Part shown: positions 1 to 64,000 of the stretch, piece by piece
How positions within the stretch are numbered: position 1 is the stretch's first letter
Layout of the letters: the number at the start of each line of letters is the position of its first letter
From: a virus
Length of the DNA stretch: 64,000 nt
Virus record (IMG/VR): IMGVR_UViG_3300037189_022865
Location: 1 to 64,000 of that record
Direction: 5' to 3' (one strand)
Program-made: the position numbers and the translations under genes
The notes under the pieces: generated by a model
Told to the model about the DNA's origin: nothing
Databases searched by the model: none
Seen by the model: only the letters and a program-made list of their open reading frames with translations

Positions 1-672
1 AGTTTTTTGCTCCATCATTTGTTTTTGACGTTCCTGCTGAATCTTAGCTTCTTGAATCATACCATACTTCTTCTGTTCTTGTAAGGAAAGAAGTTCTCTA
101 TAAGACTCGGCAGCTTCAGAAGCCAATTCATCTTCATCTTCTGCTATTCTTGAAACTATTTTATTTATCTTTTCATCCGGATAATTAGATGTTTCTCTTA
201 ATGCTAAATACACGGCTCTTCTTTGTCCTTCTGTTGTTGATATATCAACAGTTGCAAGAGGGTCTTGCGTGTACATATTCATAAAGTCAACTACAGAATT
301 TCCACCATTAGCTACATATTCTAACACAGGTTTAAAATCATCTGGAAGACTATTAAAGATTGTCTCTAGTGCTTCTTGTTGACGCTTTTGTTTTGTGTAT
401 TGAAATACTTGCTGAAGTTGATCTGGTGTACCCTTAAAATCAAACTCTTCAGGAATATCTACAAGTTCATTTTGCTGTAGAAAATCTATGTAAGCTTGTA
501 GCTTATCATCTACTTCTTCAGATGGTTCTTGTGGAGGTTCCGAAGGGGACTGGGGCTCTTCATTAACTGGAGTTTCTTCGTTTTCCTGTTCTATTTCAGT
601 AGGTTCTTCAGTAGTTTGTGCTTTAGTGTCTCCAAACATTGAGGAGAAAAAGTCATCGTTTTCGTTTATCAT
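1..672 (-). CDS. Acidic putative scaffold/head protein downstream of portal (runs off window start)
   Basis: Manual translation from ATG 672: MINENDDFFSSMFGDTK..., E/P-rich N-terminus, open to the window edge; this position after the portal is typical of crAss-like head modules. Confidence 0.65.
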   Translation of the reverse strand, partial: MINENDDFFSSMFGDTKAQTTEEPTEIEQENEETPVNEEPQSPSEPPQEPSEEVDDKLQAYIDFLQQNELVDIPEEFDFKGTPDQLQQVFQYTKQKRQQEALETIFNSLPDDFKPVLEYVANGGNSVVDFMNMYTQDPLATVDISTTEGQRRAVYLALRETSNYPDEKINKIVSRIAEDEDELASEAAESYRELLSLQEQKKYGMIQEAKIQQERQKQMMEQKT

Positions 673-746
673 GTAAAATTACTATGTTTATTATTGTGCA
701 ACAAAAGACTTAGTTAAAAATCGTTTTTATTTATATAGCCAAGTTA

Positions 747-3167
747 CTATTTGGATGATTTTCTAGCTTTTATTTTAAGGTCTTTCTCTTTTAGGTCTGA
801 TTCTTTTTCAAATTTCTTTTCAGCTAAATCAAGTTCTCTCTCACGTAGATTTTGATCCGAAATAAATTTCTGTATCTCGAGTGGATCAGGAATACCGTTA
901 TTATCTATATCAATATCCTTTTGGAATTTAAATACTTCTATCTGAGCTAAACGTTCTTTATGTTCAAAGAGCCTGTCTTGCATCATTATATCAAACTGTT
1001 GTTGAGCTTGTTGCTGCTGTTGGGCTGCTTCTATTTGCTGCTGTTGAGATTGTTGTTCCCGCTTAAAGGTTTCTTCTTCAGACTGTCTGATAGCCGCTTT
1101 AAGTTCGGCAGAAGAATTCGCTTCGTAAAGAGTAATAAGATCAGAGAATGTAGCGCGATTTGTATTAAGTAGGCCATCAGATATACTTTTAAGAGCTGAG
1201 AACATTTCGTATTCTTTGCCAGAGTCTGTAAGGAAAACACCTAGGTCGCAATTAGAAACATCTTCTGGAGAAAGTTCAAGTGTAGAAAGAGACATATCAT
1301 CTAACACGTACTGCTTAATAATCGACTTACCTTTCCAAACGTGCTGAGCAACATGGATAAGAGCAGTTAATGCTTTTTCCCACATCTTGGCATGGCTTTG
1401 GAAGTATATCTCAGTAATAAGAGCTGACATTTGTATATTACTCTGAGCATTTGATACAGCTTCAGTTGGAGTAGTTTGTCCTTCTCTTTGTCTAGATACA
1501 CCGGCTACTTCAGAGATCTGGTTATCAAGAGCTGCAAGTATATTAATGTAGTTCATTATATACTGCATATTCGACATATCTGTTTCTGAAGCTATCTTAC
1601 CTCTTTGAGCTTGTCCTGGTTCATCCGCATTTGCAAGAGGATTGAATATATCAAGGTTCATTTCCTTAAGATAATAGAGTGTTTTCTCTATACCAATTTT
1701 TGGATCAACCATAGATACATCAAAGTGGAATACCTTACCTTGATCTTGAGCAATGAGCTTTTTAAGCTTATGCATTACTATAAAGTAAAGATACTGAAAA
1801 GGTTTCATTCTATCCATCAAGGAAACAGACTCAGCATTTGTAGCATTATAAACTATGCCATGATATCCTAAGGAAACATCATAAGGATCGTCCATAGATC
1901 TAAACTGAACTTCTTTAGGGCCAACCATAGTGTAAATATCGTGACCTATTTTAGTAGCGGTCCATACCTCTGGAATATAATCCCAATTAAGTTTATATAC
2001 GGAATCTTCTAATTTCCAAATGTAGTACTCAGTCTTTACACCATATCTACCACGAACTATTTCTTTGGTAAACTCAGTGGGGATTTCAAAGTCCTCAGAA
2101 ACAATAGTAGTTTCTTCTTCACCATACTCATTAAACATAGTAAGAAATCCTACTTTTCTTTGGGATACCCATTCAACGTGTGATACACGCACGTCCGTGT
2201 GCGAGCTTTTTCCATAAGATCCTTGGGTAGTTGTATAAGTATCGTGATAGACTGGATCATAAGGAAGATTACCATACTTGGCGTTTTGCTCCATAGAAAA
2301 TTCTCTAAGTGCATTTGTATCACCAAAAGCAGTATCTATCTTCTCAATATCTTCTTGAGATAAATACTTTCCATAACGATCTAGTACCTCTGCTTGCGTC
2401 ATAAATGTAGTATAACCAGCGTAAAGAGATTTTTGAATCCACTTTGTTTCTCCACTCTTATGGTAGAAAAATCCTAGTGGATTAATAACTTCAATATGTG
2501 GTTCATCTCCATTAGTACCTACATAAACTACTTCTTCTCCAGATATAAGGGCATGCTTAAAAGCATCGGTCTTAATATCTTTTATATCCATTTTACGATA
2601 AAGATACTGAAGAATATTTTGAGCAAGTATTTCTCTCCTTTCACGATAAGAATACCTCATATATTTATCAAGATCTTTTGGATTAATGATATGCTCTTGA
2701 TGAACTTCTAAGAGCTCTGGGGAATAAATGTCAGAGAGAGAAGAGATTGTTTGTTTTATTACAGAATCAATATAATTACGAAGCATTGCATCTCTTTGGG
2801 AGAGCTTTGAACGAACTCCTTCTGCGTTTACTAATATTGTCCTAAAGTTAAAGGGCCTTTTAGATTCATCAGAAAGAAGTATTTGTATTTTATTATAAGT
2901 CTTATTGTAGGGTTGTATAGCGTCTTTAAATTGACCTACATCAAGTCCTAATGGGTTACACTCTCTTTCAAAATCAAACTGGTTTAGCTGATTATTGTAA
3001 AGTTGGTAATTTGATAATTTTCTTTGGTAGGAAGAGTTATACTTATTCACAACTCCTTCATCTTGAGGAGAGTATGACAGTATAGAATCTACCACATCCT
3101 TTGCCCACTTAAAGTTACTAGAAGCTTTACGTGAATAAGGAAGGCGTTGTTTTGGGAAGTTGTACAT
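747..3167 (-). CDS. Portal protein (crAss-like)
   Basis: 806 aa, begins FPKQRLP..K, has a C-terminal Q-rich coil and DIDNNGIPD; directly downstream of TerL; no in-frame TGA. Confidence 0.85.
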   Translation of the reverse strand: MYNFPKQRLPYSRKASSNFKWAKDVVDSILSYSPQDEGVVNKYNSSYQRKLSNYQLYNNQLNQFDFERECNPLGLDVGQFKDAIQPYNKTYNKIQILLSDESKRPFNFRTILVNAEGVRSKLSQRDAMLRNYIDSVIKQTISSLSDIYSPELLEVHQEHIINPKDLDKYMRYSYRERREILAQNILQYLYRKMDIKDIKTDAFKHALISGEEVVYVGTNGDEPHIEVINPLGFFYHKSGETKWIQKSLYAGYTTFMTQAEVLDRYGKYLSQEDIEKIDTAFGDTNALREFSMEQNAKYGNLPYDPVYHDTYTTTQGSYGKSSHTDVRVSHVEWVSQRKVGFLTMFNEYGEEETTIVSEDFEIPTEFTKEIVRGRYGVKTEYYIWKLEDSVYKLNWDYIPEVWTATKIGHDIYTMVGPKEVQFRSMDDPYDVSLGYHGIVYNATNAESVSLMDRMKPFQYLYFIVMHKLKKLIAQDQGKVFHFDVSMVDPKIGIEKTLYYLKEMNLDIFNPLANADEPGQAQRGKIASETDMSNMQYIMNYINILAALDNQISEVAGVSRQREGQTTPTEAVSNAQSNIQMSALITEIYFQSHAKMWEKALTALIHVAQHVWKGKSIIKQYVLDDMSLSTLELSPEDVSNCDLGVFLTDSGKEYEMFSALKSISDGLLNTNRATFSDLITLYEANSSAELKAAIRQSEEETFKREQQSQQQQIEAAQQQQQAQQQFDIMMQDRLFEHKERLAQIEVFKFQKDIDIDNNGIPDPLEIQKFISDQNLRERELDLAEKKFEKESDLKEKDLKIKARKSSK

Positions 3168-5367
3168 TGAATAGTCTGGTGTTGTTTACAAATAACCTAT
3201 CAAAGTCTTTCTCAAATTGAGAAAGCTCCTTATCGGTTATGGATTTTTTGCGACTAAGATTGGATATTTCTTCTAGACCTAAAACACATCCTATTAACGA
3301 AGATACCCTATCAAAGTTGCCATCGAGGTTATAAGAGATTAATTCTTGTAATAATCCTATATCGGGTATTACATCTAAATTGCGTCTATTATCTCCTCTT
3401 TCTTCTAAGAGGAAAGAACGAACATATTGAAGTGCTTCTCATTTAACTTTATCGTTTGATAGGGGGTAACCATAAATAATCTGGGGCCCTGTATCATAAG
3501 AAGCTTTTTTATTAAAAATAGTAACTGGTTGTCTAGCCAAAAGATCTAGACGGCGTATTTTATCAAAATAATCTTTTACGTTACCTACGTTATTCTCAAA
3601 GTATATTTTAGCATTACCATAAAACAAGGAGAGTTTGTATAACGTCTCATTAACTTGATTTTTACCTAAGTAAGGTCTACCTATATATGTAGCAACTATT
3701 TCTGAATATCCAACAGTGGAAGGATACTTGTTAGTCTTCATAACATAGACGGCAGCTAAAGATCCACCAGTTGAAGTATCATCTTTATAAGGGTCACAAC
3801 CTATTATATAAGCTCCTTCTGGAACATGATCATCTACTAGTTTTGGGAATTCGTATATCATAACCGCTCCTTCTACATCATCTCCTTCGTAAGGAAATCT
3901 TGTTATAGCAGTTAGTTTAGTATTTATTTCATAACTAACTCCATTATAAACTTTAGCGGCGGGATCAAAAAACAGAGTCACTTTATTAGAGTAATCCTCC
4001 ATCTTTTGAGATTGCACTTCTGAAAGACGTCTTCTAAGTTCTGCTGTTGGGAATATATTAGCAGTCTTGGTTAAGAACATTTCTGAAGGAACTATTGGAC
4101 GATATTGAAGCTCTTTATTTAAAGCTTCGGAACCACCTGAATCTCCAGCTTTTTGTTTTCTAACCTGAAGAAGGGCTTTTTTAGCTGCCTCTTCATTTGT
4201 AACTCAGTTCTCATCTTTATACTCATTAAGAACTTGGTAAGCTGGTAGAAAGTATCCTATTTGACCCCTATGCTCCCATATATCTTCAAACGTTAAGATA
4301 TCATATCTGTTAGGTTCGTAAAACATTTCAGAAGCATCAATAGTTCCTTTCTCCATATCACCACCAGTACCAATCATCATAAGCATACCTGTTTTCCTAA
4401 GACCGTTACGAAGGTTATCCACCGTATTTGTATAAACCTGTTTTAAGTTGGAGAACATACCTATCTCTTCTAATACTAAAAGAAGAGGTCGAGTACCTTG
4501 AGCTGCAAATGGGTTAGCAGAAAAAGACCTATGCTTAATAGATGACTTAGATCCCGCAATTATCCAAGCTCCATTCTCACGTTTTTTATACTCAGCAACT
4601 ATCTCTTTATTAACATCCCAAGATCCCCTGAATCTTTTAGAAAAAGGAGCTGGGTAGGTCCTGTCAAAAGTAGATATCTTACCGGGAAGCCAATCAAATG
4701 CATCCCTTGTCTTTTTAAGTAGATCTGCTGATTTATCTGACTTTTCAGCACCAACTAATATCTCAGCTGGGGAGGGATACTTTATACTTTCTTCATTATA
4801 ATAAGTAGCTCCATCAAAAAGATAGTTGTGTGCTATAAGTCCCGATACCTGATAAGACTTACCAGATTCTCGAGATCCAAGAAGCATAAAATTCTGTAGA
4901 TTATTCTCAAACAGAGGAGCACCTAAGGGATAATCATAGGTTTGGAATAAAGCCTTTCGCGCGGGAATGTAAGTTTTACGAGAACCTGTGGAAGACATAG
5001 TATTTGGATAATACTTTAATAAGGTATCATCATCTATATCTGTTAAAAGTATTCTATGAGAGGAGTATTCATCATCGTCTTTAAAACCAGAGAATCCACG
5101 GGCTTCGGTGTAATAATTAAAAAAGTTATATTCTACATCCCTGAGTCAAGGTCTACCAAAAGACTTTACAGATGAGTGAATAGATTTATTTAGCCTTATT
5201 GTATGGAAGTTTATATAATAGTAAAGGGCTGGGGGAACAAATGTCCCGCCAGCCCAGTAACCTTCGATACAACGCCGTTTCTGTTCGCGTCAAAATGTTT
5301 TATAATCTATTGATAGAGGATGATACTCAGGGACTTCTTTTATTATAAAGTCTCTGTTATTGAACAT
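3127..5367 (-). CDS. terL: Terminase large subunit, 746 aa, with 4 in-frame TGA read as Trp
   Basis: Track ORFs 3439-4080 and 4204-4998 share a frame and are joined by TGA at 5290, 5146, 4204 and 3439. Motifs: YKTF*REQKRRCIEGYW, Walker A GSRESGKS, Walker B LVLEEIG, nuclease IIGCDPY, C-terminal GNFDRVS. Confidence 0.92.
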
Positions 5368-6967
5368 AGTCTGGTGATGGTGGAGTATATGGGGGCGTCC
5401 TATCTACATTAACCATCGCAGTGTCAGAAAGAATTATCATATTAGCTGCAGAAACAGCATTCTTAACTGCTTGTGTAACTACCATAGTTGGATCAATAAT
5501 ACCAGCTGCTTTTAAATCTTTATACTCAAAGCTTTTAGCATCGAATCCAAAACTAGTGTCCGTGGACGCCTCTAATGTAGCAAGTACCATATCTGGGCTC
5601 TTACCCGCATTAAAAACTATACGTCTAAGTGGCTCTTTTATAGCATTAACGTATGCTTTTGTTATAGGATCATCAGTAGTTATCTTAGATGAAGCATAAA
5701 GAAGTGCAGTACCACCTCCGGGGAGATAACCTTCAACGATTGTTGCTGCAATAGCTTTAAGAGCATCTTCTACCCTATCTTTTTTCTCTTTTAATTCTGT
5801 TTCTGTAGCAGCCCCAACATTAATAATTGCTACTTTAGCTTTAAGATCCGCAAGTCTTTTCTGATACTGTTGTAAAAGATATGGATTATCAGAATCTTGG
5901 AGCATTTTAGAGTTTATTAATTGAACTCTTTGGTCAACCTTATCAGCGTTTTTATCTGGATTAATAAATACAGTCTTATCTTTAGAGATAACTACCTTTT
6001 CTGCAGACCCAAAATTAATAGGGGAAACATCAAGGGTTGCTCTAGAGGCATCTGTTGTTGTAAATATGGTAGAAGAGGTTATAGCCGCAAGATCTTGAAG
6101 CAGTTCCGCTCTATTTTCTCCATAAGAAGGAGCTTCTACAGCAACTACAGATATTCTTTGTTGTAACTTATTAATTATAAGGAGCTGTAAAGCTTGACCA
6201 TCAATAGCATCAGCAATAATAAGGAGCGGCTTTCTACGAGATGCTGCATACTCCAAAATTGGGATTACTTCATCTGTGTGTCTAAGCTTATTATCAGTAA
6301 TAAAAATAAGGGGGTTTTCTAAAACTGCTTCTCCTTTAGCGGAATCTGTAATAAAATAAGGTGAAGCATAACCTTTGGATATAGATACTCCAGGTACAGT
6401 CTCAAGATAAGTGTTACCTGTCTTAGATTCTCCCATAGACACTAAACCATCTGTACCAACATACTCATAAGCAGAAAGAATGAGGGCACCAATGTCAGAA
6501 TCATTATTAGCAGATATAGTAGCCACATCATAAATATCTTGTGGCTTAAGTTCTCCAGTAGATAACTTATTAAGCTGTACAATAGTCTGGTGTTTTAAAG
6601 TCTCAAAGACTCTTTTAATTTCTATGGGTTGATAACCAACAGAAATAAGTTTAAATGCCTCTTGTACTAAAGCCGAAGCAATAACAGTTGAGGTAGTAGT
6701 ACCATCTCCAGCAGTAGAAGCAGTTTTAGCAGCAGCTTGCTTAAGAATATCCACAGCTAAGTTCTCAACTGGATCTTCTAAAGCTATATGTTTAGCAACT
6801 GTTACACCATCTTTAGTTACAGTAGTTGCTCCATAGGGAGTTTCGATTATTACATTCTTACCCATTGGTCCTAATGTAGATCCAACAGCATTAGAAATTT
6901 TTTCTACACCTTTAAGTAATTTTTCTCTTGTTTCTTCTTTAAACGTAACTTGTTTAGTTGGCGTCAT
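5357..6967 (-). CDS. groEL: Chaperonin GroEL
   Basis: TLGPMGKNV, TKDGVTVAK, AGDGTTT, GGGTAL and GIIDP motifs. Confidence 0.97.
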   Translation of the reverse strand: MTPTKQVTFKEETREKLLKGVEKISNAVGSTLGPMGKNVIIETPYGATTVTKDGVTVAKHIALEDPVENLAVDILKQAAAKTASTAGDGTTTSTVIASALVQEAFKLISVGYQPIEIKRVFETLKHQTIVQLNKLSTGELKPQDIYDVATISANNDSDIGALILSAYEYVGTDGLVSMGESKTGNTYLETVPGVSISKGYASPYFITDSAKGEAVLENPLIFITDNKLRHTDEVIPILEYAASRRKPLLIIADAIDGQALQLLIINKLQQRISVVAVEAPSYGENRAELLQDLAAITSSTIFTTTDASRATLDVSPINFGSAEKVVISKDKTVFINPDKNADKVDQRVQLINSKMLQDSDNPYLLQQYQKRLADLKAKVAIINVGAATETELKEKKDRVEDALKAIAATIVEGYLPGGGTALLYASSKITTDDPITKAYVNAIKEPLRRIVFNAGKSPDMVLATLEASTDTSFGFDAKSFEYKDLKAAGIIDPTMVVTQAVKNAVSAANMIILSDTAMVNVDRTPPYTPPSPDYVQ

Positions 6968-7184
6968 TTTGTAAATCTTTTAATTTGTCCAAATTAAGGG
7001 GTGAATTTTTATACCAAGTATTAGGATGATGATTCTTAACGTGAGTAAGTAAGTTCATCTTTAAATTAGATGTCATAGAATCAACATAAGTATCCATTTT
7101 ATGGAATTCATCCTGTGGTATTGTTACAGAAAGCTCTTGCTCGTATGGCCAAAGCTCATATTTAATTGATACTTTGATCTTCAT
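6954..7184 (-). CDS. Hypothetical protein
   Basis: ORF in operon; ATG 7184 preferred because it avoids overlap with the upstream small ORF. Confidence 0.55.
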   Translation of the reverse strand: MKIKVSIKYELWPYEQELSVTIPQDEFHKMDTYVDSMTSNLKMNLLTHVKNHHPNTWYKNSPLNLDKLKDLQNDAN

Positions 7185-7191
7185 TTTGAGT

Positions 7192-7329
7192 TTAGTTAAC
7201 TCTATAGAGCCAATTTGCAATATCTGCGTCGTGCACAGCGTCTTTTTGTGTAACCATATTCATTCTGTACTCAGAAAGAAGATAATTACCAAAGTCTATG
7301 AGTTCAGTAAGTGTAAATTTATTTTCCAT
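7192..7329 (-). CDS. Small hypothetical protein, 45 aa (not in ORF track)
   Basis: MENKFTLTELIDFGNYLLSEYR...VHDADIANW; start overlaps the previous stop (TAATG). Confidence 0.6.
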   Translation of the reverse strand: MENKFTLTELIDFGNYLLSEYRMNMVTQKDAVHDADIANWLYRVN

Positions 7330-7628
7330 TATATACTTGTGTCTAAGGTTGGTTTTGGTGGCGTATCATTTTCTATACTTATACCACCATCGTTATCAGG
7401 ATTGATCATTTTAAGTAGATTTTCTGCTTGTACTTTAAGATAATAAGTATTACCATCCGTAGTAGAGATAGCAGAATATCTTTTTAAGTCATCTGGAACG
7501 TCTGTGTCTTTTACAATCTTTCTAATAGTAACTATTTGAGACGTATTTATCCATATTGGTATTTCAAAAAAGGAATTCTCTTCTAAAGAATCCCCTTCAG
7601 CCATTAATAGTGAAGTTTTTATCCACAT
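7329..7628 (-). CDS. Hypothetical protein
   Basis: 99-aa ORF with A-rich leader, co-oriented with the operon. Confidence 0.6.
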   Translation of the reverse strand: MWIKTSLLMAEGDSLEENSFFEIPIWINTSQIVTIRKIVKDTDVPDDLKRYSAISTTDGNTYYLKVQAENLLKMINPDNDGGISIENDTPPKPTLDTSI

Positions 7629-7643
7629 AAAATTAAGTTTTAG

Positions 7644-7736
7644 CGAGGGCTGAGGGAATCGAACCCCCGCACGCCTTTTGGAAGGGCGTGTTCAGCGATT
7701 TTGAAGATCGGTTAGTACCCAGCTACTGTAGCCCCC
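7644..7736 (-). tRNA. tRNA with UCA anticodon (opal suppressor candidate), type II long variable arm
   Basis: Acceptor GGGGGCT/AGCCCTC plus G73; D stem AGTA/TACT; anticodon arm CGAT-CTTCAAA-ATCG (anticodon 7702-7704); variable stem CACGCC/GGCGTG; T arm GGGGG-TTCGATT-CCCTC; CCA not encoded. Confidence 0.88.
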
Positions 7737-7741
7737 GTAAA

Positions 7742-7839
7742 GCCGCTATGGAAGTTCCCTGAATCTTACGACTAGGGAACCGGGTCCATAAACGACTGTT
7801 ATCAGTTTTTCCCGCTGTAATTTAAATACTAGGGCGGGA
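7742..7839 (-). ncRNA. Structured RNA candidate between thyX and tRNA(UCA)
   Basis: Hairpin TCCCGC..GCGGGA and a long interrupted hairpin GTCGT-TATGGA-GTTCCCT-AGTC(GTAA)GATT-AGGGAAC-TCCATA-GCGGC. Confidence 0.4.
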
Positions 7840-7894
7840 CCCTGTATCCTTCTCTTTTCTGGCAAAAGTTAAAATGAAGGCTTCTATACCACGA

Positions 7895-8608
7895 CTACCC
7901 AATAAGTTCAGGTTTATCAAATCCCCATGCTTCTAATGTAGCTTTAAAAGGAGCGTTTTCTAAATTATAAACTATGGAGAGCATTTCTCTAGCAATTTCT
8001 CTTATCTCTTTTTGAGCGTGATCATCCATCCTTTGATTAATAAAATTATGAAATGACCGCATATTAAACATAACATCCGCTGTTATCTGCGAATTATAAG
8101 TCTTAAAAAATCTAGCTGTTTCTTTAGCTCTTTTTCTACCAAGAACTGGTGTAAGTTCTTTAACAGCTTCATGATAATAAACATTCCCAAGTTTTGTATA
8201 CTCCTCTAGTATAGACAGAAGATCTTTATGGAATCTCTTAGACTTAACACCTTTCCAATCTTCTGGTAAATAGTATTTATCTTCTTTAAGTTCTTTATAT
8301 CTAGCTGACTCAGCATTAATAGAGGATATTCTATGCTTTAATAAATGTATGTGTGAAGCAATATCCGTAGTAACTAGGAAATGAACAATTCCCTTCTCAA
8401 ACGGAGATCCATGTGGAACTGGATGTGCATCCCAAAGCTGTTTAATTAAAGCGGGAATACGTTCTTTCTTTTCTGGAGTTAAATCTCTAGACGTAGATGT
8501 CCATGCAGAAAGAGCTATTACTTCATCTGAACCATAGTAACCTATAAGTTCAACTTTATTTGTGGAGGCGGCGGGAGTCGAACCCGCGTCTTCAGTATTA
8601 CTTTTCAT
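7895..8608 (-). CDS. thyX: Flavin-dependent thymidylate synthase
   Basis: HGSPFE, HLLKHRISSINAESARY (RHRxxS..SxR-type motif), R...HAQKEIRE. Confidence 0.93.
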   Translation of the reverse strand: MKSNTEDAGSTPAASTNKVELIGYYGSDEVIALSAWTSTSRDLTPEKKERIPALIKQLWDAHPVPHGSPFEKGIVHFLVTTDIASHIHLLKHRISSINAESARYKELKEDKYYLPEDWKGVKSKRFHKDLLSILEEYTKLGNVYYHEAVKELTPVLGRKRAKETARFFKTYNSQITADVMFNMRSFHNFINQRMDDHAQKEIREIAREMLSIVYNLENAPFKATLEAWGFDKPELIG

Positions 8609-8808
8609 TAACCTTTAAGTGTGATTTAATTTAAGCGTAAACTAATTCTAAAATTTCTACCTCTTGAGAAACGTAGCTGGTAGAGTTCTCCGGCACTATA
8701 AGTGCATCTGCGTAAGAGTTGTCATTTATTGTTATCTACTTAAGGCGTAGACGACCTTCATCACAGTTAATGTAAGCACTATATACCAAATCAATACCAG
8801 GCGCCCCC
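8563..8808 (-). ncRNA. ssrA: tmRNA (transfer-messenger RNA)
   Basis: 5' GGGGGCG pairs with 3' CGCCTCC-A giving G3:U70 Ala identity; T arm GCGGG-TTCGACT-CCCGC; tag ORF 8723-8631 after ATAAAT reads DNSYADALIVPENSTSYVSQEVEILELVYA*. Confidence 0.88.
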
Positions 8809-8830
8809 ATAATAGTGGTGAAGAACACCA

Positions 8831-9328
8831 CTAAATTTCTCCTTTTTCAGAAGCAGATTCCTCTAAATCTCCATGAGTTTTAGTTTGACGTTCTTTAGCT
8901 AACCGCTCTAAAATAGATTCATACTGATCCCATAATTTGGGAGTATTTGCAACCATCTTATCTTTAGCTTCAAAGGTATCTAAAGAATAAGGTATAGAGG
9001 AAATAAACTCATCTCTTTCATGTAGCGTCTTTTCCCATCTCATAAGAGCCCTTTCTACTTTAGTAAGTAGATTATCTTCTACAAAAGAAAGAAGATCAGA
9101 GTAGGACTCCCATGAGAAGGAAGGATCAGAGATAAGGTAATCCTTATAAATAAGTTCTTGGCGTTCTTTAGGGGAAAGCTCAAAGAACTTAGAATCAGGG
9201 TGCGCGTATAAAAATATTGCTCATAAATGTTCAGAGGGTATTTCTAAAAAATCTTTTAATAGAACTGACAACTCAGGATTAGTAGAGAAAAAATCCTTAT
9301 GTATATCAAAACTATTTAGGAGCGTCAT
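8831..9328 (-). CDS. Hypothetical protein, 165 aa, 1 in-frame TGA (possible small terminase)
   Basis: ATG 9328; TGA at 9221-9223 in SEHL*AIFLYAHPDSKF; continues in frame into track ORF 8831-9043. TerS identity is positional inference only. Confidence 0.7.
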
Positions 9329-9671
9329 TTTGAGGTTGCTTCTGTATCAGATCTTTAAACTCCTTAATAAGGGAAACAATTTCTGCAATAGTAAGCATTA
9401 GCTCTTTCCAATGGAAAAGTATAGTCATTAGATTCGGCTTACGTAATGCTTGAGGAGCAAGACGAGTCTCAATAGTTACCAATCTATTAAGTGCTTCTTG
9501 AGCAATTGCTTGCATTTGATTGGTCTGTTGTTTAGCAGTCTCAAGTTCTGCTTTAGTGTTTTCTAGTTCTAGTGCAGTTTGGTTCATCTCTAAATATATT
9601 GGTGATTCTTCTAAAGAAGAAATGTTTTCTACAACTTTAGGAGTTTTATTAGCTTTTGGTTTATTTTTCAT
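9312..9671 (-). CDS. Hypothetical coiled-coil protein
   Basis: 119-aa ORF overlapping both neighbours. Confidence 0.6.
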   Translation of the reverse strand: MKNKPKANKTPKVVENISSLEESPIYLEMNQTALELENTKAELETAKQQTNQMQAIAQEALNRLVTIETRLAPQALRKPNLMTILFHWKELMLTIAEIVSLIKEFKDLIQKQPQNDAPK

Positions 9672-10041
9672 CTTTAATAATAGCTTCTATAAGTGAAGTA
9701 GGTATAGATATATATCCATCAAAAGAAAGGATCTTTGTTGAACGATCAATAAAGAATTGATACTGGGGGGAAACAGCGTGAGTAGATACATATACCCTAT
9801 CACCTACTTGTAAATCAGTATTCTCCTTAGAAAGAAGATCTTTAGCGTGAGGAGATATAGAAACTACAGTACCTTGTGAAAGATAGGTAAGATCAGAAGC
9901 TTTAGCTTTAAGCTTACCTCCATCTGTTTCCTCATAAGTAAACTGAGGTATCAATAACCCCGATGAAGTAGTAGTGTGCTCTGGTTCCTTATCTAGGAGT
10001 ACAAGAACTCTATTACCTATAAGATTAATATTAGTTAACAT
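9661..10041 (-). CDS. groES: GroES-like co-chaperonin
   Basis: LIGNRVLV..., TSSGLLIP, GTVVSIS, LQVGDRVY match the Cpn10 pattern; ATG 10041 preferred. Confidence 0.8.
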   Translation of the reverse strand: MLTNINLIGNRVLVLLDKEPEHTTTSSGLLIPQFTYEETDGGKLKAKASDLTYLSQGTVVSISPHAKDLLSKENTDLQVGDRVYVSTHAVSPQYQFFIDRSTKILSFDGYISIPTSLIEAIIKDEK

Positions 10042-10213
10042 ATACTTCAATAAGTTTTGAGAGTGCTTTTTCTGTTTGTTCTTTAAGAAGAGTAGAATCA
10101 GTAGTCTTAAGTAGTTCTGTAAGTGCTTTAATAGAAGCAATATGAAACTCTCTTTGTGAATTTACTTGCTGAACAGTCTCTTGTGGAAAGACCGGAGTGT
10201 TTTTCTGTGCCAT
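10031..10213 (-). CDS. Hypothetical protein
   Basis: 60-aa ORF tightly packed in operon. Confidence 0.55.
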   Translation of the reverse strand: MAQKNTPVFPQETVQQVNSQREFHIASIKALTELLKTTDSTLLKEQTEKALSKLIEVYVN

Positions 10214-10215
10214 AA

Positions 10216-10557
10216 TTAATGATGCCAGGAACCAAATCGTTCCTTATAATTTTTAGATTTATAATATTGATAAACTTGATGCCTTATCTTAAGGGCTGAT
10301 TGAAACAATTTAACTTCAGTGGGGAATCTATTCTTACGAAGCTTAATAAAGAGATGCCTCATCATATTCCTAAATCCTCCAGGCTTAAGTACTAAAGAAC
10401 CTAAGTCTTCTAACCTAAATCCTACGTACCTAATATTCTTATAATTATCAGAGATAACTTTAAACTGAAAATAAATAACGTGTTTTACTTTATCCTCAGG
10501 CATCTTAAGTAGAAGGGAAGTCTGCTTAATCAGCGGCTCTATTGAGGAGAGTAACAT
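10216..10557 (-). CDS. HU/IHF-like DNA-binding protein
   Basis: Two N-terminal helices followed by FRLEDLGSL beta-arm motif; crAss-like phages carry IHF-like genes in this module. Confidence 0.55.
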   Translation of the reverse strand: MLLSSIEPLIKQTSLLLKMPEDKVKHVIYFQFKVISDNYKNIRYVGFRLEDLGSLVLKPGGFRNMMRHLFIKLRKNRFPTEVKLFQSALKIRHQVYQYYKSKNYKERFGSWHH

Positions 10558-10891
10558 TAAATTCTTTTGTGTTTAAAAGTTTCTTTATAGTGGGAGTGTA
10601 ATCAATAAAGTTATCTTCATCTCGATATAGATACCCTTTAGAAATAAGGGAGTTAACTTTAAGGGAAAGATTCTGCTTTGTCATCTTAGGAGTATAAGAC
10701 TCAGACACTAACTTACGAGCCTTATAAGAGAAGGGATAGAACCTGTGAGTATCTGGTAAGGACATAAACCTCGCTAAGAGATCAGCCTCTGTATCGGAGA
10801 TACTTTTATCCTCAGGAGAGAACAATCCTATTACCCTAAGTGTGTTGAACAGAAACTCTTTCGTATTGTCTGAACTTACATTCATCTTCAT
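10526..10891 (-). CDS. Winged-HTH DNA-binding protein
   Basis: MTKQNLSLKVNSLISKGYLYRDED resembles a wHTH recognition helix and wing. Confidence 0.55.
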   Translation of the reverse strand: MKMNVSSDNTKEFLFNTLRVIGLFSPEDKSISDTEADLLARFMSLPDTHRFYPFSYKARKLVSESYTPKMTKQNLSLKVNSLISKGYLYRDEDNFIDYTPTIKKLLNTKEFNVTLLNRAAD

Positions 10892-10907
10892 TTACTTTAA
10901 TTTACTG

Positions 10908-10940
10908 CAAAGATACGAAATAAAAAGGGAGATGTCAAGT
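10908..10940 (-). promoter_or_regulatory. Bacteroidota sigmaA-type promoter for the packaging/RNA-gene operon
   Basis: TATCTTTG (-7 TAnnTTTG) at 10908-10915 with TTG at the -33 position, just upstream of ATG 10891. Confidence 0.75.
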
Positions 10941-10984
10941 ATTTACTAAAATATTTTTAAATTATTTTGCGAGATTTATCGAGC

Positions 10985-11388
10985 ATCTCAAGCTCCCCCT
11001 TGGGGGATGAGATTTAAGAGCTCAGGGGGACGGATACAGCTCTGCCCTTCCCCCTTAAAAATAAGGAGGTTAGGGCACCAGGTTTCCGGCCTGGTGGGGG
11101 TTTATTTTAAAGCTTAAGGGATGCCAGTGCTACCATCTATAAACGGTTACCCGATGAAGTGTGGATGCCTCGCCGTATAAGGTATTATAGTACCAAAGGC
11201 GTTAGCGAAATATAGTGCCCTACCAGAACCACTTCAATAACATCACATTCTATTCTTTAAAACATTTTCTCCGCTATCGGGGACAATTTCAACTTTCTTC
11301 AAGTCTATTAACCCGACTTCTAAACCCAGGGCTACTTTTTGCATTGGTGCCTGAGGGTTGACACAGAATTCTGATGGATTCGTGCGGA
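10985..11388 (-). ncRNA. Unannotated structured ncRNA candidate, copy A
   Basis: No ORF; follows promoter TATATTTG (11393-11400); core TTAGAAGTCGG...CCGATAG shared with 19370-19740; several GC-rich hairpins. Confidence 0.55.
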
Positions 11389-11392
11389 AGTA

Positions 11393-11425
11393 CAAATATA
11401 CAAAAAAGGGAAATATGGGTGTAAA
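11393..11425 (-). promoter_or_regulatory. Bacteroidota-type promoter
   Basis: TATATTTG at 11393-11400. Confidence 0.6.
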
Positions 11426-11443
11426 ATAATATTAGTAATTACT

Positions 11444-11719
11444 TTACTCATTACTGTTTGGAGATATAACGAGTTTAGGATGAGAGAGAAGTTTTGAGAG
11501 AGTTATATGAAATTGCTTTGGAAAATTAATAAGATCCAAATAAAAATAATCATATATATCCTTATCCATAAAAGAAATAAGAGAATCTACATTATCTGAA
11601 AAAGTAGATACCGAATAAAAATTTTCTAAAGAAGGCCCTATCCTAAGACGATAATTTCTAGAGTGTGGTCCATGAAACTCAAAGGAGGGTACGATTTCTA
11701 AACTATTGGCGTTGCGCAT
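11444..11719 (-). CDS. Hypothetical protein
   Basis: 91-aa ORF overlapping the upstream gene. Confidence 0.45.
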   Translation of the reverse strand: MRNANSLEIVPSFEFHGPHSRNYRLRIGPSLENFYSVSTFSDNVDSLISFMDKDIYDYFYLDLINFPKQFHITLSKLLSHPKLVISPNSNE

Positions 11720-11897
11720 TTCTTTGTTGTATTAATTTTTCAATATAATTAGCTGCATCTAAAAGTTCCTCTTGTAAATGCAAAAGAAAGTCATCTGTAT
11801 TATTCTCAAAGAGCGTAGTATTATATTTAGAAATACCAGTAGCAGATCTTTGATTAAGCTTTGATATTACAGATAAAACAATTGGATCAGTAGTCAT
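11703..11897 (-). CDS. Small phage protein, possibly MazG-like nucleotide pyrophosphohydrolase fold
   Basis: RSATGISKYNTTL...HLQEELLDAANY pattern (EExxD helix). Confidence 0.55.
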   Translation of the reverse strand: MTTDPIVLSVISKLNQRSATGISKYNTTLFENNTDDFLLHLQEELLDAANYIEKLIQQRNAQRQ

Positions 11898-11914
11898 GTT
11901 TTGTAAAGTTTATA

Positions 11915-11948
11915 CAAAGATACAACATTTGAGTGTGCTTTGTCAAGT
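11915..11948 (-). promoter_or_regulatory. Bacteroidota-type promoter
   Basis: TATCTTTG at 11915-11922 and upstream TTGACA, ahead of ATG 11897. Confidence 0.75.
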
Positions 11949-12099
11949 ATTTCGATAATTATTTTATGCCCCCCCCCCTTCTTTTTTTACAATATTGATG
12001 GGGTAGGTATACCCCCCCCCTAAAAATATATACGCGCCTAAGGGACAGTGGTCCACAACAAAATACCCCCGCTGCGCTTTTGTCGGAACAAATGGGGTA

Positions 12100-12612
12100 G
12101 TGGCTCAATCTTCTTTGATTATGTCAGACGCATTAGTATTAGGCGGTACTCCGATTGTTTCGGAGGCCGTCAGGCAGCAGGTACTCGCTTCTTTTGGAGC
12201 GGGTTCCCTGCACACTCCCAACTCCGTAAGCGGAGTGGAGTGCTCTGAAGAGTTCTTCAATCTTGCAAAAGACAAGACTCACGAGGTAACCGTGGTATCG
12301 CACGAAGGCATCACTAAATCTGGCCGCACTACAAAGCTCTCAAACGGAGCTGTAGTGGCAACGGGTGACGACGTCTATAGGGCGTTGTGCACCATCCAGA
12401 TAGGAACAGTGCAGGCAAAGTTGCGCCTGCATCTCTGCGACCTCCTGCCGTTGGTAAAAGGCGGCGGGAAAGGCAAAATGTCCTTCGGGACATATTATCC
12501 AGGAAACGAAACCGGTCCTGAAAGGGATAAACCGGAAGTAGTTAAGTACCTGGTGCCTAAAGCGGTATCAAGATACACAGCAGCCGAAATCGCGGAAGCG
12601 ATGGAGGCATAA
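12100..12612 (+). CDS. Hypothetical early protein (first gene of plus-strand block)
   Basis: 170-aa ORF; true start may be ATG 12121. Confidence 0.6.
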   Translation: MAQSSLIMSDALVLGGTPIVSEAVRQQVLASFGAGSLHTPNSVSGVECSEEFFNLAKDKTHEVTVVSHEGITKSGRTTKLSNGAVVATGDDVYRALCTIQIGTVQAKLRLHLCDLLPLVKGGGKGKMSFGTYYPGNETGPERDKPEVVKYLVPKAVSRYTAAEIAEAMEA

Positions 12613-12641
12613 CAACATCTCTCACTCAAATCTCTGATAAA

Positions 12642-12956
12642 ATGGCAAGGTGCATTCAATTCATCAGCAATCAAACACAAGAGCCCATTTCACTTAACGC
12701 TCTTGATACGCAAATCTGCAATCTGATAGGTGTAGAAGAATCACCTTCCCGTTACGGCGGCGTGGGTGAAAACGCTTATCCTTGGTTTCATGTAATCGGC
12801 GCACAAATCGCTGAAGGTCATGCGCTTAACAGTGCAGGCTTACGCGAACAAGTGGAAAAATGGCATAACTATTGTCCTGAAGCCCGGGACAATGGTGTAA
12901 AAATCCTCAATTACCTTGAGGAAAACTTTACAAGCCGTTCTTTTTGGGGCCGATAA
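12642..12956 (+). CDS. Hypothetical protein
   Basis: 104-aa ORF with A-rich leader. Confidence 0.65.
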   Translation: MARCIQFISNQTQEPISLNALDTQICNLIGVEESPSRYGGVGENAYPWFHVIGAQIAEGHALNSAGLREQVEKWHNYCPEARDNGVKILNYLEENFTSRSFWGR

Positions 12957-13108
12957 ACACTCATATATTTTCACCACGTCACTACCCCATTGTTCCCTAA
13001 AAAGTAATAATTAACCCACAACCAAGTGGGTTTTACATAAATATAGCGGTTTAAACCAAGCCGCTCTTTTTTTAACCAAACACCCGCTAGCCAAGCGGAC
13101 ATATAAAT

Positions 13109-13342
13109 ATGGCAACTATAATGCTGCAAATAATAGCATACGAACAAGTGCGTTTCGGTAGGGACGCCGCAAACCACGTCTACCACGTGGCTTTTGTAAC
13201 AAAAAACGGAAAGCTGTCAAAAGCTACTTTCCAAAACGTTTACTGTGCATCTGATATGATGCGCATGAGCAATGCTCAAAACGTAGAAAACATTGATGCT
13301 TTTATTGAAGAACACAATGCTACAATAGAAGAAAAAGATTAA
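13109..13342 (+). CDS. Hypothetical protein
   Basis: 77-aa ORF followed by a terminator. Confidence 0.6.
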   Translation: MATIMLQIIAYEQVRFGRDAANHVYHVAFVTKNGKLSKATFQNVYCASDMMRMSNAQNVENIDAFIEEHNATIEEKD

Positions 13343-13345
13343 ACA

Positions 13346-13370
13346 AGGGGGAAGCAATTCCCCCTCTTTT
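13346..13370 (+). terminator. Intrinsic terminator
   Basis: AGGGGGAA-GCAA-TTCCCCCT followed by CTTTT. Confidence 0.7.
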
Positions 13371-13628
13371 CTTCAACTCCGATTGGGGAGTATAAACCGT
13401 GTTAGGCCAATCGCGTTCATTTAATGAGGTCACAAAGAGGTAAGGGAACTCTGCTAACTCCCTTGGATTCGTATTAAGGCAATACGACTAAAGTACAACT
13501 GCTCATGTTGTAATCCATGTATGTTTCGGCTTACCGGAAACATACATAATTGGCACAGGTAAAACCTCGGAAACTTCGCCGATGCAAAATGATACTAACA
13601 AAATCATAAGCTAAAGAAGTATAACAAC

Positions 13629-13907
13629 ATGGCAAAAAATACCGCCACAATTCTGCGCAATGAGCAAGTTCACATTTGGATTTGCTTCCGCACACACCCT
13701 TCCCTGCATTGGAAAATAAAGGGAGTTCGCGAAGTCGGTTCTTGGCACGCAATGTATTGGGAAGAAGGTAAACTTCCCAAAATAGTGGAGTCCTACGTTA
13801 ATGGTAGAACGGGTTCTCACAGAATACATCGAGCATTCGCTGCCAGATGTTTGCATAACAACTTTCCAATCCATCTAGATAGGGTTGGATCTTGGTATAC
13901 AGTTTGA
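13629..13907 (+). CDS. Hypothetical protein (TGA stop)
   Basis: 92-aa ORF with AACAACATG start context. Confidence 0.55.
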   Translation: MAKNTATILRNEQVHIWICFRTHPSLHWKIKGVREVGSWHAMYWEEGKLPKIVESYVNGRTGSHRIHRAFAARCLHNNFPIHLDRVGSWYTV

Positions 13908-13983
13908 AGGAATTAACCTGAATGAACAGGTGCAAGGGCAGTCTCTACTGTCCAACTATTTTTAACCAAAATTTTTAATTACC

Positions 13984-14229
13984 GTGAAAAATACAATTTT
14001 AAATTACTCTAGGTGGATCATTTTCAATAACAACGCTGTAAGATACAACGTTGGACAACATACCCACGAAGGTTGGTATGTCAATGATTACGGTTACTGG
14101 AAACCAAAAATGTTCTCTACTTATGAAGTAGAAAGAGGTGTCTCCGGTAACTACACCGTGTTAGGAGACTCAAGCGAAGAGTATACTCTTCCTTATTTAA
14201 GGAAGTTTATGCCGTCTGTTTACCAGTAA
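13984..14229 (+). CDS. Hypothetical protein
   Basis: 81-aa ORF, GTG start. Confidence 0.5.
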   Translation: MKNTILNYSRWIIFNNNAVRYNVGQHTHEGWYVNDYGYWKPKMFSTYEVERGVSGNYTVLGDSSEEYTLPYLRKFMPSVYQ

Positions 14230-14634
14230 ATTTCTAAATCCTAGGACAAACCAACGGTAAATCCTATCCTAGGTAAGGTTCCACGCATAGGGAATTAGCG
14301 TGTAATAAAACAATTCCCATATGATAAATCCTATCTTATCCACTTTCGTGGCATTGCCAATTGTTTGTTTAGGCATGTAAGTAAAATAAAACATTCTAAT
14401 AGTGATAAAAATCACTACATATCCAGAGAAAACTGGTGGATATGTGGATGTACACGTGCTTGCTATAAATGCTTTACGCATAGTAGCTAAGTTCCCAGAT
14501 AAGCGTGTATTTTTTAACACTGCATAACAGTTAATACTGTTAGGTCTATCAATAGATAGGTTTAGGTCCATAGCGATGCTCAAAGTGTTCATTTAACAAA
14601 ACAACAGTGGCAGCTGGATAAATATGCAAAAATC

Positions 14635-14973
14635 ATGGAAACAAGAGAAGAGCTAAAAAACATGGAGCAATTAGTGCTCTCGATCACAAATGAAATGATG
14701 CTTCATGCATCGTACATGTGCCAAAAAATGGCACAACCGGAAACGGGTGTAAATTACACTCTCGGAAACCGAGTAAACGAGTGTGTAAAAATGTCAACTG
14801 ATCTATTAGAGATCAGGGACCGTTTATTTTCGTTGTTTAACGAGAAGATTTCGTTAGACGGTCCTGTCGATGAAACTCATGCTGAAAAAGAGTATGAGAA
14901 AATGATGGAATACAGAAGTTGCATGGTAGAAGCAAGATTGCTTCTTAAGAGGTTAAACAAAGGAAAAAAATGA
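14635..14973 (+). CDS. Hypothetical protein (TGA stop)
   Basis: 112-aa ORF followed by a terminator. Confidence 0.65.
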   Translation: METREELKNMEQLVLSITNEMMLHASYMCQKMAQPETGVNYTLGNRVNECVKMSTDLLEIRDRLFSLFNEKISLDGPVDETHAEKEYEKMMEYRSCMVEARLLLKRLNKGKK

Positions 14974-14984
14974 AGGAATGGCTC

Positions 14985-15012
14985 AGGGGATGGCCTTATA
15001 TCCCCTTTTTTA
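14985..15012 (+). terminator. Intrinsic terminator
   Basis: AGGGGAT...ATCCCCT followed by a T-tract. Confidence 0.7.
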
Positions 15013-15033
15013 TCACAATTAAATCCTAACAAC

Positions 15034-15276
15034 ATGGCAAGAATCTTTGCTGCACAGCCACTGACGGTGCAAACCTTCAACGAATTTTACCAAAAACTCA
15101 CTGCAACTGCACCAATGTTCAGTGTACCGACAAAAACAGGACCAGATCATGCTCCCACAGTAACCGTTTCTGTTGGAACAGAATGGGGGCAGTTTACGGC
15201 TAAAGGCTCCAATCAAAGGGAAGCCCGCCAAAAAGCCGTTGAAATGGCGTACGAATCGTACTTGAAAAACAGGTGA
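15034..15276 (+). CDS. Stand-alone double-stranded-RNA-binding domain (dsRBD-like) protein
   Basis: GPDHAPTVTVSV...AKGSNQREARQKAVEMAY matches the dsRBM pattern GPxHxxxFxVxV...GxGxSKKxAxxxAAxxA. Confidence 0.7.
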   Translation: MARIFAAQPLTVQTFNEFYQKLTATAPMFSVPTKTGPDHAPTVTVSVGTEWGQFTAKGSNQREARQKAVEMAYESYLKNR

Positions 15277-15411
15277 AATCATTGGGGGAGATTAGTTCTC
15301 CCCCAATTTCTCGTATACGTTCCTTGGAAACGAGATTAAATAAATTCCTAAATACACGGAGGGCATGGTAGCTCAACCTCAAGCATTTTTTCACTAATTA
15401 AACTTAACAAA

Positions 15412-15741
15412 ATGCACAAATTGAGTTTTGGCGTTGAAAATACGCCATTCATGATTGGTATCCTTCCAGAAGAAATTGTGGAGTTACCAAAAAAGATAAG
15501 ACTCGCAGATGGATCCCTCGTCTACGATTTCAACGAAGAAGGGAAAGTAATTCACACACAGCATAGGTTTGTGCCTACTCTGTGGCAGGATGGTAAATCG
15601 AAAGTGTATTACAAAGTAGCAAAAGCAAACGTAAATGCTTACGGAAAAACTACTTTGACAGTACTTGATATTTTCGATGAAACCAAAGCCCGTTTTATGG
15701 GCGTGACACTAACATCAGTTAGATTCGAGGCGAATGTGTGA
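15412..15741 (+). CDS. Hypothetical protein (TGA stop)
   Basis: 109-aa ORF. Confidence 0.6.
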   Translation: MHKLSFGVENTPFMIGILPEEIVELPKKIRLADGSLVYDFNEEGKVIHTQHRFVPTLWQDGKSKVYYKVAKANVNAYGKTTLTVLDIFDETKARFMGVTLTSVRFEANV

Positions 15742-15920
15742 CGCAGCGACTGTATGCATGAACTTCTCCTTAAGTGGACTGTATTCCCCCATGTGTAATA
15801 CGCTTGGTACCGTTGGCGTAGAAATTAGCGGTATAAACAAATCTTATTGAAGGGTTGATTTTGTTTATAAGGGTGGCAGCAATGTTGCCCTTATTTTAAC
15901 CCTTACAAAATCTCTATCTC

Positions 15921-16157
15921 ATGAAAAGAAAGAGAAAAAAGTCAAAACCTCAATACACTTTGTATGTTAGCTCTGAAAGCAAAAGGTTTATAAAACCATA
16001 TATGACTCTTGGAGCTGCCTGCAATGCTGCGTCCAAACTTCTTGGAGACGGTCATTACGCGACTGTATACCAAGGAAACAAAGAAGTGCCCTCAGAGAAA
16101 ATACTTAACGCTGATAGGGCAATAAATTCATTAAAAAAATACCTAGTAAAAACATGA
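15921..16157 (+). CDS. Hypothetical basic protein
   Basis: 78 aa; ATGA overlap with the next gene. Confidence 0.6.
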   Translation: MKRKRKKSKPQYTLYVSSESKRFIKPYMTLGAACNAASKLLGDGHYATVYQGNKEVPSEKILNADRAINSLKKYLVKT

Positions 16158-16405
16158 AAAAGTTCCTTCTTCTTTTTGCAGCACAGAACATCGTGCTCAT
16201 AATCATCGCTTTCTTCACCATCTGTTCCCTTGCATCATGTGAGGACAACATGGTGGAAGCGAAATCAATTTGTATCTCAGGTGAAAAAGCAGGTCAACAT
16301 AAGATCTGCTGGATTGACCGTCGTTTAATCGACGAAACAAATCCTGCACCTGACACAATCAAAGGAAAAAACTCGACCTTCGTAATCCTCGAAGTTGTCG
16401 AATAA
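16154..16405 (+). CDS. Putative lipoprotein
   Basis: Hydrophobic signal ending in LASC lipobox. Confidence 0.6.
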   Translation: MKKFLLLFAAQNIVLIIIAFFTICSLASCEDNMVEAKSICISGEKAGQHKICWIDRRLIDETNPAPDTIKGKNSTFVILEVVE

Positions 16406-16534
16406 AATAAGGTTTAATAGTGAGAAGGAAGAATCTTCCCAAAAGAGGGAGGGTTCTTTTTTTAAGTTAAGAGGTTCAAAGCCCTCATAAAGAGTGATGA
16501 CGTAACAACGTAAACTCGCTTAACTATAAAAAAC

Positions 16535-16759
16535 ATGGGAATTCATTACGACGAAAATTACAAATCTCAAACTGCTGATTACTGTGCTGAAGTTGATCTT
16601 ATGGATCAACTGGAATTTCACACTAATCGGGCTAAAAGATTAAAAATTATAGTCCATCTTAAAAAAGTCCCATTAATTGGTAGTATACATATTACACCAG
16701 AGGACATTTTTGAAGATGTAAAAGAACGTTATGAGGAAAAAGTTTCCTCATTAACATAA
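16535..16759 (+). CDS. Hypothetical protein
   Basis: 74-aa ORF with A-rich leader. Confidence 0.55.
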   Translation: MGIHYDENYKSQTADYCAEVDLMDQLEFHTNRAKRLKIIVHLKKVPLIGSIHITPEDIFEDVKERYEEKVSSLT

Positions 16760-16856
16760 AAAGAAAACTTTTCATGAGGATCTTGAGGGCCCCATTCAAA
16801 AGTGAGTGGGGTTCCTCTTGATTTAAGAAATTCTTTCACTATTTAAATCTCTTTTT

Positions 16857-17012
16857 ATGAAAATGAGTAATGAACTCAACCGTGCCATCAAACTTTTTCT
16901 GCTCACTATGGCGGTTGTCGTCACTGTATTCCTGTGTTCCTGCTCCCCTAAAATGGGTTGCAGATCACCTCAGAATGAATACTGGGAATACAGAGGTATG
17001 CCTAAGAATTGA
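16857..17012 (+). CDS. Small putative lipoprotein, 51 aa (not in ORF track)
   Basis: MKMSNELNRAIKLFLLTMAVVVTVFLCSCSPKMGC...; TGA stop. Confidence 0.5.
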   Translation: MKMSNELNRAIKLFLLTMAVVVTVFLCSCSPKMGCRSPQNEYWEYRGMPKN

Positions 17013-17268
17013 CGATGGTTGGTTGCTCCTTCGCTTTAAAAGTAAAGTGGGGGAGCTTCTTTTGAATTAAGAAATTCTGGTAATGTCTTCTAAAGAGAGG
17101 GCACATCAGGATCTAGCATAACGAAAGTTTAGATACTACTCTTCCGTCGTAAGATAGGAGAGTATTTTCATCGAAGCTGTTTTATTGTCATACCACTGTT
17201 GAAAAACAGCGGATGCTGATGTAAGGTTTTAGTTTGCCCTTATAGTCGTAAGATTGTAAGGGCATTTT

Positions 17269-17352
17269 CCCGGTACACAGGTGGTTTGTAATGTAACTCA
17301 GTGTTCGCACGCTTTACAAAACAAATTGTGGGTTCGACTCCCATTACCGGGG
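17269..17352 (+). ncRNA. tRNA-like RNA lacking a canonical anticodon arm
   Basis: Acceptor CCCGGTA/TACCGGG plus G; T arm GTGGG-TTCGACT-CCCAT; centre forms TTTGTAA/TTACAAA stem enclosing GTG-TTCG-CAC. Confidence 0.6.
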
Positions 17353-17353
17353 C

Positions 17354-17623
17354 ATGAAAGCATTAGATAGGTTTACCGCCTTCATGATGTTCGCAATTGG
17401 TATAGCGGGCATTGCTCTTATAATAAACTCTAGTCCCAGAAAAACTAATACAACTTTAATCCCTGACACAATAATTTCTGTCACTGATTATTATGTACTC
17501 GATAGTGAGTATATATATCTTTGTCAGAAAGATTCAATCATTTACAAAATCAAAAAAGATGAGAACAATCTTCTTTATCTTGATGGGGTTTTTCCCCTTT
17601 ATCCTACTGGCTCAGTCCGTTGA
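17354..17623 (+). CDS. Hypothetical membrane-anchored protein
   Basis: N-terminal TM helix. Confidence 0.55.
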   Translation: MKALDRFTAFMMFAIGIAGIALIINSSPRKTNTTLIPDTIISVTDYYVLDSEYIYLCQKDSIIYKIKKDENNLLYLDGVFPLYPTGSVR

Positions 17624-18134
17624 AATCAGACCCACTACCTACGCCTTAAACGATATAGGCGAAGAGTACAGGGTAGAAACCAAATCAACCATTGGTGACA
17701 GTACAATTACCAAAACGTACAAAGCCCAGGTTCTTGGAGATCTCTCAAAAATTGGGCAGTTCATCAATGATTCTCTGACGATTCAAGATGTTGAGTCGTT
17801 ACGAGTACCAGGTACATTCGCAATGGACTTGCGTGTGGGTATGTTTGTTCTTCATAGTAAGGGCAGCATCTCTAACGTTTATTCAGGTGCGAATACAATT
17901 ATCCGGATCGAACACGAACGCTCAGCTTCTGTATTTTATCAATACGAATGGGGCGAGTGTTACATGGATGATCCAAACAAGTTTTTACCAGAAATGACAG
18001 TACGCATTGTCTATCGCTATGGCGAATTTGCTATTCAAGCCGTAGATTGTACTGGAGAAGTAAAACTTGCACTTGGCACATCCGAAAAAGCCCTCCAACT
18101 GTGGGAAATCTACTCCCCTTTGTGGGAGAGGTAA
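17559..18134 (+). CDS. Hypothetical secreted protein
   Basis: MRTIFFILMGFFPFILLAQ signal peptide (Bacteroidota A-Q cleavage type); ATG 17559 preferred over 17493. Confidence 0.6.
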   Translation: MRTIFFILMGFFPFILLAQSVEIRPTTYALNDIGEEYRVETKSTIGDSTITKTYKAQVLGDLSKIGQFINDSLTIQDVESLRVPGTFAMDLRVGMFVLHSKGSISNVYSGANTIIRIEHERSASVFYQYEWGECYMDDPNKFLPEMTVRIVYRYGEFAIQAVDCTGEVKLALGTSEKALQLWEIYSPLWER

Positions 18135-18191
18135 GAAACCAGTTTGAATCGTTTCATAAGGGAGATGATGTAATATTGTCTCCCTTAATCT

Positions 18192-18539
18192 TTGAACAAC
18201 ATGGATACAACCAAAAGTGGTCTTTTAAAGGATTTAAAGGCCTCTCAGAGCGTTTATTTTAGTTTAGGAGTACTTAGAGTTATGTCTAAGATTTTCTCTG
18301 ATTCTCTGGCATCTACGACGCTTTTTTTAATAGAGGATTTTTACCTCAAACATAATACTTGGCAAACTCCTAAAATGATTTTTGAGAAATACAATAATCT
18401 GACTGAAAGTAAGAACACAAACTTTTACGCAGTCATAGGAGGCTACGTAATGTTAACCAATTCTAATTCACCGAAATCTTTCTACGCTGAGTCTATAGAT
18501 GAAGCAGTAGAGTTTTGTAAACAAAATAAAATTTTCTAA
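18192..18539 (+). CDS. Hypothetical protein
   Basis: 115-aa ORF. Confidence 0.55.
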   Translation: MNNMDTTKSGLLKDLKASQSVYFSLGVLRVMSKIFSDSLASTTLFLIEDFYLKHNTWQTPKMIFEKYNNLTESKNTNFYAVIGGYVMLTNSNSPKSFYAESIDEAVEFCKQNKIF

Positions 18540-19368
18540 ATGATGAAACTCCTTTATGTGAAGAGGTTCAACACCTTTCATCTTTTTACCGCTGCAATTG
18601 TCGGTGCTGCTATTAAGCATGCTTTTGACAATTTTACAGCGGAACAATTGTTCACCTACCTTTTCCTTTTCGGACTGGGTACATTTTTAAGGAACGATGG
18701 AAAAATTTGCTGATTTCATTCTCAAAATTGTAATGATTTTGGGACTTTTGTTGGCTGCCTTACTTTACGGCACAATGTGCATAATTGAAGAAAATTTCTT
18801 TGAGTTTTTATTTAAAGAATATGGTTTTCAATTTCGCACAAGAACTTACCCACTTCTTTACGACTTACTAGTTGTCATTAAAGTAATGCTAGCTATCAGA
18901 ATCGTAAAACGCATTGGGCTTATGATCTACAAAAATTTTATTGACCCTAACTTTGACTACAGTAAATACGTATAAAAAGTTGGGTTATGAAATCAGAGTT
19001 TGTCACGTTCATCTTTCACCTGTGGATTCTTATTACCGCAATCATAATTGCAGTTGGTATCTACAAATTTGTTTCACACATTAAAAAAATAAAGCCATGA
19101 TTATTGCAATCGCACTTGGTTTTCTCTGCGGGTTCTTTAATCCTTTCGCAGAATTGTTTCAAACAGAAAAACTCATTGTGGCATGAAAAAACTCAAATTT
19201 TTAATTGCCGTTATAATAGGAATGATTCCAATTGGAATGCTTGCACATTTCATTTGGCATTCTTCTATGAGAGACAATGATGTTTTCTTTGTTATTATGT
19301 TGGCTTTAGTTGTCCGATTTATTTCGGCTCCAATTACATCTTTCATCTTTAACAAACTTCCCCTCTAG
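18540..19368 (+). other. Chain of five small hydrophobic ORFs (18540-18713, 18697-18975, 18987-19100, 19097-19186, 19183-19368)
   Basis: All hydrophobic, TM-like; the last three are linked by ATGA stop/start overlaps. Confidence 0.55.
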
Positions 19369-19369
19369 A

Positions 19370-29829: not shown

Positions 29830-30302
29830 GAATGTTGTTTTTGCGTTATGGTTGGCAAGTTCAACTTCTGGAAACAGAGACACGAACGTATCATCCGAAT
29901 TGCGTGCTAATAATACCAGATACCGGTGGCATCAATACCAACGTGAGTTACTTCAAAACTCCCGCTCCAGGCATTCCGCCTCAAGATCAGGGCATAGAGT
30001 CCTTCCGGTTAAACAGTTTGCATTACTGGGTAAACAAAAAAGTGCCAATTATTGGCTTAGGTTACTCAGCTTTCCTTACCTTTGCAGAAGTTTGTGGAGG
30101 TAATCTGCTTTGCGGTTCTGACGGTCTATCCTTTATGCACCGAAAAGACGTGGATATTTACGAGACGAAATTCTTTGGCAAAAGAGCTGCTGGCTTTGTT
30201 GATTATCAAATTGACGAGAGTCTCATCAGCCTTGCCGAGTCCCTTCTTCCAAAGGAGGCACCGCCGGAGGACGAAGTATTGGTATCGGTGCCCATTTTAT
30301 AA
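29742..30302 (+). CDS. Class I glutamine amidotransferase/peptidase C26-like protein, nucleophile Cys absent
   Basis: TGG.N, D..E, KVPIIGLGYSA (cf. PILGICRG), GGNL. Confidence 0.45.
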   Translation: MFSPSKKNAQKAFIANPYGFHLAEHVYKIRMLFLRYGWQVQLLETETRTYHPNCVLIIPDTGGINTNVSYFKTPAPGIPPQDQGIESFRLNSLHYWVNKKVPIIGLGYSAFLTFAEVCGGNLLCGSDGLSFMHRKDVDIYETKFFGKRAAGFVDYQIDESLISLAESLLPKEAPPEDEVLVSVPIL

Positions 30303-30304
30303 TA

Positions 30305-30616
30305 ATGGAAATTAATAAATCAATAGCTGTTTACGTTCGCGACCGAGTGTGAGTTTTGCGACGTAAAAAAGATCTTTTACCTTTAAATGTGAGTTATACT
30401 GTTGACGGTCTTAAATGGACCGCAAACAAAATGGGGAAATCCCTGTTTTATAAGAATGCTCGTGTTTTCAAAGGTAGAATAATCTCAGAAGACGGACCAT
30501 TAGTTGAGAATCCAGATGTGTTCTATGAACCATTTGATGCGATAGATCACTATAATCTGGATCTGAGAAAAGCCGAACTAAGGAATTTAGATAAAGCATT
30601 AAAGATGCTATACTAA
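30305..30616 (+). CDS. Hypothetical protein, 1 in-frame TGA
   Basis: ATG 30305 is in frame with track ORF 30356 through TGA 30350 (DRV*VLRRK). Confidence 0.6.
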
Positions 30617-30674
30617 ATAGGCTGCTTAGCCCCGATCTTAGAGAAGGGGTATTGTTACATTAAATGTATAAATT

Positions 30675-31280
30675 TTGGAAAATAATCGACTATACAAGGC
30701 CTTTATGGTAATCTCAACTATTATCGGGTTAGTTCTTACCTTAGGCTTGTTTCACAAAAACAACGATCTAAAAAAGGACTTTCTTGAAATAAAATCGCGT
30801 ACTGATTCTATGGCCATAACCATAGATTCTATGCGGTTTGAGCTTAACAACCTTAGAGAAACCCACCCCTATCAAAACAAACGGTGGAAATCTAAGAGAA
30901 CAGGTCTGTGTACCGAGGGCAATTTCTTTGGGTTTTTACTTTATACCCCAGTGGATACTAACATATCCTCTGAGTTCGCTATCGCTCTTTCTGATTGAAA
31001 GGGCCCAGTAGCTAAAGTAAATTCTGTGAGAAGGCACTCGAATTGTAAAAGTCAACATTACCACGGTAAAGCAATTGACTTAGCGTGGGATGAGACTGTT
31101 ATTGCCTTCTTACTATCCGAAGAAGGTAGGTCTTGGCTAAAAGAGCATGGGGTAACCTTCTATATAGAAGGCAAACCCGGGAGCAAAAAAGTACGTCGTT
31201 ATCTTTACGATGAGGTTGCTTCTGAGTATGTATTCTTTAACCCCAATGCTAGCGGAGACCACATACATTTAAATATCTAA
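30675..31280 (+). CDS. Peptidase M15-family cell-wall hydrolase with N-terminal TM, 1 in-frame TGA
   Basis: Track ORFs 30675 and 31026 are in frame through TGA 30996; SQHYHGKAIDL and GDHIHL Zn motifs. Confidence 0.8.
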
Positions 31281-31325
31281 TACTGATAGTGGGGGGAGAA
31301 ATCCCCCCTTTATCCATACTAAAAT

Positions 31326-31571
31326 ATGGAAGCTATCTTTTTTGTCCTCTTATCAACGATCGCAGGTTCGTTGTTTAAGCACTATCTGGAGCCCGTGGTG
31401 TTAAACAAAGCGGCTCATCTTTTCCCTCAATCTAATATCTTTAACACAAAACCAGAAACAAAAGTAGAACCTACGGAGTTTAATAACGTAAGGTTTAAGC
31501 GCACTATCAATGGATATACAACAATCTATGTTTCGAGTCCAACACGGACAGATACAACCTACGTCAGGTAA
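31326..31571 (+). CDS. Hypothetical membrane protein
   Basis: N-terminal hydrophobic segment. Confidence 0.5.
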   Translation: MEAIFFVLLSTIAGSLFKHYLEPVVLNKAAHLFPQSNIFNTKPETKVEPTEFNNVRFKRTINGYTTIYVSSPTRTDTTYVR

Positions 31572-33390
31572 AGAACTCACCAAAGAGATCAAGTCCTGAG
31601 ACATAATAGCTTTAGATACAGAGGTAACTGGAGATTTTGATAATATCTTTGATAGAAGAATTGTCATGCTGCAGTTTGGTAACAAAGAAGTTCAGTACAT
31701 TATAGACACAAGGAAAGCGGACCCTACTAAGCTCCTCAAAGAATTATCCAAGAAAAAGATCATAGGTCACAACATTAAGTTCGACTACCAAGTTATAAAG
31801 ACTAACTATGGGATTGAGCTTGAAGATCTATTCGATACCATGCTTGCAGCACAAATACTGGAGTGTGGGATGGATGAGGAGAAGGGACATTTTACCCTAG
31901 AGCAAACCGCTAGACGCTACACAGGGTATCACTACTACTCCAATCAAGGTAACTTATTTATTCCAGCAGTTACCAAAAAGATAAGGAGTTCTTTTTCTAG
32001 TATAGGAGATAAACCGTTTGAGTTAGAGCAGCTCTATTATGGAGCTCTTGACGTTTCGGTTGCATATCTCTTGTATGAGAAACAGAAGATTCAGCTTGAG
32101 AAAAATGAGCTTGAGTCAACAGCAGAGCTAGAGTTCAACTTCGTGAAAGTTCTTGCTGATATGGAATTGAGTGGTGTATATCTCAACCAAAAACAGTGGT
32201 TAGAGAATTATCGCAACACACTACAACAAACCGAAGAATTGCGAAAGAAACTGGAGGAGTATCAACAACTAAACTGAAACTCCCACAAGCAGGTTTTACC
32301 TGTACTCAAAGAGCTTGGTGTTGACGTGTCGATTATAGACAAGAAAACAGGTGAGATAAAGGAGTCTGTATCTCGCGAAGTCTTAAAGAAGCAAACAGCT
32401 AAGGCTGGTATTCTGAAGACTTATCTTGACTATAAGCTTTCCCAAAAGGAATCATCTACCTATGGTGAAAAGTTTTTAAGGCACGTCAACCCAACTTCTC
32501 AAAGAGTTCACTCTTCTTATATGCAAATTATGAGAACTGGAAGAACTTCTTCTACTTCCCCTAATTGTCAATCTATTAAGAGGGGATCTATATACCGATC
32601 AGCATTTCAAGCTGAAGAAGGTAATACCTTTGTAGGTGCAGACTTCTCTAATATAGAAGCAAGGATACTCGCTGATAAGTCTAATGACGAAAACTTTATT
32701 AACATCTTTATAAACAATGGTGATTACCATTTAGAAACTGCTAAGCTAGCTTTTGATAATCCTAATCTAACCAAAGGATCTGAAGAAAGACAGTTAGCAA
32801 AGACTATTAACTTCGCAATTGCTTTTGGTGCTGGAGCTAAGAAAGTATCAGAAGGTGCTGGAGTTACTTTACAGAAAGGAAAAGAACTATTAAATAAAGT
32901 TTATACTGCTTTCCCAAAACTTAGTCCTTACTTTATAGAGATGGGTAATCTCACAAGGGAAAGAGGATATGTTGTGTGTAATGAAGTATCAAAAAGAAGA
33001 AGTTATATACCGTTTTATAATGAATACTTAGAAGCTAAGAAACATTATAACTACTTTAAAGCAATGGGTTGGGATCCTCATCCTACTATTGCATCAGCAT
33101 ATAAAACTTGGGATTCTAAAATACAAAGATGGTCACAAAACTTGCCTGTCCAAGCTACCGCTGCTGACATAGCAAAAGCCACCTGTATAGAACTCAGAGA
33201 GAAGTCTAAAAAAATTCCATTCAATCTCGTTTTATTCGTACATGACGAAGTTGTAGTAGAGTGCGAAAAAGAACGCGCAAACACTATATCTAAGCTTATT
33301 GAAAAAACAGGATTAGAATGCTCGAAAAAATTCCTGAATCATTTAACAGTCCCTGCAGAAGCACACGTATCTTCGCAGTGGGAAAAGTAA
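31510..33390 (+). CDS. polA: Family A DNA polymerase with 3'-5' exonuclease, 2 in-frame TGA
   Basis: *DIIALDTEVTG (ExoI, TGA 31597), HNIKFD, LN*NSHKQV (TGA 32275), TGRTSS, DFSNIE, KTINF, VHDE. Confidence 0.93.
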
Positions 33391-33394
33391 AACC

Positions 33395-34492
33395 ATGAAC
33401 GAAGCAACTTTCTTTTTCGTCGTCAGTATTGCGGCTTTGGTCGCAGCACTAGCGTTCTTCTTTTACCGAGCTAAGAAAGACCCAGAAAATAAAGGTCTAG
33501 AGCCCGGTGCTATTCTTATAAAATTCTTTATAAAGTATCCTCTAACGGTGTTTATTACGATGCAGTTGGTTGCCATGATTTCAGAGGCAGCTCTTCTTGC
33601 ATCTATTCCAGAGACACTGCTGAATGTAAGTGCAAGTATGGCAACGCATATGTTTATTGCGTTAGTCGGTGCACTGGGTGCATTTATGTTAACAAAATAC
33701 TTGGGTTCTTTTGTCTCCGCTTTCTTTAGTAAAGAAAAGTTTCCAGTGAAGATTTCTGTTATCATGTTAACTTTATGTTTATCCATGATTTCTTTGGTCT
33801 TTACCTTGGGTTCCCCGGTATACAATCTCTATGCAATGGCATCAAGATTACACCAAGTTCCACAACTTGAACTCTATCTTACCAGTCTTCAAGTAGAGTA
33901 TCTGAATATGGACCCAAGAGTACTTGCCAAACTCATGCAGATACACAAAGTTCCGCTAGACTATTCTCCATTTCAGGCACTTCATCCCGGCATTGTAACT
34001 TCACTTGCATTATCTACCGCTCACATTTTTATTACAGTGTGGGAGGTATTGGTATCTCTTTTGTACGCATTGAAGAATGACGGCATTCAGCACGCAATTC
34101 TCGGCGACTTTGCGAATACTCCGCCTAGAAAAGAAGAGAAGAAAGAGGAAAAGAAGGAAGAGAAGAAGGAAGAGAAGAAGGAAGAAAAGAAAGAGGAGAA
34201 GAAAGAGGAAAACATTGATGCTACCAAAGTTAAGGACAAGGTACAAGAGCTTCTCAAAATTCACGGTATGACCGATCCAAAGAGGATTGAGGATACAGCT
34301 CAGAAACTTGTTCCTTACATCTACAAACAGGCTGATGCTGGTTCAGTGAAGAAAGTCGCTGACCTTATGAACTTCATTCACAAGTATCGTGAGGCAGAGA
34401 AGAACAAACAAAACACTCAACCTATTAAGGATGAGATTCACGAACTCGTAAAGGGCCTGACTAACGGCAGTTTCACCTTACCAAAAAACTAA
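33395..34492 (+). CDS. Multi-pass membrane protein with (KKEE)n repeat; ends at a slippery site
   Basis: Several TM helices; EEKK repeats at 34131-34210; A AAA AAC TAA at the 3' end. Confidence 0.7.
   Translation: MNEATFFFVVSIAALVAALAFFFYRAKKDPENKGLEPGAILIKFFIKYPLTVFITMQLVAMISEAALLASIPETLLNVSASMATHMFIALVGALGAFMLTKYLGSFVSAFFSKEKFPVKISVIMLTLCLSMISLVFTLGSPVYNLYAMASRLHQVPQLELYLTSLQVEYLNMDPRVLAKLMQIHKVPLDYSPFQALHPGIVTSLALSTAHIFITVWEVLVSLLYALKNDGIQHAILGDFANTPPRKEEKKEEKKEEKKEEKKEEKKEEKKEENIDATKVKDKVQELLKIHGMTDPKRIEDTAQKLVPYIYKQADAGSVKKVADLMNFIHKYREAEKNKQNTQPIKDEIHELVKGLTNGSFTLPKN
34131..34210 (+). repeat. 12-bp coding tandem repeat (GAR GAR AAG AAR), about 6 copies
   Basis: Purine-only run encoding EEKK x6. 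Confidence 0.85.
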
Positions 34493-34536
34493 CGGGCGTA
34501 ACGTGTGACTATTGTAACAACACTAAAGTAAAATCG

Positions 34537-35199
34537 GTGTACGCTAATACAACTAATCCATGGAAAGATTTTTACCATGGGGACTGTAGAAGCTGCTTCG
34601 AGGTTAGGTGGCTAGACGCTGCGGGGATATGTGAGAAGTGTAATAGAGGCAATTCAAAACTCTCTTTACGTACTGTAAACATTTGCGATAGTTGTATTAC
34701 TGCAAATAAAATATCCCCAATATGCAAAAGATGTGCTTCAATCGTTGAAGAATATGCTGAAGGTACTACTGAATGTATACAGTGTGCTTACGGTAAAGAC
34801 TTTAAACCTGATCCACAATACGCCACTGGTGTGTGTATACAATGCAAACGCGTTACGCACTTAGACGGTGATGAAACCTGCTTAAGCTGCCACATAATAA
34901 ATTCGGCGGCTAATGCGCAAAACAACGACTGGGGTAACCTAAAAAGATGCGGCTGTGGAGAAGTAATTCACAAGAAGCAAAAGGTATGTCCCAATTGTGC
35001 AAGCAAACCTGTAAATTTGCGTAAGGACAAGCTGTGTCACGGCTGTCAAACGCACTTCAAACCAATATCTATATACGACACCTTCTGCATACCTTGTAAA
35101 GAAAACATTCATCGAGGTGTGTGTACCTCTTGTAGAGAGCTTTCCAACTCTATGGACTCAAGGGGCTGGTGTTCTAAATGCCAATCATCTAATGGATAA
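34537..35199 (+). CDS. Cys-rich multi-CxxC zinc-ribbon protein, probably the -1 frameshift extension of the upstream gene
   Basis: More than 12 CxxC pairs; frame open from 34465, with an extra CDYC before the GTG. Confidence 0.7.
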   Translation: MYANTTNPWKDFYHGDCRSCFEVRWLDAAGICEKCNRGNSKLSLRTVNICDSCITANKISPICKRCASIVEEYAEGTTECIQCAYGKDFKPDPQYATGVCIQCKRVTHLDGDETCLSCHIINSAANAQNNDWGNLKRCGCGEVIHKKQKVCPNCASKPVNLRKDKLCHGCQTHFKPISIYDTFCIPCKENIHRGVCTSCRELSNSMDSRGWCSKCQSSNG

Positions 35200-37269
35200 A
35201 AGAACTCAAATGCAGGAGGAAGCAGTTGCCTCCTGAAAACAAAACAATGGATGGGGTACCCTGTTGATATATACGGGCGGGGGGAAGACACGATGCGGCT
35301 TAATGGCTTACCAAGATTTAGGCAAGCCCAGAACATTAGTAGTCACCTCCCGCCTGCCCATTCTAAACCAATGGAAAGAGGTTATGACAGGAACTAATAT
35401 AAAGTTTATGTGTATCCAATCTGCTTACAAACATAAAGGATATTACGATTTAGTTATAATAGATGAGGTTCATAGATCTTTATCACCTAAATATAGGGAA
35501 GTATTTAGCGGCATAAAAGCTAAGCATTTAATGTGCTTAACAGCCACACTTCCAGAAGAAGCAGAGTATGTAGAGTTCTTAGCTAAAACTTGTCCAGTAA
35601 TTTATGAGAAGAAGCTAAAAGATGCTTTAAAGGATGAGATGGTTCCTCAGTTTGAGATATATAACTTTTCAGTACCTCTACACAAAACTATATCTGGTAA
35701 GTACAAACTCTTTGACAATAAGTTTACGCAGTCAATGATAAAACTTACTAGAACTCTAATGGATAATCCTAAACTGAAATCAAAATACAAAAATGTTTTT
35801 GAGTTAGCTCAAGCTGCTCAGTGGGCTTCTTTTGATAAGGAGACACAAGGATTATGTAAATCTTATTGGGCTGGAATGACTATGCGAAAGCAGTTAGTTT
35901 ATTCTAATCCGGCGAAGCTAAAAGCAATTCGAGATATACTAAACCACATGGGGATGAGTCGCAAGTGGATAATCTTTACTAAGTCCATCGCATTTGCTAA
36001 AAGTTTGCAAGAGTATTTAGGAGGTAACACTGCTATATACCACTCAAAACTAAAACCAATAGAAAGAGAATTAAACTTAATAGCATTTGAACAAAATCAG
36101 TTTAATATTCTTATAGCAGTTGACGCTTTAAACGAGGGATTAAATGTCTCCCAAGTAGAAGCAGCTATTTGTGCTGCTGGCGTATCCACAGAGTTAACAA
36201 ATTCCCAGCAGTTGGGTCAGTAATTCGGCCCGTACCAAGTTAATTCGGTGAAGCCTAAGTCGAAAGATATGGTAATACCGAGCCAAGCAGGAAGAAATTC
36301 CGGGCGTGTGTAGAGCACATCCCCTTTGTCGGGGAGTAGTGAAATATCTGATAAATATTTTGCGAAACACTTGGAATTTATCAAAAATTGTTGTACATTT
36401 GTATAATGGAAAATATAATATGGAAATCTATAGTAGGATCTTTACACTATTCAGTAAGTAATACTGGGTTAGTTAGGAGAGATTCTCATGAGAAAATGCA
36501 CAACATAAATAAAAAACCTTTCTTGACAAAAGAGAAAATATTAGCACCTAGCACAAATAACACTAAAGGGTATAAAAGGTTACTTATAAAATATCCACAA
36601 CGTATTAAAACTAAATCAGTTCACAGATTAGTGGCTGAAGCTTTTGTACCAAACTTGATGGCTAAACCTCAAGTAAATCATATTGATGGGGATATATTAA
36701 ATAATCACTGCTCTAATTTAGAGTGGGTAACTAATGATGAGAATGCTGAACACGCAGCAAGGACCAAAAAACGTAAGCACAAAAAAGGTTCTTCAGTTGT
36801 GTGGAGCAAACTTACTGAAAATGAAGTTGCACAAATACCAGAGTTATTACAAAAATTTAGTGTTGCTGAAATAGCTAAACAATTTAATGTTAGTAAATCT
36901 CTTATTCACGAGATAATCGCTGGGAGGACTTGGAGGCACTTAAACCTCTTTGAGCCTAAAGCAAGAAAGTGTGAAAAGTATTTTGATAAATTAAGATATG
37001 TGCCGACCACTGCTGAAAAGCAGGAAACTTCGTAGTCTAATCAACTACTATAAAGAAGTTTACAAAAGCGAATTATACGTCCTGAAAAAGGAAAAAAGCC
37101 CGTGTTTATTAATCTGTACACAGAAGGTACGGTTGAGAAAACTTGGGTAGAAAAGAAACTTAAATCAAGCGGATTAAAAAGCAGATGAGCAAGCACGGTG
37201 TACGACCTTCCGAAACAAGCATTACTAAGTTTATCCGAAGCAACAGAGTCTTCCTTCCCCCGAACATAG
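35192..37269 (+). CDS. SF2 (DEAD/DEAH-like) helicase; exon 1 35192-36217, exon 2 37069-37188 or 37269; in-frame TGA at 35234
   Basis: TGGGKT, DEVH, LTAT, NEGLN; motif VI QQLG|RIIR is restored by splicing; 3' end depends on how TGA 37186 is read. Confidence 0.88.
36371..36401 (+). promoter_or_regulatory. Intron-internal Bacteroidota-type promoter for the HNH gene
   Basis: TTG 36371 and TACATTTG 36394-36401, 4 nt before ATG 36406. Confidence 0.6.
36406..37035 (+). CDS. NUMOD4-HNH homing endonuclease with C-terminal HTH
   Basis: WKSI..YSVSNTGLVR, VHRLVAEAF, VNHIDGD..NN..SNLEWVT. Confidence 0.92.
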   Translation: MENIIWKSIVGSLHYSVSNTGLVRRDSHEKMHNINKKPFLTKEKILAPSTNNTKGYKRLLIKYPQRIKTKSVHRLVAEAFVPNLMAKPQVNHIDGDILNNHCSNLEWVTNDENAEHAARTKKRKHKKGSSVVWSKLTENEVAQIPELLQKFSVAEIAKQFNVSKSLIHEIIAGRTWRHLNLFEPKARKCEKYFDKLRYVPTTAEKQETS

Positions 37270-38339
37270 GTAAACATCTCAGGGGAGCTTCTTTGGAAGA
37301 CTTTTGCCCTTTTTGTTTGGCTGAACATAATAACAACACAATATTCTATAGAAAGAAGATAAGCGAGCCTCTGAGCATTCTTCTTAATACATACTCTTGT
37401 GATATGTGCAACGAGGAGATAGAGAAGAAATCTTCTGATAAAAACATGGAGGATATGTTTGAGGAGTTCTCTGTTAGAGCTGGAGTTAAAGCCATACAAA
37501 GAATAGACGGGGTTGTGCATGAGGCAAGTTTCCCTAATGACACTCATAAATTCTATAATCACTTAAACCCAGATAAAGAGCCTTTTAGGATTACCCCAGA
37601 CTGCTGCTTGTTTTGTCAAGTTCATCTAGGCGCAGCAAAGAACGAACAAGTAGATCCACAAAAGAAGTTGTTTGTAGAGTACTTTATACCTGTTGGTATG
37701 GAGATGTATCATCTTGACGGCGGACAAGTAAAAGTCTGCAGATCTTGTGATCTAGTCATGACTTCTAAGCTAAGTGATACATACATTGCTCACCTACTAA
37801 CTTTCTCAGGTATAGATATCTGCAAAAGATGTGGCGATCAGTATTTTGTAAATAATAGCGAGGTAGATAGTCGCAATGCTTCTCAAACTTTTGGGAAACA
37901 TATGTGCCCAGAATGTTGTTATAATAATCTACAATCAGAGGATAAGCTCATGTATGAGGGGGAAAACCTAATGGTTCCTTACTCAAATATAGTTAGAGAC
38001 GAGTTCCATAAAATACAAAGATTCGTAGATGTTAATTGTTCTTACTGCTCTTCTCCAGTAGCTATTGACTTAACAATGCACCCTGAGGAAGTTATAAACA
38101 AGCATACAGAAACTAACTTAAAGTTTATTTGCGACGATTGTATCTTCAGAGAGACTGCTCCTATAAACGTCTTAGTAAAAGACGACATAATTACTAGAAT
38201 CTTTAATATAAACGATAAATTCTACATTAAAAGAGTTACTACTAAAGGCAAGTTCCTAAACTTTGATACCTCTTTAAATGCAGAAGAAGTTTTAAAGTTT
38301 TTATTAGCTGAAGAAAATGAACAACTTACACTATACTAA
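37185..38339 (+). CDS. Cys-rich hypothetical protein
   Basis: 384 aa with multiple CxxC pairs. Confidence 0.7.
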   Translation: MSKHGVRPSETSITKFIRSNRVFLPPNIGKHLRGASLEDFCPFCLAEHNNNTIFYRKKISEPLSILLNTYSCDMCNEEIEKKSSDKNMEDMFEEFSVRAGVKAIQRIDGVVHEASFPNDTHKFYNHLNPDKEPFRITPDCCLFCQVHLGAAKNEQVDPQKKLFVEYFIPVGMEMYHLDGGQVKVCRSCDLVMTSKLSDTYIAHLLTFSGIDICKRCGDQYFVNNSEVDSRNASQTFGKHMCPECCYNNLQSEDKLMYEGENLMVPYSNIVRDEFHKIQRFVDVNCSYCSSPVAIDLTMHPEEVINKHTETNLKFICDDCIFRETAPINVLVKDDIITRIFNINDKFYIKRVTTKGKFLNFDTSLNAEEVLKFLLAEENEQLTLY

Positions 38340-39619
38340 TGGAGGTATTAATAGAGGAATATGAGCACCATTCTAACGCGTATAGACTTGTCATTAAGCT
38401 CTTTACTAATGGTGAACAATTCTACTATATCTCTACTATCGACAAAAATGGCAAACTAATAATAAAGACAACGTCAAACAGAATGTCAAATATTTGGACG
38501 TTCTTGGAATCTTTTGATACTAGAGTATCAGACTTTTACAGTGCCTATGGTAATGAAGATGAAATCCGATAATCAAAATATTTTGGCTACGATTGACTTA
38601 GAGGACACCTCCAGTAGGAGTCCTGACAAATCCAGAATGGAAGCTGTTCTAATAGTTTATAAAACAAAATCTACAAAACGCACATCTTACGGCTCCTCAA
38701 TAAGCTACAAGTATCGCAGATCTCAACACCGTATAAGAAAGAGCTTCGGTCCTTTTGTTACTTTTGTAGAGGCATTAGAAAAAGCTTTAATATACTGGTA
38801 TGGCGCATAGAATCATTCAAATGTACTACGAGACTACTCATGGATTTTTAAATCTTTATATAGAGCTAAATAGTTACACTGAAGAGGACAAAATAAAGTC
38901 TAAATTTAAAGCTTCTATTGTCGTAAGAAATGACGAGAGAGTTGCCGAAGAAATTACTCTTAACCAAACTACTTGGAATTCTTCCTTTATGTCTACTCTA
39001 GATGAGGGCATTCAACTTGCTTTTAAAGAAGGTGCGATAAAGCTACTCTTCTATAAAGAGCTAGAAGACTCTAACTACATTAACAGTCTTTTTTATGAAA
39101 AATAAAATGAGATTGCTTCACACGGAGGAATACGACGATTTCTATCTTCAAATATATTCCTATAAAGGCTTAGGCGCTCCAGAAGTGTTTACCTTTCACA
39201 TAAGCTTCCAAAAGAGTAAGGGCAGAAGATTTATTCTACTCACATCTCTAAGATATAAATATGTAACTGATACCGTTGAACATGGTATTTATTTCTTTAA
39301 ACAAATAGTGTCCTTCTTTGTCTCTTCAGAATTTAAGTCTATAGGCAAGTATGGTTACTTTCAATACGATGACTTTCATTTAAAATATATAAATGTTGCT
39401 ATTAACTTCAAATACTGTGAGTGCCTTAGATTCGATGAAGTTTCCAATGAGGTGTTTAGTGGAGATGTATCTTATCTATACAAGCCAGAGGAACTACCCT
39501 CAAGAAGTTCCAGAGCAAGATCTGAGTTTACTCAAAAGAATGGACCTAATTCAGATAGACGCTACAAACAAGATCCAGTTGTCAAATACTGGGCAAGCGT
39601 TTCTTTTGAACTACCTTAA
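38339..39619 (+). other. Four overlapping hypothetical ORFs (38339-38572, 38514/38559-38810, 38800-39105, 39095-39619)
   Basis: Tightly chained plus-strand ORFs without recognisable motifs. Confidence 0.5.
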
Positions 39620-39956
39620 AGAAGATTTCGATTCAGACCTAAAGTATACCTCTGGGTTTGAGAAATTCTGGAAAACTTTTCCTGCTTCAGATAAGTGGGA
39701 TAGGTTTCAAGAAAGCAGAAAGCTAAGGGTGAATAAGAAAGAGACGTTTGTCCAGTATCTAAAGGCTTTAAATAATGTAACTGAAGAGTATCTACAAAAA
39801 TCAATAGAGACAGAGATTGCTAATAAGAAAGCTTCGTCTCCATTAGAGAATCCTTTTAAGTACATGAAGGCTTCTTATAACTGGCTAGCTAACGAAGAGT
39901 ACAACAATGTTTCTTTTGAACAACAAAAAATAGTTTCAGACGACGACTTATTATAA
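39393..39956 (+). CDS. Putative replication initiator/helicase loader
   Basis: FEKFWKTFP...NWLANEEY pattern typical of phage replisome-organiser C-termini; directly upstream of DnaB. Confidence 0.55.
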   Translation: MLLLTSNTVSALDSMKFPMRCLVEMYLIYTSQRNYPQEVPEQDLSLLKRMDLIQIDATNKIQLSNTGQAFLLNYLKEDFDSDLKYTSGFEKFWKTFPASDKWDRFQESRKLRVNKKETFVQYLKALNNVTEEYLQKSIETEIANKKASSPLENPFKYMKASYNWLANEEYNNVSFEQQKIVSDDDLL

Positions 39957-40933
39957 TGGAATATAGACACATATCCTATGGGGTTGATTCGGCCCTTAAC
40001 TATATAGACAAGAGGAGAAAGGGCGAAATTGTGTCGCTTAAAACTTCCTTTAAAAAACTAAACAAAGCTCTAATGGCTGGCATTGACTGGGGTAGAATAA
40101 TGACTATTGCAGGTCAGTCAGGAGCAGGTAAATCTACCATACTAGAACAATTTAAAAAAGATTTCTTAGACCTTAACGAAACTAAATTTGAGATTTTATC
40201 GTTTGACTTCGAGATGTTAGTAGAGGATCAGATAGCTAGGTATCTAGCGTCTGTAAGAAACAAAACTCTTAAAGATATTTATTCAGCAAATACTCCTTTA
40301 GAAGATATAGAGTATGAAGCTATCAAGAATGTACTTGACGAAAGAAAGAAATCACCTATATTCTATGTAGATAATGCTGGTACTTCTGAGCAGATACAAA
40401 AAACTATTCTTACCTTTGCGCAAGAAAGAGATTTATTAAACAAAAACTATGGTTTGGTTGTTACTATTGACCACGTTCTATTGACTAAAGGAAAGACGGG
40501 AGAACAAGAGAAAGCAACAGTAGACTCTCTAATGGAGATGTTGAATGATGTGAAGAAATACTTTGCGCATATTGGCCTTAAATGTTTGATCATTTGTCTA
40601 GGTCAGTTAAATAGAGAGATTGAAAAAATGGATAGGGTAGACAACCCTTTGTATCACTTCCCAAATAGGAATGATATCTTTGCTGCCTCATCAATATATC
40701 ACACATCAGATTACGTTATAATAACACATAGACCATCAACCGTATCTGGAATAAAAGAAGGTTACGGTCCCCCAAGAAAAAACCACCCCAAAGGATTACC
40801 ACTAAAGTATCCGGGGGATGAAACAAGAGACATGATTTACTGGCATATTATTAAGGAAAGATTTGGTAAGCCGGGGATTATAGCATTAGCCGAAGACTTT
40901 AAATTTTCTAAACTAGAAGAAGTAGAACTATAA
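39956..40933 (+). CDS. dnaB: DnaB-like replicative helicase
   Basis: AGQSGAGKS, FDFEM, IDH, GQLNREIE, IIKERFG. Confidence 0.9.
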   Translation: MEYRHISYGVDSALNYIDKRRKGEIVSLKTSFKKLNKALMAGIDWGRIMTIAGQSGAGKSTILEQFKKDFLDLNETKFEILSFDFEMLVEDQIARYLASVRNKTLKDIYSANTPLEDIEYEAIKNVLDERKKSPIFYVDNAGTSEQIQKTILTFAQERDLLNKNYGLVVTIDHVLLTKGKTGEQEKATVDSLMEMLNDVKKYFAHIGLKCLIICLGQLNREIEKMDRVDNPLYHFPNRNDIFAASSIYHTSDYVIITHRPSTVSGIKEGYGPPRKNHPKGLPLKYPGDETRDMIYWHIIKERFGKPGIIALAEDFKFSKLEEVEL

Positions 40934-42465
40934 TGAACTTAGTACAAATCTCCGGAATGCCTGCTACCGGAAAAACAACAGGCGCTAGATTCTTAGACCC
41001 TAAGAAAACTTATTACATAGATGCAGACGGTAAGGGACTATCTTGGAAAGGATGAAAGTCAGACTATAATTCTGAGAATAAGAATTATGCCAAGACAACA
41101 GACATACCAACTATCTACAAACTTATCAAAACAATTTCAGAGAGCAAGCCAGATATTAACTGTATTGTTATAGATACTATTAACGCCATTATGACCACCG
41201 AAGAAATGGAGATCTTAGAGAATCCATCTAGAGATCAGTGGAAGGATCAATAGCTAGGTCCTGTACCTGTCTAATTGCTGGAAACTCCTTAGAGTTTATT
41301 ATACTACAAAGCAGCTTTGAAATATAGGCAAACTTGAATGTTAAAAAATAATAAAATTGGACAATCAGCAGCGAAGCTCCGAACAGGAGAACGTTCAGAG
41401 ATCATCCCTCCGAAGGGGAGTAGGGAAATTATTTATTCCCGAAATGGCAGGACTTCGTAGATGTGTATATTGTTTAATAGACAGTTCTAATAATAGAATT
41501 AGATATATTGGTAAAACAGAATGCGCGTTATCAAAAAGATTAAGAGAGCATTTGCAAGACTCTAGAAGACATAATACTAAAGTCAGTAGGTGAGTGCACA
41601 ATAGAGTAGATAACGGATATGATATAATAATGCGCCCATTAATATGTGATGTAGATTTAAATGTGTGAGAAAAAAGATTTATAAAAATCTTTAAACATAA
41701 GAACTTTAAACTATTAAATATGACTGATGGGGGCGGCGGTGTTTTAGGCACAAAGCAAACTGAGGAAACAAAGATTAAAAAGTCTTTAGCTCTTTCGGGT
41801 AAAAAGAAAAGCCCAGAACACATAGACAAAATGAGAAAAGCTTTTTCAAAAACAGCATTTGTTTACAACGCTGTAAATGGTAAGTTTGTAGGGGAGTATA
41901 GCTCATTTAAGCAAGCCAGCAAAGATTTGATAGTTAATCATACAGGACTACTTCTTTCCGCTAAATACGGAAGACATGTAAAAAACTACAGAGCTTTTTA
42001 TACATATCAAGGAAATGTAATTCCAGTAAAACCAAAATACTATAAGAAAACATCTATTGAGAAATATATAAACGAAGAAGATATGATCCAAGCCCCGTAG
42101 AAATATGGGGATTCTTGTTAGCGACCTCAGTGTGGAATCTTTACAAAATGATGCGCGAAATTAAGCGAGACGATCTTGTCGTATTCGTTATGGCGCACTG
42201 TGAACCATACGATGTCAATGGCATCACGCATTACCGAACAATGACAAACGGTAAGAAGCTTTCTAAAATTAATCTAAATGCTTTTCTAGCATACAATCTA
42301 TATACTAAAGTAACTAAAACCCCTGATAATAAATTTACCTACGATCTAATAACACAGTCTGATGGGACAACTGAGGCGAGAAGTGTTATGGGTGTTTTTG
42401 ATCCTAAGATTGAGAACAACCTTGAGGTAATAAGAAAATCAGTCCTTGAGGCTGAAATTGGTTAA
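40933..42465 (+). CDS. AAA-family (Sak4-like) ATPase; exon 1 40933-41247, exon 2 42118-42465; TGA 41053
   Basis: GMPATGKT, LSWKG*KSDY, IVIDT, DQWKD|LATSVW, FVMAH. Confidence 0.85.
41248..42117 (+). mobile_element. Group I intron in the AAA ATPase gene
   Basis: Exon ends in U, intron ends in G; P AATTGCTGGAAA, Q AATCAGCAGC, R GTTCAGAGATCAT, S AAGATATGATCC. Confidence 0.9.
41444..42100 (+). CDS. GIY-YIG homing endonuclease with NUMOD3-like repeat, 2 in-frame TGA
   Basis: VYCL...YIGKT..RLREH, KVSR*VHN (41591), LNV*EKRFI (41666), LLNMTDGG. Confidence 0.85.
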
Positions 42466-42484
42466 CTAAAACAATATAATCACT

Positions 42485-43063
42485 ATGTATCAAGCAACTA
42501 TGTTCAAAGAAGAGTCTTACTCTGGTGGAGGCTCCAAAATCCCCGTAGGAATTCACACGGGAAATATCGTGTTTAACGGTCTATCCACTGACTCTACATG
42601 AACTGATATAAACTTTTCGGAAGTAGCCACCGGAAAGGTAATTCATAAACGTCTCTTTGTACCAACTGGAGCTAATCCAAAAGAGGGAGAAAGCATTCAG
42701 GATGCGTACAACAGGGAAGTAACTAAAAACCTCAAGCATATTGTGCACGTAATGACTGCACTGCTTGGAGATGAGGCTGTTGCCTCTTTCAGCGCCGAAG
42801 ACTATAAGACCTTTGTTGCTAATGCCGCATCACTGCTTAATGAGCAAAAGGGTACCGCAGTAAACCTCAAAGTCGTTCCTGATTATAAGGAAAAGATGTA
42901 TCCAGAGCTCCCCTCATATGGTAATTATGTGGAGAAAGCAGGAGGAGTATCTCGTCTTTCCTTTTCCAAGAAAGAATTGGAGGCAATCAGCGAAATGTCA
43001 GCAAATCGCGCTAAGAAAGATGACGGAGCAATGTCGCAAGAAGACGTAGACTCTCTCATTTAA
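42485..43063 (+). CDS. Putative single-stranded DNA-binding protein, 1 in-frame TGA
   Basis: ATG 42485 is in frame with track ORF 42743 through TGA 42599; acidic C-terminus; follows the AAA ATPase. Confidence 0.6.
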
Positions 43064-43067
43064 TGAT

Positions 43068-43100
43068 TAGGGCGATAGGAGAAATCTTATCGCCCTTTTC
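43068..43100 (+). terminator. Intrinsic terminator
   Basis: AGGGCGATAGGA-GAAA-TCTTATCGCCCT followed by TTT. Confidence 0.75.
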
Positions 43101-43111
43101 TATTTTACCTG

Positions 43112-43414
43112 GTGGGTAAAGAGTGGTTCGATTCCACTCATAAAAGCATGAAGACTTTATCTGAATTCATTAACGGTGATCCAAAGAAGCTCGAAGAACT
43201 TCTGAAGGTCAACCCCACTATTGGGGATTCCATTATAATAGGAACCTTTAGCTGTACTTTTATAGACAGCTTAGGAGAGACTATAAAACTAACTAAACAC
43301 TGGTTTATGTTCACTCGCTACTTCCACTTAAATATGGAGTCTCAGGCAGAGTGTTTTGTTATAGACAAGTATAAGGCTGAAAAAATAATAAGAATAAGAG
43401 TACATAAAAAATGA
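43112..43414 (+). CDS. Hypothetical protein
   Basis: 100 aa; ATGA overlap with the primase start. Confidence 0.5.
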   Translation: MGKEWFDSTHKSMKTLSEFINGDPKKLEELLKVNPTIGDSIIIGTFSCTFIDSLGETIKLTKHWFMFTRYFHLNMESQAECFVIDKYKAEKIIRIRVHKK

Positions 43415-44379
43415 AGGCAATCTACTACACTGCTGATTGAAAAACCTCAGTAAACCAAGAGGCAGCGTTTGAATACTACATGGGGCAAAAGATAGTTCTT
43501 GGCAAGCTATACAAATCCCCATTACGAGAGGACAAGAATCCAACAGCAGCATTCTTCTATTCAGAGAGAGGCACACTCTACTTTAATGATTTTGGTATAG
43601 CGAAGATGTACTCCGTTATAGACTTTGTTAAAGCCAAATTCAATTTAAATTACGAGCAGGCGCTAACTAAGATGATTGCAGATCTTCCGTTAATGAAAGA
43701 CGGAGAGGTTACTGTTAAGGAAAAGGAACAAGTGTCTTACTCATTTACAAGACTTCCTATTGAGGATGGCATGTATTACTGGGATAAGTACAAAATTCCT
43801 AAGCATATAGTCGCAAAATACAGCTTTTTTGCTAAAAATATTTATAGAAACGAAGAGTATTGGGCACGCTCAACAAAGAACAATCCGATTTTTGTTTACA
43901 AATTTCCTTCGGGGAATATCAAAATCTATCGTCCGCTAAGTGTGGACAAGTCCAAAAAGTGGGGAGGAAATGCGAACACTAAAGATATAGGTGGTCTATT
44001 TCAACTTCCTCAAAAGGGAAGTGTTTTGTTTATAACATCTTCTATCAAGGACATAATGGTCTTAAGACAACATGGGTTTAATGCTGTTTGCTTTAACGGA
44101 GAAGGATATGGGACCTCTGATAAAAGTTACTCAGAATTACAACCGTTCATCGTTGGGCTTAAGAAAAGATTTAAACATATAATACTGTTTCTAGACAGTG
44201 ACGACGCTGGCGTAAGTTATGCGATGAAACTGTCCAATAAAATTAAATGTAAATGAGTTTCTCTCCCCAGAGAAAAGGACATCTCCGACTTCCAAAAGAA
44301 GTACGGCGTGCACAAGACCTTCAAACAGATCAAGAAATTGATCAAAAAAACAACCACACATGATAATCTCCCATTTTAA
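43411..44379 (+). CDS. DNA primase (TOPRIM), 2 in-frame TGA
   Basis: SPLREDKNPT, FLDSDDAG, and KDISD reached only past TGA 44254; N-terminal TGA 43438. Confidence 0.85.
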
Positions 44380-44737
44380 ACGACTAGAGCTCGTTCTTAT
44401 CTTCGGATTCTTTCTGATGCTCTCGTCTATCGCAATGTCCGTCGCAGTGATGGTAGATTTCTTCCAAGGAACTTCAGATAAACTGGATGTCCTCGTAAAA
44501 GACGCTTACTCTTCTAACACTACCTACGATGTGAATCTCATCGAGTATACCGATGGAAACGCGTACCACTACTGCATTCCAGCGGATCGTCAAACGGTTA
44601 AAGCGGGTATAGAAGAATTCAATATGCAGTGCGCGCTTGAATGCACAGAAAGCTGCCCAGATTCTATCAAGGTGATGCTGCTTGAAACAGTATTTGATCA
44701 GCAACAAGTTCTAAAAGACACGATGATTTACAAATGA
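44360..44737 (+). CDS. Hypothetical membrane-anchored protein
   Basis: N-terminal TM; ATGA overlap with ung. Confidence 0.6.
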   Translation: MIISHFKRLELVLIFGFFLMLSSIAMSVAVMVDFFQGTSDKLDVLVKDAYSSNTTYDVNLIEYTDGNAYHYCIPADRQTVKAGIEEFNMQCALECTESCPDSIKVMLLETVFDQQQVLKDTMIYK

Positions 44738-45393
44738 ACCACAGGAATATGTCACCCCTAACTGGGGAAAGCTGGGTATGGCCATTAGGAGAGGCTTTCG
44801 ATGTCTTCAAAAAAGACATCATCCCTTTTATAGTGGAGGAAGAGAAAACCAAAACAATCTACCCTGCAACACACACCGTTTTTCGGGCTTTTAAAGAGAT
44901 CCCATTCGAAGATGTGCGTGTAGTTATACTAGGCATGGACCCCTATCATGACGGAAGTGCGACTGGAATTGCTTTTGATAACCCTAAGAATGGAAAAATC
45001 TCACCATCGCTGAGAAACATTCTTAAGGAAATCGAAGAAGATACCGGCAAACCTTCCATTGGGTTTGACAATTCCTCATCGTATCTCGAGCACCTGCCAT
45101 CTCAAGGAGTACTTCTCCTCAATACCGCCCTAACAGTAGAAAAGGGCAACCCAGGAAGCCATTTGGATACTTGGAAATCATTTACCTATAATGTAATCAA
45201 AGCTCTCTCTAAAAAGGAAAAACTAATTTGGGTACTTTGGGGCAAAAAAGCTCAGAAGTTTAAACCAAATATTAATCCTAAGCATATTATAATAGAGAGT
45301 GCGCATCCCTCTCCATTCAGTTATCGACTGTTTAAAGGATGTAAATGTTTCACCCAAGTCAACGATAAGCTGGCTAAACCCATTATTTGGTAA
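44734..45393 (+). CDS. ung: Uracil-DNA glycosylase, family 1
   Basis: VVILGMDPYH, SPSLRNI, QGVLLLN, LWG, HPSP. Confidence 0.95.
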   Translation: MNHRNMSPLTGESWVWPLGEAFDVFKKDIIPFIVEEEKTKTIYPATHTVFRAFKEIPFEDVRVVILGMDPYHDGSATGIAFDNPKNGKISPSLRNILKEIEEDTGKPSIGFDNSSSYLEHLPSQGVLLLNTALTVEKGNPGSHLDTWKSFTYNVIKALSKKEKLIWVLWGKKAQKFKPNINPKHIIIESAHPSPFSYRLFKGCKCFTQVNDKLAKPIIW

Positions 45394-46145
45394 TGAACTT
45401 CTTCTTAGATCCAACGACCCGCAACCAAGTCAAATCCGCTGGCAGCCGTTTCCTCACTCCACCGTATCCATGTTCAGCCTGCTTCAATGGCGTTATGGAG
45501 ACAAGGTTGATAAAGCCCGTGCACGTGAATCCTCCTGCAGCAGTTAAGCTGACTCAGGACAAGACACGGCTCATGCAGGCTCTCAACAGGAATGAGATCC
45601 CAGTCCCCGATTTCTTCAGCGCCGATAAGTACTACAACAAGAAGACTGGCGATTTCCTTGCCGGTGTATTCCTTGACGACTTTTCGTTCGATGACTTCAT
45701 GGCTGTGGTAGTGAATCACGGTTTCCAGATGGAAATTGATGATTTGGTAAGCGCAGTCCAAGCAATGACCGGAATGCAAAACAGCCTGCCCAGCGCAGTA
45801 GTTCAGCGGAGAAACAAAGGAGAAGTGACCGGCACCGTCACTGCAATCCCAAATGGCGGAAACAAACTGTTTGATGGTAAGAACACCATCACCAATGGAA
45901 TCCTTCGCGAAAATCTGCCCTCCTTCCTGAAGGATGATTACCGTGAAGAGATCCTCGACACAGTGAACAGGGCGATTGATCTTCTCGATCTGGATTACGC
46001 AACTGCCACAGTGTCCATCAATACCGACAGCCATGAAGTGCTTGTTGTGGACATCAGCACCAACTTCGTGCCAGATGATGCCATCGCAATCCGATATTAC
46101 ATGGATGAGCTGAACAAGGCCCAGTCAAACAAAAAGAAGAAATGA
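45387..46145 (+). CDS. ATP-grasp-like protein (divergent)
   Basis: VNPPAAVKLTQDK...L....IPVP N-terminal pattern; LDLDYA..VVDIST. Confidence 0.5.
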   Translation: MVMNFFLDPTTRNQVKSAGSRFLTPPYPCSACFNGVMETRLIKPVHVNPPAAVKLTQDKTRLMQALNRNEIPVPDFFSADKYYNKKTGDFLAGVFLDDFSFDDFMAVVVNHGFQMEIDDLVSAVQAMTGMQNSLPSAVVQRRNKGEVTGTVTAIPNGGNKLFDGKNTITNGILRENLPSFLKDDYREEILDTVNRAIDLLDLDYATATVSINTDSHEVLVVDISTNFVPDDAIAIRYYMDELNKAQSNKKKK

Positions 46146-46516
46146 GAACCCGCAATAACCTCGAGGAATTCGCTTGAGAACAACTAACGAAGGAGGGGAT
46201 AACTTTTGAGTACGAAAAGGAAATTGAGTTATTCCCTTCCTTTGTTTTTAAAGGAATTGACATCGAAAAGAGAAACAAACAACTTAAAGTAAAGAACAAC
46301 AAGTATCAAAATATTGTATATTCTCCAGACTTTAGCGGAAAGAATTGAGTAATTGAGACAAAGGGTCTTAGGAGGCCCGCATTTGACCTGAGATGAAAGA
46401 TCTTTAAGTATACGATAAAGAATAAGGGGTGATTACTATTAATGCCTACAAACCAAAAAGAGGTGTTAGTATGTATAGATATATTAAAAAAGTGAATAAA
46501 GAATGATAGAGAATGA
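46142..46516 (+). CDS. PD-(D/E)xK endonuclease (endonuclease I/Holliday-junction resolvase-like), 4-5 in-frame TGA, absent from ORF track
   Basis: FEYE...YSPDFSGKN*VIETKG...FDLR*KIFK; TGA at 46175, 46346, 46394 and 46430; end at TGA 46495/46516 or TAA 46609. Confidence 0.85.
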
Positions 46517-47516
46517 TCCGATAACAGAATATTACAAATCTCCGAGAATATCCAACTCCCTGCTAAAAGCAATCGCAAATCCAAGAATACTAAAACTAAA
46601 GAAGGATAACCCAGAACTATTTGAAGATGACTCGGCTTCTTTAAGAATAGGCTCAGCAGTAGACTGTTTATTAACAGATCCTAAAGCCTGAGTTAGTAAG
46701 TTTAAAGTACTCGAAGTAAATAAGCCTTATGGCTTTATGGGCACATTTGTTTCTAACTTACCTAAGGGAATAACTAAAGACTCTCCTAAGGAAGATTACA
46801 TGAGTGCTTACTGAATGAGTGGTTATAAGATGAGTGCTGATTGGGTGATTAATAAGTTCTGAACTTCACCAGACGCTGTTGAATACTATAATACTTATAA
46901 AGAAGATGGGTATACAATTTTATCTAAAGATGAATACGACTCAGCTAAAAAGGCTGTATCTTTAGTTATGGATTCACCCTACGCATTTTCATACTTTCAA
47001 AGAAATAAAATACATGAAGAATTACTTCACCAAGTACCTATATATTTTACTCTTAAAGATCATGAGTTTAAAGCTCTCTTGGATGGGATTAAGATCGACC
47101 ACCAAGAAAAAACTATAGAGCCTTTTGATCTAAAAACAATAGGGAAATCTGTTTATGAATTCCCACTTAACTATATTCTATATGGCTACTACACACAAGC
47201 TGCTTTATATGAGTATGCTTTAAAGACAAAAGAGTCTCCAGTGTATGATCTACTTCAAGAAGGTTATACTCTAAAGGACTTTATCTTTATAGTAGCTGAG
47301 ACTAAAACCTCATCTTTTAATCCCGCTTTAATCTACACTACCTCTAAGGAGGAGAGAGAAGCTGGGTTTACTGGAGGTAACTTTAATAACAAATACCATA
47401 AAGGGATTTACCAACTTCTTGAGGATTATCTTTGGCATGTGGAAACTGACCAATGAATATACCCTAGAGAAATCTATCAAAATGAAGGGAGGATACCCCT
47501 TAAAGTATTCACCTAA
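46503..47516 (+). CDS. PD-(D/E)xK exonuclease (RecE/ExoVIII-like), 4 in-frame TGA
   Basis: ISNSLLK, GSAVDCLLT, KALLDGI...FDLKT, YYTQAALY; track ORFs 46503 and 46968 are joined through TGAs. Confidence 0.85.
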
Positions 47517-47546
47517 TAAAACTTAAACAGTCTAAAAGGTAACTAT

Positions 47547-48164
47547 ATGACACATAATCACGCAGTAAGCACCTACTTTATTTCTCCAATCTTTGAACTG
47601 CGCAAGAACGAACCCCTCAGCGTTTTTGATAAAGCCTTCTATACACAGACATATCTTGGTGACCATCAGCGTCCCGAGTATCGTAACTGAAAGGAAGGTA
47701 AGTATTTCATAATGGAGTACAACTCTAACATTCCTCAGGAACTTGTGGAGCACCTTAAATCAAATCCACATTTTAAAGAGCAGTATTCACCGCAGGATGG
47801 AAGAATACTCTTTGTGTTCTCTACACCGGAAGAGGTAAGAGAGAACTTTGTCCTTAAAGTTATTGAGGGCAAATATTCTGAGGCAGATCGGAAAGTGGTA
47901 GACAAATACTTCCCTGATAATCCATCACACTCCCGCTACGGAAATAGGCTAGTTTTCCTAAAGAGCGATTTGTGGAAGCAAAGATGGGAGCGAGAGATAG
48001 GAGTTGTGTTGCCTGATGGTGCGGAAGTATATAGCAAACCATTTCCACGTAATGAAGTATATGGATACTATAACGACAGTGTCGAACTGAATGAGAAGGT
48101 CGCAGATCAAACTACGATCGAATTGGACCTTTCTCACGAGGATTACGAACTGAAATCGGCTTAA
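47547..48164 (+). CDS. Hypothetical protein, 1 in-frame TGA
   Basis: ATG 47547 is in frame with 47712 through TGA 47688. Confidence 0.65.
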
Positions 48165-48510
48165 GCTGATCGGGCGGTATGATAATCTCAAAGATCTATC
48201 GCTAAATGAACTCGGGTTAAGTGAAAAAGACCTCTATGAATTAGAGGAAGTAAGGAGGGATAAGAAGACGTTTATACTTAAATCAATTGAACGCTCTTCC
48301 CCTTCTTTCGGAAGATTCATGTCCCAGGCTTACATTTATTATGAGACCGCAAAAAGCAAGAATAAGAAAGCTTTTGAGTCGGAGACTAAGAGTACGGTTG
48401 TGAAAAGACTGACTAAAAAGATCCACAAACTAAACGCCGAAACGTCACGAGTGCAGGACATTATGTCCATAGTTGTCGATCTTTACTTATTCTCAAGGGC
48501 TAAAAATTAG
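48091..48510 (+). CDS. Hypothetical protein (start uncertain; possibly 1 in-frame TGA at 48151)
   Basis: Frame open well upstream of track start 48319. Confidence 0.4.
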
Positions 48511-48539
48511 CCTGAAGCAAAAGTAGACTTATGAAAACA

Positions 48540-48586
48540 AAGAACCCCCACTCTCCATTACGGAGGGATGGGGGTTTTCTTTTTTA
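48540..48586 (+). terminator. Intrinsic terminator
   Basis: AACCCCCA-CTCTCC..GGAGGG-ATGGGGGTT followed by a T-tract. Confidence 0.7.
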
Positions 48587-48611
48587 TTAACATTCACCAA
48601 ACAAATTAACA

Positions 48612-49217
48612 ATGACCAAAAAGAAATTTCTTCTGGTTCCACTGGAGCAACTCCGCCCACTATTCTCCACAGAAGATGGCATCGACAACCGTCCCATTGA
48701 AGAAACTGAGGACATGATTGACTGCTTTCCAATGCAGTATGATGATCAGGATTTCCTTCTGGTAGCAGAGCCTCTGTTCATCGAAATGCGCCGTCAACTC
48801 ACAGACATGAGGATCCCATACCAAATAGAGGGGTATTACCCAAAGTCTGTTGATCCGGCCAAATTCTCCGGCGCTACCCTCGCTTCAGACGAAACAAGGA
48901 AAAAGATCATCAAGTGCTGCTTTTCGTACCATGAAGAAACGCCTCAATCCCTGGCAGAGAAACTCATTGATCCGGGCTACTGCGCCTGCAAAGGGGAGTG
49001 CAACAACTGCAAGAATAAACCCATAGCTGAGCAGGAGATTGATAAGTTTATCGACGACTCTATCCTGACCATTATGACCATCACCGGTAAGAAGTCTCTC
49101 ACCAAAGACGAGCAAGAACTGCTCAAGATCTTCTACAGTATCCTGCCGATCCGCTGGCAAGACAAGTACAACCAAAAAGTAACTGATCTACTGAAAGCCC
49201 TTAAAGGAGTTCAGTAA
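48612..49217 (+). CDS. Hypothetical protein with CxCxxxCxxC cluster
   Basis: 201 aa, CACKGECNNC. Confidence 0.65.
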   Translation: MTKKKFLLVPLEQLRPLFSTEDGIDNRPIEETEDMIDCFPMQYDDQDFLLVAEPLFIEMRRQLTDMRIPYQIEGYYPKSVDPAKFSGATLASDETRKKIIKCCFSYHEETPQSLAEKLIDPGYCACKGECNNCKNKPIAEQEIDKFIDDSILTIMTITGKKSLTKDEQELLKIFYSILPIRWQDKYNQKVTDLLKALKGVQ

Positions 49218-49268
49218 AAACAAAAACCCCCTGTCTTCTCTTGCGAGAGGGCAGGGGGATGTTTTTTG
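49218..49268. terminator. Bidirectional terminator between convergent blocks
   Basis: A-tract, CCCCCTGTCTTCTC-TTGC-GAGAGGGCAGGGGG, T-tract. Confidence 0.8.
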
Positions 49269-49279
49269 AGTGACGCCCA

Positions 49280-52200
49280 CTATTTAAGTGGGTAGATGCC
49301 ATAAAGAAAACTTGGGTCTTCATCATTACCAAGTATCTGTTCTATTTGTGATCTAGAAGAATAACCGGGTGTGAGAGTTAAAAATCCTCTAAGGCCCTTA
49401 GGCCAACCTTGTTTATCCACTTCTCCAGACATACCTTCAGTAAGAAGCGCCCAAGTAGATTTACCTATTTTGTTTGCTACCTCCAAAGATACTACTGGTT
49501 TATCTGTTGCATCAAGAATATCTTTTAACGAAAGGAATCGAGACATATCTGTTACAATTCTTGCAGCAGATTTTCCTAATGGAGTCTTTTCTTCTTCATC
49601 ATCAAATGCCCAAGAGTAAATGGCTAACATTGTTAACCACCATATAAGCGTGTTTATTAATGAAGACATAGCTCTAATTCTTGCATTTTTCAAAGTAGCT
49701 TCTCCAAGATCTCCTCCAGTCATGTAATCCATATGCTTTCCCTGAATAGCAGCAAACAAAGCAGCAAAGAATATCTTTATTTGTCCCTGAAGTATTTCGG
49801 AATGCCATTCATACATAGGCATACCATCTGGCTTCTTTCCAACTAAAACATATTTACCAATACTGCGATCTCTATACTTAGACCCGAATAAAACTTTAAC
49901 ATATTGGAATGCGTGTTTTTGAAATTGAGCTAAGAAGTCTCCCCATACAGAAGCTTCCATAGCGATTTTTTCATCTTTTCTGTAAGAGCCAGATACTCTT
50001 TCGTGAGTTCTTTTAAGAGCCTTTATCTCCATTGCCGTAAGCTCTTTAAGTTCGGTAGTTGTTCCGTCGGAGTTTTCTACTACGCCGCGAACACCCATGT
50101 TCCACCCACCTTTATCATCATGAGCATCCCAAAGGGATATTTTGTTTCCATCTTTATCTAATACTTTAGTTGATTTTAATAATCCAGCCAAATGCCAAAG
50201 GGATGAAAAATTTTCAAATAATGAATAAGCAGCATAAGCATTTTCTCCAAGACCTATTTTAGAGACAGCTTCCATTTTTTTAATATCCTCGTCGCTTATT
50301 ACGTAGTTATCTGGCAACCAATTAATCGCTTTAGCAATATTCCATAATTTAGATTCCTCTGGTTTTCCCATAATTGCCTTAGCAATATAATCATTAAAAA
50401 CTATTTTACCACCAACTAAATCTATTTGTCCTAGTTCTTCTACATCGACTCCATATATTTTAGACAGACCTTTTGTTACTATATTTTTAGTTGACTGGGA
50501 TATTGTTTGTAATGTTACATATATACCATTTCTTATTGGGGAAATAACTTTAAATCCAAGTGTTAAAAAAGATACAGAAGTTCTTAGCCAACGAACTATT
50601 TCGATTTCAGAGATTCTTACGTCGGTGCCTTCTTTTATACCTGTTACTTTTTCAGTTAACTTACCAGCTTTCCATCTTACTGCTCTGGTTAAAACTTTTT
50701 CAGTTTTTTGTCTTCCTAATATTTGAGTATATATTTCATCATCTAACCATTGAACTGTATTAGAATACCTAGCTTCTTCACCACTTTCCATAAGCTCTTC
50801 ATCTAAAGCATTACGAACGCCCCTAGCTAGATCATAAAGAGGGTCCATTTCTTGCTTAGTTTTCATGGACATCATGAACATTTTGAAAGCGATTTGGCCG
50901 TTAAAGCTGTGGTTTTCTGCATCTACTATACCAGGAGAATCTGTATGTTTAAAGTATCTAAATTGTATTCCCTCAGATCCTCTACCATATTTATCTTCAA
51001 AGAAACCATTTAAGCTTCTTTTAAATTCTTCTCCAACAGTGGTTTTAAGACCCATTAATCCTGCTCCATAACCAGAAGTTTTTATTTCTTCCTCTCTAAT
51101 TTCATTTATACTTTTAGGTATTCTAGGCATGAAATCTAGAGGCATTTCTTCTGGTAAACCTAAAGAACTGTATCTATAAATAGGTTGCCTAGTTACTTCA
51201 TCAAAACCAACTATTTCTTTAGCAAATTTATTATACTCCTCCTTCATTGTTTTATGAACGTAGTTTCTATAATCTTGCTCAGCTTTTGTCATTGGAACTT
51301 CTTTACCATTCTTCACATAAGTATTCTTTGTGTTAAGGTAGTAACCAGTTCCGCCTATCTCATCTGACTTTCTCCACATAAACGCGTAAAAATCTCTAGT
51401 ATCCATTTGTGTTTTAGAGGCAATAGCATTATGTGCGGCAACAACACCAGCAGCAAGAATTGGATTCCAAGTAGCCATAGAGGCGAAGTGAACCATTTCA
51501 AGTCCTTTCAAAGCTGCTTTATTCATTTTGTCGTTAGGACCAACCCTTTCATTCACTAGCTTTAAAAACAAATTATCATGGTTTTCTTCCAAATTTTTTG
51601 AAAAAATATTGAGCCTTTGTTTTGCTTCTAATAATACTTTATGTAAAACTTGTATTCTTGGGTTATCTACATCAGAAAAGTTTTTAATTTTCCAGAAAAA
51701 ACCTAAGTCTGGAGTTTTAGATTTAAGATCTATAGTGGGTTCTTTTTCTATCTCCAGTATTGCCTGTGAGTATTTTATACTTAAAGCTTTTTTTCTTGGG
51801 TCTCTTTCTACTTGTTCCTTAGAAGATCTTAAATAAAGATCTGACAATTTGTTTTTTAAATAAATAAGTTTTTCGTCTCTAGACAAATGAGATATTTCAG
51901 AATGTAAATCTATAAGTGATTGAGTTACTCCTTTGTAATTAGACAATTTAAACAATCCCTTTTTTTCCATTTCGTCATGGATTTTAGGGTGATTTGTTTT
52001 ATAATAATTTTGTATGGTAAAAAGATATGGTTCTAAGTCTAGTTCCATGGCCGTAGGATTACCCATAGCATCTATAACCAACAATTTAATTGATCTAAAT
52101 TTTAAATCTGGAAATTTTTCTTTAAGCATTACAGTTCTCAAAGCTTTTTCCAAATAAGCTCTGGATAATCTAGAGTCATTTATACCAAACTCTTCTCCAT

Positions 52201-54583
52201 ACTTTATCATTTGGTTGGTATTAGAATCTCTAGTTAACCAACCGGTTTTAAAATCTACAAAAGTAGCTTCCCCGTTTTGATGCACAAAAAGTCCGTCATA
52301 TGTTGTAGCAAGTTTATTACCATCCTTATCTACCATTAAATCAGAAACTATTACACCTTCTGAAGAAACTTTGTCTCTTAGTCCTGGGGGTAGAGTATTA
52401 TCCAAGTCTACTATAACTCCCGCAGCTTCAAAAATTTTATCTAAATTATTTTTTATTCTTTTAATGCTGGGATGAGACTCTAATGAAATAAAATCTGCCT
52501 TAGTTGCTTTGGCATACTTAATAGCGTTTTGCTTAGCTTCTTCTTTCTTTTGTGGGTTTTGTTCTAAAACATATTGAAAATAAGCGTGAATTAACTTACC
52601 TTTATTTTTAAACTCATTTAATCTGGCTTCAATAGTTCTATACACATCTTGAAAAGTCAACCTTTCACCTTGTATAGTTATTGTTTCTTTTATTTCATCT
52701 TCGTTTTTATCATAGATATTTACACCATTTCTAGCAAAAACTTTTTTCGCTTCATATTCAGCATCACTGTTAGAATAGCGTTTTTGCTTAGAAGAAAATT
52801 CTCCAACTTCCACATCCCCAACAAATGAAGTAATACGTTTAGCTTTTTCTCCAGTACTAATGTTTTCATAATATACAGAATTATCAAAAGAAGACCAGCC
52901 CTGTGCTTGTTTTTCTAACTCATTAATATAATCTATTTTAGGTTTCTTTTTAGCTCCAAGTCCATTGGCTACAGCTTCCTCGGCTTCATCTAATCTTTGA
53001 TAAGCAGTTCTTATTACGTTATCAGAAATAGTCATACCCCTTTCAAAAGTATTTAAAACTTCTATTAGCGTTGAGGTAGCTGTCAAGGAATTTTTTAATC
53101 CTAAAAAGTTTCTAATATAATTTAAAAAGTATTTTAGATATAGATTATATTTATTACTTATAGCTTGCTCTCCTAAATACTGAACAACACTCTCTTCTCT
53201 ATCCTCTATCCCATTGTTAACATAAGATTCTTTATAAAGAATTTCAAATGTTTGTGGAGAAGTTTGCATTAATGTAGATACAAATGGGTGATAATATTCG
53301 TGAAGCGGAGTATCTTCGGTCGCATAAGCAACGTTAATTACTACTATCTTTTCTTTACCCCTGTTTACGTATTTACCTCTAAATTTTTGGTTTGGGTCAT
53401 CTATTATTTGATACGGTATTGAAAATCTAGCAGAAAGCTCTTCTAATAAATTAGTTAACTTTGTACTAGCTTTTACCGGTAAGAAAACATTTTCATTTGT
53501 TTCTGGAAATAAAGTAATTGTTTTTGGTGTAGAAACATTATTTTTTACATTGTTTTTTACAAATTCTTTAAAACCTGCGATGTCTTTATTAGAGCCAAGT
53601 ATATGTATTTGATTTTTGTTTTTTACTATAAAGTTTCTACCTTCTTCAAATTCTTCTCCCCCAGGTCCAGCATCTTCAACTTGCGGCAATATAACAGAAT
53701 CTCCTCCTAAAGAGTTTATGTACTCTAAAGCTACATCACCTTCACCACGAGTTCCTCCAGCAAATAGTTTAGTGTCTCCTACAACAGGATTTTCCATATT
53801 AAGTATTACGGGAATATTTACACTAGCTCCTGTTTGAAAATATTTTTCTTTTTTAAGTAAACCTTCTAATTCTGGAAAACTTAAAACATACTCAACTAAC
53901 TTAACTACTTCTGAGTCAGTTAAATTAAACGATTTTTGTATATTATCTAGTAATTTATCTAAAAGAGTGTCGTCAGAACTTTTAGCAGCTACCCAAAGAT
54001 TTGCTAAATCAATTGAAGAAAAAATATTAGCGACGTTAAAATCCCCAAAAAAGTAACCAGCTTGATTACTTTTATTATCTGTTATTTTTGTGGCTTTGTT
54101 TTTATCAAAATCTTGTGTTTTATACCAGTCCCCCAAAGTGCCATGGTACACCACATCCTGCATTTTACTTTGTGGAAAAATAGTATTTAGATATTGAGAG
54201 TACTGTTCTTTAGTTCCTACAGAAGCTAACTCCGGTGTTGTTTTAAATACATAATCTACACCTTCTTTTTTTTCTTGAGTAGCCATCATAGGACTTTCTA
54301 CAATTACACTATCTCCTTCTAACCTAACGTTTAAACCATCAAATCTAGAATAAAAAATTCTAGCCATTAGTTCTTCTGAAAAAGTTGAACCCCCTAAAAA
54401 ATCTGCATATTTAGTTCTAAAGAATACTGGGTTTCTTCGTATTGCAGTTAATATAGCATTGTAGACGGGTTCGTTAAACGAAGGAGTTACTGCTTCAGTA
54501 TTATACAATACCAAAGCAGCTTCTTCTCCGTGCATTTCTACAAGCCTTCTCCACTCTTCTGAGTTTTTATTTGGACAGACCAT
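49280..54583 (-). CDS. Giant virion/ejection (polyvalent) protein with ART-like, zincin and PD-(D/E)xK-like modules
   Basis: ATG 54583 (TAATG overlap); VVYHGT..GYFF..NP, TPLHEYYHP, YDGL..VDFKTG; C-terminal hydrophobic helices. Confidence 0.75.
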   Translation of the reverse strand: MVCPNKNSEEWRRLVEMHGEEAALVLYNTEAVTPSFNEPVYNAILTAIRRNPVFFRTKYADFLGGSTFSEELMARIFYSRFDGLNVRLEGDSVIVESPMMATQEKKEGVDYVFKTTPELASVGTKEQYSQYLNTIFPQSKMQDVVYHGTLGDWYKTQDFDKNKATKITDNKSNQAGYFFGDFNVANIFSSIDLANLWVAAKSSDDTLLDKLLDNIQKSFNLTDSEVVKLVEYVLSFPELEGLLKKEKYFQTGASVNIPVILNMENPVVGDTKLFAGGTRGEGDVALEYINSLGGDSVILPQVEDAGPGGEEFEEGRNFIVKNKNQIHILGSNKDIAGFKEFVKNNVKNNVSTPKTITLFPETNENVFLPVKASTKLTNLLEELSARFSIPYQIIDDPNQKFRGKYVNRGKEKIVVINVAYATEDTPLHEYYHPFVSTLMQTSPQTFEILYKESYVNNGIEDREESVVQYLGEQAISNKYNLYLKYFLNYIRNFLGLKNSLTATSTLIEVLNTFERGMTISDNVIRTAYQRLDEAEEAVANGLGAKKKPKIDYINELEKQAQGWSSFDNSVYYENISTGEKAKRITSFVGDVEVGEFSSKQKRYSNSDAEYEAKKVFARNGVNIYDKNEDEIKETITIQGERLTFQDVYRTIEARLNEFKNKGKLIHAYFQYVLEQNPQKKEEAKQNAIKYAKATKADFISLESHPSIKRIKNNLDKIFEAAGVIVDLDNTLPPGLRDKVSSEGVIVSDLMVDKDGNKLATTYDGLFVHQNGEATFVDFKTGWLTRDSNTNQMIKYGEEFGINDSRLSRAYLEKALRTVMLKEKFPDLKFRSIKLLVIDAMGNPTAMELDLEPYLFTIQNYYKTNHPKIHDEMEKKGLFKLSNYKGVTQSLIDLHSEISHLSRDEKLIYLKNKLSDLYLRSSKEQVERDPRKKALSIKYSQAILEIEKEPTIDLKSKTPDLGFFWKIKNFSDVDNPRIQVLHKVLLEAKQRLNIFSKNLEENHDNLFLKLVNERVGPNDKMNKAALKGLEMVHFASMATWNPILAAGVVAAHNAIASKTQMDTRDFYAFMWRKSDEIGGTGYYLNTKNTYVKNGKEVPMTKAEQDYRNYVHKTMKEEYNKFAKEIVGFDEVTRQPIYRYSSLGLPEEMPLDFMPRIPKSINEIREEEIKTSGYGAGLMGLKTTVGEEFKRSLNGFFEDKYGRGSEGIQFRYFKHTDSPGIVDAENHSFNGQIAFKMFMMSMKTKQEMDPLYDLARGVRNALDEELMESGEEARYSNTVQWLDDEIYTQILGRQKTEKVLTRAVRWKAGKLTEKVTGIKEGTDVRISEIEIVRWLRTSVSFLTLGFKVISPIRNGIYVTLQTISQSTKNIVTKGLSKIYGVDVEELGQIDLVGGKIVFNDYIAKAIMGKPEESKLWNIAKAINWLPDNYVISDEDIKKMEAVSKIGLGENAYAAYSLFENFSSLWHLAGLLKSTKVLDKDGNKISLWDAHDDKGGWNMGVRGVVENSDGTTTELKELTAMEIKALKRTHERVSGSYRKDEKIAMEASVWGDFLAQFQKHAFQYVKVLFGSKYRDRSIGKYVLVGKKPDGMPMYEWHSEILQGQIKIFFAALFAAIQGKHMDYMTGGDLGEATLKNARIRAMSSLINTLIWWLTMLAIYSWAFDDEEEKTPLGKSAARIVTDMSRFLSLKDILDATDKPVVSLEVANKIGKSTWALLTEGMSGEVDKQGWPKGLRGFLTLTPGYSSRSQIEQILGNDEDPSFLYGIYPLK

Positions 54584-57500
54584 TAGCACTTATTTTTTTG
54601 ATTATAGACTTCTATAAAGTCTGCTGTTTTCATTCCTTTTTCTAATTCTTGTAAAAAGGTTTTGTCAAAAGTAAACATAGTTAAATTAGTTCCAGTATTA
54701 GCCGATACAAAAGCATACAGCCCATTACCAAAATAAAGTATATCTCCCTCTTTCTTTTTAGCAAGCGGTCCTTGTGCAGGGGTATAAACTAAACCACTTG
54801 CATCTTTAGTTAAACTAATATTTCCAACCATTTCAACGTCTAATTCGTTTTCTTTAATTGCTATAGTTAGCTCTGGCGATTTTTGTTGAACATTAGTTGG
54901 CGGAAGTATTCTGTCTATATAATTCAATTTATTATAAAATAAATCTACAAGACCTCTATTTAATATTTTATACCGTCTAACCGAATCAAAAACATCTTTA
55001 GTTATAACTATTGTTGCTCCATCTTTTACTTTTTCATTTAATATCACGGCAGTTTCATCTAGTATATCTTGTTGTTGCTGCTCAGTTAAATCTTTTGGTA
55101 TGTTAAAAAATGGTAACTTTATAGAACGTTCTTCTTTAGGAGAAATAACAATAGTAGATGCTTCTAAATCTTTACTTGTTCTTTCTTTTCTAAAATATTC
55201 TGATACCGTATCAACTACAACGGTAGCGTTAACATCGGTGTTAAGAAACTTTTTAAAACCTTTTCTAACCCTTTCAATTAATTGAGTCGAGTACATAGGT
55301 CTTTGTTCAGTTGCTCCTAAAATATAAGTAGTTACTCCCTCAGATTCTTGTATATCTTTAACGTAATAAGCAGTGGCTGTTGTTGGATCTACAGAATATA
55401 AATCAATTGCTAACACACGATCAAATTTTTGTAAAGATAGTTTTTTCTTTTTTAATCTTATTTTACCCCCTTGAATAATGCTACTATTAACAAGTTTATA
55501 ATCTCCAAGATTAAACAAGGCTTTTAAATCAAACGATTTATCTAAATCGAAAAGAGAAAAATTATAAGCACTAGGAGTTTTATCCCCTATTTTTACATAG
55601 TAGGACATACCACTTCCAGGAGTATCTACAAGCATAAACACACCTTGATCATAATAACTTATAAATCTAGGGGTAGATGCGTTCGGCGCTACCGGGAAAA
55701 CTAAATCATAGTGTACAGTAGAAACAGTATCTTCTTCTTGAGATGATTGGTAGTTTGTACTTCCAGCATAAATAGTTTTTTTGATTTTAGTTTGCGGCAC
55801 TGGAACTTTAACTGTAACTGGTTTTGCTTTTGGAAATCTACCAATAAGATCTGGTCTGGCCCTAACTAACTGATACAAAAACTTGTCTTTTATACTCAAT
55901 AGGTTTGCGTCAGTAGTGTAAGAATCTTTTGGAATAACAGATTCCATGCGAGCAGCAAAAGCTTTAGCAAAAGCAAATCCCCATTCGGGAGGAAATATTA
56001 ATGAAAAACCGGTTTTTTCATAGTACATACTATCGGTCATCAAAGAGTATTTAAATAAATCTAATGCCAATTGCTTGCCACTAATAAATTTTCCATCTCC
56101 AATTGGAACTTCTTCTGTATTATACAACTTTTCAAATCCGTCCCTAATTCTTTCTATTACTTCATCATCATCTAATTTGTCAGCTACTATCATAGCTCTA
56201 TTAACGCCATTATAACTACTAAATTCTAGTGAGTTTACAAATGAGTTGTCATCTAATTCATTGTGTACTTTAAATAAAGTGTTTACAAATTCTCTTTGCC
56301 AAGCTCTAGCATTTTCAGCGTTTCCTTCAACATAATTTGAAACTTCGACATCCCCTATTTTAAATTTAAGATTGGAAGTTAAAAACTTAATTAATTCTTT
56401 CGAAACTTCTCCAGCCTTGTCCATAGAGTCATACGCACTAAATAAGTTTGCTTCTTTAGTTATATTTTCTACAAATCTTTGAACTGTTGGTGAATATATA
56501 TTAAATATTTGCTCCAAAACATTTCTAAAAGTTATTGCTGTTCTGTAAAGCGCCTTAACGTGTGGCAAATTTAATATGGCGACATTAGAAAAAGCCGAAG
56601 AATTAGAAGGCTCAACTTTTCTGGATGTTGTTTTTCTTATTACGCGGTTAACATAGTTAGCTCTAATTTGATTGTTAGCTGTGTACATCATAGAGCTGAA
56701 TTCTTTAACAAACTCTAAAGCTTCTTCTTTTTCTATACCAGTGATTCTGCCAACTATTCTTTCTGCAATGCTCTTGATTTCTCCTCTAGTTCCAGTGGCC
56801 TCCCCTTTAAAGTGAGCTAAACTTTCTATGTTATCTATAAGCGAAGTTATCTGCCACATTTTATTCGGCAAATAACGAAGGCCTTTGTATATCATTGATT
56901 GTTTAAATGTCTCTTGACCAAGAGGTATCATTGCTCGCATAGTTTCTAAAAGAAACAAATTGGCAATAAGAGTTTCAGCTTCTGACGCTTGTCCAGTGTA
57001 AACTTTTTCTAGAAGTTCATCAGTTAAACCTTTAGTACTTTTACCTTGTTGGCCGTACAAACCAAATAATATACTATTAAGAGGTAAAAAGCTTTGTCCA
57101 GATATTTTTGTTTCGGAGATTTGTACGTTATACTCATCTTTTAATATTCTAGCCACTTCAGGCCACAAGTCTTCATTACTTGCGTAAGTTTTATGCAAGT
57201 CTTTACTTATCTCCTCAATACTTTCTTGTGTCCATCTTTTTCCTTCACTGATCTTAGCTATTACTGGAGATTTAAACATCAAAGATACTGAATTAAGAGG
57301 TACCCCACTAGCAAGAAGCGTCAAAAATATATTAGCATTTGTGTTTGTAATGCCCAGCAAGTGAAGCTTTTGCATTTTAACGTTGTCAATAGCAAGGTTA
57401 ATTAATGTATCTATGTCTTCGAACACATTAGTACCATCAAAAGCTATGCGTCTAAATGCATTTAAAGCTTTTCCATTTCATTTTATAAAAGAAGAAGAAA

Positions 57501-58092
57501 CAACTTCATTAGCTCCCTTACCAGAAAAGATTTTCATATCCGAAAATTTTGGATTCTCCCTTCCTGTTATTCTTAAGTGAGGCATCTTTTCGATGAGCCT
57601 TTCGATAGTTGGAGCATCATTTTCTTGCATTAAAGTTTTTATCTCCGCACTATTAACAGACATTACAGTTTTAGTTCTGGTGTCTAATATTTCTGTTGGA
57701 GGAGTAGCGTCAAATATATAACCAAACACTTTAGAGAAGTTAGCTACTATACCAGTAAGAGCAATACCGGAATAAGTGTTGTATCTTATTTTTTCTTGTG
57801 TGGAGTAATCGGTAAGATTTCCTTTTGGATTAAGTGCTTCGTCAGCTTGTTTTTTAGTTACATAACCACTTACTTCCTTACCATTTTTCTTTATTTCTAA
57901 CCGAGTTCACAACTCCATTATAGACTCGGTTTTATTTATAAAATCATACCTCTCAACTATCACAGAAGCTAGTGGAGAAGGGGATTCTACTCCTTCAAGT
58001 AAAACCCCCATTCCTTTTTCCAATAACATTTGCTTAAGTTCTTCTTTGGTATATTCTACATCATTTATTATATATTTACAAGTTACTGGCAT
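54583..58092 (-). CDS. Virion RNA polymerase C-terminal part, 1169 aa, 2 in-frame TGA
   Basis: Track ORFs 57907-58092, 57478-57729 and 54583-57426 share a frame and are joined by TGA 57907 and 57478; GIALTGIVAN and LAIDNVK motifs follow on from the catalytic part. Confidence 0.75.
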
Positions 58093-61000
58093 ATCTGTTT
58101 AATTAAACCACTTTCTTCAAGAGTTTGTAGGAACTTATCATCATCTAATTTTTCGCTAAGTTCTTTTTTAAGCTCAGATCTAAGAGTTATTATTTTATCA
58201 AATGAAATAGGTGTAAGAAGATCTTTTCTATTTTTCATGTTCCTCATATTCGTAGAGAAATTATGAACAATAAAGTTTTTAGCAGCGTACTCAGCTATAT
58301 CGGAAAGACTTTGTAATATTTTTTCTTTATCTTCAATAGCATTTTCAATTGCTTCTTTTTGAAGTTCTGATGCTCCTTGTAACTGTTTAGTTAATGATTC
58401 TAATTGTTTATTTACCTTTAATATGTGTTTATCTAAATACTCATATAGTTTGTAACCATCAAAATCAATTAATTCGTTATTTTTAAATCCATAAGGCTCA
58501 TTAGCCTCAACTATTAATTTAGGATCATCTTGATGTTCTGGATCTATTCCTTTAATAAGTTCGTTTAAGTTTATAGTTTCATTTGGGTAATCTTTTCTAG
58601 CTACAAATAATGTATCAATATCGTAGTCAGATCCATGATAATAAACTATTAACGATGGGGCAATAATAACGTTTCCTTTAGAACCTGGTGGAACTGGATA
58701 AAAACCAACAACTTTAAGTGGAACTAAAGAGTGGTAGTTTGATGTGGGGATACGGAAACCAATTATACCGTCTTTAATTTGTTCCATATATGGTCTATAT
58801 GTTTCAGGTAGTATAACTTCGCAAAATCCGTTTTCGTCGCGCCATTTAAGATTACGCATTACCCCATCAATTTCTACCGGTCCCAAATCTGCTTGAAGAA
58901 CAAGTTTAGAACCTGGGAATCTAAAGCCGGTAGTTGCTTTTGTAAATATTGAAGATAAATTGGAAAGTACTCTATCTCCAATCAAAGGCATGTCTAATGG
59001 AACCTTATTTTTTCCTGTTCCTAAACTGAGCATTTCGTATACATCTCTTGCTCCCGGAAGTCCCTGAAGTAACGAGGTAAGCATCCTGCGTATTTTGTTT
59101 TCAGTGCCTTTTGTAACACCACCTTTTCTAGTAAGCCTTAGTTTTCTAGATAAACCTCTTAATCCATTTTCTATTATAAATGCGTTTGCTTTGTGCATTT
59201 CAAAAGTTTCTGCTGTATTTTTACCATTGGTATTCATCATAGCAGTACCTTGAGACTTATTAGCAACGCTACCTTCAACGCTCTTTGCCGGATTTAACTG
59301 GAAACGTAAGTTCTCATTATTAATATTAACAATAGCTTTCTCGTCTAAACTTGAAGCAATAATTCTACCAGTTTCGTCTAATTTAGCTTTTACAGCAGGG
59401 CTACCAATTTTAACAGCAGAAGCGAAAACCATTTGGTCTACCCCTTTTGCTCTCATGGCATCTGCATAAGAAGCTAGGTGAGGATATTGTTTTATTAACT
59501 CCGGAGTTAATACTTTAACAGAATATTTAATAGCTCTAGGAACTCCATTTTCTATGGAGAAATAAACAGGTTTTAATATGACGTCCGCTTTAGCGTCAAA
59601 ACCATAAGCAGAGGCAAGTTTCTCGTAAAACTCCGGCAGCATAAATCCTTCAGCATCTGAAGCTTCATACTCTTGGTCATAAGAAGAAGCCAGCATATCG
59701 TGAAGTGTTGGGTCTACTACTCTCTTAAGATCTTCTACAACTAAAACTTTAGAGGTTTTTGGCATACCAAATTTCTCATCCACCAAAAGAGTATCTCCAG
59801 TAGCTGTTGCTATCTGGATACGTTTGGTTTGATCTTCTTTAGATTTATAAAAAGTTTCGTCTCCGTAAACTATTTGGGATAAAGAATATTGGTTGATTAC
59901 ATAGTTGTAATAAAAATACTCTAGTCCTTTTTTTACAGCAGCATTTTTCTGTTTAAAAAATCTTTCTTTTTCTTGATCAGTTAAATTGTTATCCCATTTA
60001 GGTATTGTTGCTAGTCCAAGCAAAGAAGATGCTTTACTAATTGCCCAAGTAGGTATCTGAACTTCTGGAGGAGAATTTAATTCTTCTTTAAAAGCTTCAA
60101 ACAAACCGTTTTCCCCATTTACCATGTTAGCTACATGTTGTTTAACTGCTTTTAAAGCTTGCTGCTCGGTCATACTATCTACATTCCCACTTAATCCTGC
60201 AAATGTAAATTCTTTCCAACGCTCTCTATAAGTTTTAGAGTTATTAAGTTCGGGATGAACTAAACTTCCATCAGGATTTTTTGCATCTGGATCAGGTCTA
60301 TTTTTTTGAGCTCGTATTATTTGTAATATGGCTTCATCAATAGTCTCTTGAGTTCTAAAGCTATTAACTAAAACAGCTTGAACGCTCGTACGGTTAGACG
60401 GAATTGGAAGAGCTTGATAATACTTACCTCCTCTATTTGCTAAAGTAACAAAAAAGTTTCCAGCAATATTTCTTTCTCTAAACTCTTTAAGATTTTCTTT
60501 TCTAAGAGTTTTAGCAAATTTAGAACCGTCTTTCCATTTAATAGAATCATGGTCCACAGTTTCAAATATGTCGTTCTTTTTTGTAAAGAAAATATTGTCT
60601 TTCAAAAACACATCATTACTAGAAATTTTACCATCTTTAAGTTCAAAAATAGATAACTTTTTAAATGGTAACTTTTCTTTAATTCTTTGGAATATATTGA
60701 ATACATCTGTTTGCCAAGATGCGTCTATCCAACCATATGCTTTTTTACCATCGCCTCTAGTGTAACTTCCGGATTCGGCTAACGTATAATGTGAATTAAT
60801 CATGTTAGCTATTTCGTCCAAAAGTCCGTATTCATTTTCAAGCAATTCTGTTCCCGTAATTCTATCTTCAGGATTATCGGATTCACTTTTTTGAGCTGCG
60901 TCTAAGGCTGCATTATATCTAGAAGATATGCCATCTATACTTTTACTAAGTCGTTCAAATACAGCTTCTTTTGAACTAACTGAAGCATCACCTAATTTTT

Positions 61001-64000
61001 TAGTTACGCCTATGTCCTTTAAAAATGTATTAACAGCTTTAGTTTTATCCTCAATATTTTGACTGGCTTTTGCTTTTGCTATTTTTGTTTTTAAATCCTG
61101 CGTAAATAAATCTCTTCTATTTTCATTAACGGCTTTTTGCACGTAATCATTAAAAGCAAACTCCACATTAGCTACAAAAGTTCTTTGTCCACCGCCACTT
61201 CTTGCGATGTATCCAGACATTTTATAGACATACTTAAATCCTTTTTGCCAAACATATGGTTTAGATTTTCTAAGGGAACCAACAGAAGAAAGCAATGATT
61301 TAATAAAATCTATGTCTTCGTACAAATAATAAACTTTAGCAACATTTTCTTTAGGTAAAGAAGTTATTTCTGCTATTTCATTAATTACATCATCTACCTT
61401 TTTACCAGCCTCAATAACGAATTCTCTGTATCTAGTTGGATTACTTTCTAAATCATTTCTAGTTACTTGTGAAACATCTTCATTAAGGGTATCTACTACT
61501 GCATAAATAAATTTATGGCTAGCGTCTTTTCTGAAAGAAATATTTTTGGGTAAATTTGGATCATTAAGCTTTTTCAAAATGTCAACAGCCATATTAGACA
61601 TATAGTTATTAACAGCAACCTTAATGTTTGGTTTGTCTTTAATGTTGTAAGTAAAGGTTCTAGCCATTGCTTCTAGAGATTCTTTAAGGCTTCCCTTAGG
61701 TATTGAAGCAACTTTAGAAACAATGATTGTAAAAGCTGTGGATAAATCGGCGTAGTGTTTCTCGTTTTTAACAAAATACTCTATAGAAATCAAGCGTTGT
61801 TTAATAGATCCAGTAAGTTTAGTTTTAGGATCTACCAACATGCTGTCGTAAGTTTCATCAGAAATTCCAGCCATTTCATCATCTTCTTCCAATTCAGACA
61901 TTTCATCTGCTGAAACTTCTTCTCCTCTTTCTAATCTAGCTGTTATGTCTTCCCTTAATATTCTAATTTCTTCTAACTTTCTATCTCTAATGTCTTTAAG
62001 AAACTCTATAAAATCAACCCTGTTATTTGCATCAGAAAAATAATCATTATTAAAATTATTTAAGAAATCTTTATTGTTAAGTGCTTTTGTTACGGCTCTT
62101 TTAACAGTATTAATTTGATCTGGAGTATAACCTTCTGGAAAATCTACAGCGTCCATATCTTTTACTGTTTGCAAATAAGCCATGGCGTCTACAGTTATTT
62201 CAGCAAAAGATTTTACAGGAACATTTCCATTTTGCTCCGCCTTTCTTCTTTCTACTTGATCTCTAACTACTTTTTCTAATATAATATCTTTAACTATTTT
62301 AAATTCATCATAGTTATCAAATACCGCTCTAACATTAACCGAAGATCTTTCTACAGATTCAAACCCCCTAACAGATTTATAAAACGTTTTATTTTCTATT
62401 AAGTTAAAAAATTCTTCTATAGAATTCATGTGGTTATAACTAAAGCCTAACAAACGCTTTAATTTTTCCCAAAGCCTAGACAATAATGACTTACGTTTGG
62501 TGACAACAAAATCTTCAAATTCTTCAGCAAGTGCTTCTTCTAAAGCCTCTGGACTTAGGTTTCCATACTTTTCTTGAGCTAAAGCTAAAGCTGCTATTTG
62601 TTCAGAAGGTTTTAGGTATTCCCAAAATATTTTGTGAAATAATTCGTGCCTAACTACTTTTGAAGAAACGCCTCCAGAAGCAAGTTTAGCAAAGTGCAGT
62701 ACGCCATTTTTATATAACCCCCAAACTTGTTTGCCTTGGTTATTAACAAGTTTACCATATTCAACTATATTAAAAAGTTCTCTTGGAGCATTTCCGGAAA
62801 CAATTTCTCTTAACATAGAGAAAAAACTTCTAGGCGTATATCTATCTACAAGATTTTCCACTTCTTTCATACTAAGTGGGGTTCCTATATCTTCTGTTAA
62901 AAAACTTTTAGATCTACTCAGAGTTCCTTGTTTAATAACGTCTTTTAAAAATGATACCCAGTTATCATACGCGTCTTGGTTATTTATAAAGTCAATTGCT
63001 AAATCGTCATCAATATTATACGCCTCTTGCATAATATCTGCAGCCTCAGCGTCTGCGTTATTGTTAATCCATTCTAACAAATTTTCAGCAAATCTAACTA
63101 CTTTATTTTCAGCAGCCGCCACTACTTGTTCTACTTTTTGTTCAATCTTATCGTCAGGAGTTTCTTCTATTACTGTATTAATATCTTCTGTTTTTACAAC
63201 TGTGTTATCAACTATATTAGTAAAAGCTGCGGCTAAGTTTATTTGATTATCCAAATGCTTTTGCCTAGCTTCTCTACCAAATTCACTTACACCTTTTAAA
63301 TATTGACCATTTATGTTGCCGCCTTCTAAAAATGTGAAAATTAAACCATCAACAATCATTTGATAAATAATATCTTGCGGTAAACTTTCGTCAATTAAAA
63401 GAGGTCTATATGGTATCCCTAATTCGTCTGCAACTTCTTTATAAGCCGCGCTAATTTCGTTTATTCTAGGAATTATTTTAGAGACGTCTGTATTATATTT
63501 AACTACTAGTTGTAAAAATTCTTCTGCAAATCCAACCCCTCTATAATTATTTGCCCCGTAATTTTTTCTAACAAAACTTAGCAATGGAAACAAATCTTTG
63601 GGAGAAACAGCTGTAACTCCTAAAAGCTTAATTAAAACGGAAGCCCTTAAAAAAGGTGTTGGTATTGAAGCGTAAGGTTTAAGGTTATCTATTACACCTA
63701 CGGAATCAATTAAATCTTGTTTAACCATTTCCTTAGTAGTAGTTTTTATTCCTAGCCTACTTTGTACAGCTGAAAGTATTTTATTATTTACTTCCGTTTC
63801 GTAATACAACTTTTCTTTAGCGTTCTTTCTAAACTTTTCAAGAGCCTCTTCTAAAGTGTTACTTTTTAATGTGGATATAAATTCTGCTATTTCTTCCTGT
63901 GGAAACATTTCTTCTATAGTGTCGGCAGAAATAGTGTCTATTCCAGCAGCAACTAATAAAGCGTATTTTCTACTTCTTACAGTTTCAACTTGTTCAGTCG
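58083..64000 (-). CDS. Virion RNA polymerase catalytic part (crAss gp66-like two-barrel RNAP), 5' end beyond the window
   Basis: FRIPT...YHGSDYDIDTL catalytic DxDxD; DAEGFM; zincin VRHELFH; frame open from 63908 to the window end. Confidence 0.88.
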   Translation of the reverse strand, partial: TEQVETVRSRKYALLVAAGIDTISADTIEEMFPQEEIAEFISTLKSNTLEEALEKFRKNAKEKLYYETEVNNKILSAVQSRLGIKTTTKEMVKQDLIDSVGVIDNLKPYASIPTPFLRASVLIKLLGVTAVSPKDLFPLLSFVRKNYGANNYRGVGFAEEFLQLVVKYNTDVSKIIPRINEISAAYKEVADELGIPYRPLLIDESLPQDIIYQMIVDGLIFTFLEGGNINGQYLKGVSEFGREARQKHLDNQINLAAAFTNIVDNTVVKTEDINTVIEETPDDKIEQKVEQVVAAAENKVVRFAENLLEWINNNADAEAADIMQEAYNIDDDLAIDFINNQDAYDNWVSFLKDVIKQGTLSRSKSFLTEDIGTPLSMKEVENLVDRYTPRSFFSMLREIVSGNAPRELFNIVEYGKLVNNQGKQVWGLYKNGVLHFAKLASGGVSSKVVRHELFHKIFWEYLKPSEQIAALALAQEKYGNLSPEALEEALAEEFEDFVVTKRKSLLSRLWEKLKRLLGFSYNHMNSIEEFFNLIENKTFYKSVRGFESVERSSVNVRAVFDNYDEFKIVKDIILEKVVRDQVERRKAEQNGNVPVKSFAEITVDAMAYLQTVKDMDAVDFPEGYTPDQINTVKRAVTKALNNKDFLNNFNNDYFSDANNRVDFIEFLKDIRDRKLEEIRILREDITARLERGEEVSADEMSELEEDDEMAGISDETYDSMLVDPKTKLTGSIKQRLISIEYFVKNEKHYADLSTAFTIIVSKVASIPKGSLKESLEAMARTFTYNIKDKPNIKVAVNNYMSNMAVDILKKLNDPNLPKNISFRKDASHKFIYAVVDTLNEDVSQVTRNDLESNPTRYREFVIEAGKKVDDVINEIAEITSLPKENVAKVYYLYEDIDFIKSLLSSVGSLRKSKPYVWQKGFKYVYKMSGYIARSGGGQRTFVANVEFAFNDYVQKAVNENRRDLFTQDLKTKIAKAKASQNIEDKTKAVNTFLKDIGVTKKLGDASVSSKEAVFERLSKSIDGISSRYNAALDAAQKSESDNPEDRITGTELLENEYGLLDEIANMINSHYTLAESGSYTRGDGKKAYGWIDASWQTDVFNIFQRIKEKLPFKKLSIFELKDGKISSNDVFLKDNIFFTKKNDIFETVDHDSIKWKDGSKFAKTLRKENLKEFRERNIAGNFFVTLANRGGKYYQALPIPSNRTSVQAVLVNSFRTQETIDEAILQIIRAQKNRPDPDAKNPDGSLVHPELNNSKTYRERWKEFTFAGLSGNVDSMTEQQALKAVKQHVANMVNGENGLFEAFKEELNSPPEVQIPTWAISKASSLLGLATIPKWDNNLTDQEKERFFKQKNAAVKKGLEYFYYNYVINQYSLSQIVYGDETFYKSKEDQTKRIQIATATGDTLLVDEKFGMPKTSKVLVVEDLKRVVDPTLHDMLASSYDQEYEASDAEGFMLPEFYEKLASAYGFDAKADVILKPVYFSIENGVPRAIKYSVKVLTPELIKQYPHLASYADAMRAKGVDQMVFASAVKIGSPAVKAKLDETGRIIASSLDEKAIVNINNENLRFQLNPAKSVEGSVANKSQGTAMMNTNGKNTAETFEMHKANAFIIENGLRGLSRKLRLTRKGGVTKGTENKIRRMLTSLLQGLPGARDVYEMLSLGTGKNKVPLDMPLIGDRVLSNLSSIFTKATTGFRFPGSKLVLQADLGPVEIDGVMRNLKWRDENGFCEVILPETYRPYMEQIKDGIIGFRIPTSNYHSLVPLKVVGFYPVPPGSKGNVIIAPSLIVYYHGSDYDIDTLFVARKDYPNETINLNELIKGIDPEHQDDPKLIVEANEPYGFKNNELIDFDGYKLYEYLDKHILKVNKQLESLTKQLQGASELQKEAIENAIEDKEKILQSLSDIAEYAAKNFIVHNFSTNMRNMKNRKDLLTPISFDKIITLRSELKKELSEKLDDDKFLQTLEESGLIKQICQ

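Follow-up and report, generated by a model that had tools for sequence, protein, structure and literature searches.

Comparisons with homologs indicate that a Crassvirales-like freshwater phage uses TGA in two ways, i.e., as a Trp codon within genes for replication, recombination, and packaging, as well as within some virion genes, and as a true stop in its accessory block and at the ends of three genes of the replication block. The sense TGAs reach their highest frequency in the replication block; abundant virion proteins have few of them, and the accessory block has none. We somewhat favor a joint reading in which this two-use TGA, decoded by a phage tRNA with the anticodon UCA, would gate the timing or dosage of replication and packaging enzymes. 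The window (i.e., the whole 64,000-nt stretch analyzed) is part of a 90,596-bp source record (90.6 kb), and the named phages nearest to this one infect Bacteroidota. The original prediction, which proposed gene-selective TGA recoding as a translational gate, was upheld as an observation and in part as an interpretation (i.e., for Trp as the residue, block selectivity, coverage of the replisome, and 5' placement).

Sense TGA codons and the residues opposite them

Curation left 30 in-frame TGAs in 14 genes of the window and 36 in 18 genes of the whole record (raw tallies, 31 in 15 and 37 in 19, respectively; one TGA was removed with its ORF as an ATGA overlap at 37185), in line with the approximately 15 genes originally expected to be complete only with read-through. 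Sequencing error, raised at the outset as a possible source of the TGAs, is ruled out because those of the terminase gene (TerL) recur in near-identical IMG/VR contigs from other samples (four of four in five of the six contigs; three in the sixth). The Trp-like character first seen in the TGA contexts was also recovered when opposite residues were tabulated. Among relatives of <90% identity, which share ancestry so that the counts are not independent, virion-block TGAs stood opposite W 81 times, TGA 28 times, and G 30 times (the last from one TerL column; n = 199), while replication-block TGAs stood opposite TGA 37 times, W 22 times, and Y 10 times (n = 95). In the reverse view, the phage's own TGG codons were opposite TGA in 37 of 980 cases in the virion block, 36 of 305 in the replication block, and 1 of 111 in the accessory block.

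TerL (746 aa; 3127..5367, minus strand; 35% identity to phi14:2 TerL by tblastn, E = 5e-115) carries TGA at codons 26, 74, 388, and 643 (window positions 5290, 5146, 4204, and 3439), i.e., at four of its nine Trp codons. In an alignment of 34 sequences, codon 26 was W in 19 and TGA in 15, and codon 643 was W in 25, TGA in 8, and Q in 1. On the same strand, a 185-aa ORF (8831..9388) has TGA at codon 56, opposite W 11 times and TGA 6 times in relatives of <90% identity, and at codon 14, opposite L 4 times and F twice. A weakly supported 112-aa ORF (6954..7292, minus strand) has a TGA at codon 11 that is retained in four contigs at ≥90% identity; distant homologs of it were not found in the alignments of relatives. 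The 1169-aa virion-block protein (54583..58092, minus strand) has TGAs at codons 62 (W 3, TGA 1, and I 1 in relatives) and 205; our searches gave it no family match and no phage match, and its first assignment as a second part of the RNA polymerase was not confirmed.

The remaining sense TGAs of the window lie on the plus strand, and those in the polymerase, primase, and helicase genes agree with the claim that recoding extends to the replisome. The family A DNA polymerase (PolA; 626 aa; 31510..33390; phrog_17, E = 3.7e-89, residues 26 to 624) has TGAs at codons 256 (opposite W 5 and L 2) and 30 (TGA 3, K 3, and Y 1). The SF2 helicase (368 aa; 35117..36223; phrog_16; ResIII and Helicase_C domains) has one at codon 40 (TGA 3 and W 1), and its homologs in relatives G006 and G004 also contain in-frame TGAs. 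In the primase (322 aa; 43411..44379; phrog_12622), TGAs occupy codons 10 and 282, the former being TGA in all seven relatives of <90% identity. The N-terminal part of a split Sak4-like ATPase (40933..41253; phrog_2872) has a TGA at codon 41 (W 3 and TGA 2 at <90% identity; W 2 and TGA 4 at ≥90%), and the GIY-YIG homing-endonuclease ORF that interrupts this gene (41357..42100; PF01541, phrog_314) has TGAs at codons 79 and 104 that are kept only in near-identical contigs. All four TGA sites of the PD-(D/E)XK exonuclease (337 aa; 46503..47516; phrog_412; codons 63, 104, 120, and 318) are W or TGA in relatives. The DUF1064/resolvase-like gene (155 aa; 46142..46609; PF06356, E = 6e-4, below the cutoff) contains six TGAs (codons 12, 69, 85, 97, 118, and 125), more than the four or five originally counted, and no TGG; codons 69, 85, and 97 are W or TGA in relatives, and the tail past codon 118 is conserved in G002, G003, G004, and G006. 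Two further ORFs have a single TGA each, one of 192 aa (42485..43063; codon 39, opposite TGA 4, W 1, and S 1) and one of 205 aa (47547..48164; codon 48, opposite TGA 2 and one gap at <90% identity). A putative membrane-anchored lysin (201 aa; 30675..31280), tentatively labeled M15-like from a motif picked out by eye, has its TGA at codon 108, before the region that looks catalytic, and the site is Y in five relatives of <90% identity. Pfam and PHROG profile searches gave no match for this protein, leaving the proposed M15 hydrolase identity unconfirmed.

TGA stops and the decoder tRNA

The hypervariable accessory block (12100..30302, plus strand) comprises 30 code 11 ORFs with 50 TGG codons and no supported sense TGA, as anticipated by the original prediction; the term "early" for this block (12.1 to 30.3 kb) is a label and not a measured timing. 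Ten of the ORFs end in TGA (at 13905, 14971, 15274, 15739, 16155, 21004, 23255, 25065, 25598, and 29191), and the expected terminators and ATGA overlaps were found. A terminator (14985-15006) lies 12 nt past the TGA at 14971, G-rich hairpins lie 3' of those at 15274 and 21004, and ATGA overlaps occur at 16154, 25064, and 29190. Within the replication block, three further TGAs are true stops on the plus strand. The TGA at 43412 ends ORF 43112-43414, whose homologs terminate at the same place, and overlaps the primase ATG (43411). That at 44735..44737 ends ORF 44360-44737 in an ATGA overlap with a UDG-family gene (44734-45393), and the UDG domain and homologs start at ATG 44734. That at 46143..46145 ends ORF 45387-46145 inside the recoded block, and the G003 and G006 homologs end 0 to 2 codons from it. 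None of the 29 virion-block genes ends in TGA. We found no sequence context by which sense and stop TGAs can be told apart (A occupies position +4 in 19 of 37 of the former and 8 of 13 of the latter).

The genome has a single tRNA gene (7643..7736, minus strand; 94 nt; ARAGORN), with the anticodon UCA and a long extra arm, and its product is presumed to be a UGA suppressor. The extra-arm loop contains UCCAAA, i.e., a Trp-type CCA anticodon context. Homologs with a long arm (L008/G008, L009/G007, and L035) show compensatory stem changes around the same loop motif, and in three relatives the same role falls to a tRNA(UCA) of the ordinary short-arm type. Relative G004 has no detectable tRNA(UCA), although its replication genes contain TGA. 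A domain search of the genome found no release factor (RF-1) and no TrpRS. Suppression of UGA by phage tRNA(UCA)s in competition with RF2 has experimental precedent, as described in PMC12636597.

Distribution of sense TGAs and its explanations

In the phage's own genome, the TGA/TGG ratio was 21/52 in the replication block and 15/132 in the virion block (odds ratio [OR], 3.6; P = 8e-4), i.e., TGA accounted for 21 of 73 and 15 of 147 Trp codons, respectively. The skew recurred in three of four distant relatives (G002, 18/41 versus 5/95; G003, 20/43 versus 9/92; G004, 10/22 versus 0/62) and was missing in G006 (10/45 versus 21/67). Selectivity by gene block thus stood, and the clean division into stop and sense genes did not: with 15 sense TGAs among the virion-block genes and three real stops of this kind inside the replication block, the genome has no clean code boundary. 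Decoding is probably leaky and not a clean code switch. Approximately 16 of the 27 replication-block ORFs, including that of a DnaB-like helicase, lack TGA. Among the genes first described as using only TGG, the portal protein (747..3167, minus strand; phrog_6547, E = 3.9e-106; 8 TGG) and the 1769-aa virion-block protein (49280..54589, minus strand; 23 TGG) have no TGA, as does a 1372-aa protein (10 TGG). GroEL (5357-6967) proved to have no Trp codon of either kind. The ORF of >1941 aa is the 3' part (58083..64000, minus strand) of a gene that spans 4286 aa and comprises the virion RNA polymerase (tblastn match, E = 7e-12, to the catalytic RNAP subunit of phi14:2, gp66); this gene has 19 TGG codons and one TGA, at codon 236, beyond the window.

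The predicted N-terminal bias was also borne out. The median relative position was 0.31 for TGA (n = 36) and 0.60 for TGG (n = 184; P = 6e-4), TGA was the first Trp codon in 12 of 17 genes (expected, 6.8), and clade-wide medians were 0.40 for 105 TGA columns and 0.55 for 329 W-only columns (P = 0.003). In the alignments, TGA positions are conserved across relatives beyond synonymous-site decay: the OR for positional conservation was 4.8 for TGA/TGG (P = 1.4e-6) versus 1.16 to 1.38 for A/G-ending Lys, Glu, and Gln codons, and a within-gene shuffle, which did not hold position along the gene, gave 16.8 ± 3.2 expected co-occurrences against 25 observed (P = 0.007).

These conserved positions, the single UCA tRNA, and the lack of RF and TrpRS genes are consistent with a gate. 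Host TrpRS would charge the tRNA with Trp through its CCA loop, and the tRNA would decode the sense TGAs with host RF2 as competitor. Accessory genes would be translated by the unmodified host system, and full-length polymerase, primase, helicase, exonuclease, resolvase, lysin, and terminase would appear only after the suppressor tRNA had built up, with early TGA placement making failed read-through cheap. Counting against such a gate, the tRNA gene lies within a minus-strand block, downstream of the TGA-bearing gene 8831-9388; the TGA-free replication ORFs, the missing skew in G006, the failure to find a distinguishing sequence context, and the G004 genome without a detectable tRNA(UCA) weigh in the same direction. 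Drift under cost, which we consider possible though rather unlikely, would also produce this skew and this 5' bias, without a gate. A suppressor would have been acquired, AT-biased mutation would have turned TGG into TGA under leaky suppression, and selection against TGA would scale with expression level and with the peptide wasted on termination. TGA would then survive close to gene starts and in enzymes of low copy number and be purged from abundant virion proteins, and the accessory block would lack it because of recent, mosaic imports in the standard code. That block does have a higher G+C content (0.39 to 0.45 versus 0.31 to 0.38) and is only 66 to 95% identical to contigs that are otherwise 99% identical from 27.6 kb on. 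Drift also fits the many TGA-free replication ORFs, the minority status of TGA everywhere (36 of 220 Trp codons in the two recoded blocks), and the contrast between TerL and the TGA-free portal, 1769-aa, and 1372-aa proteins. It fits less well with the scarcity of TGA in giant virion proteins present in few copies, among them the RNAP (of the 20 Trp codons in the 4286-aa gene, 1 is TGA), and with TGA sites that stay conserved while the third positions of Lys, Glu, and Gln codons have become almost random. The latter suggests that particular TGAs may have been kept and not merely tolerated, although position-dependent tolerance could mimic this conservation.

An unlikely further explanation, compatible with the gate and not exclusive of it, makes the suppressor tRNA mainly an anti-host weapon, as proposed for crAss-like phages in PMC7886860 and PMC12386605. 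Read-through of host TGA stops would impair host and defense proteins, the phage tmRNA would handle stalled ribosomes, and the sense TGAs would be a by-product. The tmRNA gene does lie approximately 0.8 kb from the tRNA gene (side by side with it in G006), and virion-block genes avoid TGA stops; however, the phage's own 13 TGA stops (10 of them accessory) would be read through also, and the 5' bias, replication skew, and positional conservation would be left unexplained. That the host simply reads every TGA as Trp (code 4), the accessory stops being illusory and the proteins longer, is very improbable. Extensions reach TAA or TAG within 2 to 22 codons in 8 of the 10 accessory cases, but read-through at 14971 would cross a terminator hairpin and T-run, and the pattern of change past the TGAs at 15739 and 16155 is that of noncoding sequence or of another frame (past 16155, substitutions relative to G005 are synonymous when read in the frame of the downstream gene). 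A Pfam glucosaminidase domain ends three codons before the TGA at 21004 and is followed by a separate MoxR-like ORF, W makes up 0 of the 17 residues opposite TGA at 11.9 to 30.4 kb in relatives of <90% identity, and a host of this kind would fit neither the Bacteroidota hosts of named relatives nor a phage carrying its own tRNA(UCA). In the recoded blocks, moreover, TGA supplies just 16% of the Trp codons, against the 80 to 90% given for code 4 bacteria in the Mgcod preprint. Equally hard to credit is a reading of TGA as Ser or Sec, suggested by the Ser/Sec-type body of the tRNA, with G73 and a long extra arm. The top-scoring Rfam family is tRNA-Sec, and the fold of the L009 homolog has a D stem of 6 bp and a D loop of 4 nt; yet the score (38.9 bits) is under the gathering threshold of 47, and the tRNA has 7/5 acceptor/T stems. 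In the recoded blocks, Ser accounts for just 1 of 199 and 4 of 95 residues facing TGA and Cys for none, TGA and TGG swap in invariant Trp columns of TerL, the CCA motif occurs in all four long-arm loops, and the short-arm versions do the same job.

Comparison with published recoding

Block-wise recoding is already in print. According to the Borges preprint, recoding of replication genes is variable and these genes are mostly recoded in Lak phages; two further sources describe it in the PolB of zeta crAss phages (PMC7886860) and in a Lera phage helicase (PMC12386605). The skew of the present phage, in which TGA is richer in replication than in virion genes, is the opposite of the published crAss pattern. 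The phage thus appears to use a known trick, TGA as Trp, with an unusual preference for replication and packaging genes.

Genome organization and relatives

The phage is classed as crAss-like (Crassvirales-type) on the basis of matches to its TerL, portal, and giant virion RNA polymerase. TerL (3127-5367, minus strand) shares 35% identity with that of Cellulophaga phage phi14:2 over 97% of its length, the portal matches phrog_6547 (E = 3.9e-106), and part of a 4286-aa gene matches gp66, the virion RNA polymerase of phi14:2 (E = 7e-12). The hosts of the closest named relatives are Cellulophaga, Flavobacterium, and Bacteroides; that of our phage is probably a freshwater Bacteroidota. A megablast search of positions 3000-11000 against GenBank phages returned no match, and freshwater metagenomes of at least 10 further studies hold near-identical DNA; one RNA run is also listed, with a small share of the phage. 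IMG/VR includes more than 40 contigs of the clade. The whole record spans 90,596 bp (estimated completeness, 92%), the window being its first 64 kb.

The genes are arranged in three blocks. The virion block (1-11.4 kb, then 49.3-90.6 kb; minus strand) carries portal, TerL, GroEL/GroES, and ThyX genes, a tRNA, and a tmRNA, together with giant virion proteins and tail and virion proteins; GroEL (Cpn60, 208.8 bits; 5357-6967, minus strand) lies beside TerL, and the GroES-like protein is encoded at 9661-10140 (minus strand). The accessory block (12.1-30.3 kb; plus strand) contains short ORFs, two glucosaminidase-domain proteins, a MoxR-like/VWA pair, and an AAA ATPase. The replication block (30.7-49.2 kb; plus strand) encodes a putative lysin, PolA, an SF2 helicase, a DnaB-like helicase, a Sak4-like gene split by a GIY-YIG ORF, primase, UDG, a DUF1064-like resolvase, and an exonuclease. 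An HNH endonuclease ORF (36388-37035, plus strand) is located between the SF2 helicase gene and a 384-aa ORF, and the stop of a short ORF (37102-37188, plus strand) overlaps the start of the gene behind it as ATGA. Two gene assignments of the original prediction found no counterpart in our searches: 54583-58092, called part 2 of an RNA polymerase, has no family or phage match, and 30675-31280, called an M15 hydrolase, has no family match.

Two uses of TGA

We tiled the coding strands with ORFs under code 4 (i.e., TGA as Trp), masked TGA as X, and compared the products with 59 related sources (eight whole IMG/VR records and loci found by TerL, DnaB, PolA, and primase). For the residue tallies, each source was counted once per codon, and only alignments below 90% identity were used. 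Opposite sense TGAs of the virion block (n = 199), the relatives have W 81 times, G 30, TGA 28, N 10, Y 10, L 9, and other residues 31 times, with all 30 G falling in one variable column (TerL codon 388); opposite TGG of our genome (n = 980), they have W 589 times and TGA 37 times. The replication-block tally opposite TGA (n = 95), which retains a few codons later excluded from the sense set, comprises TGA 37, W 22, Y 10, K 5, F 5, L 4, S 4, and others 8, and that opposite TGG (n = 305) includes W 188 and TGA 36. Homologs therefore show the predicted preference for Trp or TGA at these sites (109/199 in the virion block and 59/95 in the replication block), and the single TerL column supplies 30 of the 90 remaining virion-block residues. 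In a 34-sequence TerL alignment, codon 26 is Trp in 19 sequences and TGA in 15, codon 643 is Trp in 25, TGA in 8, and Gln in 1, and some relatives also have TGA at other invariant Trp positions.

The in-frame TGAs interrupt otherwise intact conserved phage genes (TerL, PolA, primase, helicase, exonuclease, and others). They are not the sequencing errors that had been considered earlier: all four TerL TGAs recur in five of six contigs from other samples (98-99% identity), and three of them recur in the sixth. Decoding as Ser is contradicted by the rarity of Ser opposite TGA (1/199 and 4/95). Selenocysteine would be expected to bring Cys into these columns, where none occurs in the recoded blocks, and the best Rfam family of the phage tRNA, tRNA-Sec, scores 38.9 bits, below the threshold of 47. 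Since the W/TGA tallies, the TerL columns, the scarcity of Ser, the absence of Cys, and the retention of TGAs in other samples' contigs agree, the reading of sense TGA as Trp is well supported by sequence comparison.

A curated set of sense TGAs was obtained by excluding terminal stops, codons 4, 19, and 23 of ORF 44629-45393 (upstream of its true start at 44734), and the TGA at 37186 (an ATGA overlap), and by adding the DUF1064-like gene, which is absent from the code 4 tiling. This set comprises 36 TGAs in 18 genes genome-wide, 30 of them in 14 genes within the window, and TGA is thus a minority Trp codon in the recoded blocks (36/220). In the DUF1064-like gene (46142-46609, plus strand), which overlaps the exonuclease start by 107 nt, all six Trp-type codons are TGA, and the tail beyond the fifth is conserved in four distant relatives. 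The halves of the Sak4-like ATPase (40933-41253 and 42115-42465, plus strand) are separated by a GIY-YIG ORF (41357-42100) that itself needs two TGA read-throughs; this insertion is probably a group I intron.

Because code 11 ORFs lack in-frame TGA by construction, we sought independent evidence for TGA as a stop. The accessory block holds 30 code 11 ORFs (5,076 codons; 50 TGG) ending in TAA (15), TGA (10), or TAG (5). A stem-loop and T-run (14985-15006) lie 12 nt beyond the TGA at 14971, and terminator-like sites in this block number 49, compared with 16.7 +/- 4.3 in shuffles. G-rich hairpins lie 3' of the TGAs at 15274 and 21004, the latter hairpin being conserved in two relatives. ATGA overlaps occur at 16154, 25064, and 29190; beyond 16155, the differences from the close relative G005 are synonymous in the frame of the downstream gene and nonsynonymous in the upstream frame. 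A glucosaminidase Pfam domain extends to residue 263 of 266, and a separate MoxR-like ORF begins 39 nt on. No TGA in code 4-extended accessory ORFs faces Trp in relatives (0 of 17 facing residues), and the relatives have TGA opposite TGG of our genome in 1 of 111 cases. The terminator, the hairpins, the ATGA overlaps, and the lack of facing Trp bear out the claim that TGA is a stop at 12100-30300. Three TGA-bearing code 4 ORFs (16774-17070, 18987-19352, and 25973-26179) were rejected as genes; they would encode implausible proteins, shift frame between relatives, and look noncoding.

The accessory block is a mosaic with a higher G+C content (0.39-0.45): from 11500 to 27600 it shows 66-95% identity to contigs whose identity beyond 27.6 kb is 99%, and its homology blocks start at or just after TGA stops. 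A search for related loci with the glucosaminidase ORF 20206-21003, which lies in this hypervariable block, retrieved no relative. The word "early" for this block is a label rather than a measurement; it draws on the position by the ~11.5 kb divergent region, on gene size, and on an analogy with phi14:2-type phages that we presume to hold. Bacteroidetes-type promoter patterns were uninformative (5 matches; 2.6 +/- 1.6 expected), sigma-70-like sites occurred at chance level (46; 41 +/- 5.5 expected), and direct repeats in 10.9-31.3 kb yielded no common regulatory motif. The block also contains a twister-P3 ribozyme (16463-16526, plus strand; Rfam 48.1 bits, threshold 39.9) and, 2.1 kb downstream, a 19-nt look-alike of its 5' end (18553-18571).

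Three real TGA stops fall within the replication block. The one at 43412 overlaps the primase start as ATGA, and homologs of the upstream ORF end there; that at 44735 overlaps the UDG start, likewise as ATGA; and at 46143, the homologs in G003 and G006 (two distant related phage records) end within 0-2 codons. One codon therefore has two outcomes inside one block, and the local bases around sense and stop TGAs showed no usable difference. In total, TGA remains a stop in 13 genes, with 13 supported stops. A change from code 11 to code 4 raises the coverage by ORFs of at least 100 aa only modestly (0.76 to 0.93 in the replication block; 0.70 to 0.75 in the accessory block). Plain genome-wide code 4 is contradicted by the 13 stops and by the small share of TGA among Trp codons. 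For annotation, it matters that the genes of this phage come out correctly under neither code 11 nor code 4 alone.

Placement of sense TGA codons

Sense TGA is concentrated in the replication block (21 TGA/52 TGG, i.e., 21/73 Trp codons) relative to the virion block (15/132, i.e., 15/147; odds ratio [OR] = 3.6, p = 8e-4) and the accessory block (0/50; p = 5e-6). For the relatives, skew was estimated from X and W counts in alignments to our own ORF set, a comparison that includes a few doubtful ORFs and genomes of shared ancestry. Three of four distant relatives exhibit the skew between replication and virion blocks (G002, 18/41 versus 5/95, p = 3e-5; G003, 20/43 versus 9/92, p = 3e-4; G004, 10/22 versus 0/62, p = 7e-6), and G006 does not (10/45 versus 21/67). 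The close relatives G001 and G005 have the same skew (OR, about 5); in a third close contig it is not significant (OR = 2.1, p = 0.13). The original prediction, in which TGA is sense in replication, packaging, and lysis genes, is supported by the skew and qualified by the 15 sense TGAs (132 TGG) of the virion block and by the three replication-block stops. Its further statement that portal, GroEL, and the 1768-aa and >1941-aa virion proteins use only TGG stands for the portal and the 1768-aa protein; GroEL has neither Trp codon, and the >1941-aa ORF contains a single TGA, located outside the window.

Within genes, sense TGAs lie toward the 5' end, as had been suspected from the sequence. Their median relative position is 0.31 (n = 36), compared with 0.61 for the TGG codons of these genes (n = 78, p = 9e-4) and 0.60 for all TGG codons of the two blocks (n = 184, p = 6e-4), and 25 of the 36 are in the first half of the gene. 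TGA is the first Trp codon in 12 of 17 TGA-bearing tiled genes (6.8 expected), a count that excludes the DUF1064-like gene, which has no TGG. The bias extends across the clade: 105 TGA-holding columns have a median position of 0.40, versus 0.55 for 329 W-only columns (p = 0.003), and the share of TGA drops along genes, from 0.33 in their first tenth to 0.13-0.19 in their final two fifths. When five relatives were tested one by one, all had the bias, with medians of 0.32-0.36 for TGA and 0.56-0.62 for TGG (p from 0.06 to 4e-4).

Positional conservation was assessed in alignments below 80% identity to G002, G003, G004, and G006, in which the third positions (A or G) of Lys, Glu, and Gln codons are nearly randomized (OR = 1.16, 1.31, and 1.38, respectively). 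For TGA versus TGG, the OR is 4.8: the probability that a relative has TGA is 0.45 given TGA in our genome and 0.15 given TGG (p = 1.4e-6). Shuffling of labels within genes gave 16.8 +/- 3.2 co-occurrences, versus 25 observed (p = 0.007), a result that would fit both the keeping of particular TGAs and a tolerance of TGA in the 5' region and does not separate the two. The conserved sites are mostly 5' (TerL codon 26, PolA 30, helicase 40, primase 10, and codon 22 of a 233-aa gene).

Putative suppressor tRNA and comparison with known systems

The one tRNA of the genome (7643-7736, minus strand; 94 nt; anticodon UCA) has 7/5 acceptor/T stems, G73, and a long extra arm. Homologs are present in seven related contig groups, and the long arm is kept in three further sequence-divergent groups with compensatory stem changes (copies at L008:216-309, L009:5513-5610, and L035:3368-3467, all related loci). 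The L009 and L035 tRNAs have a clean five-arm cloverleaf as their minimum free energy fold. In a MAFFT alignment of the four long-arm tRNAs, the columns of the extra arm are out of register, and RNAalifold missed the arm for this reason; single-sequence folds recover it. The extra-arm loop contains UCCAAA in all four versions and is a 7-nt GUCCAAA loop in L009 and L035; the true anticodon loop is CUUCAAA. We take GUCCAAA to be an anticodon-like loop presenting CCA, the Trp anticodon, from its presumed likeness to tRNA-Trp, and this motif suggests that the extra arm is a second, Trp-anticodon-like arm. Similarity searches with the tRNA found no match in E. coli genomes and chance-level matches (E = 7) in phages, seven of which fall on annotated tRNAs, all in tRNA-Trp anticodon arms, which is no more than a hint of ancestry.

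An ordinary short-arm tRNA(UCA) occurs instead in the related locus L013 and in G003 and G006, the G003 copy having been missed by ARAGORN and detected by Rfam. No UCA tRNA was found in G002 (ARAGORN) or G004 (ARAGORN and Rfam) despite their TGAs, both records being incomplete. G004 has tRNA-like genes with long extra arms and anticodons UCU and UUU (L102:18424-18502, minus strand, and G004 73762-73846). Our genome has no detectable release factor (PF00472) or TrpRS/TyrRS (PF00579) domain. A tmRNA of about 247 nt with a 30-aa tag (8560-8808, minus strand; Rfam 62.9 bits) is located 0.8 kb from the tRNA and is overlapped at its 3' end by the thyX ORF (7895-8608); in G006, a tmRNA adjoins the tRNA(UCA).

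Our analyses demonstrate the dual use of TGA, its Trp sense, the block skew, the 5' bias, the positional conservation, and the conserved phage tRNA(UCA). The host TrpRS may charge this tRNA through the CCA-bearing arm, and the tRNA would compete with RF2; phage tRNA(UCA)s suppress UGA in E. coli extracts in an RF2-limited manner, according to the available portion of one report (PMC12636597). Accessory genes would be translated before the tRNA accumulates, and full-length replisome enzymes, lysin, and terminase would require it, an arrangement that would gate their timing or dosage. We tentatively propose, as a possible rather than a probable reading, that UGA is a conserved 5' checkpoint in the replisome, recombination, lysin, and terminase genes of this freshwater crAss-like clade and not a late-gene code switch, these enzymes being completed only after accumulation of a two-arm tRNA (UCA plus a TrpRS-recruiting CCA arm). 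UGA still stops accessory genes and some replication-block genes, so its meaning would be set by the tRNA level and not by context. The main alternative is leaky suppression with selection on its cost and no gate, which also predicts both the low TGA content of abundant proteins and the 5' bias but is weakened by the positional conservation of TGA.

Phage stop-codon recoding is usually interpreted as a means of restraining late (virion and lysis) proteins. A clade with recoding centered on replication enzymes would show the same device timing or dosing entry into DNA replication and packaging, a role supported by TGAs that lie early in genes at conserved positions. The phage also offers a natural test bed for how a single codon can serve as a stop and as a sense codon within the same infected cell and for the retention of Trp identity by an odd suppressor tRNA.

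As in code 4 of Mycoplasma/Spiroplasma, a tRNA(UCA) reads UGA as Trp; there, however, the code is genome-wide and UGA is the main Trp codon and never a stop, whereas here it is a minority codon and a stop in 13 genes. As far as the available portions of the Borges preprint (10.1101/2021.08.26.457843) extend, the gut phages described (Agate, Jade, Lak, and others) similarly combine a standard-code host, a suppressor tRNA, and recoded stops that hold back proteins, but their recoding is enriched in structural and lysis genes, and the Jade phage has a TrpRS and RF1, neither of which was found here. The same portions place the replication machinery of a crAss-like example in standard code, call replication recoding "variable" (mostly recoded in Lak), and hold no statement on the within-gene position of recoded codons; the entries listed by a literature search on recoding and N-terminal position likewise contain no mention of 5' placement.

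The closest named relative, phi14:2, is only distantly related. Judging from the accessible sections of the publications on TGA-to-Trp crAss-like phages (PMC7886860; 10.1101/2022.06.29.495998; PMC12386605), our phage shares with them a Crassvirales-type genome, a phage tRNA(UCA), in-frame TGAs aligned to Trp in TerL and other conserved genes, one block readable in standard code, and introns and homing endonucleases that are equally recoded. The published phages are from the gut and ours is from freshwater. In the sections seen, their recoding falls mostly in the late, virion part ("mostly, in late phage genes"; PMC7886860), and replication genes are among the unrecoded early genes (Mgcod preprint, Pfennig et al., 10.1101/2022.06.29.495998), with a recoded zeta-group PolB (PMC7886860) and a recoded Lera phage helicase (PMC12386605) also on record. 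Here, in contrast, the replication block has the highest TGA share, G004 has TGA in the replication block only, and the standard-code block is a hypervariable accessory block that truly uses TGA as a stop. The pattern is the reverse of the published crAss-like one, in which replication genes are free of recoding; a block readable in standard code is found in both. Block-wise phage stop-codon recoding with a suppressor tRNA is already published in kind, and what differs in this phage is the clade-wide preference for replication genes and the 5'-proximal, conserved placement of TGA.

Follow-up and report, generated by a model that had tools for sequence, protein, structure and literature searches.

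The code 4 phages carry in-frame TGA codons at Trp positions together with a tRNA(UCA) of their own, and no phage-encoded tryptophanyl-tRNA synthetase (TrpRS) is reported for them in the available text of the accounts; their host presumably uses the standard code (Borges et al., 10.1101/2021.08.26.457843; Seki et al., 10.1101/2025.10.30.685624). When phage tRNA(UCA) were tested in E. coli extract, 13 of 13 inserted Trp, the available text leaving long-arm members among them unspecified (Seki et al., 10.1101/2025.10.30.685624). How host synthetases accept such phage suppressors has been described as an open question (Borges et al., 10.1101/2021.08.26.457843).

The identity of tRNA-Trp for bacterial TrpRS is reported to reside in G73, the first acceptor pairs and the anticodon CCA (PMC9976931; PMC2965240). 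In the structure of the human enzyme, TrpRS is a dimer in which one subunit binds the acceptor end and the helical domain of its partner binds the anticodon loop; for bacterial TrpRS, docking indicates that C35 is the main base read and that C34 is read poorly (Shen et al., PMC1538984). The opal and amber suppressors made from E. coli tRNA-Trp are Trp-type tRNAs in which the anticodon was changed to fit a stop codon and G73 was kept; as described in the available text, they retain a variable loop of 4-5 nt and the amber form is mischarged with Gln (PMC9976931; PMC2965240).

Two further systems are relevant. In an engineered tRNA, a pseudo-anticodon placed in the variable arm improved charging modestly; this design is man-made and based on HisRS, and it required fusing a further anticodon-binding domain to the enzyme (PMC7590224). 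The tRNA-Sec, allo-tRNAs and selC* tRNAs combine the anticodon UCA, G73 and a long variable arm and occur in phages and metagenomes; for these tRNAs, 8/5, 8/4 or 9/3 branches, 6-bp D stems and charging by SerRS or CysRS have been reported (Mukai et al., PMC5389517).

Here, we describe a tRNA(UCA) gene in the IMG/VR virus record IMGVR_UViG_3300037189_022865, of which positions 1 to 64,000 (64,000 nt; the window) were analysed in the context of the whole contig. This phage resembles the code 4 phages in its in-frame TGA codons at Trp positions, its own tRNA(UCA), the lack of a detectable TrpRS gene and a host that presumably uses the standard code. It differs from them in carrying a second anticodon-like arm on the tRNA, none being described in the available text of those accounts, and in being a freshwater crAss relative whose TGA use is low (~17%) and extends beyond late genes (Borges et al., 10.1101/2021.08.26.457843; Seki et al., 10.1101/2025.10.30.685624). 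Where the E. coli tRNA-Trp suppressors gave up their CCA, the phage design shows it again (PMC9976931; PMC2965240). As in the engineered tRNA, a hairpin in the variable position mimics an anticodon arm as if for the anticodon-binding domain of a synthetase, and the true anticodon would read a stop codon; the phage tRNA is natural, would be specific for Trp and is apparently served by an unmodified host enzyme (PMC7590224). ARAGORN labels both this tRNA and the tRNA-Sec-like group as SeC (PMC5389517), but it departs from that group in its 7/5 fold, 4-bp D stem, CCA loop and codons that mean Trp.

On its sequence, the contig is a crAss-like (Crassvirales) freshwater phage of the Cellulophaga-phi14:2-like kind. 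It is 90,596 bp long and 92% complete (CheckV), its terminase shares 35% identity with the Cellulophaga phage phi14:2 (Crassvirales) protein, and near-identical DNA was found in 20 sequencing runs from 11 studies, mostly with freshwater labels, with deep coverage in studies P1, P2 and P5. Also encoded are a portal, GroEL, ThyX, a family A polymerase and giant polymerase-like ORFs. The portal, GroEL and probable capsid genes contain no TGA, and two genes that do are as follows:

3127..5367, minus strand: terminase large subunit, matching PHROG 6681 over residues 10-720 in one stretch (E 1.6e-100)
5290-5292, 5146-5148, 4204-4206 and 3439-3441, minus strand: the four in-frame TGA codons of the terminase
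31510..33390, plus strand: family A DNA polymerase, matching Pfam DNA_pol_A over residues 232-624 and thus across codon 256
31597-31599 and 32275-32277, plus strand: the two in-frame TGA codons of the DNA polymerase

To read these codons, long ORFs were translated with X at TGA and compared with three whole relatives (G001, G002 and G003) and phi14:2, the best-scoring frame being taken at each place. The 37 TGA sites in homologue-supported genes gave 101 site-by-relative cells, filled by W (28), TGA (18), Y (15), G (6), K (5), F (5), Q (4), S (2) and C (0), so that W, TGA, Y and F account for 66 of the 101. In a likelihood calculation with substitution counts from the same alignments, Trp came first and Tyr was 60.6 log-likelihood units worse; Ser was absent among the eight best-fitting residues listed. 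Within the terminase, site 26 holds W or TGA in 39 of 39 relatives and site 643 holds W in 40 of 48, site 74 varies, and site 388 is G in 37 of 47 loci and TGG in strain L005 (94-98% identical), these per-site counts including some contigs under two locus ids. Codon 256 of the DNA polymerase, a TGA, is W in all three whole relatives; Pfam scores of this protein under TGA as W, S, G or C spread over less than 3 bits and do not discriminate.

Exchanges between closely related genomes point the same way. Relative to the window, L005 has TGG for TGA at terminase codon 388 and TGA for TGG at portal codon 611; among near-identical strains these two L005 swaps are the only changes, 88 of 89 TGA cells and 338 of 339 TGG cells staying the same. 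Homologue-covered spans contain 37 TGA and 177 TGG, TGA making up 17% of both. The comparisons confirm in-frame TGA as a sense codon that stands for Trp, and the original prediction that TGA looks like Trp in this genome is borne out by the alignment cells, the likelihoods and the L005 swaps. One TGA, at 21004-21006, coincides precisely with the end of the glucosaminidase gene in relatives and probably still acts as a stop.

ARAGORN calls a single tRNA in the window (7643-7736, minus strand, anticodon tca), and the whole 90,596-bp contig yields this one tRNA plus a tmRNA; a second suppressor outside the window, which the original prediction had allowed for, was not found there. The gene and its two anticodon-like arms are:

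7644..7736, minus strand: five-arm tRNA(UCA), 93 nt up to the discriminator G73 at 7644, as delimited by ARAGORN, the family model R1 and compensatory changes relative to the tRNA of the sister phage L031
7694..7712, minus strand: decoding anticodon arm, with an outer A-U pair, a C.C mismatch, 4 bp and the loop CUUCAAA
7670..7690, minus strand: pseudo-anticodon arm in the variable-arm position, with the 6-bp stem CACGCC/GGCGUG and the 9-nt loop C-UUCCAAA-A

Read from the sequence, the acceptor stem has 7 bp, including G1-C72, G2.U71, G3-C70, G4-C69 and G5-C68, and A8 and C9 are present; in strains L002, L003 and L006 the first acceptor pair is G1.U72. The D stem has 4 bp (AGUA/UACU) and a 6-nt loop, the anticodon UCA lies at 7702-7704, three unpaired bases separate the anticodon arm from the extra 6-bp stem, and a single unpaired C separates that stem from the T arm, whose stem has 5 bp. 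CCA is not encoded, the bases after G73 being CUA. Every structural feature listed by the original prediction (the UCA anticodon, 7/5 stems, G73, long variable arm, 4-bp anticodon stem with a mismatch and missing CCA) was found again, on a strand, the minus strand, that it had left unstated.

The tRNA differs from its sister in L031 at 17 positions, of which 16 form eight compensatory double changes (three in the D stem, one in the anticodon stem, three in the second arm and one in the T stem); the remaining difference lies in the D loop, and no pair is broken. The anticodon loop, second-arm loop and T loop are unchanged. In the anticodon stem, G28-C40 of the window becomes A-U in L031, which retains the C.C mismatch. 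The covariance model R1 scores the tRNA at 62.4 bits (E 4e-13), with the window sequence in its seed alignment. The tRNA(UCA) is confirmed as real, beyond chance.

Other approaches to the gene were less informative. A promoter and terminator scan of 7200-9000 found sites no more numerous than in shuffles. In a freshwater metatranscriptome (X20), contigs cover GroEL, 7295-7645 and the tmRNA and none covers 7672-8506; the library was a standard RNA library, uninformative on tRNA expression. Runs X2 and X9 point to an intron-like insertion allele with an insertion of roughly 705 bases. Further such alleles were sought with each half of the tRNA: the 3' half returned one stretch from metagenomes, an already known allele, and the 5' half returned four stretches from IMG/VR, all without an insertion.

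A host tRNA-Trp(CCA) or another host factor might instead read UGA, the phage RNA being no decoder and serving, for example, as a tRNA-like regulatory RNA or decoy. We regard this as highly improbable: the anticodon loop CUUCAAA is a perfect UCA loop, a tRNA(UCA) and in-frame TGA co-occur in G001, G002, L031, L032 and L058, and four TGA codons in the essential terminase would need efficient decoding.

The long extra arm and G73 could also be read as marks of a Ser/Sec-type tRNA, charged by SerRS via the long arm, so that UGA would mean Ser, or Sec after conversion. The arm does have the length of the tRNA-Ser type, with its 6-bp extra stem next to G73. In Rfam, no model matches the tRNA at curated thresholds, and at loose thresholds the best model is tRNA-Sec (RF01852), at 38.9 bits and below its gathering score of 47; the D-stem pairs are flagged as non-standard in that alignment. 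On the same model, the true tRNA-Sec of L209 reaches 81 bits and that of L196 reaches 74.6 bits, and true tRNA-Sec met in our scans have 8-bp acceptors, 6-bp D stems, 7-9-bp extra stems and small loops. Overall identity to some bacterial tRNA-Sec is ~70-76%, and 80% in the 3' half, next to an average of 67% to the five-arm family described below; raw similarity thus fails to separate the classes, and therefore structure and codon meaning carry the argument.

On both counts the Ser/Sec reading fares badly. The 7/5 fold and 4-bp D stem set the tRNA apart from bacterial tRNA-Sec (8/5, 6-bp D stem), as had been predicted. Ser fills 2 and Cys 0 of the 101 alignment cells, L005 exchanges TGA with TGG, no SelA was found on the contig, and four TGA codons in one terminase are far above selenoprotein numbers. 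Where a true tRNA-Sec contains UCCAAAAGG, its CC is base-paired to GG within a stem of 7 bp, whereas the window tRNA keeps CC in the loop. An 8-bp acceptor formed by a C-1:G73 pair was considered and dropped, the base before G1 being C in the window and A in the sister L031; it is U in L058, L134, L008 and L036. On the 7/5 fold, the D stem, the sub-threshold Rfam score and codons that mean Trp, a Ser/Sec identity was rejected, and the suggestion that TGA is decoded as Ser or Sec falls with it; we hold it to be the least probable of the readings considered here.

The loop of the second arm offers a different explanation of the arm. It places the Trp anticodon CCA at 7679-7681 in the setting of an anticodon loop, with a U33-like U before it and A A after it, all in register. 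A normal phage tRNA-Trp(CCA) (L288:12722-12798) has the identical UUCCAAA as its anticodon loop. In the window the loop is mismatch-closed and effectively 9 nt long. Between the window and L031, three of the six stem pairs are altered on both sides and the 9-nt loop is identical. In sequence, then, the extra arm reads as a conserved copy of the tRNA-Trp anticodon stem-loop rather than as an extra arm of the Ser/Sec type.

Relatives support this view. Four distinct types of long-arm tRNA(UCA) occur among them (the window type, L031/L034, L032/L064 and L058), in phages that were reached through GroEL and terminase, the tRNA pattern not being used. The relatives' tRNA(UCA) occupies the syntenic place, upstream of GroEL. 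The extra stems of the four types are unrelated in sequence (CACGCC/GGCGUG, CGAUCC/GGAUCG, CUGGU/ACCAG and CACAG/CUGUG), and in all four the second-arm loop reads N-U-CCA-A-A.

Twelve letters of the window's extra arm match a Caulobacteraceae tRNA-Sec. This arm may have descended from a tRNA-Sec arm, although the sister L031 has a different stem.

The five-arm design is not confined to this clade. A motif scan of IMG/VR (CTTCAAA ... TCCAAA ... GTTCGANTC) returned 68 stretches, 62 of them inside ARAGORN tRNA calls; these comprise 52 different sequences, and contigs of 60-230 kb contributed many of them. In 50 of these 52, U-CCA occupies the anticodon register and is closed by a stem of 4 bp or longer, and none shows this in a register shifted by 1 or 2 nt; most loop statistics, however, come from sets picked with the TCCAAA pattern, the relatives found through terminase and a second, blind scan being free of it. 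This second IMG/VR scan (GGTCTTCAAAACC, a gap of 18-45 nt, GGGTTCGANTCC) was blind to the content of the variable arm and gave 55 distinct long-arm stretches, 37 with U-CCA in a hairpin loop; the others were mostly true 8/5 tRNA-Sec, and one with the loop CCAG was classed as a Sec-type arm.

There are 45 distinct second-arm stems among the 52 family members. In a 71-row alignment, all five pairs of this stem change on both sides and 91.3% of its cells are paired; over the whole structure 95.7% are paired, compared with 65.3% in shuffles and 37-48% for slid partners, although the alignment was fitted to the model and its rows are related, which favours the structure in all these figures. G73, required by no search pattern, is invariant (52 of 52). 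In all, some 50 different tRNA(UCA) from further phage contigs are built on this five-arm plan.

The window tRNA belongs to this family, with U-CCA-A-A in register on a stem of 4 bp or more between the anticodon and T arms. Its 62.4 bits lie near the bottom of the long-arm range (58.3-107.2 bits), and it departs from the family norm in its G1-C72 pair (A1-U72 occurs in 46 of the 71 alignment rows), its mismatch-closed loop and the 1-nt linker between second arm and T stem.

When genome contigs were scanned with the family pattern, 96 stretches were found, 51 of them tRNA(UCA) and 45 no tRNAs, the latter about the number expected by chance by our own estimate. By reading their sequences, 11 of the 51 were classed as five-arm and 40 as ordinary tRNA-Sec. 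The 11 sit in gut MAGs and isolates and may be prophages or mis-binned phage contigs. Searches of the full-text literature turned up no suppressor tRNA reported to carry an anticodon-like second arm naturally; the preprints' supplementary tRNA tables, which lay outside that search, may list members.

A parallel case is provided by a 146-kb TAG-recoded phage (G006), in which the CCA second arm recurs on a tRNA(CUA) that adjoins a normal tRNA-Trp. In eight TAG-rich ORFs of this phage (at least 441 aa each), TGG accounts for 41 of 8,744 codons and TAG plus TGG for 144 of 8,744; in 12 TAG-free ORFs, TGG accounts for 103 of 7,947. The TAG-rich genes are thus depleted in TGG, and their Trp content becomes normal once TAG is included. 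An SH3_3 match appears only under TAG=W. In tblastn comparisons of its ORFs, the TAG sites align with stop (23), N (6), I (6), Y (4), W (4) and Q (0) of 58, a thin tally that includes off-frame ORFs, and a search for relatives with a TAG-rich 907-aa protein returned the same contig alone. TAG as Trp in G006 is supported mainly by composition, short of proof. Finding the CCA arm also on a tRNA(CUA), where TAG looks like Trp, would tie the arm to the amino acid and not to the codon. Moreover, since a plain tRNA-Trp with a CUA anticodon is charged with Gln in E. coli (PMC9976931), a Trp reading in G006 would point to the arm.

Taken with the codon evidence, these features favour the proposal, raised in the original prediction, of a new class of long-armed Trp acceptor; the CCA loop of the arm supplies an explanation that was absent from it. 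The reading that we prefer, and consider probable, is a UGA-to-Trp suppressor that supplies the CCA identity element to TrpRS through its second arm. As the phage's own opal suppressor, its anticodon UCA would read UGA codons scattered through phage genes and deliver tryptophan. The enzyme would be that of the host: a domain search of the contig found no TrpRS/TyrRS-type domain, SerRS-class core, SelA or release-factor domain, and with no phage-encoded TrpRS the host TrpRS would have to charge the tRNA. The decoding anticodon gave up C34, and the second loop would present TrpRS with an intact CCA, leaving the true anticodon UCA free for UGA on the ribosome. Thus we infer for the window tRNA a decoder of UGA, charged with Trp by a TrpRS that contacts the second arm.

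An alternative shares the UGA-to-Trp suppressor and assigns the second arm to something other than TrpRS recognition. The arm might serve as a structural or orientation element that excludes SerRS and other enzymes, as a site for enzymes that modify anticodon loops, as a decoy for a host nuclease or for a regulator sensing tRNA-Trp, or as a second, UGG decoding head. In 28 of the 52 family members, the second loop has G at position 32, which would be odd for a loop seated on the ribosome and acceptable to a protein reader. We know of no Trp-specific anticodon nuclease or sensor, which counts against the decoy role.

One argument for such a role comes from sister phages, where suppressors work that lack the arm: G002/L008, L036 and G001 have an ordinary short-arm, Trp-like tRNA(UCA) at the syntenic place, that of G001 being missed by ARAGORN and recovered with a model at 37.5 bits. 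At TGG positions of the window, TGA occupies 26 of 117 W-or-stop cells in G001 and 8 of 76 in G002, by a rough all-frame tally. Since these short-arm suppressors go with comparable TGA use, the long arm is not indispensable; likewise, the reported weak reading of C34 means that UCA would be tolerable unaided, U34 perhaps being accepted by bacterial TrpRS (PMC1538984). The second arm can thus help, and cannot be essential everywhere. Against a role outside TrpRS recognition, the conserved element is exactly the Trp anticodon in register, accompanied by an invariant G73, and the same CCA arm appears on the CUA tRNA of G006. We judge such a role to be unlikely on balance, though it deserves serious weight, and continue to favour an arm that is read by TrpRS.

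If the arm does show TrpRS the lost Trp anticodon, it would answer the question of how host enzymes charge the suppressors of recoded phages. Natural tRNA architecture would gain a class with a fifth arm, in which identity and decoding are physically separable in nature, and code engineers would be offered a template for which there has so far been, as far as the available text describes, a weakly working artificial design (PMC7590224).

For the phages themselves, the design extends beyond gut phages to freshwater crAss-like phages, where the window holds a divergent version (G1-C72, CCA not encoded, mismatch-closed loop). The presence of long-arm and plain short-arm suppressors at the same genomic place provides a natural comparison inside one clade. 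More tentatively, and short of an even expectation on our part, such tRNAs may be modular, with a detachable pseudo-anticodon arm setting the amino acid and the real anticodon setting the codon, so that the same Trp handle would serve both UGA and UAG readers, the latter in G006. If this modular reading is true, it would reveal a natural and general device by which the genetic code is rewired during infection, and a ready rule for designing suppressor tRNAs that unmodified host synthetases can charge.

Two DNA contigs near-identical to the window phage, one from each of two sequencing runs belonging to two separate studies (X2 record 9 and X9 record 26), carry approximately 705 extra bases at positions 7700-7703. 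These positions lie within the UCA anticodon loop of the five-arm tRNA(UCA) and correspond to tRNA positions 34-37. The extra sequence looks like an intron-type insertion allele of sibling strains.

The 3′ half of the five-arm tRNA is 80% identical to tRNA-Sec of Caulobacteraceae, a similarity that may reflect either chance or descent. The sequence UCCAAAAGG is present in the extra arm of many ordinary bacterial tRNA-Sec, at loci L196 and L209 and at about 38 others on bacterial genome contigs; in these tRNAs its CC is paired to GG, in a 7-bp stem with a CAAAA loop. The same CCA second arm as that of the window tRNA is also found with a different anticodon, in the 146-kb TAG-recoded phage G006:

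L289:7800-7892 (G006:10262-10354), tRNA(CUA) with CCA second arm

This tRNA(CUA), one of 22 tRNAs in the phage, follows a normal tRNA-Trp(CCA) at a distance of 9 bases, and TGG is depleted in the TAG-rich genes of the same genome.

The window encodes three further RNA elements:

8562-8808, minus strand, phage tmRNA (Rfam, 62.9 bits; tag of 30 residues)
16463-16526, plus strand, type-P3 twister ribozyme (score 48.1 bits, above the cut-off at 39.9)
17269-17354, plus strand, tRNA-like element (20.7 bits with the family model of the five-arm tRNA; no ARAGORN call)

Short contigs covering the tmRNA in the freshwater metatranscriptome run X20 contain sequencing-adapter sequence at 8561, 8665 and 8800, the pattern expected of a small discrete RNA. 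The tRNA-like element combines an acceptor stem of 7 bp and a good T arm with an odd middle part.

The TGA at 21004-21006 is located at the end of the gene for an endolysin-like glucosaminidase, and the homologue in the related phage G002 stops two codons further on. The following gene, encoding a MoxR-like ATPase with its ATG at 21046, shares the glucosaminidase frame, and suppression of this TGA would therefore give a fusion protein; in the relative G001 the corresponding region holds two separate genes in different frames. At terminase codon 388 (TGA, 4204-4206), 37 of 47 relatives have Gly. Since strain L005 has TGG at this codon, the lineage appears to tolerate Trp at this conserved Gly position.

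Unusual forms of tRNA(UCA) also occur among relatives:

L142:16380-16455 (L035:3397-3472), minus strand in L142, short-arm tRNA(UCA) of 76 nt with an odd T arm, in phage G001 (covariance model, 37.5 bits)
L045:5197-5334, tRNA(UCA)-like sequence of 138 nt with a long insert 3′ of the anticodon arm

The terminase of the relative represented by L045 has TGA at Trp sites. The short-arm tRNA(UCA) of G001, itself a TGA-using phage, was missed by ARAGORN and recovered with a covariance model. Such a miss of a suppressor may help to explain why suppressors have gone undetected in many recoded phages.

Follow-up and report, generated by a model that had tools for sequence, protein, structure and literature searches.

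A compact, one-piece tmRNA gene with a long tag reading frame in a freshwater crAss-like phage

The window, that is the whole stretch of 64,000 nucleotides analysed here (positions 1 to 64,000 of IMG/VR record IMGVR_UViG_3300037189_022865), is part of the 90.6-kb genome of a freshwater crAss-like phage in which TGA is read mostly as tryptophan. ARAGORN finds two RNA genes in it: a one-piece tmRNA of 247 nt on the minus strand (8562-8808) and a tRNA with anticodon UCA. The Rfam tmRNA model RF00023 matches the former from end to end (8560-8808, minus strand; model positions 1-374) with 62.9 bits and an E-value of 3.6e-22, above the gathering score of 47 bits. An earlier note, made from the sequence alone, had described a complete, compact and long-tagged phage tmRNA and proposed these two programs as a check. 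Both call the gene, and the 30-residue tag is identical to the one described; only the coordinates change, since the gene is one nucleotide longer than the 8563..8808 (246 nt) given at the time. Two independent detectors thus agree that this is a real tmRNA gene, and the Rfam E-value, together with conservation in six other phage lineages, excludes that it arose by chance. The gene order is colinear: the 3' half of the acceptor is not encoded upstream of the 5' half, as it would be in a two-piece tmRNA, the ARAGORN call is unpermuted, and no permuted-tmRNA model of Rfam matches the window at gathering score. Nucleotide n of the tmRNA corresponds to window position 8809-n, and both numberings are used in Table 1.

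Table 1. Features of the tmRNA and of its surroundings, with positions in the window and, within the RNA, in the tmRNA.
Feature	Window position	tmRNA nt	Strand	Basis or remark
GroEL-like chaperonin gene	5357..6967		-	Pfam Cpn60_TCP1, E 1.7e-61
tRNA, anticodon UCA, 94 nt	7643..7736		-	ARAGORN; 825 nt downstream of the tmRNA
ThyX ORF	7895..8608		-	Pfam Thy1, E 7.2e-31
Acceptor stem, 3' strand CGCCUCC	8564..8570	239-245	-	discriminator A at 8563
T-arm GCGGG/UUCGACU/CCCGC	8571..8587	222-238	-	5-bp stem; read from sequence and Rfam
Tag codons 2-30 and UAA stop (8631-8633)	8631..8720		-	ARAGORN, coding constraint
Hairpin UCUACC...GGUAGA	8657..8684	125-130/147-152	-	inside tag frame; by inspection
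Helix-5-like hairpin GCAC-UUAUA-GUGC	8694..8706	103-115	-	in frame; Rfam alignment
Resume codon GAC (Asp)	8721..8723	86-88	-	follows AAUAAAU; ARAGORN resume consensus
Putative PK1	8735..8758	51-74	-	stem 1 nt 51-54/64-67; stem 2 nt 58-62/70-74
Helix 2b/2d, 5' strands	8760..8772	37-44 and 45-49	-	helix search and constrained fold
Helix 2a, 5' strand	8783..8790	19-26	-	pairs nt 211-218 (8591-8598)
Acceptor stem, 5' strand GGGGGCG	8802..8808	1-7	-	G3 at 8806
8-bp hairpin	8813..8833		.	4 nt upstream of tmRNA 5' end; terminator-like on + strand only
Conserved ORF, function unassigned	8831-9388 (3' end 8831..8843)		-	2 TGA as sense
Cpn10 (GroES)-like gene	9661..10140		-	Pfam Cpn10, E 1.6e-06

A conserved gene of unassigned function stands directly ahead of the tmRNA in this phage and in the relatives L010 and L108; in L052, L053 and L055/L056, the other three of the six lineages compared, a small extra ORF lies between the two. 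On the other side, the first 47 nt of thyX overlap the 3' end of the tmRNA. The sole canonical in-frame start of thyX is the ATG at 8608, which is nucleotide 201 of the tmRNA, so that processing of one would disturb the other. The tRNA(UCA) of this phage has no Rfam tRNA match at gathering score; in six of the seven lineages such a tRNA follows the tmRNA at a distance of 123-1343 nt. As first noticed from the sequence, the Cpn10-like, tRNA(UCA) and GroEL genes are co-directional with the tmRNA, and between 9400 and 7600 the minus strand holds a single, weak terminator-like site; it is plausible that the tmRNA would be expressed in one transcription unit with tRNA(UCA) and GroEL/ES. The use of TGA as sense, also proposed at that stage, is borne out by TerL, where most homologues have Trp at the sites of two of the four TGA codons: all standard-code homologues do so at one site, and all but Cellulophaga phage phi14:2 (Lys) at the other. 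The 90.6-kb genome encodes neither SmpB (PF01668) nor an RF-1 domain (PF00472), hence the tmRNA must use host factors.

The tRNA-like domain is complete. All seven pairs of the acceptor stem form, and G3 faces U243, the equivalent of the G3:U70 pair that the earlier note had claimed. This G3:U pair is present in all seven lineages, and both the acceptor stem and the T-stem show compensatory changes among them, the latter varying as GCGAG/CUCGC, AGCGG/CCGCU and GAGGG/CCCUC. Two relatives have an aberrant T-loop (CGCAACU in L053, a loop of six nucleotides in L108), suggesting that parts of this tmRNA lineage may be decaying. The encoded tail is ACAA, with the CCA incompletely encoded. The last 28 nt of the gene recur unchanged at no fewer than 120 loci in bacteria from many phyla and are therefore uninformative on the host; the remaining tmRNA sequence gave only 13 chance-level HSPs against those loci (blastn). 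We infer that the host is a member of the Bacteroidota, solely from the crAss-like relationship of the phage.

Homologous tmRNAs of 235-386 nt, with tags of 30-41 residues, occur in six further lineages (L104/L106, L052, L055/L056, L053, L108 and L010). GroEL identity among the seven goes down to 52%, and the tRNA-like domain remains intact and covarying. A MAFFT alignment of all seven tmRNAs is reliable only for this phage, L104 and L052; helices were compared across lineages with custom scripts and by inspection. There is no tmRNA match in the genomes G026 (99% complete) and G033 (95% complete), which indicates that the tmRNA is dispensable in the clade. G035 and G043, like these two, have the conserved upstream gene, and no tmRNA was found next to it in any of the four, either by ARAGORN over 1.5 kb or by eye over about the first 680 nt. 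GenBank phages gave no blastn match to window positions 7000-10500. A degenerate pattern of the tmRNA 5' end retrieved 20 viral stretches, four of which carry a tmRNA and are near-identical contigs already known; the other 16, where ARAGORN finds neither tRNA nor tmRNA, were treated as chance matches.

The closest cultured relative, phi14:2 (NC_021806.1; crAss-like, with a Bacteroidota host; TerL 35% identical), carries a related one-piece tmRNA of 470 nt at 4031-4500, in a genome location that differs from that in this phage. It scores 46 bits with Rfam, just below the gathering score. From UUUAAAC/GGA, a context similar to the one in L108, its frame stays open over 38 codons and ends in LAMVA; ARAGORN picks a later in-frame resume codon, giving an 11-residue tag. 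Over its initial 50,000 bases, the site included, the RefSeq record annotates neither a tRNA nor a tmRNA. As ARAGORN detects two of the seven lineages, Rfam four at gathering score, and RefSeq has no tmRNA annotation for the phi14:2 copy, surveys of phages under-count this group. Crassvirales tmRNAs are nevertheless already in RefSeq, since the gut crAss-like phage cr50_1 has an annotated permuted tmRNA with a 13-residue tag. Among the PMC open-access and bioRxiv papers listed by literature searches, no title or abstract opening concerns long-tag one-piece tmRNAs of crAss-like phages, and a text search of the preprint by Borges et al. on phage stop-codon recoding gave no occurrence of 'tmRNA'.

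To set the size of the gene in context we used 75 bacterial tmRNAs with the same 28-nt 3' end, a convenience sample among the matches listed. These are 302-401 nt long (median 355) and have tags of 9-11 residues; the phage copy lies outside both ranges. Helix 2a has 8 bp by helix search and by constrained fold. By helix search its equivalent begins at nt 19-20 in five of the seven lineages; it has 8 bp with a 1-nt bulge in L056 (by eye), and in L108 there is only a 7-bp segment (nt 24-30/196-202). The partners of helices 2b and 2d are nt 196-203 (8606-8613) and nt 184-188 (8621-8625), and L104 keeps this layout with a different sequence. The unconstrained MFE fold differs from the canonical structure (z = -1.94; 6 of 200 shuffles fold equally well).

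Pseudoknots 2-4, which in tmRNAs lie between the tag stop and helix 2, are typical of the family and non-essential for membership in it. The earlier note had seen little room for them, and rightly so: the UAA stop occupies nt 176-178 and helix 2d has its 3' strand from nt 184 on; with only 5 nt left between the stop codon and this closing helix, PK2-4 are absent. The 69 nt past the stop consist of the 3' strands of helix 2, the T-arm and the acceptor, partly according to our own reading of the sequence; L052 retains about 200 nt past its stop. Eleven nucleotides separate the putative PK1 (4+5 bp) from the resume codon. The constrained fold predicts its stem 2, which Rfam aligns in part; its stem 1 was placed by inspection only. 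PK1 is not conserved: in relatives the region mostly holds a mere hairpin, and in L108 and L010 nothing.

The tag predicted by ARAGORN is DNSYADALIVPENSTSYVSQEVEILELVYA*, 30 residues coded at nt 86-178. Rfam aligns the stretch at nt 86 to the resume region of its model with high posterior, and the resume context is UAAAU/GAC or UAAAC/GRY in six of the seven lineages (AAUAAUC/GAC in L056). The tag has seven acidic and no basic residues and ends in ...ELVYA, a nonpolar aromatic-Ala end. The frame is open over 30-41 codons in all seven lineages, for each of which shuffles give a chance of 0.26-0.38. The seven tags are mutually alignable, start with D/G-N and mostly have an aromatic-Ala end (VYA, VYA, YAYAYV, YQYA, YAYA, YQLV and EVLV); they stop at UAA or UAG, in no case at UGA. 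Tags of several relatives end in alternating aromatic and alanine residues, as does the tag of Mycoplasma. In L010 a short frame, VITLYTLLA, was set aside because the resume context of the family fits the 41-codon frame.

Substitution patterns point to coding constraint on this frame. Its pN/pS is 0.49, whereas the shifted frames give 1.05 and 0.99; codons 1-20 give 0.46 (1.04 and 1.03 when shifted) and the remaining codons 0.54, while pairwise dN/dS values of the tag are 0.62, 0.46, 0.35 and 0.12. The frame also contains two hairpins. The loop of the helix-5-like one is free of in-frame stops; L104 and L052 share the stem of this hairpin but have a different loop. In the UCUACC...GGUAGA hairpin, L052 has U-A for C-G, which is one compensatory change, and L010 has CCUCUAC/GUAGAGG. 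The conservation of in-frame nucleotides largely coincides with these hairpins, so that RNA structure contributes to it, but the control with shifted frames implies that structure is not its whole cause.

The phage RNA shares with the standard bacterial tmRNA (RF00023, Bacteroidota type) the tRNA-like domain with G3:U70, helix 2, an A/U-rich linker before the resume codon and a UAA-closed tag frame; it differs by the lack of PK2-4, a marginal PK1 and the lack of an SmpB gene in the phage. Next to the tmRNA of an Alistipes MAG (L137), whose last 28 nt are identical, it has 247 instead of 401 nt and a tag of 30 instead of 9 residues. The start of the phage tag, DNSYA, resembles the Bacteroidota tag GNNSYALAA. 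Passages in PMC9004378 report tmRNA genes in 402 of 18,146 phage genomes, and passages there and in PMC7162821 describe two-piece tmRNAs in Methylophilales phage Melnitz and pelagimyophages, other tmRNAs in huge phages, and the view that tmRNAs of lytic phages sustain host translation. In contrast with these permuted two-piece or full-size forms, the copy described here is colinear, compact and long-tagged. A tag of similar length (about 30 residues) is that of Mycoplasma pneumoniae, whose 27 residues are, according to passages in PMC8403727, a working Lon degron; the two share only the length and a nonpolar end, and we claim no sequence homology. Long tags can act as efficient degrons, as this precedent shows, though the Mycoplasma tmRNA is full-sized, unlike the compact phage copy. 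Phage tmRNAs and long tags, the latter in Mycoplasma, were thus each already known, and the compact long-tag form is an unusual variant.

Taken together, these features make it probable, as far as sequence can tell, that the phage encodes a functional tmRNA of the one-piece type. The target of tmRNA is a ribosome whose A site is empty. The phage RNA would be transcribed from the minus strand together with its neighbours and trimmed by the tRNA-processing enzymes of the host, and since the gene encodes ACAA the CCA end would be completed by a host enzyme. Host AlaRS would charge it with alanine via G3:U70, and host SmpB and EF-Tu would deliver it to stalled ribosomes of this kind. Translation would resume on the GAC at nt 86, adding alanine and 30 residues ending in ...ELVYA, and would terminate at UAA, which releases the ribosome. 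Most likely the tag would still mark the product for a host protease; its nonpolar end, an aromatic residue followed by Ala, resembles that of an ordinary degron. More speculatively, the phage probably benefits because ribosomes are kept from being tied up while it infects, when non-stop complexes should be common because of host mRNA decay and of read-through of TGA stops by the phage suppressor tRNA. This lineage of crAss-like phage tmRNAs has probably extended a short Bacteroidota-type tag to 30-41 residues and is probably losing its pseudoknot ring at the same time.

The RNA might instead be a decoy, binding host SmpB, AlaRS or EF-Tu and so blocking trans-translation by the host. Mycobacteriophage DS6A provides a precedent: passages in PMC11915505 describe a tag-less 'TLD-only' tmRNA that inhibits the endogenous tmRNA in E. 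coli. Both RNAs are phage-borne and much reduced derivatives of tmRNA, and the loss of the pseudoknot ring and the absence of SmpB from the phage would suit such a role. Yet DS6A lacks a tag frame, whereas here 30 codons are conserved, so that this is no CDS-less mini-tmRNA of the DS6A type. A decoy needs no frame, but the frame is open in every lineage, constrained relative to the shifted controls, and closed by degron-like residues and a stop, and we consider this role improbable. Equally at odds with the constraint on the frame is the idea of a relic, i.e. a captured host ssrA or attachment site that is decaying and now functionless. The lost pseudoknots, the patchy distribution in the clade, the odd T-loops of two relatives and a 3' end identical to that of many bacterial tmRNAs are what one would expect of it. 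But the gene is full-length rather than a mere 3' fragment, its tRNA-like domain is intact and covarying across lineages as distant as their GroEL identities indicate, and the variable sites listed for strains in three DNA runs number one in the 247 nt of the tmRNA against 23 in the adjacent thyX (7955-8498). We give very little credit to a functionless relic.

The length of the tag can also be questioned. If translation resumed later in the same frame, e.g. after the UCUACC/GGUAGA hairpin, the tag would be about ELVYA and the upstream codons would be structural only. This idea draws on the motif UCUAC...GUAGA, which is found in both the putative PK1 and the internal hairpin, on the late resume codon chosen by ARAGORN within the open frame of phi14:2, and on the coincidence of conserved in-frame nucleotides with hairpins. 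Against it, nt 86 is where the resume codon falls in both the ARAGORN call and the Rfam alignment, with the putative PK1 ending 11 nt upstream; the context at this position recurs in six of the seven lineages; and codons 1-20, which would then not be translated, have a pN/pS of less than half that of the shifted frames. A short tag therefore seems to us quite improbable.

A functional tmRNA with the full-length tag, which we prefer, can be extended to a bolder scenario. An undescribed tmRNA lineage of crAss-like (Bacteroidota) phages would have replaced the host tag of about 10 residues by a conserved acidic tag of 30-41 residues with an aromatic-Ala end, and would be shedding all pseudoknots, down to forms of 235-243 nt without PK1 (L108 and L010) that would be natural minimal tmRNAs. 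These would be used with the UGA-suppressor tRNA to clear ribosomes reading through the TGA stops of the host, and the long tag would direct products to a protease or fate other than that of the host tmRNA. All of this holding jointly is doubtful. The link with TGA recoding, already suggested in the earlier note, is a case in point. It agrees with the tRNA(UCA) downstream of the tmRNA in six of the seven lineages, but the genome of phi14:2, scanned in full by ARAGORN, yields no tRNA and hence no tRNA(UCA), which means that the tmRNA lineage is not tied to the suppressor; conversely, G026 has two in-frame TGA codons in TerL and no tmRNA match in its genome. The near-constant pairing of the tmRNA with a UGA-suppressor tRNA still suggests, as a concrete hypothesis, that stop-codon recoding and ribosome rescue are connected.

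If functional, the gene shows how little of the pseudoknot ring is needed in vivo, at most PK1 here and none in two relatives. The phage lineage also appears to have re-engineered the tag, which would make tag length and protease choice testable beyond Mycoplasma, and phi14:2 with Cellulophaga baltica is a cultured system that can serve as an experimental entry point.

Contigs of one RNA library cover nt 9-144 of the tmRNA and its last 30 nt or so, and in those of the last 30 nt adapter sequence adjoins the predicted 3' end; at a depth of 2-5 and with possible carry-over of DNA, this is weak evidence for a functional tmRNA. The RNA run X20 has no cover at 7692-8523 (thyX) and 8844-9163, which with contigs of depth 2-5 is no sign of silence. 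A spike of depth at 8524-8587 in X6 and X17 was left out of account, as it fits contigs of other organisms with the shared tmRNA 3' end, to judge from the loose ends and short pieces found there. Hairpins similar to the one just upstream of the gene (Table 1) precede the tmRNA in L052, L053 and L056.

The compact tmRNA is a real gene. ARAGORN places two RNA genes in the window, one of them this tmRNA with the tag DNSYADALIVPENSTSYVSQEVEILELVYA* (nt 86-178), and the Rfam tmRNA model covers 8560-8808 end to end (62.9 bits, E 3.6e-22; gathering score 47). The T-arm has the canonical form, and the acceptor stem is paired at all seven positions, with G3 facing U. The earlier note described the gene correctly: its span of 8563..8808 is one base off that of ARAGORN, its 30-residue tag is the same, its G3:U70 pair is there, and the little space it saw for pseudoknots 2-4 amounts to 5 nt between the stop codon and the 3' strand of helix 2d. 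Given so short a gap, these pseudoknots are absent. At its 3' end the gene encodes ACAA, so CCA needs post-transcriptional completion. On the sequence evidence, the best reading of the gene is a functional phage tmRNA, which would use host factors and carry a conserved long tag.

Genes of the window in order of transcription, parts of the tmRNA (nt n is window position 8809-n) and homologous tmRNAs on other viral contigs
Feature	Position	Strand	Length	Remarks
Cpn10-like gene	9661-10140	minus		1st
small ORFs		minus		2nd
conserved gene	8831-9388	minus		3rd
tmRNA	8562-8808	minus	247 nt	4th; ARAGORN
thyX		minus		5th
tRNA, anticodon UCA	7643-7736	minus	94 nt	6th; ARAGORN
two small ORFs		minus		7th
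GroEL	5357-6967	minus		8th
terminase	3127-5367	minus		9th
ORF	747-3167	minus	806 residues	10th; no Pfam match; at phi14:2 portal-gene position
acceptor stem	nt 1-7 / nt 239-245			helix search, fold, inspection
helix 2a	nt 19-26 / nt 211-218			helix search, fold, inspection
helix 2b	nt 37-44 / nt 196-203			helix search, fold, inspection
helix 2d	nt 45-49 / nt 184-188			helix search, fold, inspection
possible pseudoknot 1 (PK1)	nt 51-74			stem nt 58-62/70-74 by constrained fold; stem nt 51-54/64-67 by eye only
A/U-rich linker			11 nt	between possible PK1 and resume codon
resume codon GAC	nt 86
helix-5-like hairpin	nt 103-115			loop without in-frame stop
second hairpin UCUACC/GGUAGA	nt 125-152 (8657-8684)	minus
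stop UAA	nt 176-178
L104/L106 tmRNA			262 nt	tag DNSFEPALLVPKNSTRFVPQEVEIEVVSTVYA
L052 tmRNA			386 nt	tag DNAYEPALPVPEMSTLSVEPEVETLEYAYAYV
L055/L056 tmRNA			281 nt	tag DNNTNDFGIGLPSFSTEAVAPSVTQEQPVYQYA
L053 tmRNA			330 nt	tag DNNTSDFSLELPEFFATENAPSVPQEQFEYAYA
L108 tmRNA			235 nt	tag GNTTYFAIEIEDFHSYVPQEDVTVPEFEYQLV
L010 tmRNA			243 nt	complete 103-kb genome; most likely tag DESLSFAASIPSWAVTYIQAAPLTSTADDQVEAPELLEVLV

The anatomy of the RNA was worked out by searching for helices, by folding under constraints and by reading the sequence; the unconstrained MFE fold differs from the canonical tmRNA structure, with a modest z-score of -1.94. By reading, UCUAC...GUAGA occurs twice in this tmRNA (minus strand), in the putative second stem of PK1 (8735-8751) and in the in-frame hairpin (8657-8684), so alternative long-range pairings are possible. 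As a size baseline we used a convenience sample of 120 bacterial loci with the same 28-nt 3' end; ARAGORN calls a tmRNA in 75 of them, with lengths of 302-401 nt (median 355) and 9-11 residues in the tag. According to the tmRNA database paper, tags are most often 10 residues long (PMC11915505). An 8-bp hairpin at 8813-8833, 4 nt 5' of the tmRNA start, may serve in processing or termination; G/C-rich hairpins of like kind lie directly 5' of the tmRNAs of L052, L053 and L056.

Viral contigs were searched with three baits, the neighbouring GroEL (23 loci), the conserved upstream gene (10 loci) and the terminase (43 loci), and ARAGORN and Rfam were run on the bait loci and on 49 + 5 whole records. 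An identical tmRNA gene occurs on four near-identical contigs and homologues in six more lineages. Much of this long-tag group escapes standard tools: ARAGORN calls a tmRNA in two of the seven lineages (ours and L056), Rfam passes its gathering score in four (ours, L052, L056 and L104) and stays below it in L053 (38.2 bits) and L108 (22.6 bits), and the L010 gene was located by eye, Rfam matching its T-arm only. The acceptor is fully paired with G3:U in all seven, with compensatory changes in acceptor and T-stems. Aberrant T-loops were seen in L053 (2607-2936; CGCAACU vs UUCGAnU) and L108 (1503-1737; a 6-nt loop).

Is the long tag frame translated? It is open in all seven lineages and both other frames are interrupted; shuffled versions of each frame have no stop in 0.26-0.38 of trials. 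Three pairs were compared (ours-L104, L104-L052 and L056-L053): their pN/pS in the tag frame is 0.49, against 1.05 and 0.99 in the same aligned columns shifted by one and two bases; it is 0.46 in codons 1-20 and 0.54 in the remainder. Pairwise dN/dS values are 0.62, 0.46, 0.35 and 0.12, and our tag and that of L104 differ in length by two whole codons. The seven tags can be aligned, with D/G-N in common at the start, Pro at about position 11 in most lineages, nonpolar ends (aromatic-Ala or Leu-Val) and no basic residues in five of them. Six lineages share the resume context UAAAU|GAC or UAAAC|GRY, and L056 has AAUAAUC|GAC. Since these numbers are small and in-frame hairpins also constrain the sequence of the tag region, we regard translation of the long frame as well supported, though short of proof. 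At its start, DNSYA, the tag is similar to GNNSYALAA, the Bacteroidota tag of an Alistipes MAG, which suggests that the long tag is an ordinary short one that lost its stop. Mycoplasma is known for long tags too, and a 27-residue tag there acts as a Lon degron (PMC8403727).

After the tag stop, L052 retains about 200 nt with several hairpins, ours and L104 have none, and in L108 and L010 there is nothing between helix 2 and the resume codon either; these graded structures form a series of progressive reduction in the lineage. Four relatives, G026 (99% complete), G033 (95% complete), G035 and G043, have the conserved gene and no tmRNA after it, as judged by ARAGORN over 1.5 kb downstream and by eye over roughly 680 nt from its beginning, so that the clade can do without the gene. 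At this locus G026 (also L237) has an element of about 60 nt that resembles a tRNA (CCCGGUG ... GGUUCGAGUCC ... CACCGGG) some 560-620 nt 3' of the conserved gene, with no ARAGORN call. On another related phage contig, L054, a group I intron match (5126-5317; Rfam RF00028, 50.5 bits, gathering score 50) adjoins sequence beginning like a tmRNA 5' end.

Other GroEL-carrying phages have tmRNAs of ordinary size with tags of 13-24 residues, and a permuted tmRNA with a tag of 13 residues is annotated in the gut crAss-like phage cr50_1. In Cellulophaga phage phi14:2 there is a tmRNA of 470 nt (NC_021806.1, 4031-4500) that RefSeq does not annotate as such, at 46 bits against the Rfam gathering score of 47; ARAGORN assigns it a tag of 11 residues, in a frame that runs without a stop for 38 codons if read from a resume context like that of the family. 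It lies in a region from which small hypothetical ORFs were taken out in 2020. Phage tmRNAs are reported from 402 of 18,146 phage genomes, two-piece forms included (PMC9004378), from huge phages (PMC7162821) and, in a tag-less form, from phage DS6A (PMC11915505). Among PMC open-access papers and bioRxiv we found no description of a crAss-like phage lineage of one-piece tmRNAs that are poor in pseudoknots and have tags of 30-41 residues.

The window covers the first 64 kb of a virus record of 90,596 bases, rated 92% complete, and the tmRNA and tRNA(UCA) are the only RNA genes that ARAGORN finds in the whole record. Several long genes are open only with TGA read-through, among them those of the large terminase (4 TGA), DNA polymerase A (2) and a protein of 1169 residues (2). 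The closest match of the terminase is in phi14:2 (Crassvirales; 35.1% identical over 97% of its query length), and most of the other 147 phage records matched are of crAss-like and Flavobacterium phages. Two of our four terminase TGA codons fall on columns mostly Trp in other homologues, one with Trp in all four standard-code homologues and one with Trp in six, Lys in phi14:2 and TGA in the homologue L075. A third lies on a variable, mostly aromatic column, and codon 388 on one where the eight others all have Gly, owing either to a shift in the alignment or to an exception from TGA as Trp. Other terminase TGA codons of the relatives are also mostly on Trp columns; hence TGA mostly stands for Trp. 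A type-P3 twister ribozyme match lies at 16463-16526 on the plus strand (Rfam RF03154, 48.1 bits, gathering score 39.9, E 2.9e-07).

The earlier note proposed a role for the tmRNA in this TGA code switch, which is plausible but unproven. In six of seven lineages a tRNA(UCA) gene lies 123-1343 nt 3' of the tmRNA, on its strand. In a recoded E. coli, ribosomal rescue is one of the ways in which ribosomes at unassigned stop codons are resolved (PMC6207430), so an extra rescue demand in a UGA-suppressing phage is reasonable. Yet phi14:2 has its tmRNA and, by ARAGORN, no tRNA anywhere in its genome; the link between tmRNA and suppressor is thus not obligatory. In the ARAGORN drawing, the tRNA(UCA) has a long extra arm with a loop containing CCA, and the Rfam tRNA model does not match it at gathering score; it is also long in L052 (94 nt) and L104 (98 nt), and 72-77 nt in L053, L056 and L010.

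A domain search of the phage genome found no SmpB or release factor, so the tmRNA must work with host SmpB, AlaRS, EF-Tu and release factors. Sigma-70-type promoter matches are not commoner than in shuffles (18 vs 20.4), and the one terminator-like site on the minus strand between 9400 and 7600 is weak and inside thyX. The only canonical in-frame start of thyX is ATG 8608, inside the tmRNA at nt 201-203 (overlap 8562-8608, minus strand), directly preceded by an in-frame stop (8615-8617); the Thy1 domain starts at residue 20, directly past the tmRNA end. Hence tmRNA 3' processing and thyX translation may exclude each other, or thyX may have a non-canonical start.

One freshwater metatranscriptome run has four contigs on the stretch 7500-9400, two of them on the tmRNA: 8665-8800 (nt 9-144) and 8561-8590, the latter with adapter sequence adjoining the predicted 3' end. 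Being contigs and not reads, at depth 2-5 and with possible DNA carry-over, they are only a hint of tmRNA transcription. The same stretch occurs, at no less than half of the sampled words, in 19 DNA runs; the 10 DNA studies (the possible source study left out) are mostly of freshwater or aquatic metagenomes, with three labelled fungus metagenome. In three DNA runs, a single variable site is listed in the 247-nt tmRNA (8746 C>T, tmRNA G63A, in the PK1 linker), against 23 in thyX (7955-8498).
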